Counted from the stretch's first letter, positions 1 through 39,082 are shown. The stretch is 39,082 nt of DNA from a bacterium (GCA_023267595.1 JAHFNB010000005.1:1-39082); one strand, 5' to 3'. Notes: generated by a model from the letters alone, not told the origin. Numbers and translations are program-made.

Positions 1-587
1 GTTGGACAGGTGATGCATGGCCGTCGTCAGTTCGTGGTTTGAACTGTTCCCTTCAGTGGGGTAACGAACGCAACCCTTATCGTGTGTTACAAGTGTCACA
101 CGAGACTGCCCCGTAATTTGTTCAGAAGAACATTGTGTATTTCACAGGAGACCTCAATCAGATGGTTTTCTCCCAATTTAATAAAATTGGGTCCCCTGTG
201 AAATACATAATAACTTTTGTGAATAAATTACGGGGAGGAAGGAGAGGATGACGCCAGGTCAGCATGTCCCTTTGACATCCTGGGCTACACACATAATACA
301 ATCGCATAGACAACGGGCTGCGACGGGGTAACCCTGAGCCAATCCTTCAAACTATGCGCCAGTTCAGATTGTGGTCTGCAACTCGACCACATGAAGCCGG
401 AATTGCTAGTAATCGCGGGTCAGCTAAACCGCGGTGAATACGTTCTCAGGTCTTGTACTCACTGCCCGTCAACTCAAGGGAGCCGGGGGCACCCAAAGGC
501 TTAGCTTGTCTAGGACTAAGGTGAATTCGGTGACAGGGAGTAAGTCGTAACAAGGCACGGCTAGCGGAAGCTGGTCGTGGATTAATT
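1..587 (+). rRNA. rrs: 16S rRNA, 3'-terminal ~590 nt (5' part lies outside the window)
   Basis: Universal SSU blocks occur in the correct order: GCATGGCCGTCGTCAG, AACGAACGCAACCC, GGAGGAAGG..GATGACGCCAGGTC, GGGCTACACAC, GAATTGCTAGTAATCGCGG, GGTGAATACGTTC, CTGCCCGTCA, AAGTCGTAACAAGG. Helix 45 follows (ACGGCTAGC-GGAA-GCTGGTCGT), then GGAT at 579-582. The exact 3' end is uncertain because the canonical tail is absent. Confidence 0.95.
109..235 (+). other. Expansion hairpin inserted in the 16S rRNA at the helix-40 position
   Basis: It lies between the conserved GAGACTGCC and GGAGGAAGG blocks, where typical bacterial 16S has a ~15-nt hairpin. The arms ccccgtaatttgttcagaagaacattgtgtatttcacaggagacc and gggtcccctgtgaaatacataataacttttgtgaataaattacgggg pair over almost their full length. 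There is no ORF inside. Confidence 0.8.
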
Positions 588-840
588 CAATGTGAAAATG
601 TTCTACACAACTATTTAATAGAGTGTAAGAATCTTGTCGATTATTTGTTTTTAAGATAAGGACTTGATAATGATCCTCAACATTATCCGTGTTACTACGA
701 AATGTAACAAAAGTCGCGCAAGCGCTAGAGTGTGACAAAAGAAAGATAAAAAGAATCACAATGTTTTACGTAATTAAAAAATTATTCTAGATATAAGAAG
801 AATAGTTTTTAAATTATGTTTGTAATGTAAAAATAATTCA

Positions 841-870
841 GGCCGGTTTGCTTTCGCAAACCGGCCTTTG
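841..870. terminator. Bidirectional intrinsic terminator hairpin
   Basis: An 11-bp GC-rich stem ggccggtttgc/gcaaaccggcc has a tttc loop. It is followed by TTTG on the + strand and by a T-rich run (tgaattattttt) on the - strand. It sits after the 16S spacer and directly after the stop of the minus-strand ORF 879..1232. Confidence 0.7.
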
Positions 871-878
871 AAGTTGTG

Positions 879-1232
879 TTATCTACGAGCACGATGATTC
901 GGCATCATCGCGCCAAGTTTTATTTCTTTCCTTCTTTTATCTTTATCTTCATTCCATCTCCTCCATTTTTTCTCACCGACTACTTTATGGTAGGAAGTGA
1001 ATTGAAAACCCTGAATATCTCTATTGGTTATGAGATATTCAACACAAAAGAAGGGGACAAAGTACACAAGGATCTCCTCTCCTTGGTAAGGGATACTCCC
1101 TTTTCCATGATCTCTCGCGTTACCATGTTCTGCCAGATATTCACTGATACTATTTTGAGTCATTTGTTGAGTAGTTTCAACAGCCCAAACATGCTTTCTC
1201 AACTCATTGCGTCTTCGTGCGTGGATGTTCAT
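879..1232 (-). CDS. Hypothetical protein, 117 aa, basic C-terminal tail; faint RelE/ParE-toxin-like pattern
   Basis: Its composition is more protein-like than the mirror ORF on the + strand. AGGGAG lies 9 nt upstream of the ATG and the terminator hairpin lies just past the stop. The segment LAEHG..HGKG..GEE..F.VEYLI...IQGFQFTSYHK loosely recalls the RelE/ParE C-terminal core. GC is elevated relative to the window. Confidence 0.4.
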   Translation of the reverse strand: MNIHARRRNELRKHVWAVETTQQMTQNSISEYLAEHGNARDHGKGSIPYQGEEILVYFVPFFCVEYLITNRDIQGFQFTSYHKVVGEKKWRRWNEDKDKRRKEIKLGAMMPNHRARR

Positions 1233-1298
1233 TGCTAAGTACTCCCTTAAGAAGGAACTGTCCTATTTCTACCTTATTTATAAGGCTTTTGCAATCTA

Positions 1299-1327
1299 TT
1301 GACTTTTATAGTATTTTGTGCTATATT
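1299..1327 (+). promoter_or_regulatory. Near-consensus sigma70-type promoter with extended -10
   Basis: TTGACT (1299-1304), a 17-nt spacer ending in TGc, then TATATT (1322-1327). Confidence 0.6.
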
Positions 1328-1357
1328 GTTATATAGACTCATTCACATGGAGGCTGT

Positions 1358-1591
1358 ATGTTCCGTAAATCTTCTGATTGGCCGGTGCATCACGCCGGCA
1401 TTGGTGATTACTTGGTGAAGGGGCAAGAAAAGCCCTGCACTAAGGAAAAGTTTTCTCCCATGAATTTTTTGAGGGAGAATTTCCTTATCTTTGTCGTCAC
1501 TGGTCTCTTGGTTGCTTTGGAAAGCACGATAGACTGGGACCACGCAATCGGAGTGAAGGTGCCGAAGTACGTTCACTCCCAACAGAAATAA
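1358..1591 (+). CDS. Hypothetical 77-aa ORF; alternatively a structured 5' leader
   Basis: GGAGG lies 4 nt before the ATG. There is one hydrophobic segment (FLIFVVTGLLVAL). Its stop TAA overlaps the SD of the next small ORF. The same DNA also forms several stable hairpins (GCCGG/CCGGC, GGGC/GCCC, TTCTCCC/GGGAGAA, GGAGTGAA/TTCACTCC), so coding status is uncertain. Confidence 0.3.
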   Translation: MFRKSSDWPVHHAGIGDYLVKGQEKPCTKEKFSPMNFLRENFLIFVVTGLLVALESTIDWDHAIGVKVPKYVHSQQK

Positions 1592-1601
1592 AGGAGAGAC
1601 C

Positions 1602-1691
1602 ATGAAGAAATGGCTGCAGGACAACACGAAGCAACTGGTAGTGGTAATGGCGGTTGCTATCGTTGCTGCATATATTACGTGGTGGAAATAA
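1602..1691 (+). CDS. 29-aa single-pass hydrophobic peptide MKKWLQDNTKQLVVVMAVAIVAAYITWWK
   Basis: AAGGAGAG lies 5-6 nt upstream of the ATG and an intrinsic terminator follows immediately. It is not in the supplied ORF track because it is too short; I translated it by hand. Confidence 0.4.
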   Translation: MKKWLQDNTKQLVVVMAVAIVAAYITWWK

Positions 1692-1710
1692 AAAGTCACC
1701 ACGAACAAAA

Positions 1711-1741
1711 GCCGGATGTCGCTACGCGACTCCGGCTTTTC
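1711..1741 (+). terminator. Intrinsic terminator
   Basis: GCCGGAtGTCGC-tac-GCGACtCCGGC followed by TTTT. Confidence 0.75.
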
Positions 1742-1756
1742 ATATACCTCATTTTA

Positions 1757-1765
1757 TGGTAGTAT
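1757..1765 (+). promoter_or_regulatory. Candidate extended -10 promoter for the tRNA-Ile transcript
   Basis: TGgTAGTAT lies directly downstream of the terminator and ~150 nt upstream of tRNA-Ile. Confidence 0.35.
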
Positions 1766-1816
1766 TTTGTGACAAGTTGTTTCTTTTGAAGAGTCGCACC
1801 CGCAGTGTTGCTCTAC

Positions 1817-1882
1817 CTGCGAATCCCGTTTGGGGGTAAATTGATTGCCCAAGTCACTGTCGTTCGACCCGACATTCGCAGG
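1817..1882 (+). ncRNA. tRNA-like element or degenerate tRNA (66 nt, no proper D arm)
   Basis: It has a perfect 7-bp acceptor-like stem (ctgcgaa 1817-1823 / ttcgcag 1875-1881). It has a perfect 5-bp T stem (tgtcg/cgaca) with a TTCGACC loop. An anticodon-like arm gggta-aattgat-tgccc is present but position 33 is A, not U. Only ~10 nt sit where the D arm should be, and no CCA is encoded. Confidence 0.45.
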
Positions 1883-1891
1883 GTCTCTTCA

Positions 1892-1908
1892 AAGGAAATA
1901 ATTTCCTT
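1892..1908. repeat. Perfect 8+1+8 palindrome immediately 5' of tRNA-Ile
   Basis: The sequence is aaggaaat-a-atttcctt. It could be a processing hairpin or an operator. Confidence 0.4.
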
Positions 1909-1913
1909 AATGC

Positions 1914-1991
1914 GCGCGATTAGCTCAGCTGGTTTAGAGCATTCGACTGATACTCGAAAGGTCCCTGGTTCGATTCCAGGATCGCGCACCA
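1914..1991 (+). tRNA. tRNA-Ile (anticodon GAU), CCA encoded
   Basis: Manual fold: acceptor gcgcgat/atcgcgc, D arm gctc-agctggttta-gagc, anticodon arm ttcga-ctGATac-tcgaa, variable aggtc, T arm cctgg-ttcgatt-ccagg, discriminator A, then CCA. Confidence 0.93.
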
Positions 1992-2004
1992 CATAAAAAT
2001 AGTT

Positions 2005-2013
2005 TGCTATTAT
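2005..2013 (+). promoter_or_regulatory. Extended -10 box, 6 nt before ATG 2020
   Basis: TGcTATTAT, then gtacat, then ATG. Confidence 0.5.
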
Positions 2014-2019
2014 GTACAT

Positions 2020-2655
2020 ATGAATCTATCTGATATTTCTCTTGTTGGAATAAAAGGAGTTCTCCTTGACTTTGATAATACGTTCTATGACTACACACCT
2101 GCTCATGAGGCTTCACTTCTTGCAGTATTTGAAGTATTTAAAAATACTCACAAAGTTTCGTATGAAGATTTTATCTCTCTCTATAGTGACGCGCAAAAAA
2201 AAGTAAAATTACTCACCAATAATCAAGCAGCAAGTCATTCTCGTCTTTTATATTTTCAAAAGATGATTGAACATTTGGAACATACAACTAATATACAAGA
2301 AATAGTAATTCTCGAAGAACTGTATTGGTCTACATTTGAAAAGCATATGATACCAAAAAAAGAGATATTTGATTTCATAAAAAAATGCAAAGAAAATGGC
2401 ATAAAAACCTGTATTGTAACTGACTTGACCGCAGGGGTGCAATTCCGTAAAATGAGGGCAATAGGTGTGGATACATTGACTGATTTTGTTGTAACTTCAG
2501 AAGAGGCAGGGGCAGAAAAACCACATTCGGCAGTATTTACTCTCGCATTAGAAAAATTACAACTCTCTCCTTCGGATGTGATCATGATCGGTGACGATAC
2601 TAAAAAAGATATAGATGGAGCACATACACACGGAATTAAAGCATACATGGTCTAA
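2020..2655 (+). CDS. HAD-superfamily hydrolase (subfamily IA-like phosphatase)
   Basis: Motif I is LLDFDNT. Motif II is IVTDLT. Motifs III/IV are K...MIGDDTKKDIDGA. Confidence 0.8.
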   Translation: MNLSDISLVGIKGVLLDFDNTFYDYTPAHEASLLAVFEVFKNTHKVSYEDFISLYSDAQKKVKLLTNNQAASHSRLLYFQKMIEHLEHTTNIQEIVILEELYWSTFEKHMIPKKEIFDFIKKCKENGIKTCIVTDLTAGVQFRKMRAIGVDTLTDFVVTSEEAGAEKPHSAVFTLALEKLQLSPSDVIMIGDDTKKDIDGAHTHGIKAYMV

Positions 2656-4780
2656 TATAAAGTCCTTTTTTTCTTCGGCTATAGTTGTTTGTAAACCACT
2701 TCTTACATCTCCACTCTTTCTCATACCACTTTGTATAAAAATTGTTTTCTCATATTTTTTTGCATCAGAGAGTGTAACGGAATCTCTCATTCCTTTTGTA
2801 AAATATTTTGCATTTGAAAATAATAATCCGTATACACACTTTTATACACAAGGACTTACGAATGCATTTCCATACCCGACACTCATGATGTTGCTATTGG
2901 GTAGTTTCTATAGTTTCTTTGGTGCTTTTTCCGACATGCTCCACAATAGTCTTACGCATGTAGATATTTTAATTGAACGTATTCCACTCCTTATTGCAGA
3001 TATTGGAATACTCGCGGTGTTACTATCATGGTTTAAAAAAAGATATACAGAAATATTATGGCTCTACTGGTGTTCTCCGATACTTTTCTATATTAGTTAT
3101 ATTCATGGACAAGTAGATGCTATCCCTATTTTTTTCCTCTTTTGTTTCTTATATTTCTTATTTAAGGAGTATGATTACCTCGCACTTATTTTCTTAGGAC
3201 TAGCAATAGCAACAAAATTTGGTATTGTTATTGTGTTTCCGTTTGTTCTTTTATATCTCATCAAAGAACGAGAAAATATCTGGGTGTCATTATGCAAGAT
3301 ACTTATTCCGATTATCATATTTATAGGTATTAACATTTCAAATCTATTTAACCCTGCATTTATAGGAATGGTATTTGCAACAAAAGAAGGATTGAAAGTG
3401 TTTGATGTTGTAGTTGCATATAATCAAAATCTTTTCTTGTATGTTATTCCCATGGCATTTTGTATCTTACTCTTTGGATTTTTTACGTTTAAGAAATATA
3501 GTAGAGATCTATTCCTTGTGTTCTTAGGATTTACATTCTTTATTTTGACATTATGTATTCCTCCAATGCAGGGATGGTATTTCTGGATAATTCCATTTGC
3601 GGTATATTTTTATACATATGCTACTGAACGAGAGAGAATACTGTATTACAGTATTACTCTTGTCTACTTTTTATATTTTGCAGTTATTAAGAGTTCAGAT
3701 TATTTCTCAGTATTTTCTCTTTCATCAGAGAGATTTGCTTCTATTCCGAACCTCTATCATATAGGTATGGAAAATGGGATACCTATGGATTTTATAGTGA
3801 ATCTTTCTTTTACACTCCTTCAAGTTGTACTCCTCCTTAATATTTACTGGATATATAGAAAAGGGATAGAGCAATATATGAGGTATAAGATGCATTATAA
3901 GCCGTATTTAGTTGGTGTGGCAGGGGATTCTGGAAGTGGTAAGACGACGCTTGCCGAGTTACTTAGTGATGTTTTTGCACGTCGAAATGTTTCTGTTGTT
4001 GCGGGAGATGATTTACATAAATGGGAACGGGGGAATGATATGTGGACCAAATACACACATCTAGATCCTCGAGCAAATGAATTACATACAGATATTCATA
4101 GTGTGTATTCTATGAAACAAGGACAATCTATTTTACGTAGACATTATGATCATACATCAGGTACGTTCACGCTCCCACAAAAGTATGCGTCGAAGCGTCT
4201 TGTTATTTTCGAAGGATTACATTCACTTTTCTTAGAAAAAGTACGCAAAGCCTTTGATCTTAAAATATTTATTTCTCCTGAAGAGCAGTTACAATTGCAT
4301 TGGAAAATTATTCGTGATTTTGAGCATAGAGGTTATTCAAAAGAAGATGTGATGCAACAAATACAATTGCGTATACAAGATAAAGAGCAGTTTATTATGG
4401 TGCAAGAAAAATATTCTGATATAGTTATTTCCCTTAAAAATAATTTTTCATTAGGAGATAGAATAGGGAACAAAGATGTAGCATTATCACTATTTCTTGA
4501 AATAACATGTGCCAATGATATCGGGTTACAATCACTTCTTGATGAAGTATCAAAGTATATGAATGTTGAATATCGTATTAAAGATGAGAAGCAACATATA
4601 AAGTTTAACGGAGTGATACGTAAAGAACATATACAAGAAATCGCAGAGACTATTATTCCAGAACTAGATGAATTGTCACTTGAGAATCGTGTATGGCATG
4701 ATAACTACAATGGTGTTATACAACTATTTGTTACATTGTATATGTTTGAATCAATGCGACTAGAACACTATGACTTATAA
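2615..4780 (+). CDS. Polytopic membrane domain (GT-C-like) fused to a phosphoribulokinase/uridine-kinase-family P-loop domain
   Basis: The N-terminal ~430 aa have many TM segments, with an acidic/aromatic first loop (ENNNPYTHFY..FPYP). The C-terminal part carries VGVAGDSGSGKTTLAELL, GDDLHKWER, LDPRANE, IFEGLH, DLKIFISPEE and IIRDFEHRGYS, typical of the PRK/Udk family. The start at 2615 overlaps the preceding gene by 41 nt, and there is no other ATG before residue ~90. Confidence 0.7.
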   Translation: MEHIHTELKHTWSNIKSFFSSAIVVCKPLLTSPLFLIPLCIKIVFSYFFASESVTESLIPFVKYFAFENNNPYTHFYTQGLTNAFPYPTLMMLLLGSFYSFFGAFSDMLHNSLTHVDILIERIPLLIADIGILAVLLSWFKKRYTEILWLYWCSPILFYISYIHGQVDAIPIFFLFCFLYFLFKEYDYLALIFLGLAIATKFGIVIVFPFVLLYLIKERENIWVSLCKILIPIIIFIGINISNLFNPAFIGMVFATKEGLKVFDVVVAYNQNLFLYVIPMAFCILLFGFFTFKKYSRDLFLVFLGFTFFILTLCIPPMQGWYFWIIPFAVYFYTYATERERILYYSITLVYFLYFAVIKSSDYFSVFSLSSERFASIPNLYHIGMENGIPMDFIVNLSFTLLQVVLLLNIYWIYRKGIEQYMRYKMHYKPYLVGVAGDSGSGKTTLAELLSDVFARRNVSVVAGDDLHKWERGNDMWTKYTHLDPRANELHTDIHSVYSMKQGQSILRRHYDHTSGTFTLPQKYASKRLVIFEGLHSLFLEKVRKAFDLKIFISPEEQLQLHWKIIRDFEHRGYSKEDVMQQIQLRIQDKEQFIMVQEKYSDIVISLKNNFSLGDRIGNKDVALSLFLEITCANDIGLQSLLDEVSKYMNVEYRIKDEKQHIKFNGVIRKEHIQEIAETIIPELDELSLENRVWHDNYNGVIQLFVTLYMFESMRLEHYDL

Positions 4781-5780
4781 TCCCTTTCTACGAGTTGCAC
4801 AAGAATTAGGAAGAAAGCAAGAATATTTTCAGGGTACTGGAGGTAATATTTCTTTGAAACATAATTCTCATGACATGGTGATTAAGTCTTCTGGTATTAG
4901 AGTGCAAGATATGGTGTATGATGAAGGGCTCATCGGAGTTTCTTTTCCAAATATTCGTAACTGCTTTGCTATGGGGCATATGGTGAGTGAAGAAGAAAGC
5001 AATATTACCATTCGAGATTCTGTACTTGTGCGTGATGCGCGCCGCCCTTCTATTGAAACTGGATTCCATGCCATTTTACATAATGCAGTTATTCATTCAC
5101 ATTCAGTGTATGTAAATATTCTTGCATGTTCATCATCTTTTTTTGAATTAGTGGAGAAATTATTTTCTCATACAGATATAGTCTATAGTGTGGTGGAGTA
5201 TGCAGCACCAGGACATTACTTAACACAAAAGGTGAAGCAAAGTATAAGTGATATAAAAAGTAGTAAGCATATCGTCTTTTTGAAAAATCATGGAGTTATT
5301 GCTTCTGCTCTATCACTTTTTGATGCGGTAACGATTCATGAAAAAGTAAATGATATTATTCGTGATTATTTTGGTATTACTGATACTTACCCTATATCTC
5401 AATTGTGTCATAGACAAACTGGTGAGTCAGTAAGCGTTACGCCGTTTCTCTTAGATTTCTTAAAGAATAATAGTTACTATTTTGTACATATCAAAGAGTA
5501 TATGTTGTTTCCAGATTTAATAGTTTTTTGTAAAGATCTTGTTGTTACGGATGATGAATCATGTGATGCAAAAATTGTGGTGAGCATATCTCGTAATGAG
5601 ATTCGTTATAACACAAGCAAAAAAGAAGCACATATCATAGAAGAAAACTTGGTGGCGTGGGCATATATTCTCACCATGATAGAAAAACATAATTTATCAC
5701 CAGTATTTATTTCACAAGAACAAGCAGGAATTATTGAAAACTTAGAATCAGAAAAATATAGAAAAGAATTGGTTAAATAA
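4770..5780 (+). CDS. Class II aldolase/adducin-family protein (FucA/AraD/MtnB-like) with extra C-terminal domain
   Basis: Motifs: GTGGNISLK, VIKSSGI, ETGFHAILH, AVIHSHSVY. It overlaps the upstream stop. Confidence 0.7.
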   Translation: MTYNPFLRVAQELGRKQEYFQGTGGNISLKHNSHDMVIKSSGIRVQDMVYDEGLIGVSFPNIRNCFAMGHMVSEEESNITIRDSVLVRDARRPSIETGFHAILHNAVIHSHSVYVNILACSSSFFELVEKLFSHTDIVYSVVEYAAPGHYLTQKVKQSISDIKSSKHIVFLKNHGVIASALSLFDAVTIHEKVNDIIRDYFGITDTYPISQLCHRQTGESVSVTPFLLDFLKNNSYYFVHIKEYMLFPDLIVFCKDLVVTDDESCDAKIVVSISRNEIRYNTSKKEAHIIEENLVAWAYILTMIEKHNLSPVFISQEQAGIIENLESEKYRKELVK

Positions 5781-5784
5781 TAAT

Positions 5785-6414
5785 TTAGACAAGATGTCTT
5801 TCCCAAGTAGGAATAGTTTCAACTGATGTCATAACAAGATCAAGGTTCATCCCAAGTTGTTTAATCTCTTCTGCATATGCATCAATGTCTTGTGGACGTC
5901 CCCATCTGTCTGGAGAGACTAGTGCAGTTTTAAAGAGAGAAAGACGATGTACTATTTCTTCATTAAGTGGAAGGCGAGTGTTGGTATCGATCCAGACCCA
6001 ATCAAGAAGTGTTTTTCCATCACGTATTTGGGACTCTACATTTTCAATTGGTTCTGCTTCAGAATAGCGTATAGCAAGTTCACGTATTCCTTCTCGTGTT
6101 GCTTTGTAGAGGTACGGAAACTCAACATCCAAAAGAAAATAGTTTTCTTTTGGAATATCGTAATGTGCTGCAAGATTTAAAACACGCTCCTCGTATCCTG
6201 CTTCTTTTATATTAAAGATAATAAAGGAATTACCTTGTATGGTAAATGTTTTTAGATAGTCCTCTAGTGAAACAAGAGTATTTGGATTGGAGATAGGATC
6301 ATGACTTAAGAGTATCTGGTCTCCATACCCACGAATATCAATTTCTACTCCATATTTTGGGTCGAGTTTTGAGAGTTCTTCTATGGTGTTTATTCTGTGG
6401 GCAACTATGATCAT
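5785..6414 (-). CDS. Glycerophosphodiester phosphodiesterase (GDPD)-family protein
   Basis: MIIVAHRINT...VEIDIR...ILLSHDP matches the GDPD HR..E.D..HD pattern. The ORF extends to a GTG at 6471, but the ATG at 6414 fits the family N-terminus. Confidence 0.65.
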   Translation of the reverse strand: MIIVAHRINTIEELSKLDPKYGVEIDIRGYGDQILLSHDPISNPNTLVSLEDYLKTFTIQGNSFIIFNIKEAGYEERVLNLAAHYDIPKENYFLLDVEFPYLYKATREGIRELAIRYSEAEPIENVESQIRDGKTLLDWVWIDTNTRLPLNEEIVHRLSLFKTALVSPDRWGRPQDIDAYAEEIKQLGMNLDLVMTSVETIPTWERHLV

Positions 6415-6476
6415 TTTGAGTAAGTAGTCCTCAGTATACAATATGGGTAAATTTTGATAGATTGGAAGCACGAAAC

Positions 6477-7361
6477 ATGAAAATCATCATACCAATGTCA
6501 GGGCTTGGAAAGCGGTTTGTAGACGCAGGGTATGATATGCCGAAACCTCTTATTATAGTTGATGGGAAACCAATTATTGAACATGTGATTTCAGTATTTT
6601 CTGGAGACCATTCATTTGTTTTTATTTGCAGTAATGATCATTTGAAAGAAACAAACCTAGAGGAAGTACTACGTACTAGTAGACCAAACAGTACTATAAT
6701 TGGTATAGAAAAACACACACAAGGTCCGGTATATGCGCTCACACATGTTTACGATTATATTTTAGATGATGAAGAGGTAATGATTAGTTATTGTGACTAT
6801 GGGATGGATTTTGATTTTAATAATTTTCAAAATAAACTAAGAGAAGGAAATTTTGACGGTGCCGTGCCGTGCTATACAGGATTTCATCCACATTTATTAC
6901 ATGGGAACGTATATGCTGGAGTACGTGTTAATGAACATAATGTTATGATAGATATTAGAGAGAAACATTCTTTTACAGAAAATCCTATGGAGAGTCATCA
7001 TTCAGTCGGTGCGTATTATTTCAGACGTGGTAGTGATCTGAAGAAATATCATGATGAATTACTTGCATCGAATATTCGTCTGAATGGTGAAGCATATACG
7101 AGTATGATTTATTATTTGTATCTTCGTGATGGTCATAATATATATGTGCCAGAGGTGCAAAGATTTATGCAATGGGGGACACCGACAGATTTAGAAGAGT
7201 ATGAAGCATGGTCACGATACTTTCATAAACAATTAGGAAAAGAAAAAGGTAAGACAGATATTCCAGAGAGTCGTGAAAGATTTGTAAAGATACCGTATGA
7301 AGAAAAAACTACAGAGTATGAAAAATGTTATACTTACTGGGAAAACCACTTTACACATTAA
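6477..7361 (+). CDS. Sugar-phosphate nucleotidyltransferase (NTP_transferase fold), paralog 1
   Basis: MKIIIPMSGLGKRF..GYDMPKPLIIVDGKPIIEH is the G-x-G-x-R signature, and WGTPTDLEEY occurs late. A TGaTAGATT box lies 13 nt upstream. Confidence 0.7.
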   Translation: MKIIIPMSGLGKRFVDAGYDMPKPLIIVDGKPIIEHVISVFSGDHSFVFICSNDHLKETNLEEVLRTSRPNSTIIGIEKHTQGPVYALTHVYDYILDDEEVMISYCDYGMDFDFNNFQNKLREGNFDGAVPCYTGFHPHLLHGNVYAGVRVNEHNVMIDIREKHSFTENPMESHHSVGAYYFRRGSDLKKYHDELLASNIRLNGEAYTSMIYYLYLRDGHNIYVPEVQRFMQWGTPTDLEEYEAWSRYFHKQLGKEKGKTDIPESRERFVKIPYEEKTTEYEKCYTYWENHFTH

Positions 7362-7371
7362 TTAAAAAGGT

Positions 7372-8190
7372 ATGTCAACAGTAAATATCATTCCAATGGC
7401 GGGTACGGGTTCTAGATTTTCCGATGCAGGATACATGTTACCAAAAGCACTTATTCCAGTTTCTGGAAAGCCTATGATTTTAGGTGCAATAGAACATATG
7501 CCAAAAGCAGATAAGTGGGTATTTATTGTTCGTAAAGAACATATTAATGAATATGGAATTGATACTTTGATTAAAAATGAAATTAAAGACGCAATCATTA
7601 TTTCTGTAGACAAAACAACAGAGGGACAAGCATCCACCTGTATGCTTGCAATGGAACATGTTAACCCAGATGACAGTATTTTTATTGCTGCATGTGATAA
7701 CAGTTTTTTGTATGATCATGCGAAATATGATGCACTTATGAATGATGGGTCAGTTGATTCAATCGTTTGGACATTTACGAAAGATGAATTATTAACTATT
7801 AGTCCAAAGTCATGGGGGTGGATAAAGTTGCAAGATGATGGAGTAACCATTGATGATATGTCGGTAAAGATTCCAGTTTCAGAAACGCCGTTTAATGATC
7901 ATGCAGTAGTTGCAACATTTTTCTTCAGAAAGGCACAGGACTTTATTGATGCCTATAATTTGATGGTACAAGAAAATTATCGTATCAATAATGAGTTCTA
8001 TGTAGATTCACTTCCGATCTTTTTGAAAAAACTTGGAAAGAAAAGTGTTATCTTTGATGTTGATTTATACGTTGGATGGGGGAAACCGTCTGATTTGTAT
8101 CTTTATGAAAAGTACGAATACTTTAATTCAATAGGAAAGTTGGATAATGATGCTTGGAAGAAGTATTTTGCTTTATCGAAAAATAAGTAA
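7372..8190 (+). CDS. Sugar-phosphate nucleotidyltransferase, paralog 2
   Basis: NIIPMAGTGSRFSDAGYMLPKALIPVSGKPMI and WGKPSDLYLYE are present. The architecture matches the upstream gene. Confidence 0.7.
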   Translation: MSTVNIIPMAGTGSRFSDAGYMLPKALIPVSGKPMILGAIEHMPKADKWVFIVRKEHINEYGIDTLIKNEIKDAIIISVDKTTEGQASTCMLAMEHVNPDDSIFIAACDNSFLYDHAKYDALMNDGSVDSIVWTFTKDELLTISPKSWGWIKLQDDGVTIDDMSVKIPVSETPFNDHAVVATFFFRKAQDFIDAYNLMVQENYRINNEFYVDSLPIFLKKLGKKSVIFDVDLYVGWGKPSDLYLYEKYEYFNSIGKLDNDAWKKYFALSKNK

Positions 8191-8192
8191 TT

Positions 8193-8888
8193 ATGCTTTA
8201 CGAAATTGCAAAAAATAGTAGTTTCATTCAAAATCTCGTTGCAAATATTGTAACGGCGATTCACCCGTCTATCATGCATAATTTAGGAAAGATGGAAATT
8301 ATTAAGAAAGCAATGTGGAATTGTGAACTAGAAAAAGTAGAGGGTGGGTATTTTGAGTTTGGAGTCTATGAAGGTACGTCACTTTATACTGCAGTAAAGG
8401 CTCACAAAAATATTAAATCTGAAGTAACAAGACACTTCTACGGATTTGATTCATTTGATGAGGGTTTTAAATATTTTGATGAACGCGATAAACATCCTTT
8501 TTTTAAAGAAGGGGATTTCGTCAGTTCATATACAAAAGTAAAAAAACGATTTGCGAAGTTTGCACATGTGAAATTAATTAAAGGCTATTTTGAAGAAGTG
8601 CTTTCACAGCATGATTCACAAATAATTCGTGAATCAGAAAAATGTGCAATTCTTTTTATTGATTGTGATCTCATGAATCCGTCACTTGTTGCTCTTAACT
8701 ACATACAACCGATGCTACAAGAAGGATCAATCATCATTATCGATGATTACTATGCATATAAAGGAAAGGAAGACTTAGGACCATGCGGAGCATTTACGGC
8801 TTTTTTGGAAAAGAACCCACAGATTTCTGTTCGAGAGTTTGCAGATTATGGATATGGAGGAAAATCATTTATTGTTACGCGAGTATAA
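8193..8888 (+). CDS. TylF/MycF-type (macrocin O-methyltransferase-like) SAM-dependent methyltransferase
   Basis: Motifs: GGYFEFGVYEGTSL, FYGFDSFDEGF, ILFIDCDL..SIIIIDDY. Confidence 0.65.
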   Translation: MLYEIAKNSSFIQNLVANIVTAIHPSIMHNLGKMEIIKKAMWNCELEKVEGGYFEFGVYEGTSLYTAVKAHKNIKSEVTRHFYGFDSFDEGFKYFDERDKHPFFKEGDFVSSYTKVKKRFAKFAHVKLIKGYFEEVLSQHDSQIIRESEKCAILFIDCDLMNPSLVALNYIQPMLQEGSIIIIDDYYAYKGKEDLGPCGAFTAFLEKNPQISVREFADYGYGGKSFIVTRV

Positions 8889-10795
8889 TGAAGTCACTTC
8901 GTACATATATAACTTCTGGGTTTATGTTCACAATTAATTGGCCACTTGTACTCTCATTCGTATCTTTTTGGGTGTATGGATTATTCGGATTTTTGACTAT
9001 ACAGTCATGGGGGCTACTAGGTAATAGTCTTGCGAGTTTATTGTTGTTAGGAATATTCTTATGTCTTTTTTCTTTACGAAAGAAAGAAGCATATACAACA
9101 AATGTTGTGATTACAGGTACAGATATCAAAGTATTACTCGGGTATCTACTTTGTATGTTTGTTATAACGTATAGTGATTTATTTTTACCGATTGACGGGG
9201 ATCAACTATATCATTCACAACAGGCAGTGTTACACAGTATTATTGCAATACAAATACTAGGAAACTATATACAATCAATTGGCACATTTTCTTTTGCTAA
9301 CCTTATATGGGTTTTTAATATCATCATGACACTTGGCGGTGTAGCACTTTATTTCTTATTAAGAAATAAAAAAGAAATCTATATTATTGGTACACTCGTT
9401 ACTTTATTTTTAGTGTCACGATTAACAGTGTTACTCATGCTCGGAAATAGTAGTGCATTTCCTCCATTTCGATTATTTCCAGTATGGCTTTCAGAGTTAG
9501 TATTTTCTCCAAGTAATTTTGGTTTTCGTGTTGCTACATTTATCGGACTAATTTTATGTATGTGGTTTGTCGAAAGAAATATTCGTGAAAAGACCAATCT
9601 TTTTGTATCAGTTATGTGTGGTCTTGCGATTGGGACCATACCTGTGCTTTGGCATGTGGGAACACTTGTAGAGCCATCTCTTTGGGCAGGTATTTGTTTT
9701 GTCTTTGTACTTTTTTGTATTAATAATTGGAGTAATGGGAAGAAATTAAATTATTTTGTAATTATTTCTGCTATTGTTTTATTTTCTACAATGAGAGTAT
9801 CATCATTTATTACACTTATACCAATAGGTATTATGATGTTGATTGACTATACGAATAGAATACTTACCAAAAAAGAATTTCTTTATTCATTAGTCCCGAC
9901 TCTAATTTTACTCCCTATTTTGTTTGCTAGTTTTTATTTGGGCACTCCTTCAACATATACAGGAGATATTTCACTTGATCCGTATATTCCTGCAAATGCA
10001 AGTTTATTTGAAAGATTAGCAGTGTTGTTTACATCAGGAGGGATTATGACGTATGTGTACAATTCTTTACGTTTCCCATTAGTTTTATTCTTGTTGATTA
10101 TTCCATGTTATTTTTTCGGAAATATAAAAAGGGGAGCACTCATCACATTATTATTTGTTGTTGGTTGTGTTTTATTCTATTCCATTAACCCAGTCTTTTG
10201 GGGGCACGGTAGATATCAGGCAGAGTATCTCGCGCCATTTATTATTTTTGGAATATATATAAGTACGTATTGGTTATACAGAAGAAGTAAAAATCTAGCA
10301 GTAGTATTTCTTACAATTCTTATTATCTGTAATATATATCTTTATAAACATATTGGAGAGATGAATAGTGCAATGCGTGGTCAGGATACATATGGTATTG
10401 CAATTAAAAAATTGGGAGACTATTTTGTTGTATCAGAGTTTCCATATAGTTTCACTTATGCATTACAACAAGCAAAGAATAATGGTTACGCAGGAAAAAT
10501 CTATTATGCGACAGGAAATGGATATGGGTATTTTTCTCAAATACTAAGTGGATACTCAGTAGATGAAATGAGACAAGAAAAAGAAATATATACACGTATA
10601 GGAGGAGATATAACTGCAGAAAAAATTGATAAAGAAACAAATATACAATTAGTTTTGGTGAATGGTTCAGAAAATAATCATAAAGCATTACCACAAAAAA
10701 TAGCCGATGATTTACAAACATTAGGATGGGTACAGTGGAAAGAGTTTTCTAATGATAGGTTTGGGACAAGTATTTTTGGTTTACAAAGAAAGTAA
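8888..10795 (+). CDS. Large polytopic membrane protein with C-terminal soluble domain (possible GT-C-type glycosyltransferase)
   Basis: There are ~13 hydrophobic segments, and an early loop reads YSDLFLPIDGDQLYH. ATG 8888 overlaps the upstream stop (TAATG); the longer ORF from 8783 would overlap 105 nt. Confidence 0.5.
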   Translation: MKSLRTYITSGFMFTINWPLVLSFVSFWVYGLFGFLTIQSWGLLGNSLASLLLLGIFLCLFSLRKKEAYTTNVVITGTDIKVLLGYLLCMFVITYSDLFLPIDGDQLYHSQQAVLHSIIAIQILGNYIQSIGTFSFANLIWVFNIIMTLGGVALYFLLRNKKEIYIIGTLVTLFLVSRLTVLLMLGNSSAFPPFRLFPVWLSELVFSPSNFGFRVATFIGLILCMWFVERNIREKTNLFVSVMCGLAIGTIPVLWHVGTLVEPSLWAGICFVFVLFCINNWSNGKKLNYFVIISAIVLFSTMRVSSFITLIPIGIMMLIDYTNRILTKKEFLYSLVPTLILLPILFASFYLGTPSTYTGDISLDPYIPANASLFERLAVLFTSGGIMTYVYNSLRFPLVLFLLIIPCYFFGNIKRGALITLLFVVGCVLFYSINPVFWGHGRYQAEYLAPFIIFGIYISTYWLYRRSKNLAVVFLTILIICNIYLYKHIGEMNSAMRGQDTYGIAIKKLGDYFVVSEFPYSFTYALQQAKNNGYAGKIYYATGNGYGYFSQILSGYSVDEMRQEKEIYTRIGGDITAEKIDKETNIQLVLVNGSENNHKALPQKIADDLQTLGWVQWKEFSNDRFGTSIFGLQRK

Positions 10796-10798
10796 TTT

Positions 10799-10826
10799 TT
10801 GACATTTTTTAAAAATAGTGTAGTGT
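10799..10826 (+). promoter_or_regulatory. Sigma70-type promoter TTGACA-N16-TAGTGT
   Basis: TTGACA at 10799-10804 and TAGTGT at 10821-10826. It lies upstream of the GC-rich gene. Confidence 0.5.
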
Positions 10827-10867
10827 AAATAGTGGCTATTTTGCCCTTTTGATTAAGGTACATAATA

Positions 10868-11800
10868 ATGAGTGCAATTCTCGCTGAAAAGCACATCATC
10901 GATTTCTCCCTTTCTGCCTGCTATGCCGCCATGCTGAATGCATGCGTCGCGATGCATGGCGTGATGAGTATCGAGCAACGGAAAAATACTCTGATTGCAG
11001 GGATGGAAAGCAAGACGAAGAAAGACGGCACGAATGACATGGTGCAGGATGTGACCAGTGAAAGCGTTGCTCGCGCATGTCTCAAAGGATTCCCTGTTCA
11101 CGGGGAAGAGCTCGGCGTGATGTTGACGCATCCGCGCTATGTCGTCTGGATTGATCCGAATGATGGCACACGCGGGTTTCAGAACGGCATGGCAACTTCT
11201 TGTGGCATTACCGCTCTTTACGACAAGATCGATGAGATGTGCATCGCGTGTGTCGTCGTCGAGTGGTCGACGGGACGTGTCTGGATGTACACACCGGAGA
11301 TAGAAGGCACGGAAGTGTTCTACATCGAAGGTAAGGGGTTCAGTGAGCGTCGACGTGTTCGCGTTCACGACGGAGGGCTCGGCGTTGGTACCACAGTTTT
11401 CGTGGACAACTTCCCGAATTTCAAACTGAAGGGAAGTAATAGTTTGACTACGATGGAAAAGGTTACCATCTATGCCAAACTCTTCGGTGGTGGAATAGCC
11501 CAGGTGATGCACACAAGCACGAATGCTGGTCATCACGTTCTTGTTGCTCAAGGTGGTGATGGACACAATGTTCCGGGTGCCATCACTGGTTGTCGTGGTG
11601 GGCCATGGGATGTCGCTCCGGCACTTCTTGTCGCGAAAGCAGGTGGTGTGGTGCGTGGTTTCAAACGCGATGAAGGAAGCAATCACTTTGTCGAAGTTCC
11701 GGCACTTGCGTTTGAGCAACATCACTTTACGGTAACGGCGAACAATGCCGAGACTGCAAGTGTGCTCACCGGAGTCCTCACTAACGGCCAGATTACCTGA
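10868..11800 (+). CDS. Inositol monophosphatase / FBPase-like (IMPase, SuhB/CysQ) family protein
   Basis: Motifs: DMVQDVTSES, HGEELG, WIDPNDGTRGF (DPxDGT), PWDVAPALLVAKAGG (WDxA...AGG). G+C is visibly much higher than the flanks. Confidence 0.75.
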   Translation: MSAILAEKHIIDFSLSACYAAMLNACVAMHGVMSIEQRKNTLIAGMESKTKKDGTNDMVQDVTSESVARACLKGFPVHGEELGVMLTHPRYVVWIDPNDGTRGFQNGMATSCGITALYDKIDEMCIACVVVEWSTGRVWMYTPEIEGTEVFYIEGKGFSERRRVRVHDGGLGVGTTVFVDNFPNFKLKGSNSLTTMEKVTIYAKLFGGGIAQVMHTSTNAGHHVLVAQGGDGHNVPGAITGCRGGPWDVAPALLVAKAGGVVRGFKRDEGSNHFVEVPALAFEQHHFTVTANNAETASVLTGVLTNGQIT

Positions 11801-11821
11801 CCACAATGTGAGGCAATAGGT

Positions 11822-11856
11822 CCCGCTAGTCATTACGATAGCGGGGCTTTTTCTTT
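11822..11856 (+). terminator. Intrinsic terminator
   Basis: cccgcta-gtcattacga-tagcggg followed by gCTTTTTCTTTT. Confidence 0.7.
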
Positions 11857-11858
11857 TG

Positions 11859-11867
11859 TGATAGAAT
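11859..11867 (+). promoter_or_regulatory. Extended -10 box, 8 nt before ATG 11876
   Basis: TGaTAGAAT, then ctcgctat, then ATG. Confidence 0.5.
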
Positions 11868-11875
11868 CTCGCTAT

Positions 11876-12577
11876 ATGAATGAACCAACATTATCACTCG
11901 TATTACCTTGTTATAACGAAGTAGGAAATTTGCAAAATCTATTGAATGCATATAAACAAGTTATCAAAAGAGATGATATTGAAATAATTGTTGTTAATAA
12001 TGGTTCTCTAGATGAATCAGGAAAATTATTAGAAGAAATAAAACATAATTATCCGTTTTTAAAAATAGTTACTATTATAAAAAATGAAGGATATGGAAAT
12101 GGAATTATTACAGGACTTAAAGAAGCACGAGGTAAATATATCGGATGGTCACACGGCGATTTACAAACACCTCCAGAGGACGTTATTAGAGCATTAGAGA
12201 TAATTGAGAAAAATAAGTTAACTAATTTTCTTGTGAAAGGAAAAAGATATGGTCGTCCACCTGCTAATGTGTTTTTTACATTTGGAATGAGTATCTTTGA
12301 AACACTTTTATTTGGAAAAGTTTTATACGATATCAATGCTCAACCAAATATTTTTCCGAGAGAATTCTTTAAAGAGTGGGTAGATGCACCACTTGATTTT
12401 TCTTTAGATTTATATTGTTTGCATCTCGCAAAATCAAAACATATGAATGTGATTCGTTTTCCTGTTGAGTTCAGACAACGTGGTGCTGGAGTTTCTTCAT
12501 GGGACATTGGATGGAAAAGTAAATGGAAGTTTATAAAACGTACGTTAGCATTTAGTTTTAAGTTACGATTTTCATAA
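11876..12577 (+). CDS. GT2-family glycosyltransferase, polyprenyl-phosphate sugar synthase (DPM1/ArnC-like)
   Basis: Motifs: LSLVLPCYNEVGNL, IIVVNNGSLDES, SHGDLQ. At 233 aa it is the size of the soluble-plus-anchor type. Confidence 0.7.
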   Translation: MNEPTLSLVLPCYNEVGNLQNLLNAYKQVIKRDDIEIIVVNNGSLDESGKLLEEIKHNYPFLKIVTIIKNEGYGNGIITGLKEARGKYIGWSHGDLQTPPEDVIRALEIIEKNKLTNFLVKGKRYGRPPANVFFTFGMSIFETLLFGKVLYDINAQPNIFPREFFKEWVDAPLDFSLDLYCLHLAKSKHMNVIRFPVEFRQRGAGVSSWDIGWKSKWKFIKRTLAFSFKLRFS

Positions 12578-12589
12578 TAACTTGTTCAT

Positions 12590-12598
12590 TGATATGCT
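12590..12598 (+). promoter_or_regulatory. Extended -10 box, 6 nt before ATG 12605
   Basis: TGaTATGCT, then tgtagc, then ATG. Confidence 0.5.
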
Positions 12599-12604
12599 TG
12601 TAGC

Positions 12605-13612
12605 ATGAACTGTAAACAAGTACTTTTAAAAGATGTTACTTCCTTTCATATAGGAGGTGAGGCTGATATTGTCATCCTTACAAATGAAGATGATATTCGT
12701 GAAGTATATGAGTATGCACGTACACATACTCTCCAAGTACATATTTTAGGTGGTGGAACCAATACAGTCTTTAAAGATGGTCATTCAAATACACTTATTG
12801 CTAAGATGGAAATGAAGGGGCAGACAATAGAAAATACAGAAACTGAGAATGATGTATTTGTTACTGTAATGGCAGGGGAGAATTGGGATGATATTGTGCA
12901 GTACGCAGTAGAAAATAACTTGTGGGGGATAGAAAACCTATCGTATATTCCAGGGACGGTAGGTGCAGCACCAGTACAAAATATTGGAGCATACGGTATG
13001 GAATTAGACGATTCTATAGTTTCCGTGCGAGTATTTGATTCTGTAAAAAATGATTTTGTAGAATTGAATAAACATGATTGCCAGTTTGGATATCGAGATT
13101 CAATTTTAAAAAGAGAAAAAAATAGGTACTGTATTGTATCAGTTACGTTACAACTTTCAAAAACAAAAAAACCAGTTCTTACCTACAAACCACTTGATCG
13201 CTTGAAAGAAAAAGAAAGTGTAACACTACAAGAGATACGAGACACAGTTGTCGGAATAAGAAAACAAAAACTTCCAGATTATACTCTCTATGGAAATGCA
13301 GGGTCATTTTTCAAGAATCCAATACTGAGTCGTAGTGAAAGTGAAGAGTTATGTAAACGATATTTAACTGCACCAATTTATAAAGTTGAGAATGGTTATA
13401 AAATAGCAGCAGCATGGCTCATTGAGCATGTGGCTAGTATGAAAGGGGTACGAAAAGGAAATGTTGGAACATGGCCTACACAACCGCTTGTGATTGTAAA
13501 TTATGGCGGAGCAACATTAGAAGAATTGAATGATTTTGCTTCATCAATTGTACAAACTATAGAAAATAATGCAGGAATTCGTCTCGAAAGAGAGGTTCAG
13601 ATTGTAGAGTAA
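12605..13612 (+). CDS. murB: UDP-N-acetylenolpyruvoylglucosamine reductase
   Basis: FAD-binding N-terminus FHIGGEADIV...ILGGGTNTVF, plus GIENLSYIPGTVGAAPVQNIGAYG, FGYRDSILK, GSFFKNP and AAWLIE. Confidence 0.85.
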   Translation: MNCKQVLLKDVTSFHIGGEADIVILTNEDDIREVYEYARTHTLQVHILGGGTNTVFKDGHSNTLIAKMEMKGQTIENTETENDVFVTVMAGENWDDIVQYAVENNLWGIENLSYIPGTVGAAPVQNIGAYGMELDDSIVSVRVFDSVKNDFVELNKHDCQFGYRDSILKREKNRYCIVSVTLQLSKTKKPVLTYKPLDRLKEKESVTLQEIRDTVVGIRKQKLPDYTLYGNAGSFFKNPILSRSESEELCKRYLTAPIYKVENGYKIAAAWLIEHVASMKGVRKGNVGTWPTQPLVIVNYGGATLEELNDFASSIVQTIENNAGIRLEREVQIVE

Positions 13613-13627
13613 ATAGTATTCATTTAA

Positions 13628-13656
13628 TTGACAAAATAATTATTTATAGGTAGTGT
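13628..13656 (+). promoter_or_regulatory. Sigma70-type promoter TTGACA-N17-TAGTGT
   Basis: TTGACA at 13628-13633 and TAGTGT at 13651-13656. These are the same hexamers as the promoter at 10799. Confidence 0.5.
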
Positions 13657-13701
13657 TGTATTGGGTTACTTTCAGTATTTCAATGATGAAGGAGATTCAA
13701 A

Positions 13702-14340
13702 TTGAATGCTGTCCTTGAAAAGATCAACGGTATTCACGAAAAAGGTATGGAAAAAGTTTTTAAGGGAGAAGTGATACACTTTCCTGGTTTCCCAAAAACA
13801 GGATTGCTTAAGTCTCACGTCTCTCTTAGGTTTGGTCAAGTCTCTCTTGAGGATTATAGATACCGTCTGATGATTCCCATGAAATCTGCTGCTCAGAAAT
13901 ATGGTGTAGGTCTTATCTGTGCGGAGATTGATTATCCATTTCATGCAACTATCGGACAAGGCACGGGTACTGTAGATTTTGATGAAAAGGATTGCCTTGT
14001 TCTTAGTCTTGGTATTTATGCACTTCCTATCTTTTTTTCCCAAGTTGCGATGGATGGTTCAAATGTCCTTCTGGCAGTGTCTAGTATTGATCCAGAAGTT
14101 ATAAGTCTTCGTAAAGAAGTCGCTGAAAAGCATGCTGCACTCGGACTCAAAGTAGATACTCCGGAAAATATTTTACATGTGAGTGTGGCACGCATCATTT
14201 CTGGGACTCCTCATGCAATAAAAGAATTTGCGCAGGCAGTATGCTTACTTCGAGAACAAATCCTGAGGATACCTCTTCGTATGGTAGTCTCCGGTATAAA
14301 TACTGCAAATGAATGGAGATTCCTCAATTCTCTTAAATAA
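13702..14340 (+). CDS. Probable 2H-phosphoesterase superfamily protein (LigT-like)
   Basis: It has two H-x-[TS]-x motifs, FHATIG and LHVSVAR, at appropriate spacing. It uses a TTG start preceded by AAGGAG at 7 nt. Confidence 0.45.
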   Translation: MNAVLEKINGIHEKGMEKVFKGEVIHFPGFPKTGLLKSHVSLRFGQVSLEDYRYRLMIPMKSAAQKYGVGLICAEIDYPFHATIGQGTGTVDFDEKDCLVLSLGIYALPIFFSQVAMDGSNVLLAVSSIDPEVISLRKEVAEKHAALGLKVDTPENILHVSVARIISGTPHAIKEFAQAVCLLREQILRIPLRMVVSGINTANEWRFLNSLK

Positions 14341-14428
14341 CTAACACATTGAAAAATAAGATTCACAAATAAAGCCGCGGCGAAAGTCAAGGCTTTTTTC
14401 TTTGTCTAATCTCTGTTAGGATGTGATG

Positions 14429-15115
14429 ATGATTGGGACACTCTATATAGTACCGACTCCTATTGGGAATCTAGAAGATATGACACTACGAGCAATTCGT
14501 ATTTTAAAAGGTGTTGATTTAGTCTTGTGTGAAGATACATCTGTTACACAAAAATTATTTAATCATTATGATATTACTACACCAACGAGTGTCTTTTTTG
14601 CACAAACAAAATTAAAAAATATAGATAAGATTACGGGTCTTTTAGAAGAAGGAAAACAAATTGCTCTTGTGTCTGATGCAGGGACTCCGACGATTTCAGA
14701 TCCTGGAGTATTACTGGTTGATAGAGTTCGTAGTGAATTACCTGAAGTAAAAGTTGTTGCATTACCAGGACCATCTGCACTTACCACAGCACTTTCTGTT
14801 TCGGGGATATCATCTGCACAATTTGTTTTCTTAGGATTTTTACCACATAAAAAGGGGAGAGAAACATTGTTTAAAGAAATTGCAGAAAGTAAAAGAACTA
14901 TGGTGTTCTATGAATCGGTGCATCGTATAGAAAAGACTTTAGAATCGTTAAGTGACTGTATTATTGCACCACGCCAAATTGTTATAGCACGAGAATTAAC
15001 CAAAGTGTATGAAGAAGTTATTTTTGGAACAAGTAAAGAAGTAAAAAGTTATTTCAGTAAGAAGAAAGATAAAATACGAGGGGAATTTGTTGTAATTATT
15101 GAAGGGAAAAAGTAG
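14429..15115 (+). CDS. rsmI: 16S rRNA (cytidine1402-2'-O)-methyltransferase
   Basis: Motifs: GTLYIVPTPIGNLEDMTLRA, LCEDT, SDAGTP.ISDPG, GPSA. Three candidate starts exist (GTG 14423, ATG 14426, ATG 14429). TGtTAGGAT at 14414-14422 favours 14429. Confidence 0.85.
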   Translation: MIGTLYIVPTPIGNLEDMTLRAIRILKGVDLVLCEDTSVTQKLFNHYDITTPTSVFFAQTKLKNIDKITGLLEEGKQIALVSDAGTPTISDPGVLLVDRVRSELPEVKVVALPGPSALTTALSVSGISSAQFVFLGFLPHKKGRETLFKEIAESKRTMVFYESVHRIEKTLESLSDCIIAPRQIVIARELTKVYEEVIFGTSKEVKSYFSKKKDKIRGEFVVIIEGKK

Positions 15116-15125
15116 AAAGAAGAAA

Positions 15126-15134
15126 TGGTATACT
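15126..15134 (+). promoter_or_regulatory. Extended -10 box
   Basis: TGgTATACT lies ~33 nt upstream of ATG 15168. Confidence 0.4.
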
Positions 15135-15167
15135 GAGTGCTTAGAAATTCTTTTTTGGAGAAGAGTA

Positions 15168-15368
15168 ATGCGATACTGTTGGCAATGTAGTACAGAAATA
15201 ATACTATGCAATGGTTATGTGGGAGGAGACATTGCTGCACTCCTTGTAGGTGAAGAGCCAAAGTCTCCTATTTATGAGACGTGTAGCAAATGTGTAGAAC
15301 GTTACGAAGCAGCCATAGAACTAGGGTTACCAAAACCATTCCTCCTTCCTTCGGAAAAACCTGCCTGA
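15168..15368 (+). CDS. Small zinc-ribbon-like protein (CxxC...CxxC), 66 aa
   Basis: MRYCWQC...CSKC. GGAG lies ~7 nt upstream, and the terminator hairpin encloses the stop codon. The ORF-track start at 15099 overlaps rsmI and is less likely. Confidence 0.45.
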   Translation: MRYCWQCSTEIILCNGYVGGDIAALLVGEEPKSPIYETCSKCVERYEAAIELGLPKPFLLPSEKPA

Positions 15369-15384
15369 TAAGCAGGTTTTCTTG
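15356..15384 (+). terminator. Intrinsic terminator
   Basis: aaaaCCTGC-ctgataa-GCAGGtttt followed by cttgc. Confidence 0.65.
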
Positions 15385-15419
15385 CTTCTTCTTTCTGCTT
15401 TCTTTATACTGGGATCATT

Positions 15420-15632
15420 ATGTCACCTCTAGGGATTAAACGCACAATAGCAGTATTATTGATACTTTCTCCTTGGATTTTTGTACCAGGGTTATTTAAA
15501 GATTTTGTTTTCATTATCGCAGGAGTATTTCTTTTTATTAGTACACTTGATTTACGAAAGAAATCATCTATTTCGCATGTTCATCAAGAAAATGAAAGTA
15601 TTCCTGTAATTCAAACAGAAACAACAGCATGA
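15420..15632 (+). CDS. Small membrane protein, 70 aa (two hydrophobic segments)
   Basis: TATACT ends 9 nt before the ATG, and the stop overlaps the next start (ATGA). Confidence 0.5.
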   Translation: MSPLGIKRTIAVLLILSPWIFVPGLFKDFVFIIAGVFLFISTLDLRKKSSISHVHQENESIPVIQTETTA

Positions 15633-16843
15633 AGTTGTTATTTTCAGGGATTGTATTTTTAAGTGTTCTATCCTTATGGGTGGTTAATAGTGGATATCAA
15701 AATATTTCTTTTCTTAAAAAAATTGGTACAGAAGATTATTCAAAACATGAAGTAGGGACGTCTACTCCACTTGAAAAAGTTACAGATTTTATTTCAAAAA
15801 CACTACCAAAAGATACAAAAGTATCTGCAGAAGTCATTGCACCACCACGAGTAGTTACACATATAAAGACTCCAGAACATGTAAAAGCCATTTATATGTC
15901 ATCATGGGTAGCAGGTTCTCCATCAATACGTGCACGATTAGTAAAAATTGCGGATGAGACAGAGATAAATGCAATTGTAATTGATGTAAAAGATAATACA
16001 GGTCTCCTTTCGTGGAATGGACGAATAAATGACTTAAATGATTTTCTCGATGTTCTCCACAGTAAAAATATTTATGTTATTGCACGTGTTGCTGCTTTTC
16101 AAGATCCTCTTTATGTAAAAGATCATCCTGAGCAAGCAGTGCATTCAAAAGCAACAGGGGGTATCTGGAAAGATAATAAAGGTGTCCCGTGGGTGGATAC
16201 GGGGTCCACTGATATGTGGAAGTACATTGAAAATGTTTCCAAAGATGCATATGCACGAGGGTTTGATGAAATTAATCTTGACTACATACGCTTCCCAACA
16301 GATGGTCCACTTTCCGATATGACATTTCCAATTAGTGGTGAACGTGGATTAAAAGATAAGCCAGGTATTGTTTCAGATTTTTATCATTACATTACTGATG
16401 CACTCCATAAAGATGGTATTCCTGTGTCTGGTGATCTTTTTGGTATTATTATGGTGACAAACGTAGATATTAAGACATTGGGGCAAGATATGCATACAGC
16501 ATTAGAAACATTCGATTATGTTTCACCGATGGTCTACCCATCACATTTTTATGCAGGTACTGCAGGGTACCAAAATCCTGCTGCTCATCCTGGAGAAATT
16601 ATTTCTTTTGCGATGAAAGCAGGTGTAAAAATTGCAACTGAAGTTGCTTCAAGTACAGGGCAGGCAACATCAACAATTATTGCAAAATACAGACCCTTTT
16701 ATCAAGACTTTGATATGGGTGCGACGTATACCGCGGAAATGGTACGCGCACAAATTACCGCAGGTGAAAAATTAGGAATCAATTCTTGGATGTTATGGGA
16801 TCCATCGAATCACTATACACCGAGTGCACTGAAGTCTGAGTGA
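15629..16843 (+). CDS. Putative glycoside-hydrolase-like TIM-barrel protein (DUF4015-type), N-terminal anchor
   Basis: Motifs: IYMSSWVAG, INAIVIDVKD, IARVAAFQDP, GFDEINLDYIRFP. Confidence 0.55.
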   Translation: MKLLFSGIVFLSVLSLWVVNSGYQNISFLKKIGTEDYSKHEVGTSTPLEKVTDFISKTLPKDTKVSAEVIAPPRVVTHIKTPEHVKAIYMSSWVAGSPSIRARLVKIADETEINAIVIDVKDNTGLLSWNGRINDLNDFLDVLHSKNIYVIARVAAFQDPLYVKDHPEQAVHSKATGGIWKDNKGVPWVDTGSTDMWKYIENVSKDAYARGFDEINLDYIRFPTDGPLSDMTFPISGERGLKDKPGIVSDFYHYITDALHKDGIPVSGDLFGIIMVTNVDIKTLGQDMHTALETFDYVSPMVYPSHFYAGTAGYQNPAAHPGEIISFAMKAGVKIATEVASSTGQATSTIIAKYRPFYQDFDMGATYTAEMVRAQITAGEKLGINSWMLWDPSNHYTPSALKSE

Positions 16844-16849
16844 TATACT
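16841..16849 (+). promoter_or_regulatory. Extended -10 box, 7 nt before ATG 16857
   Basis: TGaTATACT overlaps the upstream stop codon. Confidence 0.45.
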
Positions 16850-16856
16850 TATTTTC

Positions 16857-18530
16857 ATGAATGATAAGGAAAAAGTTACCTATATAGGTAAGGTTGACTA
16901 TCGTAATAAAGCAATCAATTTTGGTATTAAGGCAGGTGATAGAACTCGTCATACTTACATAATTGGAAAGACAGGAATGGGTAAGTCTACACTTCTTGCA
17001 AATCTTATTATTCAAGATATTCATAACGGTGAAGGAGTGTGCGTGATTGATCCTCATGGTTCATTAGCAGAAATGTTACTTGATCATGTACCAGAATCAC
17101 GTATCAAAGATGTAATATACTTTGCGCCATTTGATGCAGATAATCCTATCGGATTAAATGTCCTTGAAAAAGTAGATAAAGAAAAACGTCACCTTGTGGT
17201 AAATGGCATAATGGCAGCATTTAAAAAAATTTGGGTAGATGCATGGTCTGCTCGAATGGAATATATATTGAATAACATAATGCTTGCACTTCTTGAAAAT
17301 GATGGACAATCGTTACTTGGGGTTAATCGTATGCTTACCGATAAAGAGTATCGTAAGTTTATTGTATCAAATGTTACTGATCCGACAGTAAAAGAATTTT
17401 GGGAAAAAGAATATGCAAACTATTCAGAACGATTTGCACAAGAAGCAGCGCCTGCGATACAAAACAAAGTGGGACAGTTTGTAGGTAATCCACTTATTAG
17501 AAATATTATTGGCCAACAAAAAACATCTATTGATCTTCGTGATGCAATGGATTCAAAAAAGATTCTTATTGTAAACTTATCCAAAGGAAAAGTAGGAGAA
17601 GGGAATGCAAATCTTATTGGTTCACTTCTTATCACCAAGATTTATTTGGCAGCAATGTCTCGTTCTGATGTTGGTCCGTATGAACTTGAGAAATTACCAG
17701 CATTTTATATGTATGTGGATGAGTTTCAAAACTTTGCTAATGAATCATTTGCAAATATTTTATCTGAAGCACGAAAGTACAATTTGGCGCTTACTGTTGC
17801 ACATCAATATGTAGAACAAATGACAGATGAAGTAAAAGCCGCAGTATTTGGAAACGTTGGGACAATGATTGTATTCCGTGTAGGAGCAACGGATGCAGAA
17901 GTTTTTGAAAAGGAATTTGCCCCCAAGTTTATTTTAGATGATATTGTGAATCTTTCTGCATATCAAATATATTTAAGACTGATGATAGATGGGCAAGGTT
18001 CTGCTCCATTTTCTGCTCGTACACTAGATCCTATACAAAAACAACCACAATCCTATGCACATGCAGTTATTGAACATTCTCGTAAAACATACGGAAAATC
18101 ACAACATGAAGTAGAGGAAGAAATTAATGCTTTTTATAGACCTCTTACTCTAGAGAAAAAAGAGGTAGTAAAAGAGAATTATGCTCATGTTGAAAAAGAA
18201 GTAAAAGTGCGTGAAATAAAACATAATACCCCACCAATAAATACAGAAACCAGAAAGTATACTCAAAATTCTAACATAACACATACACAACAACAGAATA
18301 ATCAAGACCCGAGAAGAACGCATAGTTCTCGTCTACAAACACCAGAAAAATCACCAACTTTTGATAATAGGCCACCACTTTCTTTAAAAGAAGCATTAGC
18401 AAAAGCAATGAGTGAAAATATAAAAAGTGAAGAAAAGTTGATACCTCAGAAAGTGCGTATTACTGATAATAAGGAAAAAGAAAAAAAAGAAGTTCCAGAA
18501 GAAGTACTTCGCAAGTTGCTCGATGAGTAA
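16857..18530 (+). CDS. Soluble P-loop ATPase of the TraD/TraG/VirD4 coupling-protein (HerA/FtsK-like) type, with low-complexity C-terminal tail
   Basis: Walker A is IIGKTGMGKST. VIDPHGS follows. Walker B is FYMYVDEFQNF. TVAHQY..Q is also present. No TM segments are seen. The last ~130 aa are a K/E/T/Q/N-rich tail. Confidence 0.65.
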   Translation: MNDKEKVTYIGKVDYRNKAINFGIKAGDRTRHTYIIGKTGMGKSTLLANLIIQDIHNGEGVCVIDPHGSLAEMLLDHVPESRIKDVIYFAPFDADNPIGLNVLEKVDKEKRHLVVNGIMAAFKKIWVDAWSARMEYILNNIMLALLENDGQSLLGVNRMLTDKEYRKFIVSNVTDPTVKEFWEKEYANYSERFAQEAAPAIQNKVGQFVGNPLIRNIIGQQKTSIDLRDAMDSKKILIVNLSKGKVGEGNANLIGSLLITKIYLAAMSRSDVGPYELEKLPAFYMYVDEFQNFANESFANILSEARKYNLALTVAHQYVEQMTDEVKAAVFGNVGTMIVFRVGATDAEVFEKEFAPKFILDDIVNLSAYQIYLRLMIDGQGSAPFSARTLDPIQKQPQSYAHAVIEHSRKTYGKSQHEVEEEINAFYRPLTLEKKEVVKENYAHVEKEVKVREIKHNTPPINTETRKYTQNSNITHTQQQNNQDPRRTHSSRLQTPEKSPTFDNRPPLSLKEALAKAMSENIKSEEKLIPQKVRITDNKEKEKKEVPEEVLRKLLDE

Positions 18531-18533
18531 ACC

Positions 18534-19796
18534 ATGAAGTATATAACTGCCTTACTTAGTTTTCTCTCAAGTATTGCCTCGGTATATGCAGTTTATATTT
18601 CTGAAATTATGTACGATCCACAAGGGTCTGACACATCTCGTGAATGGGTAGAGATTTATAATGACACAAACAATGCTATTGATTTTACTTCGTGGAAATT
18701 ATTTGAAAGTGGAACTAATCACGGAATAGTTAGTTATTCAGGAGGTACGACAGTTCAAGCAGGGGGATATGCAGTTATTGCAGATAACCCAGTAAAATTT
18801 CTTACTGATTTTCCAAATTATCAAGGAGTACTGTATGACAGTTCGTTTTCTCTTTCTAATTCTGGTGAGCAATTAATTTTAAAAGATGGAACAGGTTCTA
18901 CAATTGACACATTTACATATGTTCCTTCTGTTGGTGGTAATGATGATGGAAGTACACTTTCAAAAATAGAAGGAACGTGGACTCGTGGGATTGCAACTCC
19001 TGGAGCCATAAATCAAGTATCAGGAGTTGCTATGTCATCTTCTGCATCATCAACAGAGAATCAAGTAACAATTGCACAATTGTCACCTCCATCTCCAGAT
19101 ATTATTTTTTATCTACCTTTTGAAAGGACGGTTGTTGCAGGTGCAGATACAGAGTTTAGTACGTATGCTACAAATAAATCTGGTAAAGTATTGGATAATT
19201 TGACATGTACATGGGCGTTTGGTGATGGTGGAAAAGGAGTGGGGACAACCACTACATATCGTTACGCATACCCAGGAAGATACATTGCACAAGTTGAAGG
19301 AACAACTGGATATGTCGCAGGAACAGGAAGAATAATGATTCATGTAGTGCCACCAGATCTTGTTATTTCAAAAATAGACACAGGTAAATATGGTATGTAT
19401 GTTGATATTTTTAATCCAAATACGTATACGTTAGATCTTTCTCAATGGAAATTAGTGATTAATGGTGCTAGTTTTCCATTTCCAAAAAATACACTTATAT
19501 TAGGAAATACAACAACACGTTTTTCAGGAGTAGCAATGGGATTTGCAAGTACAACTCTTATTTCTGGTAATCCAGTACAGATACTATTTCCAAATTTTGA
19601 AGAAGTAGCGCGGTACATTTTTCTTCCACACAGTGACACAGTGTATGCTGCGTCTTCTACTCCTGTGAGACAACTAGAAAAAGTACTTATAAAAAATAAT
19701 GCAGTAAAAAGAGAGGTAAGTACCACAACTCAAAGTATTCATATGCAAAAAGATACGAGAGTAGTCTCTTTTTTGAAGACTCTTTTTAAGAAATAG
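18534..19796 (+). CDS. Secreted lamin-tail-domain (LTD) - PKD - LTD protein
   Basis: A signal-like N-terminus is present. LTD 1 is YISEIMYDPQGSDTSREWVEIYNDTNNAIDFTSWKL. The PKD motif is CTWAFGDGGKG..YRYAYPGRYIAQV. A second LTD-like segment reads YVDIFNPNTYTLDLSQWKL. Confidence 0.7.
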   Translation: MKYITALLSFLSSIASVYAVYISEIMYDPQGSDTSREWVEIYNDTNNAIDFTSWKLFESGTNHGIVSYSGGTTVQAGGYAVIADNPVKFLTDFPNYQGVLYDSSFSLSNSGEQLILKDGTGSTIDTFTYVPSVGGNDDGSTLSKIEGTWTRGIATPGAINQVSGVAMSSSASSTENQVTIAQLSPPSPDIIFYLPFERTVVAGADTEFSTYATNKSGKVLDNLTCTWAFGDGGKGVGTTTTYRYAYPGRYIAQVEGTTGYVAGTGRIMIHVVPPDLVISKIDTGKYGMYVDIFNPNTYTLDLSQWKLVINGASFPFPKNTLILGNTTTRFSGVAMGFASTTLISGNPVQILFPNFEEVARYIFLPHSDTVYAASSTPVRQLEKVLIKNNAVKREVSTTTQSIHMQKDTRVVSFLKTLFKK

Positions 19797-19812
19797 ATTA
19801 TTTTATATAAGG

Positions 19813-19841
19813 TTGGAATATATGAATATTTCCTATATAAT
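19813..19841 (+). promoter_or_regulatory. Promoter TTGGAA-N17-TATAAT, -10 ends 8 nt before ATG 19850
   Basis: The hexamers and spacing were read directly from the sequence. Confidence 0.55.
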
Positions 19842-19849
19842 AGGGCTTT

Positions 19850-20776
19850 ATGGCTACATCTAAAAAGACTACAAAGAAAGTAAAGAAGGTTTCCAAAAAG
19901 AAAGTACTTGTTACAGGAGGTGCAGGGTTCATAGGTTCACACCTCATAGAAGCACTTCTTAAAAGTGGTAAGTATGATGTTGTGTCACTCGATAATTATT
20001 TTACAGGTAAAAAAGAAAACCATCACAAAGGCGCAACGTATATAGAAGGACATACAAAAGATATCGATAAATTAATAAAAATTGTTCCAGATCTTGTGTT
20101 TCATCTCGGTGAGTATTCTCGTGTTGAAAAAAGTTTTGATGATGTTGAACTTGTTTGGGATCATAATAAAGCAGGAACCTTTGCAGTTGTAGAGTTTTGT
20201 CGAAAGCATAATGCAAAATTAGTGTACGCAGGATCTAGTACAAAGTTTGGTGATGGAGGATTAGGGAGAGTACAAAGTCCATATGCTTGGACAAAAGCAA
20301 GTAATACAGAACTCGTAAAAAATTACGGAAAGTGGTTTTCTTTACCGTATGCGATTACCTATTTTTATAATGTGTATGGTCCACGAGAAATTAGTGAGGG
20401 GGACTATGCTACAGTGATCGGTATTTTTAAAGCAAAACATAAAAAAGGAGAACCTATCACGGTTGTTTCTCCAGGAACTCAAGTGAGAAACTTTACTCAT
20501 GTAGAAGATATTGTAAAAGGTCTCATATTAGTTGGTGAAAAAGGGGAAGGGGATGATTATGGATTAGGTGATGAACGAGGGTACAGTATTTTAGATATTG
20601 CAAAAATGTTTGGTAAGAATATTGTCATGCTTCCAGAACGAAAGGGAAATAGAATGAACTCAACAATTGATACAACTCGTGTACAAAAAGAATTGAAATG
20701 GAAAGCAAAAAAGAATATCAAAACGCATATCAATGAGTTTGTAAAAGATCACAAAAAGAAAACCAAGAAGTCCTAG
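19850..20776 (+). CDS. NAD-dependent sugar-nucleotide epimerase/dehydratase (extended SDR; UXS/4,6-dehydratase-like)
   Basis: Motifs: VLVTGGAGFIGSHL, LDNYFTGKKEN, catalytic YAWTK. There are lysine-rich N- and C-terminal tails. Confidence 0.7.
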   Translation: MATSKKTTKKVKKVSKKKVLVTGGAGFIGSHLIEALLKSGKYDVVSLDNYFTGKKENHHKGATYIEGHTKDIDKLIKIVPDLVFHLGEYSRVEKSFDDVELVWDHNKAGTFAVVEFCRKHNAKLVYAGSSTKFGDGGLGRVQSPYAWTKASNTELVKNYGKWFSLPYAITYFYNVYGPREISEGDYATVIGIFKAKHKKGEPITVVSPGTQVRNFTHVEDIVKGLILVGEKGEGDDYGLGDERGYSILDIAKMFGKNIVMLPERKGNRMNSTIDTTRVQKELKWKAKKNIKTHINEFVKDHKKKTKKS

Positions 20777-21822
20777 TTATTAACGAATAGTTTTTTCTTG
20801 AGGTATACACGTAGTTTCTTGTCATGTATATAGGCAATGTATGCAAGGGTAAGCATTAGTATTTCAACGAAAATACCAACAGTTGTTCTTGAATAGAAAA
20901 AGGTGTCAACAAAGTATCGTATGATGGTGTTTCCAAATGTTTGATGAAGTAAATAAATAGGGTAGGTGAGTCCGCCAATAATCGCACATAGTATGCGGAC
21001 TTTAGGATTTTTCAAGAATCGTGAAAGGTAGATAAAGAGGATTACCAGTAAGAAAAGTACTGGGTTTGCATATGCGACGATAGTGGTATCAAGTGCGTTT
21101 GGTACAAAGTATGGTGGTATTGCACGTGATGAAATATAGACAGAATACACAAGTGTTATGAGGATGAGTGCTACATCACTTACTTTGCACCATGTTGTTT
21201 TTATAGAGTCTTCCAAGAATAATGCGAGTGCACTTCCCATAATAAAGAATGATGCATGACGAACGAGAAGCATTTTCATAGCAAAGTTTTGGTCAATGTG
21301 AATTGCAAATGATGCTGCACTTAGTATGAGCCATCCCCATAAAAAGAAACGTATATGTTTCCATGAAAAGAAAAATACAAATAATCCAATGAAAACATAA
21401 AAGAGTAATTCTACAGCAAGTGTCCAATATACTGCATCCACCAGTCCGCCGTATCCGATAAAAGAACTCAGTTTATCTCCCATCATTGTCATACTCGCGA
21501 GATATTCGATGAAGTGTACTGGTGTGCCATTTGGCATCACTAGTGTAAAGATGTAGGTGATTGTACATATAATCCAGAAAAGCGGATAGAGACGTATGAA
21601 CCGTCCTAGTGCAAATTCTTTCAGTGTTGTATGTGCAACACTTTGTGCAATAACGAACCCAGAAATAATAAAGAACAGTTGTACACCGAGATTGCCATAG
21701 CGAAATGGAGTCAAGGTATCAGTCATACCAATAGGGGCTAATCCAAAGAAATAATGAAAATTGACTACACCAAGTGCTGCAATAAAACGTAGTACATCAA
21801 GCCCTGTGTAGTAGGTTTTCAT
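20773..21822 (-). CDS. Acyltransferase family 3 (OatA/OafA-like) membrane O-acyltransferase
   Basis: MKTYYTGLDVLRFIAALGVVNFHY plus ~10 TM segments. The track start (TTG 21834) is less likely than ATG 21822. Confidence 0.7.
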   Translation of the reverse strand: MKTYYTGLDVLRFIAALGVVNFHYFFGLAPIGMTDTLTPFRYGNLGVQLFFIISGFVIAQSVAHTTLKEFALGRFIRLYPLFWIICTITYIFTLVMPNGTPVHFIEYLASMTMMGDKLSSFIGYGGLVDAVYWTLAVELLFYVFIGLFVFFFSWKHIRFFLWGWLILSAASFAIHIDQNFAMKMLLVRHASFFIMGSALALFLEDSIKTTWCKVSDVALILITLVYSVYISSRAIPPYFVPNALDTTIVAYANPVLFLLVILFIYLSRFLKNPKVRILCAIIGGLTYPIYLLHQTFGNTIIRYFVDTFFYSRTTVGIFVEILMLTLAYIAYIHDKKLRVYLKKKLFVNN

Positions 21823-21834
21823 GAATATGATCAA

Positions 21835-21843
21835 AGTATATCA
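21835..21843 (-). promoter_or_regulatory. Extended -10 box (minus strand), 12 nt before ATG 21822
   Basis: Reads TGaTATACT on the minus strand. Confidence 0.45.
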
Positions 21844-21877
21844 CGTAAAAATCACAGTTTTTTGAAGGGATTTTTTT

Positions 21878-21886
21878 TGCTATACT
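21878..21886 (+). promoter_or_regulatory. Extended -10 box, 9 nt before ATG 21896
   Basis: TGcTATACT, then tacataact, then ATG. Confidence 0.5.
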
Positions 21887-21895
21887 TACATAACT

Positions 21896-22741
21896 ATGAA
21901 GTTCTATATACTTGGAGCAAGTGGATTTATGGGTTCACAATGTGTCACTTATTTACAATCAAAAGGTCATGAAGTTTTTTCTAATCGTATTGATATTACC
22001 GACTTACCCACACTTACAAAAGTATTTACTGAGAAAAAACCTGATGTTGTTATTAACTTTGCAGGAGTGCGTGCATATCCGACTATTGATTGGTGTGAAG
22101 ATAATAAAGAAGAAACAGTAAAGGTAAATGTCGCAGGTGCAATAAATGCAATGGTTGCCGCACTAGATGTAGGAGCATACCCTATACAAATTTGTAGTGG
22201 TTGTATTTATTCAGGAGAACTAGAGACACCATTTTCTGAGGACGATGCGCCAAACTTTTACGGTAGTTTTTATTCACGAATGCGTGTTGTCATGCAAGAT
22301 GCATTGAAAGAATTACCTGTACTTCAAGTACGTATCAGAATGCCAGTATCTATGTATTATAGTCCTCGTAATTTTATTACCAAAATTGCATCATATAAAC
22401 GTGTTATTTCTGTACCAAACTCTGTAACACTAATCGAAGATATGTTTCCTGCGCTTGAGAAATTATCAGAGATGCAACCAACAGGGATACTGAACCTAAC
22501 TAACGATGGGTATATAGAACACAAGACAATATTAGAAGCCTATAGAAAGATAGTTGATACAACGCATACCTATGAACCAATAGATGTACAAGAATTGATG
22601 ACGAATGTTGTGAAAGCAGGGAGAAGTAATTGTATTTTATCTAATGAGAAGAGAATATCATTAGGGATATCTATGCCAGAATTAAACAGTAAACGATTAG
22701 AAGAAATCATGAAGGTTTACAAAGATTCAATACCAAAGTAG
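21896..22741 (+). CDS. RmlD-fold 4-keto-6-deoxy-sugar reductase, NRS/ER-like (3,5-epimerase/4-reductase type)
   Basis: Motifs: ILGASGFMGS, PDVVINFAGV, IDWCEDNKEETVKVNVAGA, EDDAPNFYGSFYS, RIRMPVS..SPRNFITKIASYKRVISVPNSVT, GILNLTN.G.IEHKTILEAY. From memory these blocks parallel plant NRS/ER (VDWCESHKVET, PRNFITKI..YEKVV.IPNSMT, NFTNPG..SHNEILEMY). Confidence 0.65.
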   Translation: MKFYILGASGFMGSQCVTYLQSKGHEVFSNRIDITDLPTLTKVFTEKKPDVVINFAGVRAYPTIDWCEDNKEETVKVNVAGAINAMVAALDVGAYPIQICSGCIYSGELETPFSEDDAPNFYGSFYSRMRVVMQDALKELPVLQVRIRMPVSMYYSPRNFITKIASYKRVISVPNSVTLIEDMFPALEKLSEMQPTGILNLTNDGYIEHKTILEAYRKIVDTTHTYEPIDVQELMTNVVKAGRSNCILSNEKRISLGISMPELNSKRLEEIMKVYKDSIPK

Positions 22742-22754
22742 TATCATAATTATT

Positions 22755-23579
22755 ATGAAACAAGATTTTTTTAGCAGGATGGGACGATTTATAAAGAATT
22801 ATTACAGACATCCTTTGTATATTCTTGCATATGGATATTATCTCTTTCAACCAAAGTTTACTGCGGGGGTCAATTTTTATGACAAAAAAGAGTTTACTGA
22901 TGAAATAAAAAAAGGAAAATCATTTGTACGTTTAAATGACGGTGAGGTTCACTTTATGCATGGGGGAATTCACAATTGTTATGGAACTATAAATGTGAGA
23001 CCTCTTGAGAAATCTTTACGCAGGATTGCTCGTGAGTACAGTAAAGATTCTCCATATATTATTGGTCTTGCAAAACGATATATCAATCAAACAAATGAAG
23101 AATTGAAAAATGATCCGGAAAAAGGTGATCATAGTTTGTATGCGTGGATGCCCATGAAGGTTATGTATAAAATACATTTTCCACATAATGTAAAATATGC
23201 AGATGCACATTCATTTTATATCGATGGATTTTTCAGAGAAACAGTAGAAGATTATCTTATGGATAAACATCTTGTTGTTGTTACAAGTAAAGAAAATATT
23301 GAGGCAATAAAAAATACTAAAGGTGTACCATTTAAAAAAATGTCTTTTGTATCTACTCCAAAGTTTAATTCTTATTCGGAATATGACACAATTTGTAAAG
23401 ATATAGAAAAGACTCTTGCTAGTATTCCACAAGAAGATACGCCAGTACTCATTGTTTCTACTGGGCCTGCAAGTAAACCAATTGTGTATGAGTTTTCAAA
23501 GAGGGGAATACAGTCTATTGACACGGGAAGGGGACTTGAGTTTATATACTCCGGAGAATCTCTCGAATGGGCTATGTAG
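22755..23579 (+). CDS. Hypothetical protein, possible GT-D (DUF1792-like) glycosyltransferase
   Basis: SFVRLNDGEVHFMHGG resembles the RFGDGE signature of DUF1792. The locus context is glycosylation. Confidence 0.4.
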   Translation: MKQDFFSRMGRFIKNYYRHPLYILAYGYYLFQPKFTAGVNFYDKKEFTDEIKKGKSFVRLNDGEVHFMHGGIHNCYGTINVRPLEKSLRRIAREYSKDSPYIIGLAKRYINQTNEELKNDPEKGDHSLYAWMPMKVMYKIHFPHNVKYADAHSFYIDGFFRETVEDYLMDKHLVVVTSKENIEAIKNTKGVPFKKMSFVSTPKFNSYSEYDTICKDIEKTLASIPQEDTPVLIVSTGPASKPIVYEFSKRGIQSIDTGRGLEFIYSGESLEWAM

Positions 23580-23698
23580 GTAAAAACTGCTCATCTACTT
23601 TGTCGCTACGAAATTTTTCTCAGTCAACGTACTTAAAGTGTACGTTTCTTTCGAAAAATTTCTAGGCTTCGCGTATCTGAAACAGTTTTTACCTACAT
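23574..23698. repeat. 125-bp imperfect palindrome between convergent genes (bidirectional terminator or MITE-like element)
   Basis: The outer arms are a 16/16 perfect inverted repeat, atgtaggtaaaaactg (23574-23589) and cagtttttacctacat (23683-23698). Inner paired blocks are gaaatttttc/gaaaaatttc and acgtac/gtacgt. Both flanking stop codons lie inside the outer arms. Confidence 0.75.
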
Positions 23699-24640
23699 GG
23701 ATTGGGAGGAAATTGTACAAATAAGATTAGTCTGTCTATGTGGTAAATCTTTTGTCATTTCATCAAATTGCTTTCCCCACGTGACAAGATCATGTGATTC
23801 ACTTGGAGAATGATGATCAAGATCTTTTATGGTGTATCCATATTTTTGTAATAACTGGAGTATATGTATTCCATCATGTATATCACTAGATTTATTTTTT
23901 TCATAGAAACTAGGTGAGTACTCGAGGAAAAGTATTGGTTTATCACGTGCAATAATGGGTTCAAGTCCGAGAAGGACATTGTATTCATATCCTTCGACAT
24001 CTATTTTTATAACATCGATTTTTGTATAGTGTGCAAGTAAAGGTATTGGATTTTTAATATGAACCGTTACTTCTTCTATTTTCCCATCACTTCGTGGTAA
24101 GAATAACGATGATGCTCCCGCATTTGTCGTATCGATGTAAATTGTAGAGGTACTATCTTCTTTTCCACATCCTGCATTAATAAGGTTTATATTATGCATG
24201 GTATTTTTCTCTACACTTCGTTTTATTTGTTCATACAATCGTGGAATTGGTTCAAAAGAAATGACATGACCATTTCCTCCAACTAATCGTGAAGCAAATA
24301 ATGTATGTTGTCCTATATTTGCACCGACGTCAATAAAGGTCATATCTTTATGAATGTAGTGTATAAATTGGTCTAACATCTCAGGTTCAAATACTCCTTC
24401 ATCAGAAATCTTTTCATCGATGTATCCATTCTTTGGATCAAGAGAAATCAGGAATGTAATATTTTTATAATTGAAATGAAAAAAAGGATCTTTTCTAAGT
24501 TGTCTCTTTAATTTAAATTGTCTTCGATAGTTGATGATAAGAATAAGGATGTAGTAACGTATAAAAGAGTATGGCGTATTTGCATACTTTTTCATAAAAT
24601 CTTTTATGGTAAAAAACATTTTTTTGAGATGATTTTTCAT
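23693..24640 (-). CDS. FkbM-family SAM-dependent methyltransferase, copy 1
   Basis: Motifs: FIDVGANIGQHTLFAS, GHVISFEPIP, IDVIKIDVEGYEYNVL. ATG 24640 is preferred over the TTG at 24700 because TGcTATAAT (24661-24653) lies 12 nt upstream. Confidence 0.75.
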   Translation of the reverse strand: MKNHLKKMFFTIKDFMKKYANTPYSFIRYYILILIINYRRQFKLKRQLRKDPFFHFNYKNITFLISLDPKNGYIDEKISDEGVFEPEMLDQFIHYIHKDMTFIDVGANIGQHTLFASRLVGGNGHVISFEPIPRLYEQIKRSVEKNTMHNINLINAGCGKEDSTSTIYIDTTNAGASSLFLPRSDGKIEEVTVHIKNPIPLLAHYTKIDVIKIDVEGYEYNVLLGLEPIIARDKPILFLEYSPSFYEKNKSSDIHDGIHILQLLQKYGYTIKDLDHHSPSESHDLVTWGKQFDEMTKDLPHRQTNLICTISSQSM

Positions 24641-24652
24641 TGAAATGTAACT

Positions 24653-24661
24653 ATTATAGCA
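24653..24661 (-). promoter_or_regulatory. Extended -10 box (minus strand)
   Basis: Reads TGcTATAAT on the minus strand. Confidence 0.45.
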
Positions 24662-24704
24662 TGTGAGGTAACAGATTTTTCTACTGAGAAAAATTGACAA
24701 ATTG

Positions 24705-24713
24705 TGCTAGAAT
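24705..24713 (+). promoter_or_regulatory. Extended -10 box upstream of the flippase gene
   Basis: TGcTAGAAT. A TTGACA at 24694-24699 is too close to serve as its -35. Confidence 0.4.
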
Positions 24714-24728
24714 ATACATATAGATAAG

Positions 24729-26021
24729 GTGAAACTCCTTATTTTTCTTAAGAAATACATGATTACCTATTTGAGAAATATATCCCAGATGAGTATTTTT
24801 AAAGATCTCTCGTGGTATACCCTGTGCCAAATATTTGTACAAGGGGCGGCATTTTTCAGTGCTATTATTGTGACTCGTTACTTGGGTCCGACAAACTTAG
24901 GCCTTTATGGATTCGTACAAAATTACGTGTCTACTGCTTTTACGGTAATAGCAGGGGTAGATTTTTATTTCACATGGAAGATAGCAAAGAGCAATGATTT
25001 CTTTAAGGATGTACAGAAATGTATGGGATATAAATTTGTTCTCTATATACTTTTTTCTGTTGCAGGAGCACTCGGTGCATGGATTGTACTTCCACACGAT
25101 GTTGCACTTATGGTAACAATAATGATACTTCCTATATTTCTCCAATCATTAAATGCTTTTTCTTTTTATGCAATGGCAACGAATCGTGCAAAGGTAGTCG
25201 CGATAACATACATTATTACATCGTCTGTTCTTCTACTTTTAAAGGTTGGATTAGTATATTTACAGGCACCACTATATGCATTTATTATTGTGGCAACTAT
25301 TGATCTAGTATTAAGTGGAATTATTCTTACTATATATTTCACACGTATGCCAGAATGGAGGGGGATATTTTCAACAATACAACTCCCATCATTTGTACAA
25401 TCAATTTCATTTTTGTATTCGATACGATTAAGTATCATTGCTCTTGTATGTTGGCAATTATTACAACGTATAGACCAACTCATACTACCGACATTTTCAA
25501 ATGCATATACTCTTGGTATCTATGTTGCTGCAGTAAAGATAGCAGAAGTCCCAAACTTTTTAGCGGGAATACTTTCCGCCGCACTTGTTTCTCGTATGGC
25601 ATATGTTGCTGTTAATCATGATGATCAGTCACGTAGACGTTTAAAAACGATGATGTTTTCTTATCTAGGGGTAGGGACTGCTATTGCACTTGGTATTATT
25701 ATGTTTGCACCACTTGCAATACATATCTTGTATGGTGCAAGATTTACAGAATCTATTCCTGTGCTTCAAGCATACGCACTCTCTATTCCAGGAATGTATA
25801 TGAATTATTTTTTCTTAGGCATGTATGGTGCGCGTGATAGACAGCAATATCAAGTTTGGATTTTTGGAGTAGCAGTGCTTGTAAATATCATCTTTATTTA
25901 TTTCTTAACACCTATCTATGGACTTGTCGGAACTGCATTCGCAACGGCTATTGCATATTCTGTTTCAGCATTAGGATTTTTCCTTAGTCTAGATAATACA
26001 AAGTACCATGAAACCAAATAA
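24729..26021 (+). CDS. Wzx-like oligosaccharide flippase (MOP/polysaccharide biosynthesis protein family)
   Basis: About 12-14 TM segments and a family-typical length. The start is uncertain (GTG 24729, ATG 24759 or ATG 24789). Confidence 0.6.
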   Translation: MKLLIFLKKYMITYLRNISQMSIFKDLSWYTLCQIFVQGAAFFSAIIVTRYLGPTNLGLYGFVQNYVSTAFTVIAGVDFYFTWKIAKSNDFFKDVQKCMGYKFVLYILFSVAGALGAWIVLPHDVALMVTIMILPIFLQSLNAFSFYAMATNRAKVVAITYIITSSVLLLLKVGLVYLQAPLYAFIIVATIDLVLSGIILTIYFTRMPEWRGIFSTIQLPSFVQSISFLYSIRLSIIALVCWQLLQRIDQLILPTFSNAYTLGIYVAAVKIAEVPNFLAGILSAALVSRMAYVAVNHDDQSRRRLKTMMFSYLGVGTAIALGIIMFAPLAIHILYGARFTESIPVLQAYALSIPGMYMNYFFLGMYGARDRQQYQVWIFGVAVLVNIIFIYFLTPIYGLVGTAFATAIAYSVSALGFFLSLDNTKYHETK

Positions 26022-27087
26022 AGGATATTCAAATTTCATTTTCTTTTCTCCAGGACCAGTAGGTGATCATTTGGTTACTGTTGATTTTGCAAATCATTTT
26101 TTCGAAAGTACGGGATTATCATCGACTATTTTAGTAAAGCATCCAAATCAATTTCTACGAGATTTGTCTTTACCATATGATGATCATATTACTTATATTG
26201 GAATTACATCCCTTAGAGGAGTTATTCAAACAATTTTACTTTCTTTACGAAGTATTTTTCAAAAGAATTGTTATGTCCTTATTTTCCCAATACCATTACC
26301 ACTATATTTATTAGTATTTTGTAAGTTTATTAGATATTGTACTCGTAGTCGTGTTGTTGGGTTTAATCATGAAGGAACAAAGTTTTTCCCTACAGGTAAG
26401 GGATACAGAAAAGACTTAGGGATAGGAAATACTATAGAATTACTTGCAGAGCCATTTTATATGAGTGCAAATAAAATGTTAGAGTTCTTGGGGTATACGG
26501 CAATTAATAGAGTTCCTCGTTTAGAGTATATATATAAAGAAAATATATTTTCAAAATTTGGTATACAGAAAGGGAACTATATTGCTATGCATGTTGTTCC
26601 ATCATATAAGTTTAGAAGTCTTCCTACAGATAGATGGAATTATATTATTGGTGACTTGCTCACAAAAGTCCCAAATGTAAAAATTGTTTTAACAGGTGCA
26701 AATGGTGATATGGCATTTATCAACGAGTGTATTATAAATCTTCCACAGGATAACATTGTTATAGCAGCAGGGAAAACAGATACACAGGAACTCCTTACAC
26801 TTTATGCGCATGCAAAAGTAAATGTGACCGTCCAGACAGGAAATGGTCTTATGATTAACATGCTTCATGTACCTACTGTTGTTGTAAATATAAAAGGGAC
26901 AGCAATGTTTTATTATGATTTTAATGAAAATGCTACGATTCTTTATTCCACGAAAGATTGTATTTGTGATCCATTTAGAACATCATGTAACTTTATAAAG
27001 TATAAAGGAGGGGAATATATGGCATGTATTTTTAATATTAATGATGAAGACGTGGTTAATGCAGTACTTACGAAATATCATGAGTAA
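26008..27087 (+). CDS. GT-B glycosyltransferase, GT9 (heptosyltransferase)-like, copy 1
   Basis: N-terminal FFSPGPVGDHLV resembles the GT9 SLGD motif. The C-terminal part reads VLTGANGD...AAGKTDTQELLTLYAHAKVNVTVQTGNGLMINML. Similarity is weak. Confidence 0.4.
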   Translation: MKPNKGYSNFIFFSPGPVGDHLVTVDFANHFFESTGLSSTILVKHPNQFLRDLSLPYDDHITYIGITSLRGVIQTILLSLRSIFQKNCYVLIFPIPLPLYLLVFCKFIRYCTRSRVVGFNHEGTKFFPTGKGYRKDLGIGNTIELLAEPFYMSANKMLEFLGYTAINRVPRLEYIYKENIFSKFGIQKGNYIAMHVVPSYKFRSLPTDRWNYIIGDLLTKVPNVKIVLTGANGDMAFINECIINLPQDNIVIAAGKTDTQELLTLYAHAKVNVTVQTGNGLMINMLHVPTVVVNIKGTAMFYYDFNENATILYSTKDCICDPFRTSCNFIKYKGGEYMACIFNINDEDVVNAVLTKYHE

Positions 27088-27853
27088 TACTATTCCTATT
27101 TTTATAATCAATATGGAGAAAGATAAAGAGCGTCGTGCTTTTATGTCACGACAAATGCATGACTTGGGGCTTCATTATGAATTTGTTGTAGGTAGAGCAG
27201 GAGATGATCCTCTTGTATTGGCTGCATGTGATGATGCTTTAGCAATTAAGGAACATGGAAAAGTTTTAATGAAAGGTGAAAAAGGATGTGCTTTCTCACA
27301 TAGATCGATTTATGAAAAAATGCTTAAAGAAAATATAAAAGAAGCACTAATTTTAGAAGATGATGCAGTACTTCCAAAAGATATTTTTACTATTTTAGAA
27401 AAAGTTTTGAAAGAACAAGGAAGATCGTGGGAGTGGTTATCATTTGATTATCCAAAGATTGGTTTTTCTTTTCTTTCAGCATGGCTTATTGCTTCAAAAA
27501 AGATGTCTAAGAAAAATAGCATGTTTCTTGTCTATGCAGGTATAAAGTTCCCATTTATTATCATAATGTCTCTCTACGAGTTATTACGGGATAAACTTGC
27601 AGAAAAATATCCTGTCATGTCTGGTCCAAAACTATTTTATCGACCGCTTTATAATGCGGGGGCATATATTGTAACGCAGGATGGAATTAAAAAAATGATG
27701 CCGCTTCTTGTACCGATTCGCTTTAGTGCAGATAGAACCCCTAATCAAGCACGAGTAAAAACAGGTTTAAAAATGAGATGGTATGTCCCACGTATTGTAC
27801 ACCAAGCAGAAGAAGATTTCGGTAATACTTTTACAAGTAATACCATTATATAA
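27080..27853 (+). CDS. GT25-family glycosyltransferase (LgtB/Lic2B-type)
   Basis: Motifs: IPIFIINMEKDKERRAFM, GEKGCAFSHRSIYEKM, ALILEDDAVL. The ATG overlaps the upstream stop (ATGAGTAA). Confidence 0.7.
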   Translation: MSNTIPIFIINMEKDKERRAFMSRQMHDLGLHYEFVVGRAGDDPLVLAACDDALAIKEHGKVLMKGEKGCAFSHRSIYEKMLKENIKEALILEDDAVLPKDIFTILEKVLKEQGRSWEWLSFDYPKIGFSFLSAWLIASKKMSKKNSMFLVYAGIKFPFIIIMSLYELLRDKLAEKYPVMSGPKLFYRPLYNAGAYIVTQDGIKKMMPLLVPIRFSADRTPNQARVKTGLKMRWYVPRIVHQAEEDFGNTFTSNTII

Positions 27854-27878
27854 AAGACTTTTTTAAGCATTGTAAAAA

Positions 27879-27887
27879 TGGTATAAT
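27879..27887 (+). promoter_or_regulatory. Extended -10 box, 9 nt before ATG 27897
   Basis: TGgTATAAT, then gtgaaaata, then ATG. Confidence 0.5.
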
Positions 27888-27896
27888 GTGAAAATA

Positions 27897-29654
27897 ATGA
27901 GTGAATACATATTAGGTATCCATTTTGGGCATGACTCTACGGCTACTCTCATGAAAGATGGGGAGGTTATTGAGGCCATGCAAGAGGAGCGTCTTTCTCG
28001 TATTAAAAAATATGTAGGGTTTCCACATATGTCTGTGGACTATATCAAAAAGAAATACAATATAGAATTATTTTCACATGTTATTGTCGATGGATTAGAG
28101 TTTGGTGGACATGTATTTGAAACATATGAAAGTAATAAGATATATCGTTCAAAAGATAATCGTGGATCATATTTTAATCGTGCGCTAGGAGCACGATTTC
28201 CTATGATTGGAGAAATCTATCGTGTTATTGATATATCACGTTTTCTTAAAAATATTGTGAATATGGAAACAAAGACGAGAAGTTATCTTGCAGAACTTTT
28301 CCCACAAGCAACTGTTTCTTTTATTCACCACCATTATAGTCATGCATGGGCAACTGTGCCATTTATGCCAGATGATAGAAAAAGACTTATTCTTACATTA
28401 GATGGACAGGGAGATGATTTATCTGGGTCAATAAATATATTTGAAAATGGGAATATTAAAGTTCTTCATCGGTTCAAAAGAGAAAATTCTCTGGGACTTC
28501 TCTATAGTTCTATTGTAGATATTTTGGGAATGGCACGAAATGAACATGAGTTTAAAGTGATGGGTCTTGCACCATATGCAAAAAAGTCTTCTGGTGAAAA
28601 AGTATATGAACTATTGAAAAAGTTGGTATGGTTTGATGAAGATACTATGGAAATGAAATCGTCCATTGATACACGTCGTGCCACAGGATACTTGGTTGCA
28701 AATGATTATAATCAACATCGTTTTGATTCGTTAGCCTATGGTATACAAAAGTTAACAGAGGAAATTATAAAAGATATTGCTCGTGCAGCAATAAAAAAAT
28801 ATAATTGCGGAGATATTGCAATAGGGGGTGGGGTATTTATGAATGTAAAAGCAAATCAATATTTACTAGAAATGCCTGAGGTCACTTCTCTTGTTATGGC
28901 ACCATCATGTGGTGATGAATCACTTGCCATTGGAAATGCTATCTATGGTTATGCACAATTACACAACAATGATATATCAGGATTAAAGAAGATAGAAAAC
29001 TTATATCTTGGTTCAGAATATTCTGATGAAAACATTAAGAAAGAAATAGATGCATATCCTTTTACAAAAGAGTGTGATATTACCTATTTTGATCCAACAA
29101 GTGATAATACTATTGAGAAAAAGGTAGCAGAAATCCTTTCGCATAATAGTGTTGTAGGACGATTAAAAGGTCGTGGAGAATGGGGGGCACGCGCATTAGG
29201 TAATCGTTCTATATTGGCAAATCCTATGTCACGAGATAATGTAAAACTCATTAATGAAATGATAAAAGGGAGAGATTTTTGGATGCCATTTGCAACATCC
29301 ATGCTCTATGAACGTAGAAATGATTATCTTCATGTGACAAAAGATTTATATGCACCATTTATGGCTATTACGTTTAATACAAAAGATATTGCCCACAAAG
29401 AATTAATTGCTGCACTTCATCCATATGATTTAACATCACGTCCACAAATGGTAAAGAAGGAGATAAACAAAGAATACCACTCACTTATCAGTGAGTTTGA
29501 AAAGTTAACAGGTGTAGGAGGAATACTTAACACATCATTTAACCTTCATGGTGAACCAAATGTGGAAACACCACTTGATGCACTGCGCACTTTTGAACAT
29601 TCAGGATTACCACATGTTGCAATTGGAAATTACTTAATTTCAAAAAAGAATTAA
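27897..29654 (+). CDS. Carbamoyltransferase (NodU/CmcH/NovN family)
   Basis: Motifs: ILGIHFGHDSTATLMKDGEVIEAMQEERLSRIK, HHHYSHA, GGGVFMNVKAN, GEWGARALGNRSILA, NTSFNLHGEPNV. Confidence 0.85.
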   Translation: MSEYILGIHFGHDSTATLMKDGEVIEAMQEERLSRIKKYVGFPHMSVDYIKKKYNIELFSHVIVDGLEFGGHVFETYESNKIYRSKDNRGSYFNRALGARFPMIGEIYRVIDISRFLKNIVNMETKTRSYLAELFPQATVSFIHHHYSHAWATVPFMPDDRKRLILTLDGQGDDLSGSINIFENGNIKVLHRFKRENSLGLLYSSIVDILGMARNEHEFKVMGLAPYAKKSSGEKVYELLKKLVWFDEDTMEMKSSIDTRRATGYLVANDYNQHRFDSLAYGIQKLTEEIIKDIARAAIKKYNCGDIAIGGGVFMNVKANQYLLEMPEVTSLVMAPSCGDESLAIGNAIYGYAQLHNNDISGLKKIENLYLGSEYSDENIKKEIDAYPFTKECDITYFDPTSDNTIEKKVAEILSHNSVVGRLKGRGEWGARALGNRSILANPMSRDNVKLINEMIKGRDFWMPFATSMLYERRNDYLHVTKDLYAPFMAITFNTKDIAHKELIAALHPYDLTSRPQMVKKEINKEYHSLISEFEKLTGVGGILNTSFNLHGEPNVETPLDALRTFEHSGLPHVAIGNYLISKKN

Positions 29655-30577
29655 AGAGAAATAGGTTCTATTGTAGCAACAAAGTTTGGAATAGTTTCAT
29701 CAATGAGAATTTTTTCTATAAGTGATGTGAAGTTCTCTTTTGGAATCTTTGTATGTAATGTATCAATTGCATAGATAGAATAACCAAGTGAATCTAGGAA
29801 TGTGAGTATATCTATACTTTTACCTTTGTAGTCTTGCTCGTAAAGATGAGGACTGAATTCAAAGATAATAGTCGGTGTATATGTTGCTATAGTATTTTTA
29901 CCTCCTTGCAATGCTTCGTATTCATATCCTTCGACATCAAGTTTTATAACATCAACATTCTTAATATGTGCTAATTCTTTATCAAGCATTGTTACATCAA
30001 TTGAAACACTATGTGATGCACCATTTTTATTGGTGATAGATGTGAGTCCTGCATCTTCATCATGAAGATAAATAGTTTCATAACCATCTTTATTTCCTGC
30101 TGCTTTTTCAATCACCGTAATATTTGAAAACGCATTAAGAGCAATAGATTCTTTAATTTGGGAAACAAGATGTGGTATCGGTTCAAAAGCATAGACATGA
30201 CCACTGTCTCCAACAAGATGTGCACCATAGAGAGTTTCATATCCAATATTTGCACCAATATCTACAAATGTAGAACCGCGGTGTAATCTTTCTTTCATGA
30301 TAGCAATGACATCCACATCTCTTTGGTGATGAAGAAATAGTTCTGCATCTGTGCCACCATTCTTTGGATCGATAACAATTCTAAGTGGTGTATCTTTGAT
30401 AGTAATATTCTGACGATGTGTAAAAACAGTATGAATATGATTTTTGTGGACTGTATTTGGTATATATGAGAAGAAAAATCTATATAGTACAAGAATACCT
30501 TTATAGATGAAATCTGGTAGAATACCTTTTATGGAACGTTTAACCAATTTTTTGAATCGGAAGAAGATGGTAGTCAT
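29651..30577 (-). CDS. FkbM-family SAM-dependent methyltransferase, copy 2
   Basis: Motifs: FVDIGANIGYETLYGA, GHVYAFEPIP, VDVIKLDVEGYEYEAL. Confidence 0.75.
   Translation of the reverse strand: MTTIFFRFKKLVKRSIKGILPDFIYKGILVLYRFFFSYIPNTVHKNHIHTVFTHRQNITIKDTPLRIVIDPKNGGTDAELFLHHQRDVDVIAIMKERLHRGSTFVDIGANIGYETLYGAHLVGDSGHVYAFEPIPHLVSQIKESIALNAFSNITVIEKAAGNKDGYETIYLHDEDAGLTSITNKNGASHSVSIDVTMLDKELAHIKNVDVIKLDVEGYEYEALQGGKNTIATYTPTIIFEFSPHLYEQDYKGKSIDILTFLDSLGYSIYAIDTLHTKIPKENFTSLIEKILIDETIPNFVATIEPISL
30515..30523 (+). promoter_or_regulatory. Extended -10 box, 7 nt before in-frame ATG 30531 (inside the divergent FkbM gene)
   Basis: TGgTAGAAT, then acctttt, then ATG. Confidence 0.45.
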
Positions 30578-31616
30578 GGTTGCGTATGGTGGTATAGGGG
30601 AATATCTATTTCAACTTGATTTAGCAAAGCGTTTTGAGGAAATAGGGATTATGTCCATAATTCTTGTTAGGAGTAAGTATACCTTTTTTCATGAGATTCT
30701 GCATGAGGCAGGAGACACTTCTATATGTCTTGTAAATCGAGAAGGGTGGCGATACTACGTGTATATGCCAAGTGTTTGGTTACTATGTCTTATGAGAGAG
30801 GTAACAATTATTAATTCTTTTAACTCACTCTATTACCGATTACCAACACGTATTTTTTATACTATAGCAAAGATATGTTCTGCACGTGTTATTGTATCAA
30901 AGCATGAAAAAGAGAATTTGCCATATGAACAAGTACCATATAAACAGGAAATGGTTTGGCAGAGAAATAATAGAATTGTAGAATATGTGACAGGAAAATC
31001 TTTTACGGAAGGATTTCCAGTATTAAAATTTAAGTCTTATAAGCATCCAGCATCTAGCATCCAGCATCAAACTGGAGAGAAGTATATTCACATTCATCCA
31101 GTTGGTTCAATACTTGCAAAGTCATATCCAGTTAAAAAATTGATAGAGGTAGTAAAAAAGTTACAAGACGATCACAACATAATTATTACACTTACTCCAT
31201 CTGAAGAGAAATGGTATGTTACAAATGAATTACGTGATTTTGTAAAAAATAATTCTAATGTAGAAATAATAATAAAATATTTTTCTATTAAAGAAATAAT
31301 TTCATATATTGCAAACGCATCTTTATTTGTAACGGTAAACACAGGATTATTATGGCTTTCACTTATGCTTAAGCAAAAGACTGTTGTGTGTGACTATTTT
31401 ACTGAATACGAATGGAATCCAAAATACTATGATAATGTGACGAGACTTTCTCATGATACAGATGAAAATGGAAATAATCTTCATCATAGAATGAAAAAAT
31501 ACGATGATGGGTCTTATTTTGAGTCAATGTATTTGATTACTTCAGAAGAAGTTTATGATGCAATTATGCATGCTTTACCAACGCACGGACAAAACGCACA
31601 AGAAGATATAGAATAA
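30531..31616 (+). CDS. GT-B glycosyltransferase, GT9-like, copy 2
   Basis: VMVAYGGIGEYLF, then IHIHPVGS, then ISYIANASLFVTVNTGLLWLS. The layout matches 26008..27087. Alternative starts are 30507, 30567 and 30576. Confidence 0.4.
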   Translation: MERLTNFLNRKKMVVMVAYGGIGEYLFQLDLAKRFEEIGIMSIILVRSKYTFFHEILHEAGDTSICLVNREGWRYYVYMPSVWLLCLMREVTIINSFNSLYYRLPTRIFYTIAKICSARVIVSKHEKENLPYEQVPYKQEMVWQRNNRIVEYVTGKSFTEGFPVLKFKSYKHPASSIQHQTGEKYIHIHPVGSILAKSYPVKKLIEVVKKLQDDHNIIITLTPSEEKWYVTNELRDFVKNNSNVEIIIKYFSIKEIISYIANASLFVTVNTGLLWLSLMLKQKTVVCDYFTEYEWNPKYYDNVTRLSHDTDENGNNLHHRMKKYDDGSYFESMYLITSEEVYDAIMHALPTHGQNAQEDIE

Positions 31617-32337
31617 ATGTAGGGCGATATATCAGGTTCTTAGTGATACCTTCATAGAAAAGTATAGAAAGTGATTCTAATTGTTGTGTAAATGTTCTTG
31701 TACGGAAGTTAAGACCTGATAGTTCATCATATCCATCAGTAATTGTACTGTTGTGATTATGGTAAAACATTTTGCATTGTAAACCCACTTGGTAGAAGAA
31801 AAACCATTCTTCTCCTTGTTTTATATATTTTGAAAAACGTATATGGTTAAGTAATTTTGTTTCGATACAGTGTGTTGCATCTCCCTTCCCACGTTTTGTT
31901 ATGAGGTAACTCCATGCGTATGAATAGGATGTATTATCTTTTGGGAATTGTGTATTTGGTTTTCCATGAGCATAAGCACGATTAGTTACAAACCAATGGC
32001 AATCTTGATGAGAAAGTATGAGATGGTACAACGTAGCAAGTGCATCAGGTGCTAAGAAGTCATCATCATCAAGAAATATAACCCACTTTGAATCACCAGA
32101 TATTTTATCGAGTCCATTATTTCGAGAAAAATTTGCGCCACTGTTGATATGATTGATATGATAATGAATACGTGGGTCATTAATATGAGAAGCAAACTTT
32201 TGATATGTTATATCATCAGGTGAATCATTAATAATGATCATTTCCCAATCTTGATATGTTTGTGAAATAAGGGAATTAACCGCACGAATAAGTCCATCTA
32301 CGCGTTTATGAGTTGGAGTGATGATGCTAAATTTCAT
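31564..32337 (-). CDS. GT2-family glycosyltransferase
   Basis: Motifs: FSIITPTHKR, ISQTYQDWEMIIINDSPDD, FLDDDD. Confidence 0.75.
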   Translation of the reverse strand: MKFSIITPTHKRVDGLIRAVNSLISQTYQDWEMIIINDSPDDITYQKFASHINDPRIHYHINHINSGANFSRNNGLDKISGDSKWVIFLDDDDFLAPDALATLYHLILSHQDCHWFVTNRAYAHGKPNTQFPKDNTSYSYAWSYLITKRGKGDATHCIETKLLNHIRFSKYIKQGEEWFFFYQVGLQCKMFYHNHNSTITDGYDELSGLNFRTRTFTQQLESLSILFYEGITKNLIYRPTFILYLLVRFVRALVKHA

Positions 32338-33032
32338 ACAAATTTAAAAATCTTTTTTAAAAGTTCTTTTATACCAAGTGTTTCTGTTATAGTTACACCG
32401 AGACTATGTATTCCCATGTTTTTAAAAAGTCTATTGAGTGGATTTCCCCATGAGTAGTGCCATAAATGTATTCCGTATACATCTTTTTCCATTTCCTGTC
32501 CGTGCCATTCTTTGATATGTTCACTATCAAACGGATAAAAGGCTAATGGAGGTAAGATAGTGAGTGAACCTTTATGTTCGTACGTATCAAACACCTTTGA
32601 AAGAATGCGAGGGATAGTGATCAATTCTTGTGGATTCTCATCATACATCTTTTTACATTCTGTAATAAATGGATGATGTGGGATAGCACCTATCATACCA
32701 GCACTAATGATACCTCGTTTTTCTTCGCCTAAGATACACTCGTTAACACATAAGGGGGATAATGATTGGAGAAGTAACATATCAGTATCAAGATAAAATC
32801 CTCCATGAGTTTCCAGTATGGCTAATCGTACATGGTCTACAACAAAAGCCCATTTTTTTTCAGAATACATTCGTGATGCAAAAGGGAGGTTTTCAACTGA
32901 AAAATTAAGTTCATTCCACTCTTTGATTTCAAAATCAGAGTTATGTTTTTTCCAACTTTCTATGCAAGAAATGGTTTCATCACTTTTTTGTTCTGGTCCA
33001 AACCAACAATAATGAATTATTTTTGGGATCAT
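32334..33032 (-). CDS. GT32-type glycosyltransferase (DXD sugar-binding motif family)
   Basis: Motifs: IPKIIHYCWFG, YLDTDM. Confidence 0.7.
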   Translation of the reverse strand: MIPKIIHYCWFGPEQKSDETISCIESWKKHNSDFEIKEWNELNFSVENLPFASRMYSEKKWAFVVDHVRLAILETHGGFYLDTDMLLLQSLSPLCVNECILGEEKRGIISAGMIGAIPHHPFITECKKMYDENPQELITIPRILSKVFDTYEHKGSLTILPPLAFYPFDSEHIKEWHGQEMEKDVYGIHLWHYSWGNPLNRLFKNMGIHSLGVTITETLGIKELLKKIFKFV

Positions 33033-33045
33033 AGTAATTCCCTAT

Positions 33046-33054
33046 ATTTTACCA
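33046..33054 (-). promoter_or_regulatory. Extended -10 box (minus strand), 13 nt before ATG 33032
   Basis: Reads TGgTAAAAT on the minus strand. Confidence 0.4.
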
Positions 33055-33098
33055 TGAATTTACCCTTAATGGCTTTAAGGACTTTTGGCTATTTTTTG

Positions 33099-33107
33099 TG
33101 ATATACT
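33099..33107 (+). promoter_or_regulatory. Extended -10 box upstream of 33135
   Basis: TGaTATACT, with a 27-nt gap to the ATG. Confidence 0.45.
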
Positions 33108-33134
33108 TTTTCCATTAATCATTAAAAACCAAGT

Positions 33135-35354
33135 ATGCAAAGTTTTATTAAAAACAGTGTGTGGGTTGCTCTCTGTATTATTCCGTTTATTGCTGTCTAT
33201 ATAGCAAATGGACAAGGATTTGATTTCATCAATTGGGGGACACCGGGAATGTTTTTTCCATTTATTTCCGGTAAGAATCTTATATTCCGTGTCCTTGTAG
33301 AAATAGCCTTCGCAGGATGGGTAATACTTGCTCTTTATGATACAAAATATCGTATTAGTATTAAAAAATCTCCACTTACTATCGCATACCTCGTTTTTAT
33401 AGGTATCTTACTTGTTGCAGATATATTCGGGGTTGATCCAATGAAAAGTATTTGGAGTAATTTTGAACGTATGGAAGGATTTGTAGGCCATATTCACTTC
33501 TTTATCTATTTCTTTGTTTTAACTGCAATGCTTCATACGCTTAAAGAATGGCAGACAATGCTTAAGGTATTTATCTGGGCAAATATAGCAGTACTTTTTT
33601 ATGGGTATTGCCAATTAATGGGAGCACCAGGATATATTTTTGCAGATAATCTTCCTGCAAAAATAGTTTCTTACTTCTCTACTGCTTTTCCAGTACATCA
33701 AGGAGGTAATCGACTCGATGCAACAATCGGCAACTCTGCATACTATGCCATCTTTTGTCTTATGTCTGCGTTTATTGCAGGAGTACTTTGGTCACAAATG
33801 CAGAATCCAAAGCAATCACGATTTTATCCGATTCTTATCTTTCTTAACTTCGTAGCAATATTCTACTCTGGAACTCGTGGAACTATTATTGGTCTAGTTT
33901 TCGGTGTACTTGTATCACTTGGTCTTATTGCGTGGCATGAAAAAGGAAAAGCAAGAAAAGTTTTTATTGGTGTGTTACTTGCACTTGCACTTTCTCTTGG
34001 AACATTGCTTGCTTTTAAAGAAACAGATTTTGTAAAATCATCTTCTACACTGTACCGTCTCTCTCATATCTCGCTTGTGGATTTAACGACGATGAGTCGT
34101 ATCTCTATTTGGAAAATAAGTTATGAGGCATGGTTAGAACGGCCAATACTTGGTTATGGACAGGATAATTTCAGTTATATTTATGCTCGTAAGTTTAATC
34201 CAGAAATAATGTGGAATCTTGAACCATGGTATGACCGTTCTCATGATGTATTCTTCGATTGGTTAGTTGCAGGAGGAATACTAGGACTTCTGTCATATTT
34301 ATCGCTATTTGCGGTAGCAATGTGGCTTATGTGGCGGTCTGGAAGTATTATGCCATTCCGCGAAAAAGCAATCATTACAGGTGCACTTGCTGGGTATTTT
34401 ATTCACAATGTTATTGTGTTTGATAACTTAACAAGTTATATCTTATTCTTTGCATTACTTGCTTATATCGTTATTCGTACTGGGGGAGATAAGTTGTTTG
34501 AAAATGGCAAAACCGGTATCAGTACTGAAACTATAAAATTACTCTATGCTCCGATTGTTGGTATTGTACTTGTAGTAACACTCTATTATGTAAACTATCG
34601 TCCGTTTATGGTTAACAGATTACTCATAGGTGCCATGAATGTAAATCAACTTATGCAAAGTATGTCATTTGCAGATGCAGTAAAGATACAAGAGAAATCA
34701 TTTACAGAAGCAATAGCATTAAATACATTAGGTAGCGATGAGGCACGTGAACAATTTTTACAGATGGGTGTACGATTAGTACAAGTAAAACTCCCAACAG
34801 GAATGTCTAAGGAAGAAACACAGTTCTCAACTGAGGCTATCAATTCATTTATCACAAAAGTTCGTGAGGATGTAACATCTTCGTATGATGCTCATAAAAC
34901 AGATGTCCGCATGCTCTCTATTTATGGAATGTTTTTTAATGGCATAGGAGATGGTCCACAAGGGGAGAAGATTCTTACGGAGGCGCATACACTCGCACCA
35001 AATAAACAACTTATTTCTTTCGACTTAGTTCGTTCATACTTACTACAAAGAAAGTTTAAGGAGGCCTATACTCTTGCGCATGAGACATATGATTTACAAC
35101 AAAAGTTCCCTGATGCACAAAAGATATACCTCATTACTTCTGCATATGTAGGAGCATTTAGAGCAGCACAAAATCAGATTATTCAAACAGGTCAGACGGT
35201 ACCATTTGATGCAGATATCTTAAATGCAGTTGTTACTTCAGGACAAATATCTCTTGCGATAGAACTCTTAAATGATGTAAAAGCCCAGAATCCACAGTTT
35301 ACTGCTCAGATAGATGATTACATCAAAAAACTACTTGTCTCTCCTTCAAAATAG
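33135..35354 (+). CDS. O-antigen ligase/polymerase-like (Wzy_C family) membrane protein with helical-repeat C-terminal domain
   Basis: Motifs: GNSAYYAIF, YSGTRGTIIGL, SRISIWK..W..PILGYGQDNF, SHDVFFDWLVAGGILG. The ~250-aa soluble C-terminus has a TPR-like composition. Confidence 0.7.
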   Translation: MQSFIKNSVWVALCIIPFIAVYIANGQGFDFINWGTPGMFFPFISGKNLIFRVLVEIAFAGWVILALYDTKYRISIKKSPLTIAYLVFIGILLVADIFGVDPMKSIWSNFERMEGFVGHIHFFIYFFVLTAMLHTLKEWQTMLKVFIWANIAVLFYGYCQLMGAPGYIFADNLPAKIVSYFSTAFPVHQGGNRLDATIGNSAYYAIFCLMSAFIAGVLWSQMQNPKQSRFYPILIFLNFVAIFYSGTRGTIIGLVFGVLVSLGLIAWHEKGKARKVFIGVLLALALSLGTLLAFKETDFVKSSSTLYRLSHISLVDLTTMSRISIWKISYEAWLERPILGYGQDNFSYIYARKFNPEIMWNLEPWYDRSHDVFFDWLVAGGILGLLSYLSLFAVAMWLMWRSGSIMPFREKAIITGALAGYFIHNVIVFDNLTSYILFFALLAYIVIRTGGDKLFENGKTGISTETIKLLYAPIVGIVLVVTLYYVNYRPFMVNRLLIGAMNVNQLMQSMSFADAVKIQEKSFTEAIALNTLGSDEAREQFLQMGVRLVQVKLPTGMSKEETQFSTEAINSFITKVREDVTSSYDAHKTDVRMLSIYGMFFNGIGDGPQGEKILTEAHTLAPNKQLISFDLVRSYLLQRKFKEAYTLAHETYDLQQKFPDAQKIYLITSAYVGAFRAAQNQIIQTGQTVPFDADILNAVVTSGQISLAIELLNDVKAQNPQFTAQIDDYIKKLLVSPSK

Positions 35355-35368
35355 GGTACACTAATAAG

Positions 35369-35594
35369 GTGAGCGCCTATTGGTATGCTTACAAAATAAA
35401 TAAATGCCTGCGCATGTGCCGCTCGAATAGAGTGGCACTTACGTTTTATATTGGTTATACTACTTTTGTGGAACCCATCGTATTTCATTGCGGTGGGCGA
35501 CCGCGCTCACATAAGGCACTTATTTTGGAGCATGCCACGCTCACCACAATGGAGTGCGAGGCAGAAAAACAACACCGAAAGTGTTGTTTTTCTT
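35369..35594 (+). ncRNA. Candidate structured ncRNA of unknown family (strand tentative)
   Basis: GC-elevated intergenic block between convergent genes. TTGTCT-N16-TACACT (35335-35362) lies upstream. Internal helices include gtgccgctc/gagtggcac, gcggt/accgc, and gtgagcgc pairing with either gcgctcac or cgctcacc. The terminal hairpin aaacaacac-cgaaa-gtgttgttt is followed by a T tract. The only ORF here (35369..35638) runs through the terminator and looks non-coding. Confidence 0.35.
35567..35594. terminator. Bidirectional intrinsic terminator (also serves tsaD)
   Basis: aaacaacac-cgaaa-gtgttgttt is flanked by a T run on the + strand and an A run upstream, which reads as a T run on the - strand. 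Confidence 0.65.
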
Positions 35595-35620
35595 TGTGTG
35601 TTTATTATCCTATAAACTTT

Positions 35621-36802
35621 CTAGCAATTTTCTATTGACCATGAACCATTTGCCACTAACTTTGATTTCGGTTTTACTCCTTCTGAAATGTGAAGTAATC
35701 CAGTGGATGCAATCATAAGACCATTATCTGTTGATAAATCTTTATCCGGGAGAAAGATAGTAAACCCTTCAGTTGTTGCTAATTCTTTGAGTGCAGATCT
35801 AATATGAATATTTGCACTTACTCCACCACCTACGATTAATGTTTTCGCACGAGTTTCATACATTGCTTGTTTTACTTTTGCAACAAGGACATCAGTGATG
35901 GAATTTTCAAATTCAAGCGATAGCATTTTCTTAGTCTCATCAGTAAGAGGTTTTCTTTTATGTACCCGTGTGAGTACTGCAGTTTTTAATCCACTACATG
36001 AAAAATGTAAATCCCCACTATGAAGCATTGGTCGTGGAAGTCGTAAATCTTCATCTGGGACTATTCCTTCTTTTCGTGCTAGTTCTGCTAACCTCGATAT
36101 TTGTGGTCCTCCAGGATATGGTAAATCAAGCATGCGGGCTGCTTTGTCAAATGCTTCACCAACTGCATCATCTTTTGTTTTTCCTATCACTTTGTATGAA
36201 CGTAATTTTGAAATACGAACAATTTCAGTATGACCTCCTGAAATTAAAAGTGCACATGCAGGAAATGAAATATCTGGTATCGAGTAGGTCGTATCTTCTT
36301 TTGATAGGATACCTGCAATGACATGACCTTCCATATGATTGATAGGGTATAGTGGTATATCCCAAACAGTACTTAATGCAAGTGCGCTTGTAATACCTAT
36401 CCATAATGCAGGTTCCAGTCCAGGACCTTGTGTAACTGCAATTGCATCAATGGCCGGCTTTTGTATCCCTTCAAAAAGTACTTTCATGGCTGTTAGCATA
36501 TCTTTTTCTCGGTCAAGAATATTTTCTAGTTTTTTACGTGAAGTAGACGGGATATGGTATACGTGTGTGCGTTCTACGAGTAAATCTGCTTCCTGAAGTG
36601 ATTCTGCGATGAGTTGAGTGAGAGCCTTTGCGTGTTCACGTTTTGCAAGCATTGGAAATACGCCACCATATTTTGCATGGAGGTCTACTTGTGAAAGAAT
36701 CTTATGAGAAAGTACTTCAAAACGTACATGTTTACCACGACTTCGTTTGATGATACATACTGCAGTTTCATCACAACTGGTCTCTATAGAAAGCAAAATC
36801 AT
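35621..36802 (-). CDS. tsaD: tRNA N6-adenosine threonylcarbamoyltransferase
   Basis: Motifs: ILLSIETSCDETAV, GGVFP..A.REH, VTQGPGL, INHMEGH, LISGGHT, DDAVGEAFDK, GGGVSAN, DNGLMIA. Confidence 0.9.
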   Translation of the reverse strand: MILLSIETSCDETAVCIIKRSRGKHVRFEVLSHKILSQVDLHAKYGGVFPMLAKREHAKALTQLIAESLQEADLLVERTHVYHIPSTSRKKLENILDREKDMLTAMKVLFEGIQKPAIDAIAVTQGPGLEPALWIGITSALALSTVWDIPLYPINHMEGHVIAGILSKEDTTYSIPDISFPACALLISGGHTEIVRISKLRSYKVIGKTKDDAVGEAFDKAARMLDLPYPGGPQISRLAELARKEGIVPDEDLRLPRPMLHSGDLHFSCSGLKTAVLTRVHKRKPLTDETKKMLSLEFENSITDVLVAKVKQAMYETRAKTLIVGGGVSANIHIRSALKELATTEGFTIFLPDKDLSTDNGLMIASTGLLHISEGVKPKSKLVANGSWSIENC

Positions 36803-36808
36803 GTCATT

Positions 36809-36817
36809 ATTATAACA
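36809..36817 (-). promoter_or_regulatory. Extended -10 box (minus strand), 6 nt before tsaD ATG
   Basis: Reads TGtTATAAT, then aatgac, then ATG on the minus strand. Confidence 0.5.
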
Positions 36818-36837
36818 GAAATAGGGTAGTAGATATA

Positions 36838-36846
36838 TGGTATAAT
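36838..36846 (+). promoter_or_regulatory. Extended -10 box, 15 nt before ATG 36862
   Basis: TGgTATAAT. The ATG at 36847 abuts the -10 box and so is unlikely to be the start. Confidence 0.45.
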
Positions 36847-36861
36847 ATGGTAACGTTACGT

Positions 36862-37590
36862 ATGAAAGGCATTATTTTATCCGGTGGATCAGGTACACGA
36901 CTACGTCCGCTTACACGAGTTACATCAAAACAATTATTGCCAATTTATAATCGGCCAATGATTTACTATCCTCTTAATACGCTTATAAAAGCAGGTATAA
37001 AAGAAATACTTATTATTATTGCACCAGAAAAAGCAGGAGAATATTTAAATCTTTTAGGATCTGGAAAAGAATTTGGAGTAAAGTTTACCTATGAGATACA
37101 AGATAAACCAAAGGGATTATCCGAAGCCTTTATTATTGGAGAAAAGTTCTTAGATGATGGTGATGATGTAGTTATGATACTCGGGGATAATATCTTTGAA
37201 GAAGATTTGTCAAAGCAGATTGCTTCATTTACAAAAGGTGCACGTATTTTTGCAAAAGAAGTTCATGATCCAGAGCGTTTTGGTGTTGTAGAATTTGACA
37301 AAACTGGAAAAGTTATTTCAATAGAAGAAAAACCAAAAAAGCCAAAGAGTAATTTTGCTATTACAGGTATGTATATATTCGATTCACGTGCAGTTTCTTT
37401 TGCTAAGAAATTAAAACCAAGTAAACGTAATGAATTAGAGATTACTGACCTTATTAAATGCTATATAAAGAGTAAAGAACTTGATGTAAGTATTATCAAG
37501 AAAGAATGGATTGATGCAGGAACATTTGATTCACTTGCTCGCGCAAATCGCTTAGCACAAGAAAAGTTGCATAAGAACTTAATTATTTAA
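36862..37590 (+). CDS. Glucose-1-phosphate thymidylyl/uridylyltransferase-like (short RmlA-type sugar-1-P nucleotidyltransferase)
   Basis: Motifs: MKGIILSGGSGTRLRPLT...SKQLLPIYNRPMIYYPL, LGDNIF, ERFGVVEF, EKPKKPKSNFAITGMY. Confidence 0.8.
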   Translation: MKGIILSGGSGTRLRPLTRVTSKQLLPIYNRPMIYYPLNTLIKAGIKEILIIIAPEKAGEYLNLLGSGKEFGVKFTYEIQDKPKGLSEAFIIGEKFLDDGDDVVMILGDNIFEEDLSKQIASFTKGARIFAKEVHDPERFGVVEFDKTGKVISIEEKPKKPKSNFAITGMYIFDSRAVSFAKKLKPSKRNELEITDLIKCYIKSKELDVSIIKKEWIDAGTFDSLARANRLAQEKLHKNLII

Positions 37591-37592
37591 GA

Positions 37593-38591
37593 TTATTTAT
37601 CTTTCGGCAAAACATTTACTATATTTTGTACCAACCCTTGTGTTTCATAGTTTCCAACAGAAAGCCATGTAGGTAGTCCTAACGTACAAATACCGTTTGT
37701 GTCTTTTGCAAGAGCCATACCACCAGAGTTTCCATTATCAATTTTTGCGGATACGAAATAGTTAGGTTCTCCTACTTGAGATGTGTCATAACCAGAAATG
37801 ATTCCGTTTGTTACGGTACGATAAATGACATTTACTGTACCTATGGTATCTATAGTCAGTGTTGAGTCTCGTTTCGCATATGCAGGATAACCAATGATAA
37901 CTACTGGAGAACCAACAGGCATAAGTGACGGACATTTACGAACTTTTGCGAGGCTATAGTTATAGTTTGCTACAGGAACGCTTAGTGGAGATAGTGAAGG
38001 GCCAATAGTGAGAATTGCCTCGTCAGTGTTTTGATTAAAGGTATAAATAGAACCTTGAATACTGAACAATCCAGTTGTCTGATTTGCACTATTTGTTATA
38101 GACATAATACAACCGTTTGCTCCTTTGATTACATGGTAATTTGTCACAATAGCATATGGGACTTCTTTGAAGTTCCATAATGTTCCACTGCCACTTGATA
38201 CACCATCTTTTATATTACAAAGGACTTGCACAACTCCAGTAGTATATGGTGTTAGATCAGCAGAGGTAATAACAATATCTTTAGGGTCTTTTGCTTGGTT
38301 CTCAAGTGTTTGCGTCAGTGTTTTTATTTGTGCATTTGTTTTATCTGCACTTACTTTTGTTTTTACAAGTTCTTCTTTTGCTTGATCAAGTGCCATTTGT
38401 TGTGCATCGATGAGTTCCTGCGCTTTTTCTTCTTGTGATTGAAGAATTAATTTTTGATTTGCTTCAGTGAGTATAATTTTCTTGTACAGTCTATACCCAC
38501 CATATGAAAGTCCTAGAATGGTACATAGTATGAGAATCATACCTCCTATCATGACATGCCATGCAACTGTTAATGTGATACGTTTTGTCAT
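37593..38591 (-). CDS. Membrane-anchored trypsin-like serine protease (S1/HtrA-like, no PDZ seen)
   Basis: N-terminal TM, then a coiled-coil-like stretch, then the catalytic triad contexts TNYHVI (His), TDEAIL (Asp) and DNGNSGG (Ser). Confidence 0.75.
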   Translation of the reverse strand: MTKRITLTVAWHVMIGGMILILCTILGLSYGGYRLYKKIILTEANQKLILQSQEEKAQELIDAQQMALDQAKEELVKTKVSADKTNAQIKTLTQTLENQAKDPKDIVITSADLTPYTTGVVQVLCNIKDGVSSGSGTLWNFKEVPYAIVTNYHVIKGANGCIMSITNSANQTTGLFSIQGSIYTFNQNTDEAILTIGPSLSPLSVPVANYNYSLAKVRKCPSLMPVGSPVVIIGYPAYAKRDSTLTIDTIGTVNVIYRTVTNGIISGYDTSQVGEPNYFVSAKIDNGNSGGMALAKDTNGICTLGLPTWLSVGNYETQGLVQNIVNVLPKDK

Positions 38592-38628
38592 TTGCTAGTA
38601 AGCCTTAGATATCGTAGAGTATATCATG

Positions 38629-39075
38629 ATGAAAATCCTTATTTTGAGTATTGGTAAAGAACATAATGATGTCTATGAAGACAGTATCAGGCATTTCCAA
38701 ATGCGGATTTTACGCTACCTTCCACTTGAATGGTTGTACATTCCTCATGATGTGACAAAAGAAAAAGAAGGAGAAAAAATACTCTCTCATATCAAGAAAG
38801 AAGATTACGTAGTTTTACTTGATGAAAAAGGAAAGGATATAAAAAGTGAAGCATTAGCAGAACTTATAGAAAATAGAATGGTAGATGGTGCACGTAAAAT
38901 GGTGTTTATTATAGGTGGTGCATATGGTGTTTCAAAGAATATTGAAGAACGTGCGAACTATACATGGAAGTTATCGTCACTTATATTTCCTCATATGTTA
39001 GTGCGAGTGATTGTTCTAGAACAGATTTATCGTGCAATGACGATAATCAAAGGGGAGAAGTATCATCATGAGTAG
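38629..39075 (+). CDS. rlmH: 23S rRNA (pseudouridine1915-N3)-methyltransferase
   Basis: SPOUT family: MKILILSIGK..., LDEKGK, FIIGGAYGVS, LSSLIFPHMLVRVIVLEQIYRA. ATG 38626 is an alternative start. Confidence 0.85.
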   Translation: MKILILSIGKEHNDVYEDSIRHFQMRILRYLPLEWLYIPHDVTKEKEGEKILSHIKKEDYVVLLDEKGKDIKSEALAELIENRMVDGARKMVFIIGGAYGVSKNIEERANYTWKLSSLIFPHMLVRVIVLEQIYRAMTIIKGEKYHHE

Positions 39076-39082
39076 TTGGTGA

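Follow-up and report, generated by a model that had tools for sequence, protein, structure and literature searches.

Leaderless initiation is a known mode of translation start, and is predicted here in a lineage that lacks the anti-Shine-Dalgarno sequence (anti-SD). The closest described bacterial systems are those of GeneMarkS-2 group C, which includes Actinobacteria (Mycobacterium, Streptomyces) and Deinococcus-Thermus and in which the leaderless share of transcription units is put at 25-50% (PMC6028130, PMC4007540, PMC4633059, PMC3160421). As proposed for the host below, a Pribnow box in these genomes lies 6-8 nt from the starts of first-in-operon genes and translation initiates on a 5'-terminal AUG. 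Group C genomes, however, retain the anti-SD together with SD sites at leadered and internal genes, whereas the host has no anti-SD and essentially no SD; its promoters are TGn-extended, and it has a tiny, AT-rich genome. In the GeneMarkS-2 paper the main text makes no mention of the candidate phyla radiation (CPR). Bacteroidota (group B) resemble the leadered genes of the host in having A-rich, G-poor upstream regions and no SD, but they retain an anti-SD that is little used and are not leaderless-rich. The archaea Haloferax and Sulfolobus (group D) share many leaderless first genes and weak SD use with the host, but rely on a TATA/BRE promoter ~26 nt upstream and on another set of initiation factors.

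The stretch of DNA analyzed here, which we call the window, is the 39,082 nt of contig JAHFNB010000005.1 (GCA_023267595.1), part of a 611-kb genome of 36% GC that is 95.5% complete. Judged by the labels of its TsaD relatives, the host belongs to the uncultured Patescibacteria (CPR) and is of the Parcubacteria/Paceibacteria 'Nomurabacteria' kind: the nearest TsaD loci (66-89% identity) come from MAGs labelled Nomurabacteria, Paceibacterota or Parcubacteria, and some are auto-labelled Saccharibacteria. The 16S rRNA tail, GGAUUAAUUCAAUG, whose alignment reaches the end of RF00177, lacks the anti-SD, as positions 578-592 read GGATTAATTCAATG where GGATCACCTCCTTA is expected. The same gene carries a 115-nt insertion (~131-245). 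The tail is identical throughout the genus, and CCTCC was absent from the 16S end in all 15 other same-order families for which that end was read; within the order the altered tail is semi-conserved (WWUUCAA), varying between families. The ribosomal protein uL1 (PF00687) was not found in the 95.5%-complete genome with a profile that matched 14 of 14 control genomes.

Loss of the anti-SD in Parcubacteria has already been published, for a subgroup that lacks uL1 as well (Tsurumaki et al. 2022, RNA 28:1041; PMC9297842). The host genome fits this subgroup: the 16S 3' end without CCUCCU is the same, uL1 was not found, and the host's relatives carry the labels Parcubacteria, Paceibacterota or Nomurabacteria. 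That study does not discuss how translation starts after the loss of the anti-SD, and the word 'leaderless' occurs in it 0 times. What the present analysis adds to the picture is the architecture that runs from promoter to ATG.

Extended -10 boxes ahead of start codons

A preliminary description of the window had listed boxes that end just before start codons, including five with gaps of 12-15 nt, and every one of them was found where it had been placed and with the sequence given for it (Table 1). Genome-wide, across 578 ORF-called genes whose start was set heuristically at the first in-frame ATG, TGNTANNNT (TGnTAnnnT) ended 5-10 nt before the ATG at 119 genes, compared with 7.9 +- 2.9 (maximum 18) in 200 dinucleotide-preserving shuffles, a 15-fold excess. 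When the 6-nt gap window was placed elsewhere within these upstream regions, the motif occurred at 8-23 genes. A shuffled-sequence control had been named in advance as a possible refutation, and the spacing proved to be enriched far beyond that background; the association between box and ATG is confirmed as a real feature, far beyond chance. The plain TANNNT hexamer preceded 271 genes versus 131.5 +- 9.4 in shuffles, an excess corresponding to ~31% of genes, and a cross-validated PWM put the excess at 21-25% of genes. The hexamer most enriched at -20..-1 was TATACT (93 occurrences versus 8 at -60..-41).

The spacing is sharply defined. Extended boxes were found at 49, 25, 16 and 21 genes at gaps of 6, 7, 8 and 9 nt, respectively, against a background of 0-4 per gap, with only 0-1 cases at gaps of 5 nt or less and an abrupt onset at the modal gap of 6 nt; ahead of interior in-frame ATGs the frequency was 0-0.4% per gap. 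A search anchored on the box and made without gene calls reproduced the ATG peak at a gap of 6 nt. The strict form of the box (TGNTANAMT) occurs 280 times on the two strands; in 100 cases an ATG follows at a gap of 6-9 nt (background ~5 per gap), a 4.4-fold enrichment, compared with 14 for the reversed pattern, and neither GTG nor TTG was enriched past these 280 boxes. The same pipeline applied to E. coli found the extended box at 1 of 52 genes. Genes lying 16-60 nt behind a same-strand gene carried the extended box in 28-38% of cases and TANNNT in 62-65%.

The arrangement is also conserved. Among tsaD orthologues the box lies at a gap of 5-10 nt in 32 of 77 loci, with divergent spacer sequences, and 5 of 5 same-order genomes showed the whole-genome signature (47-62 matches versus 6-13 for a control pattern). 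The box is constant between families, whereas the 16S tail differs.

Within the window, the boxes had been proposed to settle ambiguous start codons, and the Pfam domains, which begin at residues 1-7 counted from the box-adjacent ATGs, support the starts chosen. The box favors ATG 11876 rather than GTG 11858 for the GT2 glycosyltransferase, ATG 14429 rather than GTG 14423 or ATG 14426 for the TP_methylase family protein, and ATG 27897 rather than GTG 27888 for the carbamoyltransferase. The promoter of the TrwB/HerA-like ATPase shares sequence with the stop codon of the preceding gene, and thus this 'internal' gene has a predicted leaderless promoter of its own. The GT9 box lies within the 5' end of a divergent gene (29651-30577, minus strand). 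The TTGGAA previously named as the -35 of the epimerase gene is at 19813-19818.

Table 1. Features of the window. Boxes adjoining an ATG mark predicted leaderless starts; gap, nt between box and ATG.
Position	Strand	Class	Box	Gap	ATG	Gene and remarks
1..592	+	rRNA				16S rRNA gene, 3' part, truncated by contig end; 374 bits with cmscan RF00177, alignment reaching model end 1533
1299..1740	+	exception	TTGACT-N17-TATATT			SD-led orphan cassette
2005..2022	+	adjoining	TGCTATTAT	6	2020	HAD hydrolase, predicted leaderless
6455..6479	+	short leader	TGATAGATT	13	6477	nucleotidyltransferase; predicted leader ~6 nt
11859..11878	+	adjoining	TGATAGAAT	8	11876	GT2 glycosyltransferase; Pfam profile position 1 = residue 7
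12590..12607	+	adjoining	TGATATGCT	6	12605	MurB
14414..14431	+	adjoining	TGTTAGGAT	6	14429	TP_methylase family; profile position 1 = residue 4
15126..15368	+	exception	TGGTATACT	33	15168	GGAG at 15157-15160
15405..15422	+	adjoining	TATACT	9	15420	69-aa ORF; next gene (15629) ATGA-overlapped
16841..16859	+	adjoining	TGATATACT	7	16857	TrwB/HerA-like ATPase
19836..19852	+	adjoining	TATAAT	8	19850	NAD-dependent epimerase
21820..21843	-	short leader	TGATATACT	12	21822	predicted short leader
21878..21898	+	adjoining	TGCTATACT	9	21896	RmlD-like; profile position 1 = residue 1
22742..22757	+	adjoining	TATCAT	7	22755	GT-D glycosyltransferase; weak box without TG, 13 nt past upstream stop
24638..24661	-	short leader	TGCTATAAT	12	24640	predicted short leader
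27879..27899	+	adjoining	TGGTATAAT	9	27897	carbamoyltransferase
30515..30533	+	adjoining	TGGTAGAAT	7	30531	GT9
33030..33054	-	short leader	TGGTAAAAT	13	33032	predicted short leader
33099..33137	+	counter-example	TGATATACT	27	33135	Wzy_C O-antigen ligase domain protein
36800..36817	-	adjoining	TGTTATAAT	6	36802	TsaD
36838..36864	+	short leader	TGGTATAAT	15	36862	second overlapping box TGGTAACGT, gap 5
38589..38626	-	counter-example	TGATATACT	26	38591	predicted leadered, no SD
38615..38631	+	adjoining	TAGAGT	8 (5 to ATG 38626)	38629	RlmH/SPOUT methyltransferase

Promoter identity and the mode of initiation

Extended -10 (TGn) sigma-70 promoters are known from E. coli and Gram-positive bacteria; their TAnnnT hexamer is preceded, one base further up, by TG, and they have a weak -35 or can do without one. 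The box in the host resembles them in the placement of the TG and in the weak -35, and differs in that it is apparently the dominant promoter type and is set directly against start codons. In an aligned logo, T (0.55) at -15 and G (0.51) at -14 are followed by TAtAcT, and the -35 region is barely above background. Since 22 of 37 tRNA genes also have this box ahead of them, mostly 10-15 nt from the mature 5' end, it is a signal for transcription; on such sequence evidence the box is a promoter and not a ribosome site.

The explanation that best accounts for the whole, and which we consider probable, is that extended -10 promoters are positioned against ATGs and give rise to leaderless or nearly leaderless mRNAs that ribosomes load directly, with the remaining genes relying on SD-independent routes. 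A sigma-70-type RNA polymerase would use promoters of the form TGnTAtAcT with little or no -35. The box ends 6-9 nt ahead of the ATG in roughly one quarter to one third of genes, corresponding to ~35-55% of those that come first in a transcription unit. A modal gap of 6 nt places the A of the ATG at +1, and transcription may start on this A or 1-3 nt earlier; it is very probable that the mRNAs of boxed genes begin right at the start codon. The gaps of 8-9 nt, together with the five of 12-15 nt, imply predicted leaders of 1-8 nt instead of zero. A pyrimidine at -1 is common to every gene class and thus cannot serve as evidence for the transcription start site (TSS). The ribosome and initiator tRNA would load directly on the 5'-terminal AUG, a pathway that needs no SD pairing and would fit a 16S 3' tail without CCUCC. 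The preliminary description had called leaderless mRNAs pervasive. Every in-silico test applied, including the modal gap, the enrichment of ATG alone, the boxes at tRNA genes and the conserved spacing, supports such mRNAs, but the estimate is 21-31% of genes and not the whole set. It had also seen in them a coherent regime with the missing anti-SD. SD and anti-SD are indeed both lacking, but the leaderless signature is similar in relatives with an intact CCUCC, and the leaderless trait and the loss of the anti-SD are therefore not tightly linked.

An alternative, which we regard as unlikely, is that the boxes are real promoters but the TSS lies elsewhere, at an unusual distance from the -10, or translation really begins at codons further downstream; in that event the mRNAs would carry ordinary or short leaders and be translated by SD-independent leadered initiation as in Bacteroidota. 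Many gaps do measure 8-9 or 12-15 nt, and about a third of the genes are evidently leadered without an SD, so that an SD-independent leadered route must exist in the organism anyway. This alternative does not readily account for a modal gap of exactly 6 nt with so sharp an onset, for enrichment restricted to ATG, for Pfam profiles that begin within a few residues of the box-adjacent ATGs, or for the conservation of orthologous ATGs and their spacing.

It is far less probable that TGnTAnnnT is a non-SD ribosome-binding signal on the mRNA that pairs with the altered 16S tail and has no promoter function. The distance from motif to ATG does resemble an SD distance, and the tail is altered yet semi-conserved in the order. 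The motif, however, precedes tRNA genes, which are untranslated, and has the TG-n-TAnnnT anatomy of an extended -10 promoter. Moreover, the tail varies between families as the box stays constant, and complements of the host's own tail are not enriched in upstream regions (z = -3.8 for all genes and 0.0 for boxless genes). That TAnnnT and ATG merely coincide by chance in AT-rich DNA (at 36% GC, a chance TANNNT precedes ~23% of starts), or that taking the first ATG created the pattern, is next to impossible, being refuted by the shuffle, offset-window, box-anchored, reversed-pattern and E. coli controls.

Genes without an adjacent box

No SD signal was detected genome-wide, with a G content of 0.10-0.17 at -15..-3 and 89 genome-wide occurrences of GGAGG-N4-9-ATG versus 79 for the reversed control; the same pipeline found an SD at 30 of 52 E. 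coli genes. Despite the missing anti-SD, ~27 genes have canonical SD-like motifs at the right spacing (positional background 9-13). When set beside group C, the host agrees in the position of the -10 box, ~6-8 nt before starts, and in its extent, at least ~25% of transcription units being the mark of the group and the excess here being 21-31% of all genes. It departs from the group in lacking, by the counts above, SD-type ribosome-binding sites at leadered and internal genes.

Some 183 of the 578 genes have no box, coupling or SD, and about one third of genes look leadered without an SD, their upstream regions being A-rich and G-poor. An SD-independent mechanism may serve these genes, possibly helped by an S1 homologue. 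Another ~18% of genes are tightly coupled to an upstream stop and may be translated by reinitiation. Operon-internal genes had been said often to overlap the preceding stop. The examples named agree with their description, and the stop/start contacts at 15629, 8888, 8193 and 18534 were verified in the window, but 'often' overstates their frequency: of 417 same-strand pairs genome-wide, an overlap was seen in only 15 (10 at -4 and 5 at -1), with 49 more at 0..+5. A box of their own precedes many of the other 'internal' genes.

Two boxes in the window stand well away from their ATGs as counter-examples (Table 1); the gene at ATG 33135 has a predicted ~20-nt leader and no SD. Two further loci are exceptions of another kind. 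In the orphan cassette at 1299..1740, GGAGG lies 4 nt before ATG 1358 (77 aa) and GGAG precedes ATG 1602 (29 aa), and the cassette ends with a hairpin terminator at ~1709-1740. The ORF at ATG 15168 (43% GC) encodes a Cys-rich orphan of 66 aa. SD-like motifs do occur in a few orphan genes of higher GC content.

Spacing of the -10 box and the start codon

The preliminary description listed 13 extended (TGnTAnnnT) or plain (TANNNT) -10 boxes immediately upstream of start codons in the window, together with five cases with longer gaps, and read them as promoters of leaderless mRNAs. All 13 boxes and their start codons match the contig in coordinates and sequence, and the five longer-gap cases are likewise present. 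The comparison with shuffled sequence that it proposed was run genome-wide, and the spacing between box and ATG proved to be well above background. In the genome (611 kb in 6 contigs, of which the window is C6 in its entirety; 36% GC, 95.5% complete), simple gene calling by ORF and codon usage, with each start set to the earliest in-frame ATG, produced 578 genes. In 119 of them TGNTANNNT stops 5-10 nt short of the ATG, versus 7.9 ± 2.9 (maximum 18) in 200 dinucleotide-preserving shuffles and 8-23 genes when the 6-nt gap window is shifted within those upstream regions; TANNNT alone precedes 271 genes versus 131.5 ± 9.4. The distribution of gaps (nucleotides between the last T of the box and the ATG) is sharp for the extended box, with a single case at gap 5 and a jump to 49 at gap 6, followed by 25, 16 and 21 at gaps 7-9 and by 7 and 4 at the next two; a small secondary bump of 11 cases lies at gap 12. 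The most enriched hexamer in the region from -20 to -1 is TATACT (93 versus 8).

A search independent of gene calls found an ATG at a gap of 6-9 nt after 100 of the 280 boxes that fit the stricter pattern TGNTANAMT on both strands (40, 22, 18 and 20 by gap; background ~5), versus 14 for the reversed pattern. When 50 kb of the E. coli K-12 genome was run through the identical pipeline, the box preceded 1 of 52 genes and a Shine-Dalgarno (SD) sequence 30 of 52. Since the shuffles, the reversed control, the gene-call-free search and the E. coli run agree, the signal is real and not an effect of AT-richness, and the association of box and ATG is genuine and statistically overwhelming.

Promoter function of the box and predicted leaderless transcripts

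One possibility is that sequences upstream of the start codon form a new SD element that pairs with the altered 3' tail of the 16S rRNA, but complementary 5- and 6-mers are not enriched there (z = -3.8 for all genes and 0.0 for genes without a box). AATTA, TTAAT and TAATC do occur upstream in ~2-fold excess, but this excess does not vary with position and stems from AT-richness and from overlap with -10 boxes. In the aligned boxes T-A-t-A-c/a-T is preceded by a T (0.55 at -15) and a G (0.51 at -14), as in extended -10 promoters of the sigma-70 type. As for a strong -35 element, the aligned boxes have only a weak TTG trace. The decisive point for the box as a transcription signal is that 22 of the 37 tRNA genes have TGNTANNNT in front of them, in most cases at 10-15 nt from the mature 5' end; tRNA genes are not translated, and the box therefore works on transcription. 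Boxes at this distance, as at C4:19173-19247 and C3:111801-111874 on two other contigs of the genome, imply 5' leaders of only ~3-8 nt for RNase P.

Sigma-70 promoters start transcription ~7 nt past the final T of the -10 hexamer; with a gap of 6, +1 would therefore coincide with the A of the ATG, and with gaps of 7-9 the leader would be 0-3 nt. Leaderless initiation depends on a 5'-terminal AUG, a dependence that fits the codons found after the box: ATG is enriched 4.4-fold, and GTG (2, 0, 3 and 0 cases at gaps 6-9) and TTG (2, 0, 3 and 2) are not. Pfam domains encoded from box-adjacent ATGs begin at residues 1-7, with profile position 1 at residue 1 in the RmlD-like protein and RlmH, residue 4 in the TP_methylase and residue 7 in the GT2, and these ATGs are therefore real starts. 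The box also resolves the ambiguous start codons, as the preliminary description had expected, in favor of 11876 (not GTG 11858), 14429, 27897 and 30531. Among 77 tsaD orthologues from other species, 32 have the extended box at a gap of 5-10 nt and none at gaps of 0-5 nt, and their spacer sequences differ; five other families of the same order have the signature genome-wide (47-62 matches versus 6-13 in the control). Spacing, ATG specificity, tRNA boxes and orthologues thus support in silico the reading of start-adjacent -10 boxes as sources of leaderless mRNAs, and it is very likely that the transcripts from such boxes are leaderless by a known mechanism. Start-codon-adjacent -10 boxes are shared with known leaderless systems, but the lineage here lacks an anti-SD. 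Gene starts in such genomes should be called from the promoter box rather than from a ribosome-binding-site model.

A T or C at -1 was considered as Y(-1)R(+1) evidence of transcription starts and rejected. Pyrimidine occupies this position at 80-87% of start ATGs in the leaderless, coupled and other classes versus 54% at interior in-frame ATGs, and because coupled genes show the bias too it is not an effect of the transcription start alone. G at -1 of start ATGs is nearly excluded (6% or less).

The leaderless excess over decoys amounts to 21-25% of all genes with a cross-validated PWM and to ~31% by the looser TANNNT criterion. A rough partition of the 578 genes into six classes gave 119 with an extended box, 131 with TANNNT only (a large share of these being chance matches), 102 tightly coupled (-20 to +10 nt), 17 with an extended box at a downstream ATG, 26 SD-like, and 183 in none of these classes, with A-rich and G-poor upstream regions. 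Clear leadered cases of the last class in the window have a box 27 nt before 33135 and 26 nt before 38591 (minus strand).

Of the genes located 16-60 nt downstream of a same-strand neighbor, 28-38% have an extended box and 62-65% have TANNNT, and therefore many seemingly operon-internal genes would own a leaderless promoter; that predicted for the gene at 16857 lies inside the end of the upstream gene. Internal genes had been described as often overlapping the upstream stop codon. The examples are correct (ATGA at 15629, TAATG at 8888, and spacers of 2-3 nt at 8193 and 18534), but "often" does not hold genome-wide, where, among 417 same-strand pairs, the overlap is 4 or 1 nt in 15 and the genes are 0-5 nt apart in 49. 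Termination-reinitiation would be a reasonable mechanism at such overlapping or near-abutting genes.

The anti-SD in this genome and its relatives

The anti-SD, the CCUCC of the 16S rRNA 3' tail that pairs with the SD of the mRNA, had been reported as missing, and it is: the 16S rRNA aligns with the Rfam model right through to its 3' end and has GGAUUAAUUCAAUG where GGAUCACCUCCUUU is expected. The tail is identical across the genus and semi-conserved in the order, where 15 other families carry GGAWUWWUUCAA-like forms and none has CCUCC. A GTCGAT-like motif recurs ~45-60 nt downstream of the 16S tail in the order and may belong to a processing stem. Starts in this genome show no G enrichment from -15 to -3, and GGAGG-N4-9-ATG occurs 89 times versus 79 in the reversed control and so gives no SD signal. 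The S1 homologue (C2:16477-17493 on another contig, minus strand) is short, with 389 aa and a score of 177 bits versus a cut-off of 577 for the rpsA model, and uL1 and bS21 were not found in the 95.5%-complete genome. A subgroup of Parcubacteria without anti-SD and uL1 has been described (Tsurumaki et al. 2022, PMC9297842), and this genome matches it in having no anti-SD and no uL1 that we could find. That paper does not mention leaderless mRNAs and left open how translation starts after loss of the anti-SD; many mRNAs probably need no ribosome-binding site.

In the literature that we searched, no paper ties leaderless initiation to Parcubacteria, Patescibacteria or CPR, and where "leaderless" and Patescibacteria or the candidate phyla radiation do appear in one paper, the word occurs incidentally or among the references. 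In its main text, the GeneMarkS-2 paper names Actinobacteria and Deinococcus-Thermus under its leaderless "group C". The anti-SD loss of the lineage is published, and the leaderless architecture is new as far as the searched literature shows; if it is confirmed, CPR would rank with Actinobacteria and Deinococcus-Thermus among the major leaderless-rich groups of bacteria.

Readable 16S tails in a sample of the same class have CCUCC in 17 genomes and UCUCC or ACUCC in 4, and the other tails (UUUCC, UCUCU, UUUCU, AUCCA and AUUCA) complete a graded C-to-U decay series; comparable decay occurs in a further family of the phylum. One explanation would be a tight evolutionary link between loss of the anti-SD and the leaderless architecture. 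TGNTANAMT-N6-9-ATG exceeds its control in 91 of 91 genomes of the class sample, and its median excess is 41/Mb in 20 genomes with CCUCC versus 51/Mb in 20 whose tails are degenerate or lost (p = 0.12 by Mann-Whitney test, which overstates the difference as the genomes are related); these figures do not support such a link. These are whole-genome pattern counts, 60-kb samples per genome being too small. This genome and its genus lie at the high end of the signature (100 versus 14 in 0.61 Mb). SD use is weak even with an intact anti-SD: the ratio of the GGAGG pattern to its control is 1.4-4.1 in genomes that have one and 1.1-2.0 in the order that lacks it, and this genome has a ratio of 1.1.

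Judged from 44 relatives, heavy leaderless use does not seem to follow from the loss of the anti-SD, and since leaderless use is equal with an intact anti-SD, relaxed selection on SD pairing is the likely cause of tail decay. The most economical reading is that largely leaderless, SD-independent initiation would be old in the group, with the anti-SD decaying where it is unneeded. A broader and more doubtful proposal is that SD-independent initiation, with first genes leaderless, is the default class-wide, perhaps phylum-wide, and that the anti-SD is repeatedly eroding under relaxed selection; tails in different families grade from CCUCC through UCUCC, UUUCC or UCUCU, and UUUCU to AUUCA. If this were the case, the ribosome of the order would be a natural bacterial ribosome wholly unable to use SD pairing.

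SD-led exceptions and other features of the window

The initiation regime had been portrayed as coherent. The main pattern, box-led genes and no SD signal genome-wide, stands, but it is not uniform: ~27 genes have GGAG or GAGG 5-9 nt before the ATG, over a positional background of 9-13. SD-like genes are richer in GC than box-led genes (0.391 versus 0.351, p = 3e-9), shorter (125 versus 255 aa) and clustered, as in the tRNA-rich region of C4 at 74-98 kb. Homologues of the SD-led units in the window are absent or weak in the relatives' loci examined, and the units look like recent imports. Under a class-wide SD-independent default, these GC-richer orphan cassettes would have been imported recently, and their SD would play no functional role here.

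Ribosomal RNA, tRNA and SD-led units in the window
Feature	Position	Strand	Remarks
16S rRNA gene, last 592 nt			opens the window
SD-led unit	879-1246	-	promoter, leader, SD, hairpin terminator; between 16S and tRNA-Ile
SD-led unit	1299-1740	+	promoter, leader, SD, hairpin terminator; between 16S and tRNA-Ile
tRNA-Ile	1914-1991		downstream of 16S; protein genes after
Third SD-led unit	15126-15368	+	

No 23S gene follows the 16S gene; a 1.3-kb, 43%-GC stretch (600-1913) with the two divergent, small SD-led orphan units extends instead up to tRNA-Ile. The minus-strand ORF 879-1232 is the sole one of this stretch with homologues, which are weak and, in three congeners (loci L088, L089 and L103), likewise come directly after the 16S gene. 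The 16S rRNA has a 115-nt insertion relative to the bacterial model (131-245, near model position 1158), and insertions of this kind are typical in CPR. The nearest TsaD matches (66-89% identity) come from MAGs titled Candidatus Nomurabacteria, Paceibacterota or Parcubacteria, and the organism therefore belongs to the CPR/Patescibacteria.

The inositol-monophosphatase-family gene at 10868-11800 (plus strand, 41% GC) is mirrored by an equally long shadow ORF on the other strand. It is another leadered gene, with a promoter-like site, TTGACA-N16-TAGTGT, and a leader of ~45 nt upstream of it. The 5' ends of the divergent genes 29651-30577 (minus strand) and 30531-31616 (plus strand) overlap by 47 nt, and the putative leaderless promoter of the latter sits within the coding sequence of the former.
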